Positions 1 through 32,248 of a stretch of 32,248 bases of DNA are shown piece after piece; positions within the stretch are counted from its first letter, which is position 1, and every line of letters starts with the position of its first letter. The stretch is from a virus (Duplodnaviria; Caudoviricetes), in the IMG/VR virus record IMGVR_UViG_3300011339_000283, positions 1 to 32,248 of that record. The stretch is one strand, 5' to 3'. The notes beneath the pieces were generated by a model. It was not told the origin of the DNA, made no database searches, and worked only from the letters and a program-made list of their open reading frames with translations. The position numbers and the translations under genes were made by a program.

Positions 1-23
1 GACAGCAATGAGGTGGAACTGCT

Positions 24-1664
24 GTGGGCGTGATCAAGCTGCCATATGCAATCGACGCAATGGCGCAACGTAAAATTATTGAAAAACGAAAATGCGAATT
101 GTCACTGGCTGAGTTTGTCAAAGCGGCATGGCATGTGATCGAACCCGAACAGCCATATGTTCACGGCTGGCACATCGACTTCATCTGCGCACACCTCGAA
201 GCCATCACGCGCGGCGAGATGCTGGACGATGATACTTACTACAACCGCCTGCTCATCAACGTCCCACCTGGCACGATGAAGTCCCTGCTTGTTGGGGTGT
301 TCTGGCCAGCGTGGGAGTGGGGGCCGCAGAATATGCCGTCTATGCGGTATGTCTGCGCCTCGCACTCGCTGGAACTGGCCCTGCGTGACAGCTTGCGCAT
401 GAGGCGACTGGTCAGCAGCGAGTGGTATCAGGGCCACTGGGGTGACATCGTTAAGCTGGTGGGCGACCAGAACGCCAAGGGCAAGTTTGAAACCACCGCG
501 ACAGGCTCACGGCAGGCCTGCGCCTTCTCTGGGTTGACGGGGTATAGGGGTGATCGCGTTATAGTTGATGATCCCCACAGCGTGGATGACGCAAACTCGG
601 ATGCCAAGCGTATGGCTGTCACCAACCTGTTTAAGGAAGCCGTGACCTCGCGCCTCAACAACCCCGACAAGTCTGCCATTGTGGTGGTGATGCAGCGCCT
701 GCACGAACTGGACGTGTCTGGCGTTATCCTTGATGCGGGTGGCATGGGCTATGACCACATCATGCTGCCGATGCGGTACGACCCCCTGCGCGCGCAGCCA
801 ACGATGCTGGGCTACGAAGACCCCCGCGAGGAGGATGGCGAGCTTCTGTTCCCTGACCGCTTCCCTGAGCATGTGGTTGACCGCGACGAGGCCGCCATGG
901 GGCCATACGCGACCGCTGGCCAGTATGCGCAAAGCCCTGAGCCTCGCGGCGGCGGCATCGTACAGGACGCGTGGTGGCAGCTATGGGATCGGCCTGAGTA
1001 TCCACCCATCGAGTACATCGTGGCATCGCTGGACACCGCCTACACGACCAAGGCCGAGAACGACCCCAGCGCGCTGACGGTCTGGGGCGTGTTCGGTGGC
1101 AGTTCGGACTCTGCGGCGACGAGGATGGTTGACAGGTACGGCAGGCCGATGGACGTGACCCGCAGCATTCAGTCCTCATCCCTCGGCCCTGTGCCGAAGG
1201 CCATGATGATGTATGCGTGGCAGGACAAGCTCGAAGTCCACGACCTCACCAACAAGGTGGCCGACATCTGCAAGCGGATGAAGGTTGACGTGCTGCTGAT
1301 TGAAAACAAGGCGGCTGGCCATTCAGTGGCGCAGGAGATGCGGCGACTGTTCGGCAATGAGGACTTCGTTGTCCAGATGTACGACCCCAAGACCCTCGAC
1401 AAGGTGGCCCGCCTGTACTCGGTGCAGCACATCTTCAGTGAGGGTATGGTGTATGCGCCCAACAAGGACTGGGCCGAGATGGTGATCAGGCAGACCTCAT
1501 CGTTCCCGCGCGGAAAACACGACGATCTTGTCGATACTGTAAGTATGGCCTTGAAACATCTGCGAGATGTGGGTATGCTCACACGAGCCGCAGAACGAAT
1601 GGCTGAAATCGAGAGCAGCAAGGTGTTCCATGGGAATGGAGATGTGCCGCTCTACAACGCATGA
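24..1664 (+). CDS. terL: Terminase large subunit
   Basis: Walker A-like INVPPGTMKS, Walker B VIVDDPH, coupling motif VVMQRLHE, RNase H-like nuclease ASLDTA / IENKAAG / FPRGKHDDLVDT. Start (GTG 24 vs a later ATG) uncertain. Confidence 0.95.
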   Translation: MGVIKLPYAIDAMAQRKIIEKRKCELSLAEFVKAAWHVIEPEQPYVHGWHIDFICAHLEAITRGEMLDDDTYYNRLLINVPPGTMKSLLVGVFWPAWEWGPQNMPSMRYVCASHSLELALRDSLRMRRLVSSEWYQGHWGDIVKLVGDQNAKGKFETTATGSRQACAFSGLTGYRGDRVIVDDPHSVDDANSDAKRMAVTNLFKEAVTSRLNNPDKSAIVVVMQRLHELDVSGVILDAGGMGYDHIMLPMRYDPLRAQPTMLGYEDPREEDGELLFPDRFPEHVVDRDEAAMGPYATAGQYAQSPEPRGGGIVQDAWWQLWDRPEYPPIEYIVASLDTAYTTKAENDPSALTVWGVFGGSSDSAATRMVDRYGRPMDVTRSIQSSSLGPVPKAMMMYAWQDKLEVHDLTNKVADICKRMKVDVLLIENKAAGHSVAQEMRRLFGNEDFVVQMYDPKTLDKVARLYSVQHIFSEGMVYAPNKDWAEMVIRQTSSFPRGKHDDLVDTVSMALKHLRDVGMLTRAAERMAEIESSKVFHGNGDVPLYNA

Positions 1665-1897
1665 GGATTAAAATTATGAGCAAGATTGATCTTGCAGATA
1701 AGATTGCTGATCTGATTCATCAGCATATTAAAGGTTCAGATATTGAACTGTTCGATGCAATCGACGCTGTGGCCGCAGCACTTGCGGCCCTGACACTCTC
1801 TTCTGCCAAGGAGGGACTTGAGTTCGGTGCGATAATGTCTGCGTCAATGCTGACAACACGCCACGGCGTGAGAATGATCGAGGGGATGAAAAAATGA
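1661..1897 (+). CDS. Small hypothetical protein, paralog of next ORF
   Basis: ATGA overlap with terL; shares DAI(D/E)..A.....L...SAKEG.E with 1894..2163. Confidence 0.7.
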   Translation: MRIKIMSKIDLADKIADLIHQHIKGSDIELFDAIDAVAAALAALTLSSAKEGLEFGAIMSASMLTTRHGVRMIEGMKK

Positions 1898-2163
1898 CCG
1901 ATGACGAGAAGAAAACAGAACTGGCGATGAAGGTGTCTATGCTTGTGACCAAGACGTGTCTCAACTTGGAACTTGCGCCGTACGATGCAATTGAGGTGCT
2001 GGCTAGGGTTATGACGATTTTGGCGGTCACTTCCGCAAAGGAAGGGCGTGAGGCTGACCTCATGCTCGATGTCTTTGCGATGATCTGGGAAATTGCCACT
2101 GAAGTAATTGAAGCAAAGCGCGAGGAGGATGACGATGAGAGTTCTATGCAACGCAGTCATTGA
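1894..2163 (+). CDS. Small hypothetical protein
   Basis: ATGA overlap with previous ORF; SAKEG motif shared with it. Confidence 0.7.
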   Translation: MTDDEKKTELAMKVSMLVTKTCLNLELAPYDAIEVLARVMTILAVTSAKEGREADLMLDVFAMIWEIATEVIEAKREEDDDESSMQRSH

Positions 2164-2305
2164 TGGCAATGTCGTGACCGTGGTTGGTGTTGGCCAACAC
2201 AGCGGGATCACACGCGAATACGTGATCGAAGGCGAGGACGAGACGGCAATGGCCATGGAGGGCATCCGCCGTTTTGTTGAGGAGCATCAGAATGATCAAC
2301 CCTAA
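2135..2305 (+). CDS. Small hypothetical protein
   Basis: GAGGAGG at 2122-2128 before ATG 2135 (MRVLCNAVIDG...); part of overlapping gene chain. Confidence 0.6.
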   Translation: MRVLCNAVIDGNVVTVVGVGQHSGITREYVIEGEDETAMAMEGIRRFVEEHQNDQP

Positions 2306-2531
2306 AGAATTGATCGATCTGCCCCACGGCAAGGCTGAGGCGGTTCTGAAGCGTGAGGGCCACTGGGTCAAGGAAACCTTCAAAGTGCGGGTGACGGGGT
2401 ATCACGCCCCCTCACTTGAAACAAAGGTTGTGACGGTTAAGGCTATCGACCAACTTAGCGCGGAGATTGAGGCCGAGGAGGTGTCTGGCTTTGACGAGGT
2501 TATTGAAACTGAAATTATAGGAGATGAATAA
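2292..2531 (+). CDS. Small hypothetical protein
   Basis: GAGGAG upstream of ATG 2292; TAATG coupling to next ORF. Confidence 0.65.
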   Translation: MINPKELIDLPHGKAEAVLKREGHWVKETFKVRVTGYHAPSLETKVVTVKAIDQLSAEIEAEEVSGFDEVIETEIIGDE

Positions 2532-2731
2532 TGGAACTTTGGATGGTTGCCGCGATGACGCTGTACCTGATCCCCGTGATCTGGTTCGTCAATGACTTCG
2601 ACTTTGTCGTTGAATCCGTCCACGACACGTTCCCCACCATGAAAGAAGGCCACGTTTCTGTTGCGATTTTGGTCATTGTGTTCTGGCCGATCACCGCTGT
2701 GTTTGGGGTTCTGTTCGGGGGTGACAAATGA
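2531..2731 (+). CDS. Small membrane protein (two hydrophobic segments)
   Basis: GGAG upstream; hydrophobic LWMVAAMTLYLIPVIWFV and VAILVIVFWPITAVFGVLF. Confidence 0.65.
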   Translation: MELWMVAAMTLYLIPVIWFVNDFDFVVESVHDTFPTMKEGHVSVAILVIVFWPITAVFGVLFGGDK

Positions 2732-3216
2732 TTTGCGGGGTCGGCGCGGAAATTATGTTTTCTGAACTTCGCGGCGACCTCATCTTGCGGCGGGCAACTG
2801 CCGATGAAAACATGAATGAGCATTGGGACTTGCTTGATGCTGAGTTCGGCAGGGTGGATGTCAAAGCCCCAAAGCGCCTGTACCGAGGTGGCCCCGTTGA
2901 CTATACGATGTGGTGGGAACTGCGCACGGTCAACAGGCCCATGCCGCAGGCTGGGTGGGGAATACCGAACGGCGTGGACAGGCTCATCGCCTTGAGTTCG
3001 CCCGCAGGATTTCACCTTGTTGATCCTGCCGATGTAATTCATGATCTTCGAGTGCGGTGCCGTGAGTATTACCGTGGCGAGTTTGGCTTGTACAGCCGCC
3101 CCAACCGTGGCGACTTAATGACGATATTGCCCCAGTGGTATGTTGAGAAACATCAGAAATATTTTTTAGGAGTGAACAATGATCTGGAACCCATGGACGA
3201 AAATCCGCAAGCTTGA
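2728..3216 (+). CDS. Hypothetical protein
   Basis: ATGA overlap, 162 aa, no recognised motif. Confidence 0.6.
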   Translation: MICGVGAEIMFSELRGDLILRRATADENMNEHWDLLDAEFGRVDVKAPKRLYRGGPVDYTMWWELRTVNRPMPQAGWGIPNGVDRLIALSSPAGFHLVDPADVIHDLRVRCREYYRGEFGLYSRPNRGDLMTILPQWYVEKHQKYFLGVNNDLEPMDENPQA

Positions 3217-3397
3217 GGAACGCATCAAGCATGAGATGGATTGCACTGATAAGTTTATGGAGCTTTCTGTGGATTTCTCTAACAAGTTATCCCGCGCCAA
3301 CGATGCCTTAAAGAACATCGCCGCAGAGGAAAAGCCCACCAGTAGCGCAGTCGTAAAGCGCATGGCCGCAATGGCGCGGGAGGGGCTGAAGCAATGA
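3179..3397 (+). CDS. Small coiled-coil protein (MIWNPW N-terminus)
   Basis: AGGAG before ATG; N-terminus duplicated in next ORF. Confidence 0.7.
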   Translation: MIWNPWTKIRKLEERIKHEMDCTDKFMELSVDFSNKLSRANDALKNIAAEEKPTSSAVVKRMAAMAREGLKQ

Positions 3398-3630
3398 TCT
3401 GGAACCCGTGGAAGATAATCCGCAAGCTAAAAGAGCGTTCTGGCTCGCGTCTGGTCTTGGTCGATCCAGATCGACAAGAGCGTGTCAAAGCCATGCTGGC
3501 GGAGCAAACTGGTATTCAGTTAGAACTTGGTTTTGATCCAAATGACAGCACTCAGGGATGGCTGCGCTTGCATCAAATTCTGAAAGATCATGAGGATCGA
3601 ATCAAGAAATTGGAGGCTTCAGTAAAATGA
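3394..3630 (+). CDS. Small protein (MIWNPW N-terminus)
   Basis: GGAGG upstream; ATGA overlaps at both ends. Confidence 0.7.
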   Translation: MIWNPWKIIRKLKERSGSRLVLVDPDRQERVKAMLAEQTGIQLELGFDPNDSTQGWLRLHQILKDHEDRIKKLEASVK

Positions 3631-4124
3631 TCATAAACGGCTCAGACCTCCTGCAGCGCGCCCCCATCAAGGACATGATCAATGAGAAGCGCCGCGAACA
3701 CGGCGTTTCTTGGGGTCTCTCAGAGGCGGGGTACGACATTCGCCTGAAGCAGGATATTGTTTTCTACAAGCCAAATAATAAAGAATACCTGTCAGGGGTA
3801 ATTGTAGACGGTAAATTTTCACAAGGGGACTTCACCATTGCCAGTGCCATCGAAGAGTTCCAAATGCCACACAATCTGGTGGGCATCGTCCACGACAAAT
3901 CCACATGGGCGAGACAGGGTTTGTCGGTATTTAACACAGTGATCGAGAACGGTTGGTGCGGTTTCCTGACGCTTGAGCTTGTGTACCACGGGAGCGGCGA
4001 CCTTCGCATCCCAGCGGGTGCGGGCATTGCTCAGGTGGTGTTCCATGAGACATCCAGATTTGCATCGTACGATGGAAAGTACCAGAACCAGCCTGACCGC
4101 CCCGTGGAGGCCATCGCGCGTTGA
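3627..4124 (+). CDS. dcd: dCTP deaminase (trimeric dUTPase superfamily)
   Basis: AGYDIRL, DKSTWARQGL, VIENGWCGFLTLEL, IAQVVF, YDGKYQNQ. Confidence 0.9.
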   Translation: MIINGSDLLQRAPIKDMINEKRREHGVSWGLSEAGYDIRLKQDIVFYKPNNKEYLSGVIVDGKFSQGDFTIASAIEEFQMPHNLVGIVHDKSTWARQGLSVFNTVIENGWCGFLTLELVYHGSGDLRIPAGAGIAQVVFHETSRFASYDGKYQNQPDRPVEAIAR

Positions 4125-4149
4125 TATTCGTGGCTCCGTCTGCTAATGT
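4121..4149 (+). promoter_or_regulatory. Sigma70-type promoter candidate for portal operon
   Basis: TTGATA (4121-4126), 17 nt spacer, TG-n-TAATGT (4141-4149), just upstream of portal. Confidence 0.55.
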
Positions 4150-4179
4150 GGGCGCAGCCATTACCTTTGAGGGAATACA

Positions 4180-6477
4180 ATGTCAGGCTTGAACCCTAAT
4201 ATCCGCATGATTGAAGATGAGGCGGATGCCGCCATTGGCCCGATGGATGTAACCGTTGAGCATGACGATGCGGAGCCTGATGACGTTCCAGAAATCTCGC
4301 AGGATGGTGCTATCCTCAAGATCGAACACGGCGATGGGTCGATCACGCTGTCACTGGATGGCAAGCCAATCAAAGACCCAGACAACGAGAAGACACCGCC
4401 AGAGGGCTGGTTCGACAACCTTGTTGACGAGATCGATGACATCGAACTCCAGAACATTGCCGATGACCTCATCCGTGGCGTGTCAGATGACCTTGAGAGC
4501 CGCAGCGAGTGGATTGAAGACCGCGCCCAAGGCATCAAGCTGCTGGGCCTCAAGATCGAGATACCTGGCCTGAACGGCGCGGCTGATGGTGCGCCCGTGG
4601 AGGGCATGTCGAAGGTGCGCCACCCCCTGCTGCAAGAAGCTGTGCTGCGCTTCCAAGCCAACGCGCGGTCTGAATTGCTGCCCACCGATGGCCCCGTCAA
4701 AATCCGCGATGACGCAAACGGCAGCACCACCCAGCGCGACGAGATTGCCAACGCCCTTGAGAAGGACATGAACCACTATCTGACCAGCACGGCGCGCGAA
4801 TATTACCCCGACACAGACCGCATGCTGCTGATGCTGGGTTTTGGTGGCACATCGTTCAAGAAGGTATATTTCTGCCCGCTGCGCAACCGCCCCGTCAGCG
4901 AGAGCGTGGATGCCGACAACCTGATCGTGAACAGCGCCGCCACCGACCTGTCAAACGCCAAGCGCGTCACGCACCGCGTCTTCATGCGGCCCAGCACGGT
5001 TACGCGCCTGCAGATCATTGGCATCTACAGCGACATCGAATTGGAGACGCCCAACGAGGTCACGCCAGATGCCGCTCAGGATGCTAAGAGCGCGCAGCAG
5101 GGCGTCACCGCCACATCGTCCAACCCAGATGACCGCGACCGCGAGATTTACGAAGTCTACTGCGAACTGGACATCAAGGGATACGAACACAAGTACAAGG
5201 GCAAGGTGACTGGCCTCGAAATCCCGTACCGTGTCACCATTGACGTGTCTTCGCGCAAAATCCTGTCGATCACCCGCAACTTTGATCAGGACACCGCCGA
5301 TCTGCCAGAGGCCCGCACGAACTTCGTCAAGTACACCTTCGTTCCAGGTCTGGGCTTCTACGACATCGGCCTGCTGCACATCTTGGGCAACACCACCAAC
5401 GCCATCACCGCAGCGTGGCGCGAACTTCTGGACGCTGGCATGTACGCCAACTTCCCAGGGTTCCTGATCAGCGACACGGGATCACGCCAGAACACCAACA
5501 TCTTCCGCATCCCTCCAGGTGGGTCGGCCCAGATCAAGACGGGTGGTATGCCCATCAATCAGGCGATCATGCCCCTGCCGTACAAGGAGCCATCGCAGGC
5601 CTTGATGGCACTGGTGGAGAACATGTCGCAGACTGGTATGCGTGTGGGCGGCACATCTGAGGCTCAGGTTGGCGAGGGCCGCGCAGATGCCCCAGTCGGC
5701 ACCACGCTGGCCATGATCGATCAAGCAACCAAGATCATGAACGCCGTCCACAAGCGGATGCACAGCGCGCAGGCTGAGGAGTTTTCGCTTCTTCTGAAGT
5801 GTTTCCGCGAGCATCCCGAAAGCTTCTGGCAGCGCAACCGCAAGCCCACCGTCCAGTGGAATGAGGACTTGTTCATTCAGGCCATCAACGATGTGGAACT
5901 GGTGCCACAGGCTGACCCCAACACGTCCAGCCACGCCCAGCGCGTGATGAAGATCATGGCCCTGAAGCAGTTGCAGGCCGCGAACCCGCAAATGTACGAC
6001 GAGGAAGCCATCGACAAGGCAGCCCTGCGCGCCATCGGCTGGTCGAACCCTGAGCAATTCCTGAAGCCAGCGCAGGCAAAACAGCCACCACCTGAGCTTC
6101 TTAAGGGTATTGAGGAAATCAAGATCGCCCACCAGAAGGCTGACGCTGACACGCTGCGCGCCCAAGCCACGATGCTGTCTGCCCAGTCTAAGTCGGGCGC
6201 ACCGCAGGGGCCACAGGGGCCGCAGGCAGACCCAGCCAAGATGCTGGCTGAGCAGAACAAGGCCCGCCAGATGGAGTTCTCCATGCAGCGCGACCAGATG
6301 AACGACCAGAACCGCGACCTTGACCGCGAGAAGGACTTGCGCATCGAGCAGATGCGAATGGATCGTGAGCAGATGAATGACGCTACCCGAATGCAGCATG
6401 AGCGTGATATGCAAGAGCGTGACCATGCCCAAGAGGCAGTCAAGCTGGCAATGCAGATCAAGAAGCAGGGGCGATAA
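4180..6477 (+). CDS. Portal protein (P22-like, with helical C-terminal extension)
   Basis: 765 aa after TerL; HPLLQEAVLRFQANARSELLP, FKKVYF, GFYDIGLLH, AVHKRMH; Q/R/D/M-rich helical tail resembling a portal barrel. Confidence 0.9.
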   Translation: MSGLNPNIRMIEDEADAAIGPMDVTVEHDDAEPDDVPEISQDGAILKIEHGDGSITLSLDGKPIKDPDNEKTPPEGWFDNLVDEIDDIELQNIADDLIRGVSDDLESRSEWIEDRAQGIKLLGLKIEIPGLNGAADGAPVEGMSKVRHPLLQEAVLRFQANARSELLPTDGPVKIRDDANGSTTQRDEIANALEKDMNHYLTSTAREYYPDTDRMLLMLGFGGTSFKKVYFCPLRNRPVSESVDADNLIVNSAATDLSNAKRVTHRVFMRPSTVTRLQIIGIYSDIELETPNEVTPDAAQDAKSAQQGVTATSSNPDDRDREIYEVYCELDIKGYEHKYKGKVTGLEIPYRVTIDVSSRKILSITRNFDQDTADLPEARTNFVKYTFVPGLGFYDIGLLHILGNTTNAITAAWRELLDAGMYANFPGFLISDTGSRQNTNIFRIPPGGSAQIKTGGMPINQAIMPLPYKEPSQALMALVENMSQTGMRVGGTSEAQVGEGRADAPVGTTLAMIDQATKIMNAVHKRMHSAQAEEFSLLLKCFREHPESFWQRNRKPTVQWNEDLFIQAINDVELVPQADPNTSSHAQRVMKIMALKQLQAANPQMYDEEAIDKAALRAIGWSNPEQFLKPAQAKQPPPELLKGIEEIKIAHQKADADTLRAQATMLSAQSKSGAPQGPQGPQADPAKMLAEQNKARQMEFSMQRDQMNDQNRDLDREKDLRIEQMRMDREQMNDATRMQHERDMQERDHAQEAVKLAMQIKKQGR

Positions 6478-9400
6478 ATGGACAGAGACAAGGCAATCCG
6501 CGCAGCGAAGCTGACGGCCAATCGCATCTCAAACGAGAGCGACCGCCTTGAAACATCGACCCAAGATGCCTCACATATTTTTGGGGATGGTGCGGCTTAC
6601 AAGTTTTACAAGCACCCCAAAAGTGGTGGGTACATCCAAATCCTTCAACGGCCAAGCGGCCCAGCCTCCGTAATTAACCTTGAAGTACCCGAAGAATTTA
6701 GAGGCCAAGGTATTGGTCAAAGACTTCAAGCTGAGGCCATGAAAAATCACCCATCACTTATGGGTCAGGTGTCATCTAAAGCAGCCGCAACAACAGCGTA
6801 CAGGCTTGGCCGTAGACCTTATGGAAACCCAGAGGCAACGCTTGATGATGTGTTTAAAGGCATAGACAGTGACAGTTCTGTCAACATGCTGACCCCCGAT
6901 GCACAACCAAAATCAAAAGGCGGCGCACTTGAGCTTGCCCGCCACGCCACGGCGGTGGGCCGCGCGGGCGGCCAAGTCGCCCCGTCAGAATACCTGCCTG
7001 ATGTCCCCCGCGCCGTCCATGCCGATGGTGGCCCCGCCATGTTTGAGGGCATTCACCCAGACCTTCGAGGCGAAAGCGGCGCACCGCTTGACCTGTATCA
7101 CGGCACGACACACCCAGAAGAGTTTGAGGCGTTTGACGATGCCAAGCTCGGCGCGCGTGACGCTGGCTTCTTTGGTCGTGGCCACTACCTATCGCCCGAT
7201 AAGGGAAATGCGGAAGAGTACGGCGAAGACGGCACCGTAATCGGCCCGCTCCACGCCGCATTGAAGAACCCATACGTTTGGGATGTGTCGAATGACATGA
7301 GGTCACACAGCACCCTGCGTGATCTTCAGTCTATGGGTATCATGCGTGACAAGAACGAACTAAGGCCTTGGGATAACCTGCAATCTCACCACGTCAGGCC
7401 ATTTATGGCGGAGATGCAAAAGCGCGGACATGATGGTGTGATCGTTAAGACTGGCCATGAACACCTGCCCAATGGCATCTCAGAGGTGGTGGCGTTTGAT
7501 CCACGGTCGATCAAGCACAAAGAGGCTGAGGTGTTTGACCCCACCGACCCCCGCATTCGCCGTGAGAATGGCGGCGAGGTTGAGAAAAAGCGCGACTTTA
7601 TGAGGGACAACCCTGGCGGCGAGTGGCTTGAGGGCAAGCGGGCAAGGGCTGCCCAGTACCCAGGCGATAAATTTATGATTGGTGCCACCACGGGCGTAAT
7701 TGGAGGCAGATCAAGCATGTTTTTGCCAACCAATGTCCTGAAGGGCATTACTGGTTTGGAAAACGAAGTGCGCCGTACTGGTGATCCTAGATACGATGCG
7801 TTGCTAGCCGACGCGCAGAGTGGTGGCTTTGACCCAGAGCAAAAGGGTAACAAGGTTGTGGTGGCCGTAAACCACTTTGGGCAGCCGTACCTCCTTGAGG
7901 GAAACACACGGGTGGCCGTGGCGCACTCCATGGGCATCCCAAAGGTCAAGGCCGAGGTCAGATACTGGAATGGCGCTGAGAATGTTGACGGCCCAATGCA
8001 CCCAGAAAACGTCTTTGACATGGCATCGGACAGCCCCGATGTCGCCAAAGCCACGGGTGGCCCCGTCATGGGCTATGTCCCGATGGCGTCCCTGACCGTT
8101 CCACGGCTGGCCGTTGCGCGCGCGCCAGTGCAGCAGCAGCAGGCGACCGTGGGCAAGTTCAGCGACTCCCTGAACTCTCTGATGGACACCGTCGAGGGCT
8201 TCAAGAAGAAGCCAGAGGCTGATGCCCCAGCGGAATCGCCCAGCGCAGCCAGTGAAGGTCACGCGCCTCAAGGCATGAGCGAGGCGGCGGCGGCAGCATA
8301 CGGAAAGCTGACTGACGCATGGGGGCAGCCCCTCACCGTTGTCAGCGCGTACCGCGACCCAGAGAAGAACCAAGAGGTTGGCGGCGCAAAGGGCAGCCAG
8401 CACCTGCATGGCAACGCATACGACATTGACACGTCAAAGCTTTCCTATGAGGATCGCCTGCGCCTTGCCGATGAGGCGTGGAATGCTGGTTTCAGGGGTA
8501 TTGGCTTCTATGATAACAACATGCACTTTGATGTTGGCGACCCCCGTGGTTGGGGGCCGTCTCACAGCAGGGACAGCATCCCAGAGTGGGCGCAGCCCTT
8601 TACTCAGGAGCGTTATGGCTATGCAGACGGAGGAAGCGCGATGAACGATGACAACCAAGACACCAGTGGCAGAAGCAATGTTGAGAGCCTCTCACTGGCT
8701 CGATCTTTGCGAAATATTGGCTCTGGCGGCGGAGATGATCGAGTCCAAAACCTTTTTGACAAGATCGCTGCTGGGCAACAGCAGGCGCAAAAAGCTTATG
8801 AAATGGCCCATTCAAACGGAGAGTTTGACGACTTCAAGATCGGCGATACGTTTGTTTACAAGCATTCAAAAAACCCCACCCCCATGAAGATAACTGGATT
8901 TTCGGTCAGCCGTGCGGAGTCATTCCCGCAAAGAAAGCGCATCTACAACAACCATGTCCCTGTACTGGAGATGGAAGACCAAGATGCTGGCAAGAAGGTC
9001 AACAAGTACCCTGTGGAGGCGTTCCAAGAAAACCTCCACAAGTACGATTTTGTCAGTGGAAAGCCGCGCGCCGTAAAGGCTGGCGGCGGATCGATAAACG
9101 ACGATAACCAAAACGGAGCAATGGAAAATGGCAATGCACCCATCAATTCTGCAACACGCCCCCAAGCGGGAGAACTTCCAAACGCAGGAGGAATACGAGG
9201 AGGCGCTGGCCTTCTTCAAACACAGAACGAAGCACCTCTTGAGGGACTCCCCCAAAAAATAGTCATCCCTCTGACGGGTCAGGTCATTCAGGCGGGTGCA
9301 GATCCTCGGATCAGGCAAGTTGCGCGTGACTACATGGCGCAGGCAGGGCTGTCATACAGCCCGCCGACAAAATACGCTAGGGTTGACCCGAAGCGGGCCG

Positions 9401-10173
9401 CGCGCATCGCCTCTGACTATACCGACATGGAAGACAATCCTGATGATCCCCTGACCAAAGCATCGTACAATGCAATGATTAAGGAAACGATGGATCAGTA
9501 TCACGCCGCAAAGAAATCTGGCTTGAATATTGAGTTTTGGAACCCCCGAAAGCAGGAAGATCCTTACAAAGCATCACCACGTCTTGCCACGGAAGACATT
9601 CGCAAGAACCACCACATGTGGGTATTCCCTACCTACTCAGGGTATGGAAGTGGTGAGCCGATCAGTGAGGATGACGCAAAGAAAAACCCCCTTCTCCAGC
9701 TTACTGGAGAGACGTGGAATGGCATCCCCGTGACCGTCAATGACGTGTTCCGCGCCATCCACGACTATTACGGCCACGCAAAAGAAGGGCTAGGGTTCCG
9801 CGCCGACGGTGAGGAAAACGCATGGCGCGCACATGCTTCAATGTTCTCGCCGCTTGCCCGCATGGCCATGACATCTGAAACCCGTGGGCAGAATAGCTGG
9901 CTCAATTATGGCCCGCATGGCGAGCATAACCGCAAGGCCCGCACCGAGGACACTATTTTTGCTCCACAAAAGATTGGGGTCATGTCCCACCTGTCCCATC
10001 ACGAGGGTGCCGAGGACTTTATCACGCCCGAAGACATCAGCTTCATGGCGTCAATTCGCAAAAGATTTGGCAAGAAACTGGGCGGCGCGGTTGAAAAGGC
10101 CCTTGCCTTAACACGCAGATTTACGAAGGATGGGAAGTCTGCTATAGATGCGCTCAAACCCAAGGGGAAGTGA
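6478..10173 (+). CDS. Large polyvalent protein: GNAT + ADP-ribosyltransferase + ParB-like + M15 peptidase + HDxxGH domain
   Basis: GNAT LEVPEEFRGQGIG (~6600-6815); ART LYHGT..FFGRGHYLS..GHDGVIV..SEVVAF (~7090-7560); ParB/Srx-like YLLEGNTRVAVAHSMG (~7565-8040); M15 SAYR..SQHLHGNAYD..MHFD (~8270-8610); FRAIHDYYGH..GEENAW..ETRGQNSW (~9230-10070). Confidence 0.85.
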   Translation: MDRDKAIRAAKLTANRISNESDRLETSTQDASHIFGDGAAYKFYKHPKSGGYIQILQRPSGPASVINLEVPEEFRGQGIGQRLQAEAMKNHPSLMGQVSSKAAATTAYRLGRRPYGNPEATLDDVFKGIDSDSSVNMLTPDAQPKSKGGALELARHATAVGRAGGQVAPSEYLPDVPRAVHADGGPAMFEGIHPDLRGESGAPLDLYHGTTHPEEFEAFDDAKLGARDAGFFGRGHYLSPDKGNAEEYGEDGTVIGPLHAALKNPYVWDVSNDMRSHSTLRDLQSMGIMRDKNELRPWDNLQSHHVRPFMAEMQKRGHDGVIVKTGHEHLPNGISEVVAFDPRSIKHKEAEVFDPTDPRIRRENGGEVEKKRDFMRDNPGGEWLEGKRARAAQYPGDKFMIGATTGVIGGRSSMFLPTNVLKGITGLENEVRRTGDPRYDALLADAQSGGFDPEQKGNKVVVAVNHFGQPYLLEGNTRVAVAHSMGIPKVKAEVRYWNGAENVDGPMHPENVFDMASDSPDVAKATGGPVMGYVPMASLTVPRLAVARAPVQQQQATVGKFSDSLNSLMDTVEGFKKKPEADAPAESPSAASEGHAPQGMSEAAAAAYGKLTDAWGQPLTVVSAYRDPEKNQEVGGAKGSQHLHGNAYDIDTSKLSYEDRLRLADEAWNAGFRGIGFYDNNMHFDVGDPRGWGPSHSRDSIPEWAQPFTQERYGYADGGSAMNDDNQDTSGRSNVESLSLARSLRNIGSGGGDDRVQNLFDKIAAGQQQAQKAYEMAHSNGEFDDFKIGDTFVYKHSKNPTPMKITGFSVSRAESFPQRKRIYNNHVPVLEMEDQDAGKKVNKYPVEAFQENLHKYDFVSGKPRAVKAGGGSINDDNQNGAMENGNAPINSATRPQAGELPNAGGIRGGAGLLQTQNEAPLEGLPQKIVIPLTGQVIQAGADPRIRQVARDYMAQAGLSYSPPTKYARVDPKRAARIASDYTDMEDNPDDPLTKASYNAMIKETMDQYHAAKKSGLNIEFWNPRKQEDPYKASPRLATEDIRKNHHMWVFPTYSGYGSGEPISEDDAKKNPLLQLTGETWNGIPVTVNDVFRAIHDYYGHAKEGLGFRADGEENAWRAHASMFSPLARMAMTSETRGQNSWLNYGPHGEHNRKARTEDTIFAPQKIGVMSHLSHHEGAEDFITPEDISFMASIRKRFGKKLGGAVEKALALTRRFTKDGKSAIDALKPKGK

Positions 10174-10174
10174 C

Positions 10175-12469
10175 ATGGCTGACATCAAAAAGGCAATGGA
10201 TTTGGTGTCTAAGTACCAAGATCCGCCAAGCAAGAGGATGCAGGGGTTTGATTGGCGCAAGCTGAGAGATGTTCAAGAAGAACTTGGCGGCATGACCGAG
10301 ATACCAAGTCACGTTGAAGATTTTGGCGCGTACATGGACGAAATGGCGCGCAAGGCCGCAACAACTGGACTTTCCCCGCGCGAATTGATCAAGGCCTACG
10401 CCATTACACGGGCAAGCATTCAGCGGCGTTCCCAGAACGTTGATAAATTACGTGCGTCTGGCCTTATATTGCCGCAGAGCGCCACTGGCAGCATTAGGCC
10501 AGAAGGGGCAATGGCCGAGTGGCTGAAGTCGCCAATGGGGCAACGCTACCTTGATGCTGCTGAGATGGGCAAAGTCAATCAAGAAGCTGTTGAACATGCG
10601 CAAGGTGTGATGAAACCGTTTGGGTTGGATACCGAAAGGGATGCTTTGCCGTGGGCCGCAAATAATTTGCATGACAAGCACCAAGCCGTTTCTGACATGG
10701 TGAAGAGGGCGCTGTCAGGCAACAGCCCTATTGCAGAGTGGCGCGAGTTTGCAAACGGATTGCGTGGGATTGGCACTGCAAAAGCTGGTTTTGTGGCGTC
10801 CGTTCTTGGCCGTGGCGATCAGTCCACACTTGATGCTCGCCAAATAAACCTTCACGTTGGAAAACCATCCAATAAGGATGAGAAACGTGTTCGTGACAAT
10901 GCTATTGCAAGGTCTGGATTTGACGCTGTTGACCGACTTTCCGCTCGTCAAACGGCACTTAACCCAAAGATGGACTCTGGATTGGAACCTTTCCGCCAAC
11001 ACCTGACCCACCACGCGACATGGGATAAGATTGGCAATGAGCAGACAACGCATAGCGACATTATAGACTCTATGAAGAACGCCAAAGACGGCGGTCGTAT
11101 TGGGTACGCCACAAAGGGTTCTGTTAAAGACGACAGTGAAGACCACCCTCTGGCCAAATCTTTTTTGAACGCAATACACGGAAGCGTGAACCAAGGAATG
11201 GTGCGGCAAGCTCTTGAGGCTGCTAAGACATCTGGGTTCATTCGAACAGGTGCTGACTTGATTAGGCGTGACCCCCGTTTACAAATTTCGCAACCTAAGT
11301 TGTCCAGCTTAAAGGATAGTAAAAAAAGCGGCCACTTGATCACACCATTTGGGGATTTTCAGGCTGAATTTGCACCCAAGAACAATCTGTCACCTCAGAA
11401 ATACGTCAACATTGAAAGGATGCAGAACGAGGGTGCCTACATCAGACCATTTGTTGGCGATAAGACTCCAGCAGACACCATTCTTTTAGGCCATAACGGC
11501 GTACCGCTTGTTGATCCAGTAAATCAAGAAGGTGGTGGCGACTATATGCGGTCTGATTACTCTCGAACTAACCAACCAACAGGCTGGAGATCGCGTGAAG
11601 GAGCGGCTAAGGGTATGCAGAGTCGTGTTGGCCAAGACGTTCCTGAAGGATCGCCAATCTACGGCGCTCACATGTTGATGGGCAACCCCGCCGCAGATAG
11701 CTCGCACATGCTTTTGCACTCTGTAATCAATCAAGTACCAAATTTGCCAATTGCAAAGCGTCACATTGATGCATTTGATGAGGAAATGCGTGAAAAGTTT
11801 CCGCATGACGAGAAATATCCAATGCCTTGGCCTGGAATTTTAAACACCAATGCGGTTCACGATTTCTTTTACAGGCAGCCAACCGTAGTTCGTGGCAAAA
11901 AGGGTCAGCCAGACATGATTCGCCCTCAACCTAGACCTGGCAAGCACGTTGCAAAATTTATCCAGAACATGGACAGTGTCCGCTGGCAATCAACTGGCTT
12001 TCCCAATGTTGGGTCTGCAAGATTTGCCAATATACACCCAGATTTGATGGCGGAGCCGCAAGGCGCAGTTGGATATGGCCTTACCCAACTTGACCCAAAG
12101 GGCGCACTGGTGGCAAACGATGAAATGCGCGCCCACGGCACCTACACTCACGGCATACCAACATTGGGATACGCTGGACGCTTCCGCGCATTGGTTCCTG
12201 CCGAGAAACTGTATGAGCGTGACGTAAAGAACGCTAATACTTCAACAGAAGCGCAGCAGACCCTTGCAACCAAGTTTCCTGCGATCAAAGTGGATCAGAG
12301 GGTGGTCGATTTGGTGAAGGGCGCTGAGGAAGAACGCATGAAGGAATACGGCTTCAAGCGTGGCGGCAAGGCCAAAAACATAGATCGTGCATTGAAGCTC
12401 ACTTCGATGTACAATGAAAGCGCAACAGGGACGCCTGGTAACCTCAGAGGATCGAAAAATGGACGCTAA
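10175..12469 (+). CDS. Two-domain polyvalent-type protein; N-terminal HhH DNA-glycosylase-like domain plus unknown domain
   Basis: ATG 10175 after AAGGGGAAG; LRGIGTAKAGF...LG....TLD (10760-10834); domains separated by AKDGGRIGYATKGSV. Confidence 0.75.
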   Translation: MADIKKAMDLVSKYQDPPSKRMQGFDWRKLRDVQEELGGMTEIPSHVEDFGAYMDEMARKAATTGLSPRELIKAYAITRASIQRRSQNVDKLRASGLILPQSATGSIRPEGAMAEWLKSPMGQRYLDAAEMGKVNQEAVEHAQGVMKPFGLDTERDALPWAANNLHDKHQAVSDMVKRALSGNSPIAEWREFANGLRGIGTAKAGFVASVLGRGDQSTLDARQINLHVGKPSNKDEKRVRDNAIARSGFDAVDRLSARQTALNPKMDSGLEPFRQHLTHHATWDKIGNEQTTHSDIIDSMKNAKDGGRIGYATKGSVKDDSEDHPLAKSFLNAIHGSVNQGMVRQALEAAKTSGFIRTGADLIRRDPRLQISQPKLSSLKDSKKSGHLITPFGDFQAEFAPKNNLSPQKYVNIERMQNEGAYIRPFVGDKTPADTILLGHNGVPLVDPVNQEGGGDYMRSDYSRTNQPTGWRSREGAAKGMQSRVGQDVPEGSPIYGAHMLMGNPAADSSHMLLHSVINQVPNLPIAKRHIDAFDEEMREKFPHDEKYPMPWPGILNTNAVHDFFYRQPTVVRGKKGQPDMIRPQPRPGKHVAKFIQNMDSVRWQSTGFPNVGSARFANIHPDLMAEPQGAVGYGLTQLDPKGALVANDEMRAHGTYTHGIPTLGYAGRFRALVPAEKLYERDVKNANTSTEAQQTLATKFPAIKVDQRVVDLVKGAEEERMKEYGFKRGGKAKNIDRALKLTSMYNESATGTPGNLRGSKNGR

Positions 12470-14174
12470 AAGCCTACGCGAGGCAATGAAGCAGAAGGCC
12501 AAGCGCCTCTGCGGAGCCACTTCGGAAAAAGTTGACGCATCGACGTTTACCCCAGCTGAGCCGCTGAACGCAGACGTGAAGACGGGCGCTCGCCCAGTCT
12601 CTCGCCGCGCATTCAAGGTCGGCGGCAAGGTGGATGGCGCTGAAGCCATGACCCACGCTGGCCGCACACCGCGCAAGTCTGGTGGAAAAACGGAATACGC
12701 CAACGCATTGGTGAACCGTAACGTCAAGGATGCCAATGAAGAGCGCGAAGGCATTAAGCACGTAGGTGGTTTTGCCAAAGGCGGTGTTCCAGAATACAAC
12801 GAAGAATCCGTCGAGAAAGCTATACAGTCTTCGCGCCAGAAGATTGGCAAGAAGGAGTCCAGCACGATTAAGTCCCTACTTCAGGGTCGCAAGGCATCTA
12901 TGCCGATGAAGAAAAATGACGATGGCAATACAGAGTACGCCAAAGGTGGACGTATCTCCAAAATGGGCGGTGGCCCGATGGACGCCAAAAAGGGTGAGGG
13001 CAAGATGACTGCCCCATTGGATCACTATCAGCCCCTGCCTCAAGAGGAGCGTTCAAACATCATCACCATGGATCAAGCTGACGAAATGATGCGCGAAGAA
13101 ATGCGCCGTCAGGGCGACATGACCCGCCGCAAACATGGTGGCAAGACCGAGGGTTCTGCCAAGGACATGATGGAAGACAAGAAGATGGCTGCCAAGATGG
13201 GCATGACCATGAAGGAATGGGAAGCATCCCATGCCGACAAGATGCACGACATGCCATCCAAGGGCCGCACCAAGAAGATGGGCGGCGGCAGCATGGGTTA
13301 CGCCGCTGGCGGAAAAATGAAGATGGTCGAGAAAGACGGCAAGAAGGTTCCATTCTTTGCCGCTGACGGCGTTGGCAAGATGGCAAACGGTGGCGGCCTG
13401 TACGCCAACATCCACGCCAAGCGCGAGCGCATTGAAGACGGCTCGAAAGAGAAGATGCGCAAGCCAGGTGCCAAGGGCGCTCCATCCGCCTCTGACTTCA
13501 AGGACGCAGCCAAGACCGCCATGAAAAAGGGCGGCGTTGCACCTCTTTTACCCCCCGTTAAAGAAAGAGATTTTCCAATTAGCGGCAGGGATATGCCGAC
13601 AGAAATGCGGCAAGAAAGTGATCGATACGCTGGCGATTTAACTCGCCGCAAGTCTGGCGGCAGCGCCATGAAGAAGGGCGGAAAGGCCATGCACCACAAG
13701 GACTGCATGTGCAAGGCCTGCGGTGGCGCTGCGATGTCTGAAGAGGGTGGCCGCACGGCCCGCAAGTCTGGTGGTAAGGTTGGCAAGAGCAACATCAGCA
13801 TCAACATCTACCCGCACACCGCCGAGAAGGCTGGCGCTATGCCCGTCCCACCCGCTGGTATGCCGCCCATGATGAAGCCACCAATGCCAATGCCTGCGCC
13901 CATGCCGTCGGCACCGCCCCCAGCCCACATGTCGCTCCCTCCAGGGCTGCAGCAGGCTCTGGCAGGCGCTGCGGGCGCTGGGCCTATGCCACCCGCTGGC
14001 GGTGGGATGCCTCAGCCCATGATGAACCGCCCCCCAATGCCTGCGCCTATGATGGGCCGCAAGGCTGGCGGCAGAGTGGAATACCCAATCACTGGCGGTT
14101 CTGGTGGCGGGCGCGCTCGCAAGGAAAAGGTCACAGCCTACGGCGAAAAGATGAACAAAGACCTCAGAAAGTAA
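12459..14174 (+). CDS. Low-complexity K/M/G-rich protein with many xxxGG repeats and Pro/Met-rich C-terminus; probable internal virion protein
   Basis: GAGG before ATG 12459; at least 15 GG motifs separating short peptides. Confidence 0.8.
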   Translation: MDAKSLREAMKQKAKRLCGATSEKVDASTFTPAEPLNADVKTGARPVSRRAFKVGGKVDGAEAMTHAGRTPRKSGGKTEYANALVNRNVKDANEEREGIKHVGGFAKGGVPEYNEESVEKAIQSSRQKIGKKESSTIKSLLQGRKASMPMKKNDDGNTEYAKGGRISKMGGGPMDAKKGEGKMTAPLDHYQPLPQEERSNIITMDQADEMMREEMRRQGDMTRRKHGGKTEGSAKDMMEDKKMAAKMGMTMKEWEASHADKMHDMPSKGRTKKMGGGSMGYAAGGKMKMVEKDGKKVPFFAADGVGKMANGGGLYANIHAKRERIEDGSKEKMRKPGAKGAPSASDFKDAAKTAMKKGGVAPLLPPVKERDFPISGRDMPTEMRQESDRYAGDLTRRKSGGSAMKKGGKAMHHKDCMCKACGGAAMSEEGGRTARKSGGKVGKSNISINIYPHTAEKAGAMPVPPAGMPPMMKPPMPMPAPMPSAPPPAHMSLPPGLQQALAGAAGAGPMPPAGGGMPQPMMNRPPMPAPMMGRKAGGRVEYPITGGSGGGRARKEKVTAYGEKMNKDLRK

Positions 14175-14181
14175 ACCTTGG

Positions 14182-14211
14182 GGGGCCAGCTACGCACTGG
14201 CCCCTTACTTT
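14182..14211 (+). terminator. Intrinsic terminator-like hairpin
   Basis: GGGGCCAG-ctacgca-CTGGCCCC followed by TTACTTT. Confidence 0.7.
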
Positions 14212-14229
14212 CAGATATTAGGATTACAG

Positions 14230-14436
14230 ATGATCACCACCGTAAGCACCGCCTTCGAGCGGGAACTTGTCAAATACATCCTTGAACGCAAGGCCGAGAT
14301 CGTCAGCAACATGGCTGGCGGACTTGCTATTAAGACTATTGAGGAATATCGTGAGGCGGTCGGAAAAATTGCCGCGCTCGATGAGGTCATCTCAATGTGT
14401 CACGAGGTTTCCGCCACGATTAAAAAGACCATGTAA
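14230..14436 (+). CDS. Small helical hypothetical protein preceding co-chaperonin
   Basis: AGGA upstream; EEYREAVGKIAALDE amphipathic helix. Confidence 0.75.
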   Translation: MITTVSTAFERELVKYILERKAEIVSNMAGGLAIKTIEEYREAVGKIAALDEVISMCHEVSATIKKTM

Positions 14437-14445
14437 GGATTAGAC

Positions 14446-14835
14446 ATGCCCCATATGCCCATGAGCCACGAAGAAGACCCAAAGAAAAAGCTGCTGGAAG
14501 AGCTTGGTGACATCTCAAACGTTGAGTTGTTCCACAACCAAGTACTTCTTGCCGTCTACCTGCGGCCAGAAAAGACAAAATCTGGCCTGATTTTGACTGC
14601 AAATCACCTTGATGAAGATCGATACCAGTCAAAAGTTGGCCTGCTGGTCAAGCGAGGGCCTCTCGCATTTGAGCAGGACGGCAATTGGTTCACTGGAGTG
14701 ACCTTCCAAGACCACGACTGGCTCATTTTCCGCCCATCTGACGGCTGGTCTATCACCGTCAATGGCGTTTTGTGCCGCATTTTTGATGACATCAGCATCA
14801 AGGGCCGCGCACCCCACCCAGATTCCGTTTATTGA
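14446..14835 (+). CDS. GroES/Cpn10-like co-chaperonin
   Basis: LFHNQVLL, mobile-loop EKTKSGLIL, GLLVKRGP, DWLIF, ITVNGVLCRIFDDISI. Confidence 0.85.
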   Translation: MPHMPMSHEEDPKKKLLEELGDISNVELFHNQVLLAVYLRPEKTKSGLILTANHLDEDRYQSKVGLLVKRGPLAFEQDGNWFTGVTFQDHDWLIFRPSDGWSITVNGVLCRIFDDISIKGRAPHPDSVY

Positions 14836-14847
14836 AGGTGAAAAGAC

Positions 14848-15651
14848 ATGGATGAAGAAGAAATTGAAGTCATCGTTGATGATGTAGTCGAGGATGAGGC
14901 CCAAATTCCTGATGTTCAGGACACCGTCTCCGAGCTAAAGCGCCAACTGAACGCCGAGCGCGAGGCGCGTGTGGCCGCAGAGAGGCGGGCGCACCACGCG
15001 AACACCGAAAAGGATGACACTGAAATCCAATTGGTGTCCAGCGCCATCGACAGCGTGGTGCGTGACACCGAAATCCTGAAAACCAACCTGCAAATTGCCA
15101 TGCAGAATCAGGATTTTGCCAAGGCGGCTGACATTCAGCAGCTTATGGGCGAAAAATCTGCGCAGTTGCAGCAACTTCGCAACGGCTTGGACGCTATGAA
15201 CTCCAAACCGAAGACCCCAGAGCCGCAATACGTCCCCGCAGATCCCGTCGAGGCATTTGCATCTCGCCTTTCGGCCACATCGGCAGACTGGGTTCGCCGC
15301 AACCCTCAATTCGTCACCGATCAGCGCCTAAATCGCAAGATGATCCGCGCTCACGAGGATGCGGTTGACGATGGCATCGCCGTGGACACTCCCGCGTACT
15401 TTGCAGCCATTGAAGCCAAGCTTGGCGTGTCGAAAACGACCGACACTGGCGATCAGTACGCCGCAAAGGTCACACAGCGCCGTGATGCTGCCCCTGCAGC
15501 CGCACCTGTAAGCCGTGGCACGAGCAACGGCAGCAAGAACGCTATCAGGCTCACCTCGGCGGAGCGTGAGGCAGCCTCGGACATGGGCATGAGCGAGCAG
15601 GACTATGCCAAGCACAAGATTGCACTCATTAAGGAAGGTAAACTCAAATGA
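14848..15651 (+). CDS. Capsid scaffolding protein
   Basis: Acidic N-terminus, coiled coil, C-terminal IRLTSAEREAASDMGMSEQDYAK helix-turn-helix; lies upstream of capsid genes. Confidence 0.75.
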   Translation: MDEEEIEVIVDDVVEDEAQIPDVQDTVSELKRQLNAEREARVAAERRAHHANTEKDDTEIQLVSSAIDSVVRDTEILKTNLQIAMQNQDFAKAADIQQLMGEKSAQLQQLRNGLDAMNSKPKTPEPQYVPADPVEAFASRLSATSADWVRRNPQFVTDQRLNRKMIRAHEDAVDDGIAVDTPAYFAAIEAKLGVSKTTDTGDQYAAKVTQRRDAAPAAAPVSRGTSNGSKNAIRLTSAEREAASDMGMSEQDYAKHKIALIKEGKLK

Positions 15652-16178
15652 GCGATGAAGAATTTCGGAAGGTGACGAAAAACGTACGGCCCAGCGTCCG
15701 CCCGCAGATGGCAACTGTGGAGCAGCCACGGGATGCGGCGGCCCGCGCCGCAGAGCTTCGCAACCACAGTGACACCGACAGTGGTAGCGATGAATTCTTC
15801 GTTGAACCTGGCATCATTCCGCAGGACTGGAGCTACGAGTGGAAGATGCGCACCGTACTTGGCGCTGAAGACCCCGCCCACCAAGTTGCTCTGCAGCGTA
15901 AGGGCTGGGAGATTGTCCCAGCATCCAGACACCCAGAAATGATGCCGCTTGGGTACACAGGTACCATGATCATCCGTAAGGGCATGGTGCTGATGGAGCG
16001 ACCGCTGGAGATCACCGAAGAGGCCCGCTCTATCGAGCAGCGCCGCGCGCGGATGCAAGTTCGGGCTAAGGAAGAGCAATTGTCTTCCTCACGCCCAGGT
16101 GAGTTTGAGCGCAGCCACAAGGGCGAGAACATGACGAGGATCAAGAAGGGGTATGAAGCCATGCCAATCCCTGAGTGA
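15648..16178 (+). CDS. Head-cluster hypothetical protein
   Basis: ATGA overlap with scaffold; PQDWSYEWK..GWEIVPASRHPE..GMVLMERP. Confidence 0.75.
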   Translation: MSDEEFRKVTKNVRPSVRPQMATVEQPRDAAARAAELRNHSDTDSGSDEFFVEPGIIPQDWSYEWKMRTVLGAEDPAHQVALQRKGWEIVPASRHPEMMPLGYTGTMIIRKGMVLMERPLEITEEARSIEQRRARMQVRAKEEQLSSSRPGEFERSHKGENMTRIKKGYEAMPIPE

Positions 16179-16213
16179 GATAGCCATCGCATGCTCCAAG
16201 TTTGATCGATAAT

Positions 16214-16248
16214 AGTGAGCGGTGGCGGCTTTGGTCGCCCCCTTTACT
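16214..16248 (+). terminator. Terminator-like hairpin
   Basis: GGTGGCGGC-tttg-GTCGCCCCC (one mismatch) followed by TTTACT. Confidence 0.5.
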
Positions 16249-16271
16249 TGTCGTAAAAATAAAGGTATGGT
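16243..16271 (+). promoter_or_regulatory. Sigma70-type promoter candidate for capsid operon
   Basis: TTTACT (16243-16248), 17 nt AT-rich spacer, TATGGT (16266-16271). Confidence 0.45.
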
Positions 16272-16283
16272 GCGTACATCCAT

Positions 16284-16369
16284 CCCCTCGGCGGGGCTGT
16301 CCAAATCACCCCCTTGGTCATAAATCGCCTCGGTGCGCGAAATAGACCTCCTGTAAAGGAGATTTCCGC
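16284..16369 (+). promoter_or_regulatory. Structured 5' leader with RBS-sequestering hairpin
   Basis: CCCC/GGGG hairpin, GGTC/GACC plus TCGC/GCGA stem, and CTCCT-GTAA-AGGAG (16348-16361) pairing the Shine-Dalgarno. Confidence 0.5.
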
Positions 16370-17323
16370 ATGGCAAATACGTTTGCGCCTGTCGGTTTCG
16401 CCCAGTATTCAGGCGCTGGTTCGGCTCCAACCTACGAGCAGACCATGGCCGCGATTGCATCGGGCAATACGACCCCAATTTTCTTCAATGACCCTGTAAT
16501 GCAGGCCACCAACGCTACTGGCGTAGGCACTGGTTACATTGCCCAAGCAACTGGCCCAGTAACCCTGACCGTTGCTGCCACTGGCATCGCCACTGTCGCC
16601 ACTGGCGCAATGACGATCACCTTCACCGCGATCTCGTCCAGCACCGCAAACATCCCAACCTTCGCATCGACCAACTGGGCAGCCCCAGTGGGTTCTGTTG
16701 TGGTTGTGACCAACGCGACTGGTGTTCCAAACGGTGTCTTCACGGTCACTTCGGCCACCTCCACGACCGTGGTTGTTCAAAGCACCACCACAACCGCAGC
16801 AACCTCGGCAACCTCCACCCCCGTGGTCACCGTCTACGTTCCTGTGGCTGGCGTGTTCACTGGCTGCAAATACCTGTCGGTATCGCAGAAGCGCACTGTA
16901 TGGTCGAACTACTGGGGCGGCTCGGACGCTTCTGGTGATGTGATTGCCTACGTTATCACCGACCCAAATGCTCACTTCACCGTGCAAACTGGCAACTCAA
17001 ACACCACGGCAACGGCTGTCGGCCAAGCCAACGTGGGCGAGAACATCGGCTTCAACTGGCAGGACAGCACTGCAACTGGCGAAACGAATGGCCGTACCTC
17101 GACGGGTATCTCCACCATGTTCGCTGATCAGTACACCCTGTCTTCGGCTGGTGTGCTGGGTGCAAACGCTGCGTTGCCATTCCGCATCATTGCTCTTGCC
17201 AACTTCGAACCTGGTCAAACTTCGCCACTGATTGGGATCAACGGCAACGACAATACGAGCGGGTACAACGAGATCATCGTTGGCTTCAACAACGCAATGC
17301 CACGCAACTTTGCTGGCATCTAA
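16370..17323 (+). CDS. Capsid decoration/stabilising protein with Thr-rich inserted beta domain
   Basis: MANTFAPVGF start, directly upstream of MCP; GVFTGCKY, AYVITDPNAHFTVQ. Confidence 0.65.
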   Translation: MANTFAPVGFAQYSGAGSAPTYEQTMAAIASGNTTPIFFNDPVMQATNATGVGTGYIAQATGPVTLTVAATGIATVATGAMTITFTAISSSTANIPTFASTNWAAPVGSVVVVTNATGVPNGVFTVTSATSTTVVVQSTTTTAATSATSTPVVTVYVPVAGVFTGCKYLSVSQKRTVWSNYWGGSDASGDVIAYVITDPNAHFTVQTGNSNTTATAVGQANVGENIGFNWQDSTATGETNGRTSTGISTMFADQYTLSSAGVLGANAALPFRIIALANFEPGQTSPLIGINGNDNTSGYNEIIVGFNNAMPRNFAGI

Positions 17324-17334
17324 GGAGATAGAAA

Positions 17335-18246
17335 ATGGCTGTTAATCTTTCAGCAATCAAAGACCTTCTCCTGCCAGGCTTGCGTGGTATCGAAGGCAAG
17401 TACGAGATGATCCCATCTCAGTACGATAAAATTTTCACGAAGCACAACTCCAAGATGGCGCTTGAGCGCACCGCAGAAATGCGCTTCTTGGGCTTCGCGC
17501 AGTTGAAAACCGAGGGCGGCCGTACCGCATTCGACAACGGCGCTGGTGAGCGTTTTATCTACAACCAAGAGCATACGGAAATCGGCTTGGGCTACGCGAT
17601 CACTCGCAAAGCCATTGACGATAACCTGTACAAAACGCAGTTTGCTCCCTCGAACCTCGGCTTGGTGGAATCGTTCCAGCAGACCAAGGAAATCTACGGC
17701 GCAAACATCCTGAACACCGCGACCACCTACAACGGTGCAATCGGTGGTGACGGCGTGGCTCTGATCTCGACCGCGCACCCAATCGATGGTGGCACGGTTG
17801 CAAACCGCCCAACGACCGATGTGGAATTGAACGAGGCGACCCTGCTGAACGGCATGATTGCAATTCGTACAAACTTCCGCGATCAGGCTGGCCTGAAGGT
17901 CTTCGCCCGTGGCCGTAAGCTGATTGTACCACCTCAACTGGAACCAGTTGCAATTCGTCTGACGAAAACCGAACTGCGCCCAGGCACGGCGGACAACGAT
18001 GTCAACGCGATCATGTCCACCGCTGGCGGCTTGCCAGAGGGCTACATGGTCAACGACTTCTTGACCTCGACTGGCGCATGGTTCTTGCTGACCAACATCG
18101 ACGGCCTATCCTATATGGAGCGGGTAAAGTTCGAAACGGATATGCAAGTGGACTTCGTTACGGATAACTTGCTCGTAAAAGGATATGAGCGTTATTCTTT
18201 CGGATACTACAACTGGCGTTCGATCTTCGGCTCGTTCCCGACCTAA
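17335..18246 (+). CDS. Major capsid protein (HK97 fold, Mu gpT-like)
   Basis: AAGGAG RBS; KTEGG, GYAITRKAIDDNLY, DGVALISTAHP, KLIVPPQL, AWFLLT, ERYSFG...WRSIFGS. Confidence 0.9.
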   Translation: MAVNLSAIKDLLLPGLRGIEGKYEMIPSQYDKIFTKHNSKMALERTAEMRFLGFAQLKTEGGRTAFDNGAGERFIYNQEHTEIGLGYAITRKAIDDNLYKTQFAPSNLGLVESFQQTKEIYGANILNTATTYNGAIGGDGVALISTAHPIDGGTVANRPTTDVELNEATLLNGMIAIRTNFRDQAGLKVFARGRKLIVPPQLEPVAIRLTKTELRPGTADNDVNAIMSTAGGLPEGYMVNDFLTSTGAWFLLTNIDGLSYMERVKFETDMQVDFVTDNLLVKGYERYSFGYYNWRSIFGSFPT

Positions 18247-18255
18247 GCGAAAAAC

Positions 18256-18277
18256 GGAGGGGGCCTCGGCCCCCTTC
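18256..18277 (+). terminator. Strong hairpin after MCP (weak U-tract; attenuator or stabiliser)
   Basis: GGAGGGGGC-CTCG-GCCCCCTTC, 9 bp. Confidence 0.6.
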
Positions 18278-18282
18278 ACCAT

Positions 18283-18356
18283 CTAGGATCAATCGGACGA
18301 TCTGACCGCCCTAGCGGACTTTGCACAGACAGACCGTCCCTATCGTGCAAAAGGAG
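18283..18356 (+). ncRNA. Candidate double-pseudoknot structured RNA leader
   Basis: Four complementary pairings: 18283-287/18310-314; 18295-304/18330-339; 18306-308/18315-317; 18320-326/18345-351; abuts AAGGAG RBS. Confidence 0.6.
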
Positions 18357-18362
18357 CCTCAA

Positions 18363-18821
18363 ATGGGCAAGACTACTTTCACTGGCCCGATTCGTGCGGG
18401 CAATATTCTGAACACCTCTGGCACCACACTCGGCCAAGACGTTAAGAACGTTGGCTCGGTTGTCATGGTTCAGACCTATCCAATCACGCAGGCGCTGACG
18501 GCAACTGCACTGGGTACCACCATTGTGCTGCCTGCCAACAGCCATATCTTGAACATGCAGATGGTTGTGACTGCCGTATGGAGCGGTGCCGCAACCACGT
18601 TCAGCGTTGGCACTTCAGCCACCTCGACTGAACTTGTCTCTGCCGCTGCTGGCGGCACCATCGGTGTTATCGGTCTGAACCCAGGTTCTGACGCAACACG
18701 CACCGCCAACTGGGACGACACTGGCACCACCGACAAGCGCATCTTTGTTCTGTCGGCAAACACGGGAACGGGCGTTGGCACGATCACCGTCCGTTACATC
18801 CAAGCGCACGATCTCGCATAA
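18363..18821 (+). CDS. Virion structural protein (minor capsid/decoration candidate)
   Basis: AAGGAG before ATG 18363; MGKTTFTGPIRAG start; beta-rich T/G/A composition; follows MCP. Confidence 0.7.
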   Translation: MGKTTFTGPIRAGNILNTSGTTLGQDVKNVGSVVMVQTYPITQALTATALGTTIVLPANSHILNMQMVVTAVWSGAATTFSVGTSATSTELVSAAAGGTIGVIGLNPGSDATRTANWDDTGTTDKRIFVLSANTGTGVGTITVRYIQAHDLA

Positions 18822-19009
18822 TGGAAAATGGCATCCGCGTTGGGAACAAGAAACCCTCGATGACCATCGATAAATCGGTCAGCACGGGTAAGCCTTCGGT
18901 CACCGAGGACTTCACCCCGCACAACCCCACTGGAAGCCGCACCGTCACTGGTGGACAACCTGTACATGGTATGCCACTGATGTCGGCAGCAGCCGCCAAG
19001 GCAAAATAG
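18821..19009 (+). CDS. Small hypothetical protein
   Basis: TAATG coupling; followed by hairpin. Confidence 0.6.
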   Translation: MENGIRVGNKKPSMTIDKSVSTGKPSVTEDFTPHNPTGSRTVTGGQPVHGMPLMSAAAAKAK

Positions 19010-19011
19010 CG

Positions 19012-19033
19012 TGGGGGGCCTCACAGCCCCTCA
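19012..19033 (+). terminator. Hairpin, possible terminator
   Basis: TGGGGGGC-ctcaca-GCCCCTCA. Confidence 0.45.
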
Positions 19034-19055
19034 TCCACTTCTGTAGGAGACAGGC

Positions 19056-19364
19056 ATGACCCCCGTCACAATCTCAAAAACTGGCACTGGGCGGAGCGCG
19101 GTCATTGCCTCTGACAGTTTCCAAAACCCCTTTAATGTCGGCGTCATCGCAGTCGTATCTGGCACGGCCACGTTCAACATTGAAATTTCAATGGATGATC
19201 CCTCAGTGGTAACCCCGTCCGTGTGGGCCGTTGACGCTGGCTTCTCGGCCAAGACCGCATCCACAAATGGGTCGATCACGGTTCCGCACCACGCGCTTTC
19301 GATCAACGTGACCTCTGGCTCTGGCACCGTTACGGCATATATCGTTCAGGCGGGTATTCGGTAA
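19056..19364 (+). CDS. Small beta-rich virion protein candidate
   Basis: AGGAG RBS; VVSGTATFNIEISMD, ALSINVTSGSGTVTAYIVQAG. Confidence 0.7.
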   Translation: MTPVTISKTGTGRSAVIASDSFQNPFNVGVIAVVSGTATFNIEISMDDPSVVTPSVWAVDAGFSAKTASTNGSITVPHHALSINVTSGSGTVTAYIVQAGIR

Positions 19365-19615
19365 TGGCAAAGACACCTGCTTGGCAGAGGGCTGAGGGAA
19401 AAAATCCAGCTGGCGGTCTCAATGCAAAGGGCCGAGCATCAGCAAAGGCTCAGGGCATGAACCTGAAGCCACCAGCGCCAAATCCAAAGACGGAAAAGGA
19501 TGCTGGGCGCAAGAAGTCATTCTGCGCCAGGATGTCTGGCATGGAAGGCCCGATGACGGACGAGAAGGGCAAGCCAACTCGCAAAGCCCTGTCCCTGAAA
19601 GCATGGAAGTGTTAA
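19364..19615 (+). CDS. Small basic phage protein (resembles DUF6321, from memory)
   Basis: PAWQRAEGKNPAGGLNAKGRAS...RKKSFCARM...LKAWKC. Confidence 0.7.
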   Translation: MAKTPAWQRAEGKNPAGGLNAKGRASAKAQGMNLKPPAPNPKTEKDAGRKKSFCARMSGMEGPMTDEKGKPTRKALSLKAWKC

Positions 19616-19618
19616 AAA

Positions 19619-20221
19619 ATGACCACCAGCGTTTTCTATGTGTACGAACACTGGCGGCTTGACCGTGATGAATGTTTTTACGTTGGTAAGGGTAAGGGCA
19701 TTCGCGCATACAAGATGCGTGACCGTAATGCTCATCATCGGGCAATTATGGGTAAACTATCCCGCGAAGGTAGCGGCATGGAAGTGCGCATGGTTGCGAC
19801 AGGCTTGACTGAGGATGAGGCATTTGCGATTGAGGTTGAACGTATTGCTTTTTGGCGTGAGGCTGGCATTGATCTTGCAAATCGCACTAATGGCGGAGAT
19901 GGTGTAAGCGGCTTGAAGATGTCGGATGAAGCTAAGGCCAAAATGTCCGCTGCCAAACTTGGGAAGAAGCAAAAACCAGATGTTGTAGCTAGGCGCATTG
20001 CCCCCCTAATTGGCCGCAAACAGCCGCGAGAGGCAATAGAGATGGGTGCTGAAAAACGCCGTGGTAATCCGCTTTCGGCAGAGCATAAAGCTAAAATTTC
20101 AGCCGCACACACAGGAAAGATTGTAAGCGATGAGACGAGGGCTTCTCTGAGCGCTGCCAATAAAGGTAAACCGTGGAGTGAGAAGCGCAGGGTTGCGGAG
20201 AATACCAGGAGGGAGCTATGA
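19619..20221 (+). CDS. Free-standing GIY-YIG-like homing endonuclease with NUMOD3 repeats
   Basis: FYVYEH..FYVGKG..R, EAFAIE, LANRTNGGDG, repeats SDEAKAKMS / SAEHKAKIS / SDETRASLS. Confidence 0.85.
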   Translation: MTTSVFYVYEHWRLDRDECFYVGKGKGIRAYKMRDRNAHHRAIMGKLSREGSGMEVRMVATGLTEDEAFAIEVERIAFWREAGIDLANRTNGGDGVSGLKMSDEAKAKMSAAKLGKKQKPDVVARRIAPLIGRKQPREAIEMGAEKRRGNPLSAEHKAKISAAHTGKIVSDETRASLSAANKGKPWSEKRRVAENTRREL

Positions 20222-20898
20222 CCACTAGTGGTGCATACACGTTTAATCCAGGATTGGGAGAAATAGTTCTCTATGCTTATCAAAACATAGGCATACGTCC
20301 AGCTTCTATTTTGCAAGAACACATGGAGACAGCAAGAATGGCTGCCAACATGATGCTTTCAAGATTTTCAAATCAGGGCGTAAACCTTTGGGCGGTTGAC
20401 CTGATCACCACGCCACTGATTGAGGGCCAGACCACCTACGCCGTAGCGCCAAACACAGTCATGATCCTCGACGCATATACCACGACCGATCAGGGCATCG
20501 ACCGTGTCATCATGCCAATCAGCCGTACAGAGTACGCATCATACCCGAACAAAGAACAACAGGGCTTCGTCACGTCCTTCTGGTATGACCGCCTCATCTC
20601 GCCCACAATCACGCTGTGGCCCGTTCCTGATGGCACCTCGTCCACGATCTTGAAGTACTATCGTGTGCGCCAGATCCAAGACTCAAATCTCCAAAATAAC
20701 GAAAATGTCGAAATTCCCTATTTGTGGCTGGAGTGCTTTGCTGACGGACTGGCATACCGACTGGCGCGCATCTGGAACCCGCAAATGGCCGTGGCACTCA
20801 AGGCTCAGGCCGATGAGAGCTATGCCATCGCATCCAACCAGAACGTGGAGAATGTCGGCACGTACATCTCACCAATGTTGGGGTCGTATTTTAGATGA
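20218..20898 (+). CDS. Head-tail adaptor protein (paralog 1)
   Basis: ISRTEYASYPNK, WYDR..ITLWPVPD, EIPYLWLECFADGLAYRLA. Confidence 0.7.
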   Translation: MTTSGAYTFNPGLGEIVLYAYQNIGIRPASILQEHMETARMAANMMLSRFSNQGVNLWAVDLITTPLIEGQTTYAVAPNTVMILDAYTTTDQGIDRVIMPISRTEYASYPNKEQQGFVTSFWYDRLISPTITLWPVPDGTSSTILKYYRVRQIQDSNLQNNENVEIPYLWLECFADGLAYRLARIWNPQMAVALKAQADESYAIASNQNVENVGTYISPMLGSYFR

Positions 20899-21548
20899 AA
20901 AAGTTTTACGTATATGAGCATTGGCGACCCGATCTTGACCTCCCGTTTTATGTGGGCAAGGGTAGTGCGTCTAGGTTTGACCCAAATCGAACCAGAAACA
21001 AACATCACAGCAATATAAAGAACAAGCTAAAGAAGCTTGGAATGTGCGTAGAGGTACGCATGGTTGCATCTGGCCTTTCTGAGGATGACGCATTGCGCTT
21101 GGAGATAGAGCGAATTGCTTTTTGGAAAGAACGCAACGTTGAACTTTCAAACAAAACTGCTGGCGGTGACGGTTTGAAAAGCCCGCCTGAAGACGTATTA
21201 GAAAAAATGAGGGCTGCATCCAAAAAACGTTGGTCTGCGCCTGATTCAAGAGAGAAGCACTCCATTGCCACCAAAATTGGCATGGATAATGATGCTGTAA
21301 GGGCAAAGTGTTCTGGCGGGCGGGCGGGAAGAAAAGCATCTTTAGAAACGAAGGCAAAGATGTCTATTTCAGCTATGGGTCATCCCGTATCCGAGGAAGC
21401 CCGTAAAAAAATATCCAAGGCACACCTTGGCAATACCTATGGATCAAAGACCCGTGGAAAGCCAAGGCCAAAAATGTCTGATGACACAAAGGCAAAAATG
21501 AGAGAGTCTCAACGTGCGCGGCGCGAACGAGAAAAGGCTTTGTCGTAA
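20895..21548 (+). CDS. Second GIY-YIG-like homing endonuclease with NUMOD3 repeats
   Basis: FYVYEHWR..FYVGKG..R, VRMVASGLSEDDALRLE, LSNKTAGGDG, SLETKAKMS / SEEARKKIS / SDDTKAKM. Confidence 0.85.
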   Translation: MKKFYVYEHWRPDLDLPFYVGKGSASRFDPNRTRNKHHSNIKNKLKKLGMCVEVRMVASGLSEDDALRLEIERIAFWKERNVELSNKTAGGDGLKSPPEDVLEKMRAASKKRWSAPDSREKHSIATKIGMDNDAVRAKCSGGRAGRKASLETKAKMSISAMGHPVSEEARKKISKAHLGNTYGSKTRGKPRPKMSDDTKAKMRESQRARREREKALS

Positions 21549-22048
21549 TGGCATACGCATCTAGATCAGGTAAGGCAAGAACGTCACGGGTATCACCCGC
21601 CGCACACGCAATCTGTGATCGGTGCGGTGGCCGCTATAACCACGTCGATCTGAATTGGCAGTATGACTGGGCTGGCGCGTCGATCATCAATAAGCGCATC
21701 TTGGTGTGCAGGCACTGCTTGGATAACCCACAGCAGCAGCTTCGCGCCATCGTGCTGCCCGCAGACCCTATTCCGATCTTGAACCCGCGCCCAGAGCAAT
21801 TCGAGCGCGCCGAGACTGATTATCGCCTGACGAGCTTGCCCGCGACCATGAACGCCAAGACTGGCCTCATGGTGCCAGATGGCGACACCCGCATCACCGA
21901 AAACGACAAGAAGCGCGTTGTCCAGCAGACAGGATTTGCGGATGGCAGCCTGAATGAAAGACCTGGCACTGACCCCAATGCCCCAGGTGACAATGACCCA
22001 GGTTTGCCGTATGGTAACACTGAAGTTCCAAAGACAGGGCCGATCTGA
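21548..22048 (+). CDS. CxxC...CxxC zinc-binding morphogenesis-cluster protein
   Basis: AICDRCG...LVCRHCLDNPQQQL...DPIPILNPRPE. Confidence 0.75.
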   Translation: MAYASRSGKARTSRVSPAAHAICDRCGGRYNHVDLNWQYDWAGASIINKRILVCRHCLDNPQQQLRAIVLPADPIPILNPRPEQFERAETDYRLTSLPATMNAKTGLMVPDGDTRITENDKKRVVQQTGFADGSLNERPGTDPNAPGDNDPGLPYGNTEVPKTGPI

Positions 22049-23682
22049 TGGCGAACGTACAAATCCCGAACCTTCCCGCCGTTGCCTCCCTATCTGGGGC
22101 TGAACTGTTTGAAGGCGTACAAGCTGGCACATCTGTAAAGATCAGCTTGGCTCAAGTCATCGCGGCTGCCCGCATCACCACACCCATAACGTTTCCTTTT
22201 TCAGTCAGCGTGGGCGGCACGGGTGTCACAACCATCACTGGCTACGTCAAAGGCAGCGGAACCACCCCATTTACGGGGTCGGCAACCATCCCAAATACAG
22301 ACATCACGGGCCTTGGTACGATGTCCACGCAGGACGCAAGTGCCGTGGCGATTACGGGTGGCTCTATCACTGGCATCACCGATCTGGCGGTGGCTGATGG
22401 TGGCACTGGGGTATCAACACTGACTGGGTACGTCAAAGGCAGCGGCACGACACCGCTCACAGCGTCCGCAACCATCCCAAGCACTGACATCACTGGACTT
22501 GGAACCATGTCCACCCAAAACGCCAACAGCGTGGCCATTACGGGCGGGTCGATTACGGGTATCACAGACTTGGCTGTGGCTGATGGCGGCACTGGACAGG
22601 GCAGCGCCCTCACACAGTATGGCTTGATCTACGGAAGCACCACCACTGCAATGGCATCCACGGCGGCTGGGACGGCAACTCAGGTTCTCCACGGGAACGC
22701 ATCTGGCGCTCCCACTTTTAGCGCCGTCAGTCTCACGGCAGACGTTTCTGGAACTTTGCCACTGGGCAATGGCGGCACTGGCGTAACCACCGCTCCAGCG
22801 GCTGCTGCAGTTCTTTTGGGCTACACATCCACCGCAACGGCGGCTGGCACAACAGTCTTGACCAACACGAGCAGCCAGTACCAACTGTTCACTGGTTCGA
22901 CCACGCAGACAATTACATTGCCCGTCACGTCAACCCTTGGGGCTGGTTGGTCTTTTCACATCGTAAACAACTCCACTGGGTCACTCACTGTCAACTCGTC
23001 TGGCGGAAACCTTGTGACAACCGTAATTGCTGGCCTGAGCGCGATGGTGACTTGTATTGGCACCACTCTCACCACTGCCGCAGATTGGGAGGCTGGTTTC
23101 ACTGATTTCCAGTCTGTTACGGGAACTGGCTCTGTTGTCCTTGGAACCGCCCCAACGATCACGGGTGCGGTTTCCGCCAACGCCACATCGGGTAATGGTG
23201 CTATCGTCGGGGAGCAGACATTTAACCTTGCCGCAAACGTAACTGCATTTGGCCCCACCATTGGTGATTTCTTTGGGGCAACCTCGGCAATATCTCTTGA
23301 AGCCTCGTCTGTGTACGAAATCTACATTTACGCGGTGATGACAAAAACCACTGCGGGAACGGCGACTTGGACTTTGACCGCATCATCCGCCCCCACACGC
23401 ATCGTAGGCACTTATCTGGCATCTCCAGTGACTGGTATTGCCGCTGGCGCACCAATAAGCGGATTTGCTGGATCGCAGGGCGCAACAACGGCTGCCTTTG
23501 CGGCAACTGGATCGCTGACAACTGCCGTTAACCATGCATTCCAGTTTGTCACTCAAGTTCAGACCAACGCCGCGACAAGCTTCAAGCTGCAATTAACCCA
23601 AAGTGCGGGTACGGCAACACCATTGGCTGGGTCTTACTATACAGTCAAAAAGATCAGCGCAACAACTGGCACATTTGTGTAG
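22048..23682 (+). CDS. Tail fibre protein
   Basis: MANVQIPNLP anchor, T/G/A-rich, GGTG and GLGTMSTQ..AITGGSITG fibre repeats. Confidence 0.85.
   Translation: MANVQIPNLPAVASLSGAELFEGVQAGTSVKISLAQVIAAARITTPITFPFSVSVGGTGVTTITGYVKGSGTTPFTGSATIPNTDITGLGTMSTQDASAVAITGGSITGITDLAVADGGTGVSTLTGYVKGSGTTPLTASATIPSTDITGLGTMSTQNANSVAITGGSITGITDLAVADGGTGQGSALTQYGLIYGSTTTAMASTAAGTATQVLHGNASGAPTFSAVSLTADVSGTLPLGNGGTGVTTAPAAAAVLLGYTSTATAAGTTVLTNTSSQYQLFTGSTTQTITLPVTSTLGAGWSFHIVNNSTGSLTVNSSGGNLVTTVIAGLSAMVTCIGTTLTTAADWEAGFTDFQSVTGTGSVVLGTAPTITGAVSANATSGNGAIVGEQTFNLAANVTAFGPTIGDFFGATSAISLEASSVYEIYIYAVMTKTTAGTATWTLTASSAPTRIVGTYLASPVTGIAAGAPISGFAGSQGATTAAFAATGSLTTAVNHAFQFVTQVQTNAATSFKLQLTQSAGTATPLAGSYYTVKKISATTGTFV
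22213..22596 (+). repeat. Tandem 186-nt (62-aa) repeat in tail fibre
   Basis: GGTG codons start at 22213, 22399 and 22585; units near-identical in protein, diverged at synonymous sites. Confidence 0.9.
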
Positions 23683-23704
23683 CGATTAGGGGAGTGTCTG
23701 CATA

Positions 23705-23935
23705 ATGGAAGGCATTTTTGCATACTGGCCGATTGGCGTCAGCTTTGTAGCTGTGGTGGTGTGGCTTATCCGCCTTGAGGCTGGCAGCGTTGAGAACGGT
23801 AAAGAGATCAAGCGCCTGTGGAACCAGCGCAAGGAAGACATGGATGCGGCCCAACGCTCGCGCGGTGAAACCAACTCCATGCTGGCCGAAATACGAGATG
23901 ACATCAAAGCCCTAATCGCAAAGGTGGGAAAATGA
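23705..23935 (+). CDS. Holin-like protein
   Basis: Single N-terminal TM (WPIGVSFVAVVVWLI) plus coiled coil, directly before endolysin. Confidence 0.6.
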   Translation: MEGIFAYWPIGVSFVAVVVWLIRLEAGSVENGKEIKRLWNQRKEDMDAAQRSRGETNSMLAEIRDDIKALIAKVGK

Positions 23936-24561
23936 AGCTGTACACGCACTTTTCAAATGTTCCAAAGGATGAATGGCGCTGGAAAAGTTTCAGCCCGCGC
24001 GAGATTGCCTGCAAAGGTACGGGCGCGCTAGGCGTAAATGAGGACGCTCTGGACAAGCTGCAGGCTCTGCGCAACAGCCTAAAGCGCCCCCTGCTGTTGA
24101 CTTCTGCGTACCGCAGCCCAGAACATAACCGAGCCGTTGGCGGCGCAAAGAACAGCCAGCATATGCAGGGTATCGCATTTGACGTGCGCATGGAAAACCA
24201 AGACCCCGAACAATTTGAGGCCGCAGCGCGCGCCGTAGGCTTTACGGGGTTTGGCTATTACCCCAAGCAGGGATTTATCCACATTGACACAGGCCCAAAA
24301 CGCTCGTGGGGGACGCCGTTTAAGACAGGCGCGACGGGGCTGACAGTGGCCGAGCCAGAGCGTGATAACGTGGCGCAATCCACCACAATGCAGGCATCTG
24401 CCGTGCAGATCGTATCGGGCGCGGGCGCGGGCGTCGCGGCAGTCGGCGCGTTGGATGGCACGGCTCAGATTGTGGCGCTCGTGTTTGCGGGCGTGGTCGT
24501 GCTGGCCGCTCTGTGGATCATGCGTGAGCGCCTCCGTAAGTGGGCAGATGGTGACCGCTGA
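23932..24561 (+). CDS. Endolysin, peptidase M15 family, with C-terminal membrane segments
   Basis: SAYRSPEHNRAVGGAKNSQHMQGIAFD, FIHID; hydrophobic tail IVALVFAGVVVLAALWIM. Confidence 0.9.
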   Translation: MKLYTHFSNVPKDEWRWKSFSPREIACKGTGALGVNEDALDKLQALRNSLKRPLLLTSAYRSPEHNRAVGGAKNSQHMQGIAFDVRMENQDPEQFEAAARAVGFTGFGYYPKQGFIHIDTGPKRSWGTPFKTGATGLTVAEPERDNVAQSTTMQASAVQIVSGAGAGVAAVGALDGTAQIVALVFAGVVVLAALWIMRERLRKWADGDR

Positions 24562-24782
24562 TGTTTGGATGGATCAAGCGCACCGCGATGTGGGCCGCAG
24601 GGCTTGCGGCCCTTTTGTTTGCTGCGTGGATGGCTGGGCGGCGTGATCAACGCCAACAGTCCGACGTCGAGGCAGCCGAATCTTATATAAAAACCCGAAA
24701 GGAAATTGATGATGTTGAAAAAGCTATTGGTGATGACCCTGCTGTCCTCCGTGAGTGGCTGCGCGAACGTGGTAAGCAGTAA
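24561..24782 (+). CDS. Inner-membrane spanin-like protein
   Basis: N-terminal TM and short helical domain after endolysin; overlaps a lipoprotein gene. Confidence 0.65.
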   Translation: MFGWIKRTAMWAAGLAALLFAAWMAGRRDQRQQSDVEAAESYIKTRKEIDDVEKAIGDDPAVLREWLRERGKQ

Positions 24783-24909
24783 CGCTATTTGCGATGGCAC
24801 CGCCGATAAGAGGACAAACCACGCCGCTGCCCTTGCCGAGGACGGTGGTGACAAGTCCGTTGTGACTGGCGCGATCCTGATTGCCTCAATCGATAGGGCC
24901 TGCAAATGA
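24709..24909 (+). CDS. Outer-membrane spanin-like lipoprotein
   Basis: MMLKKLLVMTLLSSVSG-C lipobox, overlapping previous gene in +1 frame; AAAGGA upstream. Confidence 0.7.
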   Translation: MMLKKLLVMTLLSSVSGCANVVSSNAICDGTADKRTNHAAALAEDGGDKSVVTGAILIASIDRACK

Positions 24910-25175
24910 ACCGATCTCAAGTTCTTGATGCGGCAAAGCAGGCCATAACCAAAGACCGCGATGCCACTCACGGCAACATGGAGGACAATTTTGATACGAT
25001 TGCAAAGTATTGGTCTATCCACTTGGACATCCCAATCACGAAAGATGACGTTGCCGTGATGATGGCTTTACTGAAGGCGGCGAGGATCAAGTCAAATCCG
25101 AGCCACGCAGACAATTGGGTGGATGGCGTTGGGTATTTTGCCTGCGGCGGTGAGATCGCAACGTCTATTGGATAA
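24906..25175 (+). CDS. DUF6378-like phage protein
   Basis: DRDATHG..EDNFDTIAKYWS, DVAVMMALLKAAR, DNWVDGVGY. Confidence 0.8.
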   Translation: MNRSQVLDAAKQAITKDRDATHGNMEDNFDTIAKYWSIHLDIPITKDDVAVMMALLKAARIKSNPSHADNWVDGVGYFACGGEIATSIG

Positions 25176-25196
25176 GTGGCGGATTTAGTCTATAGT
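25168..25196 (+). promoter_or_regulatory. Sigma70-type promoter candidate for tail/ejection operon
   Basis: TTGGAT (25168-25173), 17 nt spacer, TATAGT (25191-25196). Confidence 0.55.
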
Positions 25197-25219
25197 GCCT
25201 GAAAACGTAAGGTGACCTC

Positions 25220-25960
25220 ATGGTTGGACTGACATACGCAACGTACAAGACGCAGATCGCGCAGATGGCCGTGGTTGAGGAGGATGATGTCAACTTCTTG
25301 GCAATTCTTCCCTCAATGATCGACTACGCCACTTTGCGCATCAACCGTGACCTTGACCTTTTGATTACATCGGCATCCCTGTCTGGGGTCAATTACAAGC
25401 TGACAACTGGAAACAGGAACCTGTCTTTCAGCCAAAACCTTGCTGGAGGATCGTACTTTGTTGTCAGTGAGCAAATCAACTTAATCACCCCCGCTGGGCA
25501 AACTGACCCAAACTCCAATAATCGCATACCGCTCCTGCCAGTGACCAAAGAGTTCTTGGATGCTGTTTTTGGGTCTGCATTGACTGCAAATAGGGGTCAG
25601 CCAAAATACTTCGCCCCATTTAACGACACGTTATTTCTCGTTGGGCCTGTTCCAGATGTTGACTATTATGTTGAAGTGGTGGGTACGGTTCGACCTGCGC
25701 CGCTATCAGAAGATGTGCCAACCACATTTATCAGCCAGTATCTGCCAGACCTCCTGATCATGGCATCCATGATCTACATCTCTGCCTATCAGCGCAACTT
25801 TGGCAGGCAGTCAGACGATCCCCAGATGGCGCAGAGCTATGAAAGCCAGTACGGCACCCTACTCAAGTCTGCAATGGTTGAAGAGGCGCGGAAGAAGTAC
25901 GAGGGTGCGGCGTGGTCATCTCAAGCGCCCGCCCCTGTCGCATCACCAACGCGAGGCTGA
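25220..25960 (+). CDS. Head-tail adaptor / tail tubular protein (paralog 2)
   Basis: LTYATYKTQI, GQPKYFA, LVGPVPDVDYYVEV, TFISQYLPDLL; precedes nozzle gene. Confidence 0.7.
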   Translation: MVGLTYATYKTQIAQMAVVEEDDVNFLAILPSMIDYATLRINRDLDLLITSASLSGVNYKLTTGNRNLSFSQNLAGGSYFVVSEQINLITPAGQTDPNSNNRIPLLPVTKEFLDAVFGSALTANRGQPKYFAPFNDTLFLVGPVPDVDYYVEVVGTVRPAPLSEDVPTTFISQYLPDLLIMASMIYISAYQRNFGRQSDDPQMAQSYESQYGTLLKSAMVEEARKKYEGAAWSSQAPAPVASPTRG

Positions 25961-25963
25961 TAA

Positions 25964-28516
25964 ATGCCACACGCAAGCCTCAAGCTAATACCAGGTGTTG
26001 ACCAGAACAGGACACCCGCCCTAAATGAGGCGGCTATCTCTGAGAGCAATCTGATCAGGTTTGTGCCAGATCGGCAGGGCCTTGGGCTGCCTCAAAAGCT
26101 TGGAGGCTGGACGCAGTTTGTCAGCAATGCTCAGTCTTCGGTTGTGCGCGCCCTGCACTCTTGGGCCAACATAGACGGCGAATCTTATTTGGCAATTGGG
26201 GATGAGGACAGTCTAAACATTGCAACAGCCAACGGCTTTTCATCTGAAATATCGCCCCAGTTCTACGAATACAATCTTCCAGTGTCGGTTGACACGGTGA
26301 GTGGATCGGCCACTGTAACCATCAATGACACTAATTCAAATATTTCATCGTACGATGGTGTAAACATCCTGACTCCAATCAGCGTGGGTGGCATCATACT
26401 GTCTGGGTATTACCCTCCAATTGCCTTGAACGATGATGCGTACCAAGTTGTTGCCCGAAACATTATTGGCCTGACAACACCCGCCACGCAGACATTTTCG
26501 GTTACCGCGATAACGGTATCAGGTTCGTCACCCAACTTCATTGCCACGGCGATTTGCTCCCCATCCACTACCGTTGTGACGGTTGGCTCCACAGTAACTT
26601 TTTCAGGTGTAACTCCAGTTGGGTACAATGCTGCTTGGACAGTCCTCACATCGTCTGCTGGGACGTTTACCTTCTCAACTGGCACGACCAACTTTGGCCC
26701 CTTGACTGTGGCTGGCACCTTTATTGCGCCTAGCGGCGCGGTGCCTGTTTTTGACACCACGAGCGGCCAGATCAATGTTAAGGTAACCTTGGCAAACCAT
26801 GGGTACACTGCGGGATCGACATTTGCCATTTTGGTTCCAGTGAGCGTTGGGGGCTTGACCCTCTATGGGAATTACATCGTACTTGATACACCAGTGCTGA
26901 CAGCAAATGATTTTTACATTGCGGCGGAGAACTCTGCAACATCGACTCAGACCGTGTCAATGAATGGGGGTGCCGCAAGGATCGTCTACTACGTGGGTAA
27001 GCAGAACATACCGCCTCCAGGTGGCTTTGGTGACGGCCTCTTTGGCGCTGGCGGATTTGGCACGGGCGTAACCTCAAGTGGTGGCCGTCAACTTGCCATT
27101 GCGTCAATATCCGCATCCAGCCTCGTGGCAACGGTGACGGTAAATCAGGTTTTGTATGTCGCCCCAAATACGCGAATTACAATTACTGGCACCACAAACT
27201 ACAATGGGACGTTCATTGTCACGGCGGCAACTTCTGGCGCTACCAGTACATTCTCCTTTGCGGTGACAACAAATCCCGCAACCGAGACATCTGGGACTGT
27301 CACCACTGATTCGTGGGGATTTCCACCTGGTGTGTACAGTTCCACCAGTCAAAACGTGTCTGCACCCCTTGAGGTCAATGACTGGTCTTTGGACAACTGG
27401 GGCGGCTTCTTGATGGCAAGCCCAACCAACAGCGGTCTGTTCTATTACGACACTATGGATGGCGGCAATCATGCAAACGTTGTTCCCTATGCCCCCACAG
27501 TCAGCGAAGGCTTCTTTGTGTCGATGCCAGAGCGTCAGATCATTTGCTACGGCACGACATTCAATGGCATAAAAGACCCACTTCTGGTGCGTTGGACGGA
27601 CATTGGCAACTTTACCAGTTGGGTTGCCACGGTCAGCAATCAGGCGGGTTCTTTCCGCATCCCGAAGGGGTCTAAGATTGTCGGCGGTATGCAGGGGCCG
27701 CAGCAGGGCCTTCTGTGGACGGACACCAATTTGTGGTCGATGCAGTACATCAACTTGCCACTGGTATATTCGTTCAACGAGATTGGCGCTGGCTGCGGTT
27801 TGATTGGCCGAAAGGCCATGGGAACCATGAGTGGTATCGTGTACTGGATGAGCCAGAGCCAGTTCTTTGTCTTGGCTGGGGGTGGCGTTCAGCCGCTGCC
27901 ATGCCCCGTCTGGGATGTCATCTTCCAAGACATCGACCAAGACTACCTCAGCAACATTCGTTGCGCGCCCAACAGTCGCTTTGGCGAGATTTCTTGGTAT
28001 TACCCAACCACAGGGTCGAATGGTGTCCCCACAAAGTACGTCAAGTACAACACCCTGCTCCAGCAATGGGATTTTGGTACGCTGACCCGCACCGCTTGGA
28101 TTGATCAGGGGGTTTTCGGCCCACCCATTGGCGCTGATGATGACGGCATCATCTACCAGCATGAGACATCCCAGAATGCCGCTGGCGCTGAGATGGATGC
28201 ATATGTCCAGACAGGTTACTTTGCCCTCAGTGAGGGTGACAATATGACGTTCCTTGATCAGGTCTGGCCAGACATGAAGTGGGGATATTACGGCGGCTCG
28301 AACAATGCCAACGTCAATATCACGTTCTACGCTGTGGACTACCCAGGCCAGACACCCAGAGTTTATGGGCCGTACAACGTAAACCAAGGGACAGAGTACA
28401 TCTCGCCACGCATTCGTGCGCGCCTGATCTCAATCAAGATTGCGGGCAGCCAGATCGACACGTTCTGGCGATTGGGTAACATCCGATACCGCCTCCAACC
28501 AGATGGAAAATATTGA
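25964..28516 (+). CDS. Tail nozzle / DNA-stabilisation protein (P22 gp10-like) with inserted beta repeats
   Basis: 850 aa; QKLGGW, WSLDNWG, DPLLVRWTD, LLWTDTNLWSMQY, VYWMSQSQFF, RTAWID, WRLGNIRY. Confidence 0.8.
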   Translation: MPHASLKLIPGVDQNRTPALNEAAISESNLIRFVPDRQGLGLPQKLGGWTQFVSNAQSSVVRALHSWANIDGESYLAIGDEDSLNIATANGFSSEISPQFYEYNLPVSVDTVSGSATVTINDTNSNISSYDGVNILTPISVGGIILSGYYPPIALNDDAYQVVARNIIGLTTPATQTFSVTAITVSGSSPNFIATAICSPSTTVVTVGSTVTFSGVTPVGYNAAWTVLTSSAGTFTFSTGTTNFGPLTVAGTFIAPSGAVPVFDTTSGQINVKVTLANHGYTAGSTFAILVPVSVGGLTLYGNYIVLDTPVLTANDFYIAAENSATSTQTVSMNGGAARIVYYVGKQNIPPPGGFGDGLFGAGGFGTGVTSSGGRQLAIASISASSLVATVTVNQVLYVAPNTRITITGTTNYNGTFIVTAATSGATSTFSFAVTTNPATETSGTVTTDSWGFPPGVYSSTSQNVSAPLEVNDWSLDNWGGFLMASPTNSGLFYYDTMDGGNHANVVPYAPTVSEGFFVSMPERQIICYGTTFNGIKDPLLVRWTDIGNFTSWVATVSNQAGSFRIPKGSKIVGGMQGPQQGLLWTDTNLWSMQYINLPLVYSFNEIGAGCGLIGRKAMGTMSGIVYWMSQSQFFVLAGGGVQPLPCPVWDVIFQDIDQDYLSNIRCAPNSRFGEISWYYPTTGSNGVPTKYVKYNTLLQQWDFGTLTRTAWIDQGVFGPPIGADDDGIIYQHETSQNAAGAEMDAYVQTGYFALSEGDNMTFLDQVWPDMKWGYYGGSNNANVNITFYAVDYPGQTPRVYGPYNVNQGTEYISPRIRARLISIKIAGSQIDTFWRLGNIRYRLQPDGKY

Positions 28517-28866
28517 TGGCATCTCTGTCAGACATTCTTACCGCCGCCAAGAACCTTGTCACCTCGGTGAACCAGCTTGGCCAGACGTACCTCAAAATCA
28601 ACGGAACCGCCCGATCATCCACTCTGACTGCAACCACTTTGGTAGCCAATGGCCAAGGCAGGCTCGCCTCAATCAGTGTCGTGGTCGCTGGCAGTTCCAA
28701 CTGCGTGGTGTATGACAGCAACAACGCATCCAGCTTGACTAGCGGCTTGGCGGCAGTGGCAAACGCCGTTGGCGTGACGGTGATCAATATGCCATACAAC
28801 AATGGCCTCGTCGTTGTCCCAGGCACTGGTATGACTGTCGTAATCTCGTACTCTGAGGGAGCATAA
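28516..28866 (+). CDS. Small tail-cluster protein
   Basis: TGATG coupling; N-terminal helix plus beta-rich C-terminus (GLVVVPGTG). Confidence 0.7.
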   Translation: MASLSDILTAAKNLVTSVNQLGQTYLKINGTARSSTLTATTLVANGQGRLASISVVVAGSSNCVVYDSNNASSLTSGLAAVANAVGVTVINMPYNNGLVVVPGTGMTVVISYSEGA

Positions 28867-28867
28867 A

Positions 28868-29434
28868 ATGCCGCTAAAGCATGGATCATCGCAGGAAACC
28901 ATTTCTGATAATATCTCAGAGATGGTGGACGCTGGACACCCACAGGATCAGGCTATCGCCGCAGCCCTCAGAACCGCTCGCGCGCGCGGTGGAAGGACAA
29001 AGGTTCACAAGGGTGCCATCCACAGTTCTGTGGCTGGCCGCACAGACCACCTCCCGATGCATGTGGCATCTGGCTCCTACGTCATCCCCGCAGACATCAT
29101 CTCGGCCATGGGTGAGGGAAATTCCATGGCTGGCTTCAAGGTCGCCAAGAACATCTTCTCTGGCAAGAGGCCGTACGGGCAAAGCGGGATGCCATACGGG
29201 GCCAACGGGCTTCCATACGGCGTTCCAGCCCCACGCAAGGCTGAGGGTGGTGATGTTGATTCAGTACCCATCGTTGCGGCTGGCGGCGAGTATGTGATAC
29301 CACCCGAAGACGTTGTCGAGATTGGCAAGGGTGATCTGGATCACGGCCACAAAATATTGGACGCATTCGTAAAAAAGATGCGCCAAAGGACGATTAAAAC
29401 TTTGCAGAAATTACCTGGCCCAAAGAAGGATTAA
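28868..29434 (+). CDS. Protein with duplicated GG...G(S/E)YVIP domain
   Basis: RARGG...DHLPMHVASGSYVIPADIISAMGEG and KAEGGDVDSVPIVAAGGEYVIPPEDVVEIGKG. Confidence 0.8.
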   Translation: MPLKHGSSQETISDNISEMVDAGHPQDQAIAAALRTARARGGRTKVHKGAIHSSVAGRTDHLPMHVASGSYVIPADIISAMGEGNSMAGFKVAKNIFSGKRPYGQSGMPYGANGLPYGVPAPRKAEGGDVDSVPIVAAGGEYVIPPEDVVEIGKGDLDHGHKILDAFVKKMRQRTIKTLQKLPGPKKD

Positions 29435-29437
29435 AGC

Positions 29438-29929
29438 ATGAGTGAGATTAAGGTTCGCGTTGGGGTTCCCGAAGATTTCAATGAGATGATGCGGCTCTCG
29501 ATTGCGGCGACACAGGAAAACGCCTTCATTGCGCCAGACATTGGGCTGCTCGCAAACCAAGTGTATAAGTCACTGATCCAACAGAACGGTGTGGTTGGGG
29601 TGATTGGTAATAAGGTCGGCGGAAAGCTTCAGGGAGCGATCCTGCTCAATATCGGCCCAGTGTGGTACAGCGCGGAGCCTGTCCTTGAGGAGAAGGCGAT
29701 CTACGTTGACCCTGAGTACCGAGCCGCAAAGGGTGGGCGCGCGCGCAAGCTGGCCGAATTCGCAAAGGGAATGGCCGAGGAGCTTGACTTGCCACTGGCC
29801 ATTGGTGTGCTGTCAAACAGCAGGACTGAGGCTAAGATCAGGCTCTACGAGCGAACCTTTGGTAAGCCTGCGGGTGTCTACTTCCTTTACAATGCAAAGA
29901 CTGGTATAGTTCCCGAAACCGAGGGGTAA
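29438..29929 (+). CDS. GNAT-family acyltransferase
   Basis: VRVGVPEDF, LEEKAIYVDPEYR..GGRARKL, KIRLYERTFG; AAGGA upstream. Confidence 0.8.
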   Translation: MSEIKVRVGVPEDFNEMMRLSIAATQENAFIAPDIGLLANQVYKSLIQQNGVVGVIGNKVGGKLQGAILLNIGPVWYSAEPVLEEKAIYVDPEYRAAKGGRARKLAEFAKGMAEELDLPLAIGVLSNSRTEAKIRLYERTFGKPAGVYFLYNAKTGIVPETEG

Positions 29930-29933
29930 TCCA

Positions 29934-32248
29934 ATGGGCGGCAAGACAACAACCTCAACGAACAAGGTCACCATTCCCAAGGATGTCCTTGATCGGTATA
30001 ATGCCGTCAACGCTCAGGCGGCGCAAGCTGCCCAGAACCCGTTCCAAAAGTACGGCACTAAGCCTGAGGATTTTGTCGCCCAGTTCAACGAACAGCAACT
30101 GAAGGGTGTTGAGGGCATCAATACCGTCGCTGGTATGGGGCCAGTGTATGAAAACGTGGACAAGTATCTCAACCCCTACATTAAGAACGTTGCTGACACT
30201 ACCCGCGCGCAGATAGAGCAAGCCAATGAGCAGGCGCAGTCTGGCGCACTCGGCACCGCCATACAGTCCAATGCATTTGGTGGCGACCGCGCTGGCGTTG
30301 CCGCCGCAAACCTCGCGGGACAACAAAATCTTGCCATGGGTTCGACCATGGCAAACATTTACGGCGAGGGCTATAATAGGGCCGTCGACACAAGCATGAA
30401 TGACAGGAACAGCCTGTTGGGCGTTGCTGGTGCGCAGTTGGGCGCAGGTACTCAGATGCAGCAGACCACGCAGGCTGGCATTGACGCTCTTATCAACCAG
30501 TTCCAGCAGGAGCAGGGCTATCCATTCCAAGTGGCGCAGTTCTTGGCCAACATTGCCATGGGAACTGGCGCGCTGTCTGGATCAACCACCACAGGTACCC
30601 AGATGGCACCCTTCTTCTCGGATCGCCGCCTCAAGCACGACATCAAAAAGATTGGCGAGGCGGACAACGGCCTGCCGATCTACACCTTCAAGTACAAGGG
30701 TGATGAGCATCACCAGACCCATGTCGGCTTTATGGCTGATGAGGTTGAGAAGAAAAACCCTGAAGCTGTGGGCCTCGACCCCAGTGGCTACAAGACTGTT
30801 GACTACAACAAGGCCACGGAGAGCATGGGTGGCGCGGTCAAGGGATACGCTGAAGGCGGTGTGGCTGGGCCATACGGCACCAAGGTTGGCCAAGGTGTGG
30901 GCGTGGGCAGCTATGTGCCGCAGGCGTACCTTCCAGTTGGCGAGTTGATGGTGGCAGACCCAAGTTTTGCCCAGCAAAGCCAAGCAAACTTCTTGGATAC
31001 CCTAAATTCAGCGGCCACCGCAGGCGAGAGCGTTTTGAAAATACGCAATCTCCTTCGTGATCCTGACGCAAAGGTACCAACAAAAGAACCCGCCGCGCCT
31101 GCTGCTGCAGGTAATATCCAACAGTTCGAACCGCCAGCAGGCCTTATAGGCGGTGGCGCGGGGCGCTATGCTGTTGGCGGTGGGGTGCAGCCACAGGTGC
31201 ATGGCGATTATATGTCCAGCACACTGGCGGCGCAGGAGGCTGACAAGGACAAGCCAGAACTTAAGGTTGCTGGACAACAAGATCAGCCGAAGTCTGGCAT
31301 GGAAAACGTTGCCAGTGCCTTGGGGGCTGCCGCATCCATTGCGTCCCTATTCCCGTCTGACCGCCGCCTAAAGCATGATATTAAGAGAATTGGTAAGACT
31401 GAAAAAGGTCTGCCGATTTACACCTTCAAGTACAAGGGTGATGACCGCGAGCAAACCCACGTTGGCTTCATGGCCGATGAGGTTGAGCGCGACCATCCAG
31501 AGGCCGTTGGCAAGCGGGATGGCTACAAAACCGTTGACTACAGCCAAGCCCACAAGTTTGCCGATGGTGGCGTTGCGGGCCGTCATGGCTATGCCCTTGA
31601 TGGCGCAGTCGAGGAGCGCATTCGTGATGCCATGCGCGCAACCGCAGCCAATGAGAACAACATGCGCCTGACCCGCGATGAAGTACCCGCCGTGCAGACA
31701 CTGGGAAGCCTGCCCAATGCGAGCGTTATGGCTGCAGAGGCAGCGCCAAGGACAGCAGACGAGTCGGCAAACGCCTACAGGGCTGCCGCTGAAAACCGCT
31801 TTGCTGGCCTCGCCCCCGCTGCTGATCAGGTACGCCCTATGCCACGTCCCGCTGGCTTGGTTCCCGCCGCCACTCCCACCGTGGAACAGCGCCCAGAGCC
31901 TCGCCCAGCTGGCCTTGGCCCCGCTGCGGTAGTAAAGCCCATGCCTCGTCCAGAGGGTCTTGAGGCCTTTGCAACTGGTTATGGCGCGGCCCGAAACCAC
32001 TTCCGTACAAAAATTATTCCCCAAGAAAGCGGTGGTCGCCAGTTTGACGAAAACGGCCAACCGCTGACCTCACCCAAGGGCGCAACTGGCATTGCGCAAG
32101 TTATGAAAGCCACGGGGCCAGAAGCGGCTAAACTTGCAAATTTACCGTGGGATGAATACCCCTGGGAAAAAGATGCCGATTACAATGCTGCGATTGGTGA
32201 GGCATATTTCCTAGATCAGTATCGCAAATCTGGCCCTATTGATAAGGC
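29934..32248 (+). CDS. Ejection/DNA-transfer-type polyprotein (3' truncated): pilot-like N-domain, two peptidase S74 domains, lytic transglycosylase
   Basis: Hand translation: open from ATG 29934 (MGGKTTTST...) to window end; Q/A/G-rich with NAFGGDR; SDRRLKHDI at 30618 and 31356; IIPQESGG..SPKGATGIAQVM from ~32013. Confidence 0.9.
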   Translation, partial: MGGKTTTSTNKVTIPKDVLDRYNAVNAQAAQAAQNPFQKYGTKPEDFVAQFNEQQLKGVEGINTVAGMGPVYENVDKYLNPYIKNVADTTRAQIEQANEQAQSGALGTAIQSNAFGGDRAGVAAANLAGQQNLAMGSTMANIYGEGYNRAVDTSMNDRNSLLGVAGAQLGAGTQMQQTTQAGIDALINQFQQEQGYPFQVAQFLANIAMGTGALSGSTTTGTQMAPFFSDRRLKHDIKKIGEADNGLPIYTFKYKGDEHHQTHVGFMADEVEKKNPEAVGLDPSGYKTVDYNKATESMGGAVKGYAEGGVAGPYGTKVGQGVGVGSYVPQAYLPVGELMVADPSFAQQSQANFLDTLNSAATAGESVLKIRNLLRDPDAKVPTKEPAAPAAAGNIQQFEPPAGLIGGGAGRYAVGGGVQPQVHGDYMSSTLAAQEADKDKPELKVAGQQDQPKSGMENVASALGAAASIASLFPSDRRLKHDIKRIGKTEKGLPIYTFKYKGDDREQTHVGFMADEVERDHPEAVGKRDGYKTVDYSQAHKFADGGVAGRHGYALDGAVEERIRDAMRATAANENNMRLTRDEVPAVQTLGSLPNASVMAAEAAPRTADESANAYRAAAENRFAGLAPAADQVRPMPRPAGLVPAATPTVEQRPEPRPAGLGPAAVVKPMPRPEGLEAFATGYGAARNHFRTKIIPQESGGRQFDENGQPLTSPKGATGIAQVMKATGPEAAKLANLPWDEYPWEKDADYNAAIGEAYFLDQYRKSGPIDK
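30618..31553 (+). repeat. Dispersed direct repeat encoding the two S74 domains (~30618-30815 and ~31356-31553)
   Basis: For example ctgccgat(c/t)tacaccttcaagtacaagggtgatga is present in both copies. Confidence 0.9.

Follow-up and report, generated by a model that had tools for sequence, protein, structure and literature searches.

What role does a short glycine-rich peptide play when it recurs again and again in a few modular proteins of a tailed phage, and at which bond, if any, are these proteins cut? The window analysed here is the whole stretch of 32,248 nucleotides, positions 1 to 32,248 of the record IMGVR_UViG_3300011339_000283 (virus; Duplodnaviria; Caudoviricetes), which is known here from sequence alone and is about 56% complete. 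The phage is short-tailed, with an SU10-type portal and adaptors plus ejection-type genes. All features described below lie on the + strand, ORFs are named by their first position in the window, and a slash within a motif marks the bond considered for cleavage.

Distribution of the motif

The sequence-only reading had described a repeated xxxGG peptide in five modular proteins, and this peptide is real: the strict pattern [RKHFYM]-[AKE]-x-G-G, read off the window proteins themselves, has 26 matches in the 3,525 aa of the five proteins, compared with a mean of 2.7 and a maximum of 10 in 2,000 shuffles. Six matches fall in ORF 6478, one in ORF 10175 (plus A-KDGG), 14 in ORF 12459, two in ORF 28868 and three in ORF 29934; the 15 or more copies earlier attributed to ORF 12459 are reached only with looser variants. 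The motif coordinates given for ORF 6478 are all exact; RAGGQV at 6961, listed among them, is probably not a copy of the motif, as relatives have RAPGQ or RADGQ at that place. In the 26 other window proteins, which total 6,310 aa, the strict pattern matches twice where 1.65 matches would be expected, and these chance-level matches are in ORFs 23932 and 24906.

Since the pattern was derived from the window, the real test of enrichment lies in the relatives, for which four near-identical loci were removed and the proteins were de-duplicated, yet are still related. Their post-portal proteins have 318 motifs against 35.0 after shuffling, about 9-fold, and 64 of 68 carry at least one; the corresponding values are 138 against 32.5 for the first ejection protein (46 of 49 proteins) and 54 against 5.9 for the ORF 28868 family (29 of 31). 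The 226 core structural and packaging proteins of the relatives have 12 motifs versus about 21 when shuffled, and the portal has none, in agreement with the earlier remark that core proteins make no repeated use of the peptide. Its supposed confinement to five proteins holds within the window, where it is at chance level elsewhere, but not beyond the window end, where the next ejection gene carries it in 31 of 35 relatives. What is conserved is the unit X-[A/K]-x-G-G-x-[V/A], which occurs well beyond this genome.

Proteins that carry the motif

The cargo cluster starts directly 3' of the portal gene (4180..6477; PF23899, phrog_1216). Polyvalent cargo protein A (6478..10173; 1231 aa) has modules that are reordered in relatives, and clusters of homology breakpoints accompany five of its motifs: H/ADGG (7018..7032), where the conserved leader ends and the ART module starts (cluster at residue 185), R/ENGG (7561..7575; cluster at 360), K/ATGG (8047..8061; 523), Y/ADGG (8620..8634; 723) and K/AGGG (9076..9090; 869). 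The last motif, K/KLGG (10072..10086), is followed by a C-terminal helix tag. The predicted pieces are 1-181, 182-362 (ART-PolyVal), 363-524, 525-715 (peptidase M15), 716-867, 868-1199 (with a match to phrog_3170) and 1200-1231.

Cargo protein B (10175..12469; 764 aa) contains A/KDGG (11081), with a breakpoint nearby at residue 315, and F/KRGG (12353). Cargo protein C (12459..14174; 571 aa) is basic and of low complexity, and cutting at its motifs would give peptides of 7-99 aa, one of which matches a profile of about 50 positions, phrog_16028. The first ejection-type protein (29934..32248), truncated by the window end, has two S74 chaperone domains, a lysozyme-like match near residue 700 and the motifs Y/AEGG (30846), Y/AVGG (31167) and F/ADGG (31557). 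A GNAT acetyltransferase (29438..29929) is a conserved neighbour of ORF 28868, with homologues in 79 ORFs of the loci.

An amphipathic helix tag, [VIA]xxA[LIMA]x[LIVAT][TSAV], lies at the N-terminus of protein A (6493..6516), with further copies starting at 10090, at 10184 and 12380 in protein B, and at 28955. Among relatives, 39 of the 68 post-portal proteins have a terminal tag, as do 30 of the 35 second ejection proteins and 17 of the 31 members of the ORF 28868 family (shuffles 0.7-2.0); of the 226 core proteins 8 have one, where 6.0 were expected. It looks like a candidate packaging signal, and a better one than the motif. The proteins themselves we infer to be head cargo, probably packaged in the virion, from where their genes lie, either between those for portal and scaffold or within the ejection module, from their polyvalent effector domains, and from the same motif grammar in a proven virion cargo, C1 of crAss001.

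Motifs as joints between modules

Enrichment at domain boundaries, which the sequence-only reading had suggested looking for across related phages, was found. Of 118 distinct homology breakpoints in 50 post-portal proteins, 64 are no more than 10 aa away from a motif (10.1 expected), compared with 20 near other GG pairs (13.8 expected), and none of 67 motifs is inside a Pfam domain, against 14.9 expected (18 domains, 16 proteins). For the first ejection protein, 45 of 490 breakpoints are at motifs versus 24.2 expected, most breakpoints being elsewhere.

That breakpoints and indels fall at motifs, here and in crAss C1, is what favours an explanation of the motif as a mere flexible linker, retained because recombination there shuffles modules in frame. 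We consider this very improbable. Codon use in the motif is that of other GG pairs, with third positions equally free, while residues -3, -2 and +2 are constrained, so the signal is the peptide and not the DNA; in front of the tape-measure module, where shuffling is needless, single copies are maintained; and pb2 of phage T5 is cut at the motif. The earlier idea of a recombination joint survives insofar as modules are exchanged at motifs, and fails as a DNA-level recombination site, which we rejected on codon use. The first Gly of the motif prefers GGY, and other GG pairs do likewise.

Position of the cut

The sequence of the T5 tape measure pb2 at its mapped cut, R1127/AEGG, is the same peptide as the motif, and its AEGG is shared with ORF 28868 (K/AEGG) and ORF 29934 (Y/AEGG). 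The fragment masses calculated for a cut at R1127/A, 121,679.6 and 9,701.7, agree with the trypsin-free intact masses of 121,683 and 9,702 given in the authors' later statement on Fig. S8C (PMC11937500). The site has been disputed, with V1148 +/-1 indicated by MALDI and R1127 being also a trypsin site (PMC11937520), and the dispute has been answered by intact mass (PMC11937500). Only 3 of the 1,219 pb2 positions start [AKE]xGG. A cut after GG, in the ubiquitin-like or double-glycine leader manner, was rejected, the T5 masses putting the cut before Ala.

In gp45 (C1) of crAss001, the portal-bound density corresponds to residues 425-552 (PMC10172136), so that its first residue is the A of N424/AFGG, in the same register as the T5 cut. 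Such a motif starts at 10 of 842 gp45 positions, and in 64 of 120 close C1 variants deletions extend from motif to motif. In the published crAss001 model, gp45 is a single uninterrupted chain (PMC10172136). In the gel-band MALDI lists of crAss001 (PMC6235969; bands 1-7 and part of 8, with six gp45 masses looked for throughout the file), where mass offsets reach 0.1, none of the bands was assignable to gp45, whether intact or cut. As for the cryo-EM density, its start may be a mere domain edge.

Our conclusion is that X-[A/K]-x-G-G forms the joints between exchangeable modules and likely serves as a site of maturation cleavage, with the cut predicted between X and Ala/Lys. The protease site proposed from the sequence thus gains support from T5 R1127/AEGG and the crAss001 register, with the bond placed before Ala instead of at GG. 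The P1 residues are K, F, R, Y, M, H, A and S, and because P1 varies so widely, specificity would be read C-terminal to the bond. A second strict match in pb2, R138-ALGG, is evidently uncut, so the motif alone is insufficient for cleavage.

This uncut copy also suits an explanation in which the motif is a docking peptide, a short strand with a Gly-Gly turn that is never cut, binds portal, capsid or the ORF 28868 module, and orders the cargo for packaging and ejection, ORF 28868 being a carrier or anchor. Consistent with docking, A425-F-G-G of crAss001 remains ordered on the portal-bound domain, a similar Y-A-x-G-G strand has a structural role in designed propellers of Kelch type, and the 28868 family itself has cargo between conserved ends. 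We nevertheless find docking unlikely, for it leaves the measured T5 cut exactly at the motif unexplained, a separate terminal helix tag is present in the same proteins, and one tag per protein would be enough, yet the motif flanks most modules on both sides.

ORF 28868 and the GE[YF]V module

ORF 28868 is a stand-alone ORF of 188 aa and not part of a long tail tape measure. Its N-terminal two-helix module (28868..28981; phrog_2423, a profile of about 52 positions) ends in its helix tag and the motif R/ARGG (28979). Repeat 1, a GE[YF]V module (29000..29161), keeps the Asp (GRTD, D60) and has Ser in place of Glu, while the stretch formed by the K/AEGG motif and repeat 2 (29237..29434) keeps the invariant Glu (E141), His161 and Asp165. 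Repeat 2 matches the C-proximal module of lambda-type tape measures with an hhalign probability of 90.4 and an E of 1.4e-6 (reversed controls, E 0.33 or worse), and its homology to the tape-measure GE[FYV]V module starts at the AxGG motif. The single-copy gp65 of the Caulobacter phage GB2A retrieves tape measures by tblastn, and a mixed profile retrieves those of Douge and JBD30, neither included in it; its lambda and T5 matches are circular, both being in its alignment. ORF 28868 thus contains, in two copies, the module found behind the motif in lambda-type tape measures. Lambda-type modules have His instead of Asp near the Glu, and the conserved Asp and Glu divided between the repeats constitute a candidate composite active site.

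Cluster representatives that match the GE[YF]V module number 4,647. All 149 representatives of the 28868 family carry the motif (425 motifs against 42 shuffled), and the family has inserted ART, InPase, CHAP, lysozyme, NUDIX and GNAT domains. Motif and module are both present in F116 and HTVC115P, and both are lacking in the ejection proteins of P22 and T7.

For the full-length model of ORF 28868 (pLDDT 61.6), the only matches are to phage proteins without characterisation or to two-helix motifs of a generic kind. Its domain model (pLDDT 79.6) reaches a best Z of 3.1 among 48,161 chains and has no Foldseek match at E 0.001, and PDB sequence searches with ORF 28868 or family profiles gave no significant match. 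The fold results speak neither for nor against a protease. Compared with the crAss C1 domain, ORF 28868 has an Atlas score of 0.77, a lead only, and a profile probability of 2% or less; the C1 domain is absent from the matches listed in the ORF 28868 fold searches, and crAss_CARG1 (PF25725) has no Pfam match in the window. Independent profiles detected no homology between pb2C and ORF 28868 (probability 2% or less). A complex prediction with the two repeats and a motif peptide from ORF 12459 scored 0.16, the mark being 0.32, and was given no weight.

The lambda tape measure was known to be cleaved as early as 1974, and the site and catalyst that remove a piece of about 14 kDa from gpH were stated as unknown in 2025 (PMC12617516). 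In the region where this piece is removed, gpH carries F733/ATGG, then a GEFV module homologous to repeat 2; it also has a second motif, Y778/ATGG. We predict a cut at F733/A734, with products of 79,776 and 12,522 Da if no Met is removed, which would release 12.5 kDa and not about 14. Papers on JBD30, Douge, Sf11, DT57C and phiTE contained no mapped cut sites.

As the cutting agent, our foremost candidate is the GE[YF]V module (in lambda-type tape measures it lies in cis behind the motif, in ORF 28868 it is doubled), an assignment made tentatively and with less than even confidence; repeat 1 would supply the Asp, and repeat 2 the Glu, to one site. The role of cutter for ORF 28868 is plausible from the tape-measure homology and the Asp/Glu split, as a prediction from sequence.

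The motif could also be cut by a host protease or the product of another phage gene, a variant whose probability overlaps with that of our preferred explanation and which we regard as possible, if on balance doubtful. Host OpdA trims P22 gp7 beside a Gly-Gly-rich N-terminus (GenBank note), the title of a cited reference reports host involvement in T5 tail-protein cleavage, and in MW202675, a complete relative, a gene with the annotation sprT-like lies immediately before the terminase. Among 30 window proteins scanned, there was no prohead serine protease and no Pfam or PHROGs match to a zincin-like MPTase; as the record is incomplete, another protease may lie outside it. Against such a cutter, phages of E. 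coli, Pseudomonas, Caulobacter, Pelagibacter, Mycobacterium and Bacteroides share the motif, which in most cases sits right in front of a conserved module, and its variable P1 is unlike the target of a simple Arg-specific host enzyme.

Proposed mechanism and known systems

The helix tag would likely load the uncut precursor. Cleavage at the motif, in the course of assembly or later, would divide the probably packaged polyproteins into individual effectors and small basic peptides; as a side effect, the short DNA repeats that encode the motif would permit in-frame module swaps. It is possible, though we hold this somewhat less firmly than the assignment of the cutter, that a protease module without a fold match (GE[YF]V, with a composite Asp/Glu site) and the cut code X/AxGG form one system across tailed phages, acting in cis in lambda, T5 and crAss C1 and in trans, via ORF 28868, on podophage head polyproteins. 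The open literature covered holds no description of the motif as a shared cut code. With such a code as a rule, the mosaic cargo proteins found throughout a very large family of uncultured phages could be parsed into their probable mature effectors, and a protease whose specificity lies behind the cut, with many residues allowed at P1, would be of practical value in protein processing.

Prohead-protease maturation (T4 gp21, phiKZ gp175, SPN3US gp245) likewise cuts a short motif in many packaged proteins; its motifs are read N-terminal to the cut, end in Glu and require the prohead serine protease. The polyvalent proteins are mosaic, virion-delivered proteins with ART-PolyVal, InPase, GNAT and peptidoglycan hydrolase modules, for which Iyer et al. 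2017 propose processing by zincin MPTase domains, the words "linker" and "glycine" being absent from their main text (PMC5512222). Their hallmark, unrelated effector domains in one mosaic polypeptide, is found in ORF 6478 (ART-PolyVal and M15, in varying order) and in the 28868 family (InPase, NUDIX, CHAP, GNAT). C1 gp45 (PF25725) is a proven virion cargo with repeated AxGG joints and a resolved domain that starts at A (PMC10172136); an xxGEV core is all that its domain has in common with ORF 28868, and its head and tail pieces in the crAss001 structure would be reinterpreted as cut products.

In T5, pb2 gives pb2* and pb2C by a cut whose peptide and register equal those proposed here, although it is a single cut in a tail protein; the T5 authors call pb2C a metallopeptidase with muralytic activity, and the accessible parts of their papers do not describe the motif (PMC10038345, PMC11937500). 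In lambda, gpH gives gpH* and gpHC, with the motif followed by a homologous GEFV module as in ORF 28868 (PMC12617516). Lambda differs in being long-tailed and in having a single module in cis, and for this phage the motif offers an exact cut prediction together with a candidate catalyst.

The motif is concentrated in probable cargo proteins

The virus record is linear and about 56% complete, and the window encodes a short-tailed-type virion module (Pfam and PHROGs annotation): terminase, SU10-type portal, a GroES-like gene, a probable scaffold (by position only), capsid, two adaptors, a nozzle-like structural protein, a GNAT and an ejection-type protein. The portal is directly trailed by three large ORFs, named by their start positions 6478, 10175 and 12459, while ORF 28868 (188 aa, with repeats of a GE[YF]V module) lies upstream of the GNAT and ORF 29934. 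A phage-encoded GroES-like co-chaperonin (14446-14835) follows the cargo cluster and precedes the probable scaffold, and an adaptor gene is flanked by two NUMOD3 homing-endonuclease-like genes (19619-20221 and 20895-21548).

Based on a listing of every GG pair, we derived the consensus [RKHFYM]-[AKE]-x-G-G. The sequence-only reading had described a motif shared by these five proteins, and the counts bear it out: they contain 26 motifs against 2.7 expected (2,000 shuffles, maximum 10), and the remaining 26 proteins of the window are near chance, with 2 against 1.65. Since the pattern was read off the window, enrichment was tested on relatives drawn from 157 loci in IMG/VR plus a single GenBank genome, with four near-identical loci dropped and proteins de-duplicated. 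In these proteins, which are still mutually related and therefore non-independent, we found 318 motifs versus 35.0 after shuffling in the post-portal proteins (present in 64 of 68), 54 versus 5.9 in the 28868 family, 138 versus 32.5 in the first ejection proteins, 33 versus 13.4 in the second (31 of 35), and 12 versus about 21 in 226 core proteins. In the controls P22 and T7, the only match is a single one in the terminase of each phage; their ejection proteins have none, and the GE[YF]V module is absent from both.

The motif marks module joints

The placement at domain boundaries proposed from the sequence alone is also found across the relatives: 50 post-portal proteins yielded 118 distinct homology breakpoints, of which 64 lie at most 10 residues from a motif (10.1 expected), compared with 20 near other GG pairs (13.8 expected). 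The first ejection protein shows this tendency only weakly, with 45 of its 490 breakpoints near motifs against 24.2 expected. In the relative MW202675, the modules of ORF 6478 are reordered, with the motif bracketing each. All 149 examined representatives of the 28868 family (150 were listed, and one 7,221-aa protein was left out) possess the motif, with 425 copies versus 42 in shuffles. Pfam domains (ART, InPase, CHAP, lysozyme, NUDIX and GNAT) occur in 20 of the 77 longest proteins of this family; for 16 proteins with near-complete domains, none of 67 motifs falls within the 18 domains (14.9 expected), and many are 6-15 residues off a domain edge. Third codon positions of the motif are the same as at other GG pairs, and positions -3, -2 and +2 are constrained; the selected signal is the peptide. 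A conserved leader of about 40 residues (6919-7032), ending in H|ADGG, where the bar denotes a proposed or mapped cut, is N-terminal in many relatives and internal (residue 148) in the window, behind an inserted module.

An amphipathic helix is present at the termini of the probable cargo proteins (6493, 10090, 10184, 12380 and 28955 in the window). With a pattern tuned on these same sequences, a terminal copy was detected in 39 of the 68 post-portal proteins, 30 of the 35 second ejection proteins and 17 of the 31 members of the 28868 family (shuffles 0.7-2.0). None of the 49 first ejection proteins has one, and among the 226 core proteins 8 do, versus 6.0 expected. The motif often separates this helix from the protein body, an arrangement that would suit a removable packaging signal, for which the helix is a candidate.

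Evidence for cleavage in other phages

The decisive outside evidence for cleavage comes from T5, whose tape measure pb2 is cleaved after R1127 (PMC10038345); the sequence at this cut is R|AEGG. The site was disputed as a possible trypsin artefact, the older estimate being V1148 (PMC11937520), to which the authors replied with intact masses measured free of trypsin, 121,683 and 9,702 (PMC11937500); we computed 121,679.6 and 9,701.7 for the R1127 cut. Only 3 of 1,219 pb2 positions begin an [AKE]xGG. A second strict match, R138-ALGG, is located in the large fragment, which stays intact, and cutting must therefore depend on context as well as on the motif. Profile comparison detected no homology between pb2C, the small cut product, and 28868; the T5 link thus rests on the peptide and the equivalent place in tape measures. 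V1148 is directly behind the Glu of a G-T-E-V segment (T5 record L174:8122-8781, minus strand), and a second pb2 cut, after ejection, is possible.

A second, weaker line of evidence is crAss001. Its proven cargo protein gp45 bears the motif repeatedly, and 15 other virion-module genes have 2 looser matches in total; 21 diverse relatives contain 73 strict motifs versus 9.9 in shuffles, and deletions that run from one motif to another are found in 64 of 120 close variants. The portal-bound density corresponds to residues 425-552 (PMC10172136), residue 425 being the A of N|AFGG; the tail-barrel piece (214-245) has a motif on either side, and none is spanned by the four regions that the paper's text names as seen by MS. 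In the 2018 gel-band peak lists (PMC6235969), with mass offsets of up to 0.1, no band was assignable to gp45 in either intact or cut form. The structure's authors modelled gp45 as a single continuous chain (PMC10172136), and the density edge at the motif may be merely a domain edge. Lambda gpH is described as losing about 14 kDa, with site and catalyst unknown (PMC12617516); a cut at F733|ATGG would remove a computed 12.5 kDa.

ORF 28868 as a candidate cutting agent

ORF 28868 begins with a short module of two helices (phrog_2423), and a second module, of about 50 residues, is present in duplicate. Its domain model has a mean pLDDT of 79.6, with a low-confidence linker, and fold searches with it gave no match. 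In many Acinetobacter phages, sequence at the gene for the head-maturation protease, or adjacent to it, weakly matches the two-helix module (28868-28981; E about 0.1). Repeat 2 shares homology with a C-proximal module behind the motif in ten tape measures, lambda gpH among them (probability 90.4, E 1.4e-6; this comparison gave nothing with reversed controls). Single-copy modules of cultured phages (Caulobacter GB2A gp65, MinM2 gp22, DSL-LC04 and HTVC115P gp72) bridge, in sequence searches, to many annotated tape measures, and a mixed profile recovers those of Douge and JBD30, neither among its inputs. The Pelagibacter phage HTVC115P encodes its single-copy module, with three motifs, between the portal and capsid genes (L176:6293-7300), and the record of Enterobacter phage N5822 shows its tape measure as several separate annotations (L173:1-921).

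These single-copy modules retain an Asp and a Glu together. In the doubled form, repeat 1 retains the Asp (98%), with Ser replacing Glu, and repeat 2 retains the Glu (100%) and has lost the Asp, a split that is identical in F116 gp58. Such a split would be expected of a fused dimer sharing one candidate site, which we infer from the sequences; lambda-type modules, which have His instead of Asp nearby, count against this.

The motif is probably a cleavage site. The precursor would likely be loaded via its helix tags and then cut at X|[A/K]xGG, which would yield small basic peptides along with effectors 150-420 residues long, all beginning with [A/K]xGG; in-frame module swapping at motif-coding DNA would be a by-product. 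ORF 28868 might perform the cut, an assignment we make tentatively, the alternative being a different cutter: a host protease, for which P22 gp7 offers a precedent (sequence-record note), or a gene beyond the window, such as a candidate protease annotated as sprT-like that immediately precedes the terminase in MW202675, a complete relative (L081:32571-33209). The GNAT (29438-29929), conserved in its place downstream of 28868 and ahead of the ejection genes, might modify the N-termini that cleavage would create, although the T5 pb2C mass is unmodified.

Comparison with known systems

ORF 29934 (29934-32248) has two S74 self-cleaving chaperone domains, with the motif after each. It begins M-G-G-K, resembling the trimmed N-terminus of P22 gp7. 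Full-text literature searches yielded no description of the motif as a shared code, though supplements or subscription papers may hold one. Motif-directed maturation of the head is known from giant phages and T4-like ones. Phage polyvalent proteins have been described before, together with a proposal that they are processed (PMC5512222).

Follow-up and report, generated by a model that had tools for sequence, protein, structure and literature searches.

What does a compact, self-pairing RNA do immediately before a virion gene? This question is raised by positions 18283 to 18356 of the window, that is, of the whole stretch of 32,248 nt analysed here. This linear contig is viral, has a completeness of 56%, and encodes a terminase, an SU10-type portal, a GroES-like protein, and capsid and adaptor proteins. 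Taking all the readings considered below together, the element very probably controls, in cis, the translation of the predicted capsid cement gene that follows it. The gene upstream (17335..18246, plus strand) encodes a major capsid protein of 303 aa (phrog_371) that is approximately 40% identical to the capsid proteins of pelagiphages HTVC023P and HTVC027P, roseophage CRP-901, and phage DSL-LC04, with two of its homologues annotated as 'Bacteriophage Mu, GpT'. The motif starts at 18283, 37 nt past the stop codon of this Mu-gpT-like major head gene. A GC-rich hairpin (18258..18275), which has no U-run on the plus strand and is terminator-like on the minus strand, ends 6–7 nt 5' of the motif and is likely a leaky terminator or a stabiliser. 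The regulated gene (18363..18821, plus strand, start codon ATG at 18363) encodes a protein of 152 aa, predicted from structure modelling to be a capsid cement protein of jelly-roll fold whose N-terminal arm (TTFTGP) is extended.

Analysis of the surrounding genes revealed several further features. A polyvalent protein of 1231 aa with ART-PolyVal (ADP-ribosyltransferase) and peptidase M15 domains is encoded after the portal gene (6478-10173), and a second M15 peptidase is located at 23932-24561. The gene at 12414-14174 encodes a Lys/Gly/Met-rich, low-complexity protein of 586 aa with repeated KGG-like units, which gave only a short PHROG match of unknown function. The GroES-like co-chaperonin gene (14446-14835) is found in all 19 of the genomes compared. 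Two NUMOD3-type homing endonuclease genes lie in the virion module of the window (19619-20221 and 20895-21548), and in four relatives (L007, L027, L104, and L133), genes apparently similar to NUMOD3-type endonucleases are positioned between the capsid gene and the motif. In MW202675 (L407:1653-1726), a tRNA gene (Rfam, 68 bits) is located within the capsid module, upstream of the capsid gene.

The element, on the plus strand throughout, consists of four helices. The 5' strand of the first pseudoknot helix (PK1, 18283..18287) pairs with 18310-18314 and is missing in a minority of relatives, such as L013. The central helix P1 is formed by 18295..18304 and 18330..18339, comprises 10 bp including one A.C mismatch, and shows changes on both sides in 9/9 pairs. 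It encloses a P2 hairpin (18306..18317), in which 18306-08 pairs with 18315-17 and the PK1 3' strand lies within the loop, and a third-arm loop (18320..18327), in which 18320-18326 forms the 5' strand of the second pseudoknot helix (PK2). The 3' strand of PK2 (18345..18351), a helix with changes on both sides in 6/6 pairs, ends on the first base of the Shine-Dalgarno (SD) sequence, which was assigned from the sequence at 18351..18356. The helix order is thus a b c a' c' d b' d'. The SD begins 12 nt after the end of P1, and the outer helix leaves it outside. These four helices, the crossing of the central helix by the first and the last, and the ending of the motif at the ribosome-binding site had been proposed from the sequence alone, and all were verified against the sequence and its coordinates. 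The CCG/CGG pairing of the small hairpin also held; its loop, given in the original prediction as the five nucleotides CCTAG, consists of six (18309-14).

The invariant core of the element, which the original prediction overlooked together with the possible C18319-G18328 closing pair, is composed of three GAC strands at 18304..18306 (GAC1), 18317..18319 (GAC2), and 18328..18330 (GAC3), the last of which lies 32 nt before the ATG. In the predicted junction, G1-C3 closes P1 and C1-G2 opens P2, leaving one adenine per strand, while C2-G3 may close a one-pair third arm; modelled in this way, the three GACs are predicted to form a near three-fold-symmetric junction. All three GACs are exact in 245/264 parsed leaders, although 7/9 matches were permitted. 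Among the parsed leaders, G1-C3 is replaced by U-A in three and by A-U in two and is broken in about five; C1-G2 was a parser requirement. C2-G3, predicted as C18319 with G18328 in the window, is U-A in two leaders, which represent a single compensatory lineage, and is broken in one, so from sequence comparison this third junction pair is weakly supported.

Each arm of the junction reaches one tail of the RNA, with the P2 loop pairing with the 5' tail (PK1) and the third-arm loop pairing with the 3' tail (PK2). Comparison of HTVC023P-like and HTVC027P-like phages (L408:3490-3564 and L419 versus L409:3970-4043 and L436) revealed that the PK1 and PK2 sequences are swapped between them, suggesting that the two arms are equivalent. 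The PK2 loop cores (18320-18327 in the window, and in relatives) are often self-complementary, with a 4-nt palindrome in 8/16 distinct loop words (12% by chance), several of which are register variants of one word. Loop-loop dimers through these self-complementary loops are possible.

Taken by itself, the window sequence folds unremarkably: the nested minimum free energy has a z of -0.98, and 37/200 shuffles were as good. When crossing was allowed, the 21 Watson-Crick pairs of the window were matched by 2/1000 dinucleotide shuffles, a post-hoc statistic. The decisive evidence for the structure is comparative. In a sequence-only MAFFT alignment of 75 representatives (members less than 80% alike), in which P1, P2, PK2, and one junction pair were scored, 95.3% of 1412 cells were paired, a level reached by 0/500 shuffles, compared with 20–37% for slid controls, and 18/19 pairs showed changes on both sides; in this alignment, the 3' ends were trimmed with respect to the fitted PK2, pairs of PK1 could not be counted, and 51/75 representatives carry the loop word fixed by the DNA search pattern. 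Analysis of 238 leaders revealed a PK2 score of at least 5 in 236 (23% with swapped partners) and a PK1 score of at least 4.5 in 216 (27% with swapped partners). In a GAC-anchored alignment, the top 21 APC-corrected column pairs were predicted pairs in 21/21 cases. These counts lean toward the structure, because the parser accepted only leaders with paired P1 and P2 and with the junction adenines, and because the registers of the pseudoknots had been fitted; the swapped and slid controls offset this bias in part, and none fully corrects for shared descent. The comparison of relatives that had been proposed as a check thus brought out covariation in P1, P2, PK1, and PK2, and on this comparative sequence evidence the four-helix double-pseudoknot element is confirmed as real and conserved.

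The element is present in many lake and ocean phages. Searching with a DNA pattern gave an estimated 1,200 or so matches in IMG/VR, and in the 120 viral stretches examined, the motif lies before a TTF[ST]GP-type gene in 115. When loci were selected by the protein alone, 103/160 carried the element under the strict expression, and four more carried it with a shorter loop. The cultured phages HTVC023P, HTVC027P, CRP-901, and DSL-LC04 carry the family, and copies in which the PK2 strands are wholly rewritten came from cultured phages. In 38/136 protein-selected type A leaders (the type found in the window), another gene separates the capsid gene from the motif, as in HTVC027P. The motif follows the downstream gene even when parted from the capsid gene. 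As the fold in two of the architectures described below takes in both the Shine-Dalgarno sequence and the AUG, the motif is assigned to the cement gene as a leader rather than to the 3' side of the capsid gene. The element occurs once per genome (5/5 genomes in one set and 21/22 positive genomes in another). One 90-kb record with inverted terminal repeats (G018, locus L010) holds two identical copies on opposite strands, probably through assembly duplication. A group of genomes (G006-G012; loci L022, L023, L039, L057, and others) encodes capsid proteins approximately 91% identical to that of the window and lacks the motif, and most of them retain the cement gene behind a short hairpin. The alternative that the conserved inverted repeat is a DNA operator was rejected, since the repeat spacing varies (12–17 nt after GAC3, with one outlier at 21) and the repeat sequence covaries.

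Among 72 representatives, -10-like hexamers near the motif start gave 44 counts at gaps of 4–13 nt versus 12 at 14–44 nt, and in 24 of the 72 the hexamer lies 4–9 nt before the motif. In the configuration of the window, with a hairpin within 12 nt of the motif, 0/22 leaders carry a -10 hexamer at 4–9 nt. A promoter-like site was looked for before the motif in the window and none was found, so this copy is likely reached by read-through. Two RNA-library contigs from two studies (X1 record 5 and X3 record 14) span the capsid end, the motif, and the cement start; since assembled contigs reveal neither strand nor ends nor a single transcript, they were set aside as evidence. In bacterial genomes, 10 of 120 pattern matches passed the pairing filter, and eight of these precede the same phage gene. 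Host assignment from these genomes was abandoned, as 110/120 matches failed the filter and the eight right-gene matches lie in assemblies of unrelated phyla, likely as mis-binned phage DNA.

Classification of 210 unique protein-selected leaders from 443 loci revealed four architectures built on the same core. The parser assigned 136 leaders to type A, 24 to type B, 18 to type C, three to other forms, and 29 to none, and it parsed 12/420 shuffled leaders as the motif; L071 is probably a false type A parse. By-eye review of the 29 unassigned leaders identified seven as degenerate type A or hybrid type D and 21–22 as truly without the motif. Type A possesses approximately 25 bp of helix, and of 238 leaders of this type, 157 have a PK2 that overlaps the SD, 54 one directly adjacent to it, and 27 one at a distance of 1–4 nt; in the window, PK2 covers 1 nt of the SD. 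In type B, which is the type of the Rfam motif Mu-gpT-DE, the P1 3' strand is the SD itself, and the loop is paired to the AUG and the codon after it. The loop and start covary in 20/20 leaders (GCCA with AUGGC in 13/13 and CCCA with AUGGG in 7/7), and 4/24 type B leaders have neither word. In type C, the SD lies within the third-arm loop, and GAC3 is 0–2 nt before the AUG. Type D (L547, L663, and L671) combines the type A stem and PK1 with the type B loop, bridging A and B. P1 of types B and C is often just 3–5 bp, and some arms close with a single pair. In types B and C, the SD and the AUG thus both disappear into the fold; in type A, the initiation signals are crowded by it. Different architectures are found before proteins that are well-supported sisters (L555/L558, L509/L514, and L671/L681). 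In a FastTree tree of 134 of the 205 downstream proteins of 130–185 aa, with near-copies dropped, six architecture labels need 25 changes (shuffled mean 42), and presence versus absence needs five.

AlphaFold modelling based on 85 homologues gave a jelly roll for the protein of ORF 18363-18821 (pLDDT 84), with residues 1-30 forming an extended arm of lower confidence. The top structural match is the R4C baseplate trimer (Z 11.9), approximately 1 Z unit above the best cement match; the cement proteins of GP4 (Z 10.8), KHP30 (10.4), Pam1 (9.9), and KHP40 (9.4) follow, with rmsd values of 2.5–3.0 over 108–113 aligned residues. Foldseek placed Pam1 (7eel_H) first, with an E-value of 3.7e-4, and the DSL-LC04 homologue is annotated as a cement protein. 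A PDB sequence search with the window protein returned no match at E<=1, and the cement proteins of Pam1, GP4, KHP30/40, and A1002, which share its single jelly-roll fold, are 12–21% identical to it. On this modelling, the product is predicted to be a jelly-roll capsid cement protein. Cement proteins of this fold are described as trimers at three-fold axes (PMC9698820; PMC13730344), and those of Pam1 and KHP30 as placing an N-terminal arm on the capsid E-loop (PMC9698820); by analogy with these homologues, the window protein would also be trimeric. It is not basic, with 7 K+R and 7 D+E in 152 aa. The proteins encoded downstream vary in length from about 74 to 228 aa; beyond the N-terminal segment they have little in common, and this segment is kept in motif-free phages (about 21/210 leaders). 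Among the ORFs downstream of L161-L280, the same TTF[ST]GP N-terminus is joined to very different bodies, some with GNITGNVT-like repeats. Sequence comparison suggests that the TTF[ST]GP proteins are an exchangeable capsid-surface module.

The original prediction had suggested a riboswitch-like or protein-binding translational switch. In keeping with this, the double pseudoknot is conserved, reaches the ribosome-binding site, and most likely controls translation. Since the fold of types B and C buries the initiation signals and that of type A crowds them, the folded state is likely OFF. The weak helices of types B and C, together with the fixed GACs, indicate that a stabilising binder is likely needed. 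No gene family specific to motif-bearing genomes was found when 12 of these were compared with seven motif-free genomes (four near-complete and three partial) by single-linkage BLAST clustering, a method that can miss small or fast-evolving genes, and a dedicated regulator gene was rejected as a candidate on the same comparison. Given this result and the single copy per genome, a protein partner would be expected among the core virion proteins or those of the host. By analogy, the symmetry of a cement trimer would match that of the junction, and the N-terminal arm is the one shared part of the downstream proteins, so the simplest binder would be the gene's own trimer.

We therefore put forward, as a tentative reading that may well prove wrong, that the element is a translational OFF switch bound by surplus cement-protein trimer. 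The leader would fold into the three-GAC junction braced by two pseudoknots, and the folded state would block initiation, which is strongly suggested for types B and C and less so for type A. Surplus cement trimer might then bind the leader and lower cement translation, the evidence pointing weakly to a protein as the binder and to this trimer in particular, and the conserved N-terminal arm might, again on weak indications, switch between capsid and RNA. Capsids would titrate the trimer away, and cement production would in this way follow the supply of capsids. The fuller version, in which the three-fold cement trimer reads the pseudo three-fold GAC junction, so that a decoration protein represses its own message and counts free capsid sites, is possible but doubtful. 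Against cement feedback stand the non-basic protein, its variable body, the persistence of the N-terminal arm without the RNA, the baseplate trimer as top structural match, and the weakly supported third junction pair; against a switch in the window stand the single paired SD nucleotide and the apparent ability of type A to fold unaided. Among the titles and abstract openings covered by our literature search, no capsid decoration protein was described as a translational repressor.

Other explanations draw on the same observations. The fold alone might fix a lower translation rate and protect the message end, acting as a ligand-free attenuator and 5' cap with no partner. The approximately 25 bp of type A helix would suit this role, and the motif, which in many relatives directly follows a -10-like hexamer, would cap a transcript there; however, none of the 22 leaders in the window configuration has such a hexamer at 4–9 nt, and there the element would be internal to a longer message unless processed. 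Such a role, which we consider unlikely, also leaves unexplained why three GACs are kept while all helices are rewritten and why the B and C forms are marginal. The element might instead be an operator bound by another protein, whether the major capsid protein, the scaffold, the GroES-like protein, or one from the host, RNA-binding or ribosomal, that recognises GAC repeats. The genes in question occur in nearly all motif-bearing genomes, and the capsid protein is more uniform than the cement bodies, but the same genes are found in motif-free genomes, including those with the capsid proteins approximately 91% identical to that of the window, and the isolate hosts span SAR11, Roseobacter, and a gammaproteobacterium; we regard this operator as unlikely.

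In its size, its pseudoknot over the SD, and its conserved junction bases, the element is typical of translational riboswitches. The adenine-lined junction might hold a small molecule or an ion, and the overlap of the structure with the SD or start codon (1 nt in the window) is the geometry of an expression platform. A riboswitch nevertheless appears quite improbable, as the element is single-copy and tied to one structural gene family, in 8/10 filter-passing bacterial-genome matches the gene that follows is again this phage gene, so that no ligand is indicated by a metabolic gene nearby, and no Rfam riboswitch matched. The original prediction had also listed a new ribozyme or a processing element, which would here free the cement message from the capsid message. 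The compact three-way junction, conserved core, permuted forms, and double pseudoknot are what such an RNA could present, but in types B and C the catalytic helices would consist of the SD and the AUG themselves, many copies already lie just after a likely promoter, no ribozyme family matched, and neither a hammerhead nor an HDV core is present in the sequence. These options are disfavoured by the sister architectures, and we consider them very improbable. The preferred reading remains the OFF switch bound by surplus cement trimer.

How phages adjust the amount of an accessory capsid protein to the number of capsids is little known. One report ranks the HTVC023P-type group first in abundance among known marine viral groups (10.1101/2019.12.14.876532), and the reading by the cement trimer, if true, would span a phage group that is among the most abundant in oceans and lakes. 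As an RNA fold, a symmetric junction of three GACs with two pseudoknots that can be swapped is unusual, and its small size should permit its structure to be solved directly.

Comparison with Rfam connected the window RNA to a named motif. In the window and in 20 type A loci, scanning with Rfam yielded chance matches only, none at the motif, and Mu-gpT-DE (RF03012; 53 positions, Rfam type 'Gene; sRNA') had no match at E<=10 in the window contig, the gathering threshold being 49 bits. Five type A genomes searched with RF03012 gave 0/5 over the cut-off and none at the motif. In CRP-901, the same slot matches Mu-gpT-DE at 72.3 bits. Scanning of 13 marine type B-D loci with RF03012 gave eight over the cut-off and two more below it, while the seven type A loci in that scan gave no match. 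The earlier statement that no Rfam family could be assigned thus holds for this copy; in relatives, the same slot is Mu-gpT-DE, with which the three-GAC core is shared.

Both RNAs occupy the slot after a Mu-gpT-like capsid gene and before a TTF[ST]GP gene. Like the window RNA, the Mu-gpT-DE consensus possesses three GACs, an inner hairpin between GAC1 and GAC2, and an outer helix closed by GAC1 and GAC3. They differ in that the Mu-gpT-DE outer helix is made with the SD and the motif ends at the AUG, neither of which is found in the window, whereas in the window P1 has 10 bp and P2 has 3 bp, a further pseudoknot is formed on the 5' side, and the partner of PK2 lies upstream of the SD. The Rfam structure of Mu-gpT-DE has nine pairs and no pseudoknot and stops at the AUG, thereby missing the loop-start pairing of type B. 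A core model (R2; 35 positions, built from 46 type A leaders with no Mu-gpT-DE-type copies) landed on the slot in 11/15 type B, 2/2 type D, 1/1 degenerate, and 0/9 type C loci, with four off-target matches in 93 kb and three stray matches in an 87-kb control; its E-values are rough, and only one of the 11 type B matches was below 0.01. A full-length type A model (R1) detected no type B or C leader. Since R2 missed all nine type C leaders, the link to type C rests on the parser, with its 12/420 parsed shuffles. From sequence comparison, the window RNA is likely a homologous, elaborated form of Mu-gpT-DE, though outside formal membership. This orphan Rfam motif would thereby gain a gene, a direction, and a testable job. 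Named as a capsid-gene downstream element, it emerges here as one of four interchangeable cement-gene leaders, the commonest of which in the samples (type A, 136/210 protein-selected leaders) is absent from Rfam.

For Mu-gpT-DE, the relevant entries of Rivas 2020 give 9 Rfam, 11 ZWD, and 12–13 CaCoFold pairs and file the motif under loop and non-Watson-Crick covariations rather than new pseudoknots. In six supplementary files of Fremin 2023 (PMC10690425), the motif is not named, and type A could be among the candidates of that study. Our literature search, at the level of titles and abstract openings, returned nothing on this RNA.

HDV-like ribozymes form a nested double pseudoknot in the order P1, P2, P3, P1.1, P4, and the hammerhead core strands are CUGANGA and GAAA. 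The window RNA resembles these ribozymes and SD-sequestering pseudoknot riboswitches in its compact size, its double pseudoknot or three-way junction, and its conserved junction bases, but differs from them in helix order, shares no core with them, and has no Rfam match. The original prediction was accordingly right that the topology is not HDV-like, as the helix order indicates, and that a hammerhead core is lacking, the junction strands being three GACs. A precedent for self-repression of this kind is T4 gene 32: gp32 reportedly controls translation of its own message by way of a pseudoknot lying immediately before the gene (PMC10690425). Both are phage pseudoknots upstream of a gene; however, gp32 is a single-stranded nucleic-acid-binding protein, whereas the window gene encodes a predicted cement protein without known RNA binding, and its RNA is a three-way junction with two pseudoknots.

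Follow-up and report, generated by a model that had tools for sequence, protein, structure and literature searches.

A two-copy tape-measure junction module in a short-tailed phage as a candidate maturation peptidase for injected proteins

We found that a 188-amino-acid protein encoded among the late genes of a short-tailed phage contains two copies of an unnamed module of approximately 55 residues, which also occurs in tape measures (those of lambda (gpH), JBD30 and Douge) and in podovirus ejection proteins. The gene lies in a stretch of 32,248 nucleotides that was analysed as a whole (the window). In tandem copies of the module, a conserved Asp and a conserved Glu are divided between the partners, and other proteins of the window are enriched in an Ala-x-Gly-Gly (AxGG) motif that coincides with a mapped cut in the tape measure of phage T5. 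A composite site of two acids, together with a motif at which cleavage has been mapped in another phage, is suggestive of a maturation peptidase. Our main reading, to which we assign a probability of about 0.42, is that this free-standing two-copy module may be a maturation peptidase that cuts injected AxGG proteins in trans.

Under this reading, the two repeats would build one shared Asp60/Glu141 site in a single-chain pseudo-dimer, and this composite site would cut injected proteins in trans just before the Ala of (K/R/F/Y)-Ala-x-Gly-Gly. The two carboxylates may activate water, as in an aspartic or glutamic peptidase, and the products would be small basic core peptides and freed enzymes. 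Single-copy modules would act as dimers, taking the Asp from one chain and the Glu from the other. In a sealed tail tube each joint would presumably need its own module in cis; in a podovirus head one gene could serve many joints.

The 188-residue gene and its build

The open reading frame at 28868–29434 (plus strand) and its two repeats are confirmed as real. Its ATG is preceded by a GAGGGAG stretch, and it is tightly packed between a gene for a 117-residue protein that ends at 28866 and a GNAT gene that starts at 29438. In comparisons with three relatives that are about 91% identical, nucleotide differences number 15, 9 and 91–94 at the first, second and third codon positions, a concentration at third positions that indicates purifying selection. 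Relatives of near-equal length are abundant (3,242 among 4,000 candidates), and 625 longer relatives were found among 847 candidates. The gene is built as follows.

28868..29434, plus strand: gene for the 188-residue protein; helical module at the N terminus, then the tape-measure junction module twice
28868..29008, plus strand: N-terminal module, residues 1–47; PHROG 2423 (E 3e-13), two predicted helices
28979..28993, plus strand: first motif, R38-A-R-G-G42, at the joint of the N-terminal module and repeat 1; site of cassette insertion in relatives
29006..29158, plus strand: repeat 1, residues 47–97; loop and Asp60 (29045–29047) kept, Ser70 where the family has Glu
29159..29236, plus strand: variable Gly/Pro/Tyr linker of low model confidence; cassettes inserted in relatives (spacer 24–375 residues)
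29237..29251, plus strand: second motif, K124-A-E-G-G128, directly ahead of repeat 2
29252..29431, plus strand: repeat 2, residues 129–188; Glu141 (29288–29290) kept, shorter loop, variation at the Asp position (137 of 240 relatives)

A preliminary description of this DNA had called the protein a stand-alone, duplicated domain resembling the C terminus of tape measures, with a GG motif ahead of each repeat. The duplication is borne out: the repeats share 13 of 36 residues by BLASTP (E 3e-7, a single comparison) and are related at 82% probability in a profile–profile comparison. That description omitted residues 1–47, which match PHROG 2423, a 52-position family without an assigned function that is matched alone in many cultured phages. 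The same residues also match, with weak E-values, small genes that adjoin head maturation protease genes in Acinetobacter phages. The motif precedes repeat 2 in 213 of the 228 relatives that could be parsed (of 240), as proposed. Ahead of repeat 1 it is displaced: in the alignment, the slot that holds AxGG in single copies corresponds to H47-x-G49, and R38-A-R-G-G42 lies upstream. One relative that lacks the motif ahead of repeat 2 (L063:8770-9159) has lost its internal AxGG and retains both the Asp and the Glu.

'Stand-alone' describes the form seen here, that of 79 among the 80 loci fetched (260 residues or less) and that of MW202675, a complete relative in which the module is present in one gene only. 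It does not describe the 625 longer relatives or the other podoviruses, in which the module is fused to an ejection protein. The window is about half the size of MW202675, and a second module copy elsewhere in this genome is thus possible.

The module family and its two acids

Stepwise searches led from the repeats to the end module of the first ejection-cluster protein in MinM2, GB2A, DSL-LC04, MW202545, LKA5 and HTVC023P, and from these podovirus copies, in further steps, to tape measures. The copy in ReqiPine5 matched 1,534 phage records, and most of 60 listed matches are annotated as tape measures. With a profile of 49 sequences, the family comprises 39,956 clusters at E ≤ 0.001 in a library clustered at 50% identity. 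Against PDB sequences, this profile found Douge (E 6e-28), JBD30 (E 5e-10) and, in third place, lambda gpH at only E 0.26; a query built from close relatives gave nothing useful against PDB sequences directly, and a diverse profile was needed. For discrimination we used a profile rebuilt from 663 copies in 150 top proteins, all other than the 188-residue protein. Lambda gpH reached 20.3 bits over residues 733–782, and the repeats reached 17.0 and 14.1 bits; the best score among 506,773 reversed decoy residues was 8.4 bits, so that the suggested homology to tape measures, including lambda gpH, stands. Profile–profile comparison gave the repeats probabilities of 78% and 94% against the module family, and 93% and 96% against the podovirus single-copy form. 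The lambda relatives retrieved for a further profile were 80 sequences without any difference, so that none could be made.

Neither Pfam nor NCBIfam has a model dedicated to the module, and searches of open-access papers showed no account of the module or the motif. The 188-residue protein matched no NCBIfam family at E 0.01, including the tape measure models TIGR01541 and TIGR02675. It is unlike a tape measure in being short rather than long and helical, and its neighbours are not long-tail genes. Judged by these profiles, it is a member of the junction-module family, and neither a tape measure nor a member of any peptidase family tested. A match to a Curtobacterium 'capsid and protease fusion' was rejected because it lies on the strand opposite to that gene. 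Giant proteins carry up to 11 copies; for example, P0242, P0248 and others have 5,000–7,900 residues and 8–11 copies, some arranged as pairs with the Glu-bearing copy first and the Asp-bearing copy second.

Across the 663 copies, the Asp is present in 96% and the Glu in 95%. Isolated copies have both acids in 587 of 591 cases, and none lacks the Glu. Paired copies lack the Glu in 31 of 72 cases, and all 31 keep the Asp. Of the 36 close pairs, 31 retain a single Glu, five retain two and none is without; the Glu-bearing partner is without the Asp in 23 of the 31, and both orders of the split occur (18 and 13). When the pairs are reduced to 13 non-redundant ones, none of the 9 copies without the Glu is among the 9 without the Asp (p 0.008, not corrected for shared ancestry of pairs), and the pattern of exactly one Glu per pair, present in 9 of 13, is not significant (p 0.12). 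Loss of both acids from one copy was seen in 0 of 663, with one weak match (11.8 bits) among 667 at a lower cut-off. Copies with both columns masked still score at least 23 bits, and double losses would therefore have been detected. A model of one active plus one dead copy would predict such joint loss.

The 188-residue protein obeys the split. Repeat 1 has Asp60 and no Glu, and repeat 2 has Glu141, an arrangement shared by all 240 relatives, in which the repeat 1 counterpart of Glu141 is Ser (233) or Ala (7); the earlier observation that only repeat 2 keeps the Glu is upheld. A conserved Asp plus Glu is thus supplied by the pair together and not by a single repeat. The acids are split in this way also in F116-like proteins (L087, L367, L369, L372 and L373) and in MW202545. 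That tandem copies share out the Asp and the Glu in this manner suggests a pseudo-dimer with a single composite site, and it is likely, from the sequence pattern, that the two repeats fold together into one shared Asp60/Glu141 site.

Structure prediction was less informative. A model of the full protein (pLDDT 66.5) has strands in both repeats and an unresolved linker, and a model of the repeats only reached pLDDT 51.9. With these modest models, a PDB fold search returned nothing at E ≤ 0.001, a viral fold library returned four uncharacterised phage proteins, and wide structural searches found common helical arrangements only (best Z 5.1 for the N-terminal helices and 3.2 for the repeats); the models appear to match no known fold convincingly. 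Complex prediction for residues 44–188 with a 35-residue motif stretch of the protein at 29934 scored 0.01 against a mark of 0.32, in a run in which the controls were not folded. Searches of Pfam, PHROGs and NCBIfam, including a Pfam check of 49 members, returned no peptidase family.

The AxGG motif and the proteins that carry it

We counted 16 instances of the strict motif form, (K/R/F/Y/M/H)-A-x-G-G, in the 35 proteins of the window, where 2.1 are expected, and 28 of a loose form, where 4.5 are expected, an enrichment of 6- to 8-fold over composition-matched shuffles. The motifs are concentrated in the post-portal proteins, the 188-residue gene and the ejection protein, and are enriched in four other late proteins. 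Most lie in proteins without the module (14 of 16 in the window and 10 of 11 in MW202675). Over 234 distinct motifs, the codons of the motif Ala are as mixed as background (1.94 versus 1.98 bits), which indicates a signal at the protein level. For the first motif Gly, the codons GGC and GGT are favoured (entropy 1.20 bits; background 1.79). An origin of the motif as a DNA scar was rejected on codon variety.

Matches to an SU10-type portal, adaptors and a protein of the tail stabilisation or nozzle type identify a short-tailed phage. The 188-residue gene belongs to an operon-like run of late genes, between the stabilisation and GNAT genes and ahead of an ejection-type protein. Its neighbours and the candidate substrates are listed here.

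6478..10173, plus strand: polyvalent protein after the portal gene, with ART-PolyVal and M15 peptidase; six loose motifs, candidate substrate
10148..12469, plus strand: 773-residue protein without a family match; one loose motif near the C terminus, weak candidate substrate
12414..14174, plus strand: 586-residue basic protein; 14 loose motifs against 1.0 expected, candidate substrate
25964..28516, plus strand: tail stabilisation or nozzle-type protein, upstream of the 188-residue gene
29438..29929, plus strand: GNAT acetyltransferase; follows the module gene in most loci (65 of 80)
29934..32246, plus strand: ejection-type protein matching DNA ejection and virion PHROGs, running off the window end; three AxGG motifs, candidate substrate

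Several loose motifs of the polyvalent protein fall at domain borders, and the lone motif of the 773-residue protein is not above chance. If cut at its motifs, the basic protein at 12414–14174 would give many short Lys/Arg-rich peptides. It has a Pro/Met-rich C-terminal stretch, and the gene directly after it, in the head gene block, encodes a GroES-like co-chaperonin (14446–14835), as likewise in MW202675 and CRP-901. The ejection-type protein has two S74 chaperone-like modules, with an AxGG after each, and then a transglycosylase-like end. Two NUMOD3 homing-endonuclease genes (19619–20221 and 20895–21548) flank the adaptor gene. Family searches with the 35 window proteins returned no match to a head or maturation protease. 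One gene facing many motifs in proteins that lack the module, in a window where no maturation protease was matched, favours a peptidase that would act in trans.

Relatives of the 188-residue protein also use the motif as a boundary. Long cassettes separate the repeats in 120 of the 228 parsed relatives, and of these 120 spacers 118 contain at least one motif and 110 at least two. Some relatives have ART-PolyVal or PHROG 16028 ahead of repeat 1. PHROG 16028 also lies between motifs in the protein at 12414, and behind a motif in the relatives P0035 and P0221. Because this cassette is shared and motif-bounded, modules appear to move between these proteins as motif-bounded units. Relatives carry cargo inside their versions of the 188-residue protein, which makes it a carrier in addition to a possible processor.

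The preliminary description had named co-occurrence of the gene with motif-rich proteins as a check. We compared 15 of 43 phages chosen by their stabilisation protein, over stretches of 10–61 kb with crude open-reading-frame calls; four of the module-positive phages had been fetched earlier because of the module. The six module-positive phages have 26 motifs against 11.1 expected, with most of the excess from one genome, and the nine module-negative phages are at background (20 against 16.1). HTVC023P has the module and no strict motif in its ejection genes. The support that co-occurrence gives to a module acting on AxGG proteins is weak.

A mapped cleavage in T5 bears on the motif more directly. 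According to two reports, pb2 is cut after R1127, as determined by intact mass, into pb2* and pb2C (PMC10038345, PMC11937500). The pb2 record reads A-E-G-G from residue 1128, placing the cut at R|AEGG, and the masses that we computed for the fragments (9,701.7 and 121,680) agree with those reported (9,702 and 121,683). Five of six further tape-measure ends that were fetched have R-A-x-G-G, and the sixth has R-A-S-S-G. The site is disputed, as an earlier study placed the cut at V1148 (PMC11937520), and a 1973 paper mentions, in its title, host involvement in T5 tail cleavage. The T5 cut directly supports the proposal that proteins are processed at AxGG. The module behind that cut is not linked to ours by profile (probability 0.3–2.7% with a 20-sequence profile, AxGG alone being in common), and T5 therefore supports the motif and not the junction module as an enzyme.

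Competing explanations and known systems

Several points weigh against a peptidase. The Asp and the Glu would serve just as well to bind a metal or an amine, no peptidase family was matched, the T5-type module is unlinked and its site disputed, a host role is possible, co-occurrence is weak and the lambda masses do not match exactly. The protein might instead be a non-catalytic clamp whose Asp/Glu pocket grips AxGG strands and in this way helps to load cargo, or to arrange it, close to the portal or the tail; as a variant, the pocket possibly grips a new Ala N terminus made by another protease of host or phage. We consider a binding role of this kind somewhat less likely than a peptidase, with evidence on both sides. 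The Asp/Glu split is as compatible with one binding pocket as with a catalytic site, and the lack of a peptidase match and the title-level hint of a host role in T5 fit it too. It also finds a parallel in crAss001 gp45 (cargo protein 1, PF25725; L088:11988-14516), an ejected cargo with several AxGG motifs whose segments seen by cryo-EM (214–245 and 425–552) both lie between such motifs. It is reported to bind the portal and treated as uncut (PMC10172136). The model of its portal-bound segment begins at residue 425, which is the Ala in one of the AxGG motifs; such a start would fit cleavage, which that paper, as far as its available text goes, did not consider. PF25725 is the nearest named cluster by language-model features (0.83–0.85, a lead only), but profile comparison of the repeats with the gp45 domain (425–552) gives a probability under 1%. 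A clamp with one site per protein would, moreover, face up to 28 motifs stoichiometrically, and cleavage in lambda takes place in the assembled tail (PMC12617516), where access by an outside protease is probably limited.

The insertion of cargo in relatives, between the repeats in 120 of 228 or ahead of repeat 1, raises another explanation: that the 188-residue protein is the smallest, empty form of an injected carrier, in which the module would act on no chain but its own, by anchoring or processing it, and leave the other AxGG proteins unaffected. Fusion of the module to the first ejection-cluster protein in other podoviruses, the giant proteins with up to 11 copies, suggesting one module per joint, and the weak co-occurrence with motifs in other proteins all agree with this. 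Yet the cargo-free form is common and conserved, with 3,242 near-length relatives, the relative without an internal motif (L063) still keeps both acids, and most motifs lie in proteins without the module, as counted above; we hold a pure carrier to be improbable. It is very improbable that the motif is only a flexible Gly linker or a recombination scar in the DNA and that the resemblance to tape measures is merely structural. The proteins are Gly-rich and the first Gly codon is skewed, as such an origin might produce, but the enrichment persists over composition-matched shuffles, the Ala codons are mixed, the T5 cut coincides with the motif and near-invariant acids would be unexpected in a linker.

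Overall, the proposal of the preliminary description, that the protein acts in trans on GG-motif peptides by cleavage or docking, is supported in part. If the trans-cutting peptidase is real, it would represent a new peptidase family and a polyprotein-style maturation of cargo in abundant aquatic podoviruses; if the protein only binds, it would still be a shared cargo-handling module joining tape measures and podovirus ejection proteins. A broader generalisation can be entertained, with more doubt than confidence: that a new family of minimal Asp/Glu peptidases, dimeric, with about 55 residues per half and present in tens of thousands of phage proteins, is the missing catalyst of lambda-like tape-measure maturation, and that podoviruses freed a single-chain version that cuts AxGG cargo in trans. 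In either case the module is widespread, unnamed and tied to an open question in lambda biology, and the 188-residue protein is a small free-standing form of it that could be expressed and assayed without a tail.

Proteases in which one enzyme cuts many core proteins at a short motif include T4 gp21, those of phiKZ-type heads and the Gly-directed proteases of adenoviruses and poxviruses, and dimeric aspartic proteases form one site from two half-domains. The searches by sequence, and those by fold with the modest models, gave no match of the 188-residue protein to these virion maturation or dimeric aspartic proteases. Its proposed site would combine Asp and Glu, rather than two Asp or a Ser or Cys, and unlike the Gly-directed proteases it would cut before Ala, two residues ahead of Gly-Gly. 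T5 pb2 resembles our system in that its mapped cut coincides with the motif of the 188-residue protein, and differs in that the module behind the cut is of another sequence class, with two Glu and without the Asp loop; it has been called a muralytic metallopeptidase motif.

The closest well-studied counterpart is residues 733–782 of lambda gpH, a homologue of the module that has the Glu and is flanked on either side by AxGG, in a protein that is matured by cleavage. These residues lie inside the fragment gpHC and inside NCBIfam TIGR01541 (which covers 472–813). In lambda the module is a single copy in an 853-residue siphovirus tail protein; here there are two copies, in a short-tailed phage without a tape measure. 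A 2025 paper states that gpH is cleaved after tail assembly, and gives the site and catalyst as unknown (PMC12617516). Our reading names residues for this maturation, with a predicted cut at F733|A734, possibly a second one at Y778|A779, and Glu755 as the module Glu. Cleavage at F733 should produce fragments of 79.8 and 12.5 kDa, which are near, and not equal to, the approximately 78 and 14 kDa given in the same source. JBD30 gp46 (1019–1074, a predicted 'hook') and Douge gp16 (two copies) are clear homologues, and their modules are not resolved in cryo-EM maps. The JBD30 study reports no peptidase motif and puts forward, as a guess, cleavage at 1066 and an anchoring role (PMC11445458); we would instead predict a cut at F1019|A1020. 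For other tape measures, the last helices alone are resolved, according to PMC13033339, PMC10713586 and PMC11972413.

Among podoviruses, the same module occurs in the first ejection-cluster proteins of GB2A, DSL-LC04, MinM2, HTVC023P, MW202545 and LKA5 (gp57), whose genes have a similar position after the tail stabilisation gene. In MW202545, two ejection-cluster proteins have long Cys-rich runs of low complexity (L082:8444-11605). These six phages differ from ours in that the module is fused to a long protein, in some cases annotated as a tape measure. LKA5 and MW202545 have it twice, and the two acids are divided between the copies as in the 188-residue protein.

What the first reader, a model, noticed from the sequence alone, without database searches (positions are those of the whole stretch)
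30618..31553. Two internal self-cleaving S74 domains dividing an ejection protein
Seen: PFF-SDRRLKHDIKKIG..GFMADEVE..PEAV..GYKTVDY (Ser229) and LFP-SDRRLKHDIKRIG..GFMADEVE..PEAV..GYKTVDY (Ser475), both with the Ser/Lys dyad and each followed directly by GG motifs instead of a coiled coil. Known: S74 is normally a single C-terminal trimerisation chaperone of tailspikes that cleaves at this Ser. Inference: repurposed as internal scissors, yielding a 228-aa pilot, a middle piece and an SLT-bearing piece; GG cleavage would then excise each S74. The ORF track misses this gene because it has no stop in the window.
Basis: partly seen in the sequence, partly recalled or inferred. Interest (0 to 1): 0.78.

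Follow-up and report, generated by a model that had tools for sequence, protein, structure and literature searches.

The report
Self-cutting joints in phage ejection polyprotein
A virion protein of an uncultured short-tailed phage carries two intact internal copies of a small self-cutting domain, each sitting where related phages end a separate protein, so the chain likely cuts itself into the pieces that build the DNA-entry channel, although no cut has been shown.

Summary
Observation confirmed: ORF 29934 to the contig end (771 aa, open) holds two Pfam S74 domains at Ser229 and Ser475, both SDRRLK, both ending where the S74 coiled coil should begin, with a GG motif 7-8 residues later. It is not a quirk. 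119 of the top 150 cluster representatives have two copies, the Ser/Lys dyad was intact in every scored copy, and dN/dS is 0-0.10. Copy 2 is a clean indel, re-derived from copy 1 in several lineages. Cultured podophages end their P22 gp7-like ejection protein with the same coil-less S74; P22 gp7 lacks it and aligns up to the residue before the Ser. Best reading (0.65): S74 is a removable cap that, fused into a polyprotein, became internal scissors. Against it: the coil that drives the trimer needed for cleavage in MyRF is missing, the trimer model could not be run, and no cut is shown. GG cleavage is untested, and no protease was found. New variant of a known kind; not found in print in ten searches. 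This scan noted the same layout twice before on other DNA (e1-6266242, e1-9572892).

The parts
29934..32246 (+). Ejection (internal virion) polyprotein, 5' 771 aa; cut off by the contig end; the closest full-length relative P0001 has 1276 aa
   Evidence: P0001 90% identical over aa 1-560; phrog_6121, phrog_4287
29934..30617 (+). Piece 1 (aa 1-228, 24.0 kDa): pilot region related to stand-alone S74-capped, gp7-position ejection proteins; ends in a Ser/Thr linker and APFF
   Evidence: profile of 63 stand-alone pilots with S74 removed hits aa 1-223, E 6e-13 at Z=10000
30618..30806 (+). S74 copy 1 (aa 229-291), Ser229/Lys234, no coiled coil
30828..30860 (+). GG motifs after copy 1 (SMGG aa 297-300, YAEGG aa 305-309)
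   Evidence: role untested
30861..31355 (+). Middle piece (aa 310-474), with an internal YAVGG motif; ends in a hydrophobic segment aa 455-474 (31296-31355) like the C-terminus of P22 gp7
   Evidence: mean hydropathy of last 18 aa 1.03; gp7 1.13
31356..31541 (+). S74 copy 2 (aa 475-536), Ser475/Lys480, no coiled coil; an optional insert in the family
31557..31604 (+). GG-type motifs after copy 2 (FADGG aa 542-546, YALDG aa 553-557)
31989..32246 (+). Lytic-transglycosylase-like domain (ES motif with Glu698, GIAQVM), truncated by the contig end
   Evidence: (phrog_1044 E 4.5e-18)
29438..29929 (+). GNAT acetyltransferase directly upstream, the position of P22 gene 14 / 'IVPA' before the first ejection gene
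   Evidence: related ORF in 78 of 80 loci; gene order
28868..29434 (+). Conserved 188-aa neighbour with two GG motifs and an internally repeated beta-alpha unit; function not found
   Evidence: related ORF in 76 of 80 loci

Best explanation
This is the first ejection gene of a short-tailed phage, fused with downstream ejection modules into one polyprotein, and its two coil-less S74 domains likely act as self-cutting joints at Ser229 and Ser475. Shown: two intact S74 domains, their fixed positions, their conservation, and the stand-alone counterparts in cultured phages. Inferred steps: (1) the ancestral role of this mini-S74 is a removable C-terminal cap on gp7-class ejection proteins; (2) after gene fusion it would release a 228-aa pilot, a middle piece ending in a hydrophobic, probably membrane-inserting helix, and a lytic-enzyme-bearing piece; (3) lacking the coiled coil, it would oligomerise weakly and cut only when many copies are crowded together, as in the procapsid; (4) the spent S74 stays on the N-terminus of the next piece unless a second protease trims it at the GG motif. 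Step 4 is the weakest.
For: Dyad intact in 174/174 first and 62/62 second copies among 176 unique relatives, in 118/118, 119/119 and 31/31 scored copies among the top 150 50%-identity representatives, and in 65/65 terminal copies of short relatives. dN/dS 0.00-0.10 in 13 of 14 window-versus-locus comparisons, one saturated. Cultured phages have GNAT, then a pilot ending in coil-less S74 and a stop: Tb gp23, RHph_N2 gp12, Vibrio 199E37-1 P0012, phiGT1 gp17, which PMC10386132 Table S3 lists as IVPB/gene7 detected in virions. P22 gp7 has no S74 and ends LGSLF; it aligns (aa 98-229, E 2e-5) with Vibrio P0012 aa 90-202, ending on the residue before that protein's S74 Ser; both match phrog_598. Phe precedes the Ser in 42 of 63 stand-alone pilots, SLF in 11 of 63. 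The gp7 C-terminal helices sit in the outer membrane (10.64898/2026.09.03.749273, passages), which gives a reason to free that end. Copy 2 is a clean insert between the hydrophobic helix and a GG motif that are adjacent in single-copy relatives. Monophyly of second copies is rejected (AU p 1.2e-10, 48 domains of 24 hand-picked proteins). MyRF ICA cleavage appears independent of the upstream fold (PMC8326128).
Against: In MyRF the C-terminal triple coiled coil is the main driver of trimerisation, and cleavage needs the trimer (PMC8326128, passages); these domains stop where that helix starts. P22 gp7 assembles as a dodecamer, not a trimer. Copy 2 is dispensable: 69 of 120 relatives have one copy, and 4 of 119 second copies lack the last strand while keeping the SDRRxK motif. 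The residue before Ser475 is Pro in the window and varies widely in copy 2. A profile of stand-alone pilots did not hit P22 gp7 at E 100, so the link to gp7 runs through one bridging protein and gene order. The gp7-like hydrophobic helix precedes copy 2, not copy 1 (hydropathy -0.14 versus 1.16), so the pieces do not map one-to-one on P22 genes. The monomer model is modest (pLDDT 65.5) and gave no significant PDB match. No experimental cut was found for any coil-less S74.
Confidence: 0.65

Rival explanations
1. The mini-S74 does not cut. It is an oligomerisation or capsid-loading tag, and any processing is done by a separate protease at the GG motifs.
For: Coiled coil missing, though needed for cleavage in MyRF; GG motifs mark the same junction in single-copy relatives and are enriched in other large ORFs that have no S74 (13 versus 0.8 expected, 6 versus 0.7).
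Against: Both catalytic residues were invariant in every copy scored; stand-alone pilots have the domain and mostly stop 3-15 aa after it; the P22 gp7 end falls at the predicted cut; no protease was found in the window.
Confidence: 0.18
2. Copy 1 cuts, but copy 2 is a passenger, spawned repeatedly by duplication or gene conversion and tolerated because the GG junction works with or without it.
For: Absent from 69 of 120 relatives, present or absent in close pairs, re-derived from copy 1 in several lineages, truncated in 4 of 119.
Against: dN/dS of copy 2 is 0.02-0.09 in 7 of 7 comparisons; the dyad is kept in 119/119; where the context was read it sits after a hydrophobic segment, and no protein had a third copy at E 1e-3.
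Confidence: 0.12
3. It is a tail fibre or spike whose S74 domains chaperone trimer folding, as several database labels say.
For: PHROG 'tail fiber' profiles hit the S74 stretch; some cultured homologues are labelled tail fibre or tailspike.
Against: The best PHROG hits are virion structural and DNA ejection families; gene order matches P22 14-7-20-16; the upstream sequence is a Gln/Ala-rich pilot; a true fibre S74 in locus L073 keeps its coiled coil.
Confidence: 0.05

Closest known systems
C-terminal intramolecular chaperone / Peptidase_S74 (PF13884) of phage fibres (endoNF, T5 L-fibre, S16 gp37 6F45) and Bdellovibrio MAT fibres
   Same: SDxxxK dyad motif (PMC10769870, passages); Pfam above cut-off; profile match to 6F45 at E 0.003; BFVD top fold hits mostly carry this annotation.
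   Different: Internal, two copies, about 62 aa, no coiled coil, and the upstream partner is an ejection protein and not a triple beta-helix.
MyRF / Dictyostelium MrfA ICA domain
   Same: Internal S74 used as scissors to release a fragment; Ser/Lys dyad (PMC8326128, PMC3828593, passages).
   Different: One copy, a long coiled coil that is essential, a eukaryotic membrane-tethered transcription factor; the fold match was weak (7DC3, E 0.5, TM 0.46).
Stand-alone S74-capped gp7/IVPB proteins of cultured podophages (phiGT1 gp17, phiM5 gp27, RHph_N2 gp12, Brucella phage Tb gp23, Vibrio 199E37-1 P0012)
   Same: Same coil-less domain; same position at the head of the ejection genes, after a GNAT in phiGT1, RHph_N2 and Tb; related pilot region; annotators have noted the S74 domain (GenBank note, shown cut off).
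   Different: Single, C-terminal and followed by a stop; in the window it is internal, doubled, followed by GG motifs and fused to later modules. Cleavage is not reported in the texts read.
P22 gp7 (DNA ejection protein)
   Same: Gene position, size (229 versus 228 aa), hydrophobic C-terminus ending SLF.
   Different: No S74; its known processing is N-terminal, by host OpdA (record note); no direct profile match to the window protein.
Polyvalent proteins (Iyer et al. 2017, PMC5512222)
   Same: Large injected multi-domain phage proteins proposed to be cut by a built-in peptidase (passages).
   Different: There the peptidase is the zincin-like MPTase; 'S74' and 'GG motif' occur 0 times in the main text.

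Membership tests
Peptidase S74 / CIMCD | Sequence match to PF13884 above the curated cut-off | tested here: met
   87.4 bits versus 22, two stretches
Peptidase S74 / CIMCD | SDxxxK Ser/Lys dyad | tested here: met
   Ser229/Lys234 and Ser475/Lys480; invariant in relatives
Peptidase S74 / CIMCD | Core fold like solved ICA domains | tested here: inconclusive
   Model pLDDT 65.5; PDB best relevant hit MyRF 7DC3 E 0.5; BFVD hits to predicted S74-annotated proteins, E 1e-10 to 1e-4; VIA-align was busy
Canonical fibre chaperone (CIMCD) | C-terminal triple coiled coil | tested here: not met
   GG 7-8 aa after VDY; 21-26% Gly+Pro in the next 35 aa of relatives, while a fibre S74 in L073 has the helix
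Canonical fibre chaperone (CIMCD) | Single, C-terminal, behind a triple beta-helix | tested here: not met
   Two internal copies behind a pilot region and a hydrophobic segment
Peptidase S74 / CIMCD | Trimer formation | not tested
Peptidase S74 / CIMCD | Autocleavage before the Ser | not testable with these tools
   Needs expression or virion proteomics
P22 gp7-class ejection protein | First gene after the gp14/IVPA GNAT, ahead of other internal virion genes | tested here: met
P22 gp7-class ejection protein | Sequence homology to gp7 | tested here: inconclusive
   Indirect only: window to phrog_6121/4287, Vibrio P0012 to these and to phrog_598; no direct hit
P22 gp7-class ejection protein | Packaged in the virion and ejected | not testable with these tools
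   Shown only for homologues: phiGT1 gp17, phiM5 gp27 record note

The most novel reading that the evidence does not exclude
S74 has a second, widespread job apart from fibre folding: a coil-less ~62-aa self-removing cap on gp7-class ejection proteins, cutting only when crowded in the procapsid. A large lineage of uncultured phages has turned it into a copy-and-paste scissors that is re-duplicated to a second joint again and again, making the ejection machinery as a self-processing polyprotein, with a GG-motif protease as a second layer.
Probability: 0.4. Interest if true: 0.75.

Novelty: new variant of a known kind. Interest (0 to 1): 0.58.

Why it matters
How ejection proteins are kept inactive in the producing cell, loaded in fixed ratio and matured is poorly known. 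A built-in cut that frees a membrane-inserting C-terminus would explain this for a whole class of podophages, including cultured ones whose gene is often mislabelled 'tail fibre'. It also tests a stated rule, that S74 cleavage needs the coiled-coil trimer. If the 62-aa domain cuts without it, it is about the smallest self-cleaving tag of this family and possibly a concentration-gated one. One expression experiment with two point mutants decides it.

Tried and rejected
Extending the ORF: the genome is this single contig. PDB sequence searches: window protein, only chance cadherin hits; Tb gp23, none. Genome-contig scan: 128 pattern matches, no relative, so no host was identified. Trimer prediction: tool not available, no verdict. 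VIA-align fold searches: machine busy five times. Looking for a GG protease: nothing in Pfam, PHROG or NCBIfam for the window ORFs scanned (28, 28 and 8 ORFs; the M15 peptidases found are cell-wall enzymes by family); the 188-aa neighbour gave only unnamed Atlas clusters and a weak 0.77 lead to crAss cargo protein 1, which the passages read in PMC10172136 did not support or explain, and no PDB fold match. No RNA holder listed. Assembly artefact rejected. More than two copies: one representative showed 3 stretches but only 2 at domain E 1e-3. The careful tree did not finish; quick trees were used. A tail-fibre S74 ORF in L073/L075 was dropped before the counts. Ten paper searches found no description of internal or doubled S74 in ejection proteins; subscription papers, such as the phiM5 proteome paper, and bioRxiv supplements were not seen and could hold peptide evidence.

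Full report
Context. The window is one 32,248-base contig with terminase, SU10-type portal, major head protein, adaptor proteins and a tail-hub-like virion protein: a short-tailed phage by gene content (inference). Its last ORF starts at 29934, just after a GNAT gene, and runs off the end after 771 aa. The nearest full-length relative is 1276 aa and 90% identical over aa 1-560. Public runs holding the stretch include viral, riverine and other metagenomes; no host was found.

Observation. Pfam S74 matches twice (E 7.5e-25). SDRRLK begins at Ser229 (30618) and Ser475 (31356). The copies share 48 of 63/62 residues and differ at 47 of 189 aligned bases; contigs from independent runs carry both or bridge between them. 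Each ends at VDY, which a profile alignment places where the helix of a solved fibre chaperone begins (6F45, E 0.003); a true fibre S74 in locus L073 continues into that helix. Here GG follows after 7 and 8 residues. An SLT-like domain starts near aa 686.

How common. Of 120 protein hits, 49 have two copies, 69 one and 2 none (the query favours doubles). A flank-free profile found 17,902 50%-identity representatives at E 0.001; of the top 150, 119 have two copies and 31 one (the ranking favours doubles, so this shows breadth, not frequency). None had three at domain E 1e-3. The dyad was intact in 174/174 and 62/62 copies and in 118/118, 119/119 and 31/31. A profile built from intact copies could miss badly decayed ones. 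dN/dS was 0.00-0.10 in 13 of 14 comparisons with 7 close loci.

Where the copies sit. Copy 1 follows a Ser/Thr-rich linker and an aromatic residue (Phe or Trp in 170 of 174). Copy 2 follows a hydrophobic segment (mean hydropathy 1.16, n=60, versus -0.14, n=166). In close single-copy relatives that segment is joined straight to a GG motif, for example KIASF-GFADGG against ASIF-[S74]-QAHKFADGG (four pairs, 96 of 114 single-copy proteins mapped, best 70 printed). Copy 2 is therefore an optional insert at an existing junction. Second copies are not one clade: at least 4 changes are forced in the quick tree of 236 domains, 9 of 118 resemble their own first copy most, and an AU test rejects monophyly (p 1.2e-10; 24 proteins chosen by me, including such cases). 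Repeated duplication and gene conversion cannot be told apart. Four of 119 second copies have lost the last strand, so decay also happens.

The ancestral form. Cultured podophages carry the same coil-less domain once, at or near the very end of the first ejection-type gene, which follows a GNAT in Tb, RHph_N2 and phiGT1. Among 120 shorter relatives, 65 have a full terminal domain, all with Ser and Lys. phiGT1 gp17 is called IVPB/gene7 and was detected in virions (PMC10386132, Table S3; I saw abstract, passages, legends and part 3 of 3 of the supplement; 'S74' occurs 0 times in text and supplement). Its GenBank note does mention S74 but was shown cut off, so annotators have noticed the terminal form. 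P22 gp7 has no S74 and ends LGSLF. It aligns with Vibrio phage 199E37-1 P0012 up to Phe202, the residue before that protein's S74 Ser, and both match phrog_598. SLF is also the commonest triplet before the Ser in stand-alone pilots (11 of 63; Phe at the last place in 42 of 63). In infected cells the gp7 dodecamer puts its C-terminal helices into the outer membrane (10.64898/2026.09.03.749273; abstract and passages). A cut before the Ser would thus give the same free end that P22 gets from a stop codon. This is the strongest argument for cleavage, and it is inference.

Mechanism. S74 cuts before its Ser with a Ser/Lys dyad; internal use is established in MyRF and MrfA (PMC8326128, PMC3828593; passages), and fibre use in Bdellovibrio MAT proteins (PMC10769870, passages) and jumbo phages (PMC7824862, passages). 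I infer cuts at 228/229 and 474/475, giving 24.0 kDa, 25.5 kDa and a long lytic-enzyme-bearing piece (masses). The main difficulty is that MyRF needs its coiled coil to trimerise and the trimer to cut. I propose that the coil-less form assembles only when crowded, as in the procapsid, which would time the cut; this is untested. The trimer could not be modelled. The monomer model has a compact beta/alpha core at pLDDT 70-80 (mean 65.5), no significant PDB match (MyRF ICA E 0.5), and predicted S74-annotated proteins as most top BFVD hits. Unexplained: the gp7-like hydrophobic helix ends the middle piece, not piece 1, so the pieces do not map simply on P22 gp7/gp20/gp16.

GG motifs. GG lies within 15 aa after 173 of 174 and 61 of 62 domains. 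A loose GG pattern, defined after seeing the sequences, is enriched over shuffles in this ORF (3 versus 0.55) and in ORFs 12414 (13 versus 0.8) and 6478 (6 versus 0.7), and absent from terminase, major head and tail-hub proteins. It may be a protease site or a loading tag.

Comparison and novelty. It belongs to S74 by sequence and dyad, but fails two features of the canonical fibre chaperone (coil; single terminal position behind a beta-helix). It works most like MyRF, in a phage ejection protein. The ejection-protein review (PMC8954989, passages) and the polyvalent-protein paper (PMC5512222, passages) have 0 occurrences of S74 in the main text; PMC10783043 only lists a shared 'chaperone of endosialidase' family (passages). 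Ten searches found no account of internal or doubled copies; the library lacks most subscription papers. Two earlier notes of this scan report the same layout on other DNA; they are AI notes and are not counted as evidence. Verdict: real, conserved, a new variant of a known kind; best explanation 0.65; interest 0.58.

Noticed in passing
window 12414-14174, 6478-10173, 10148-12469: Large ORFs between portal and major head gene are studded with GG motifs (13, 6 and 2 against 0.8, 0.7 and 0.3 expected); the 1231-aa ORF is a polyvalent protein with ART-PolyVal and M15 peptidase domains. Possible processed capsid cargo.
   Followed up: partly
window 28868-29434: 188-aa protein found in 76 of 80 loci, with a twice-repeated beta-beta-alpha-alpha unit, invariant GRTDHLP and GGE motifs, and a variable insert ending in GG; no family or fold match.
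   Followed up: partly
P0356, P0333, P0218: Other S74 layouts: a 408-aa pilot ending in two S74 in tandem 11 aa apart, a 233-aa protein of two S74-ending repeats, and a 68-aa near free-standing S74 that may be a miscalled start.
   Followed up: no
relatives of window 31989-32246: The cell-wall enzyme after copy 2 is swapped among relatives: SLT, Phage_lysozyme2, PF05838, PF07486.
   Followed up: no
P0317, P0320, P0335, P0347: Second copies that lost their last strand or half the domain but keep SDRRxK: possible steps in loss of the insert.
   Followed up: partly
L083, L087 and records: S74-ended gp7-position proteins of cultured podophages are labelled tailspike, tail fibre or structural protein; the fibre labels are probably wrong.
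   Followed up: partly
window 14446-14835, 19364-19615, 19619-20221, 20895-21548: GroES-like ORF, DUF6321 ORF and two NUMOD3 homing-endonuclease-like ORFs in the head region.
   Followed up: no
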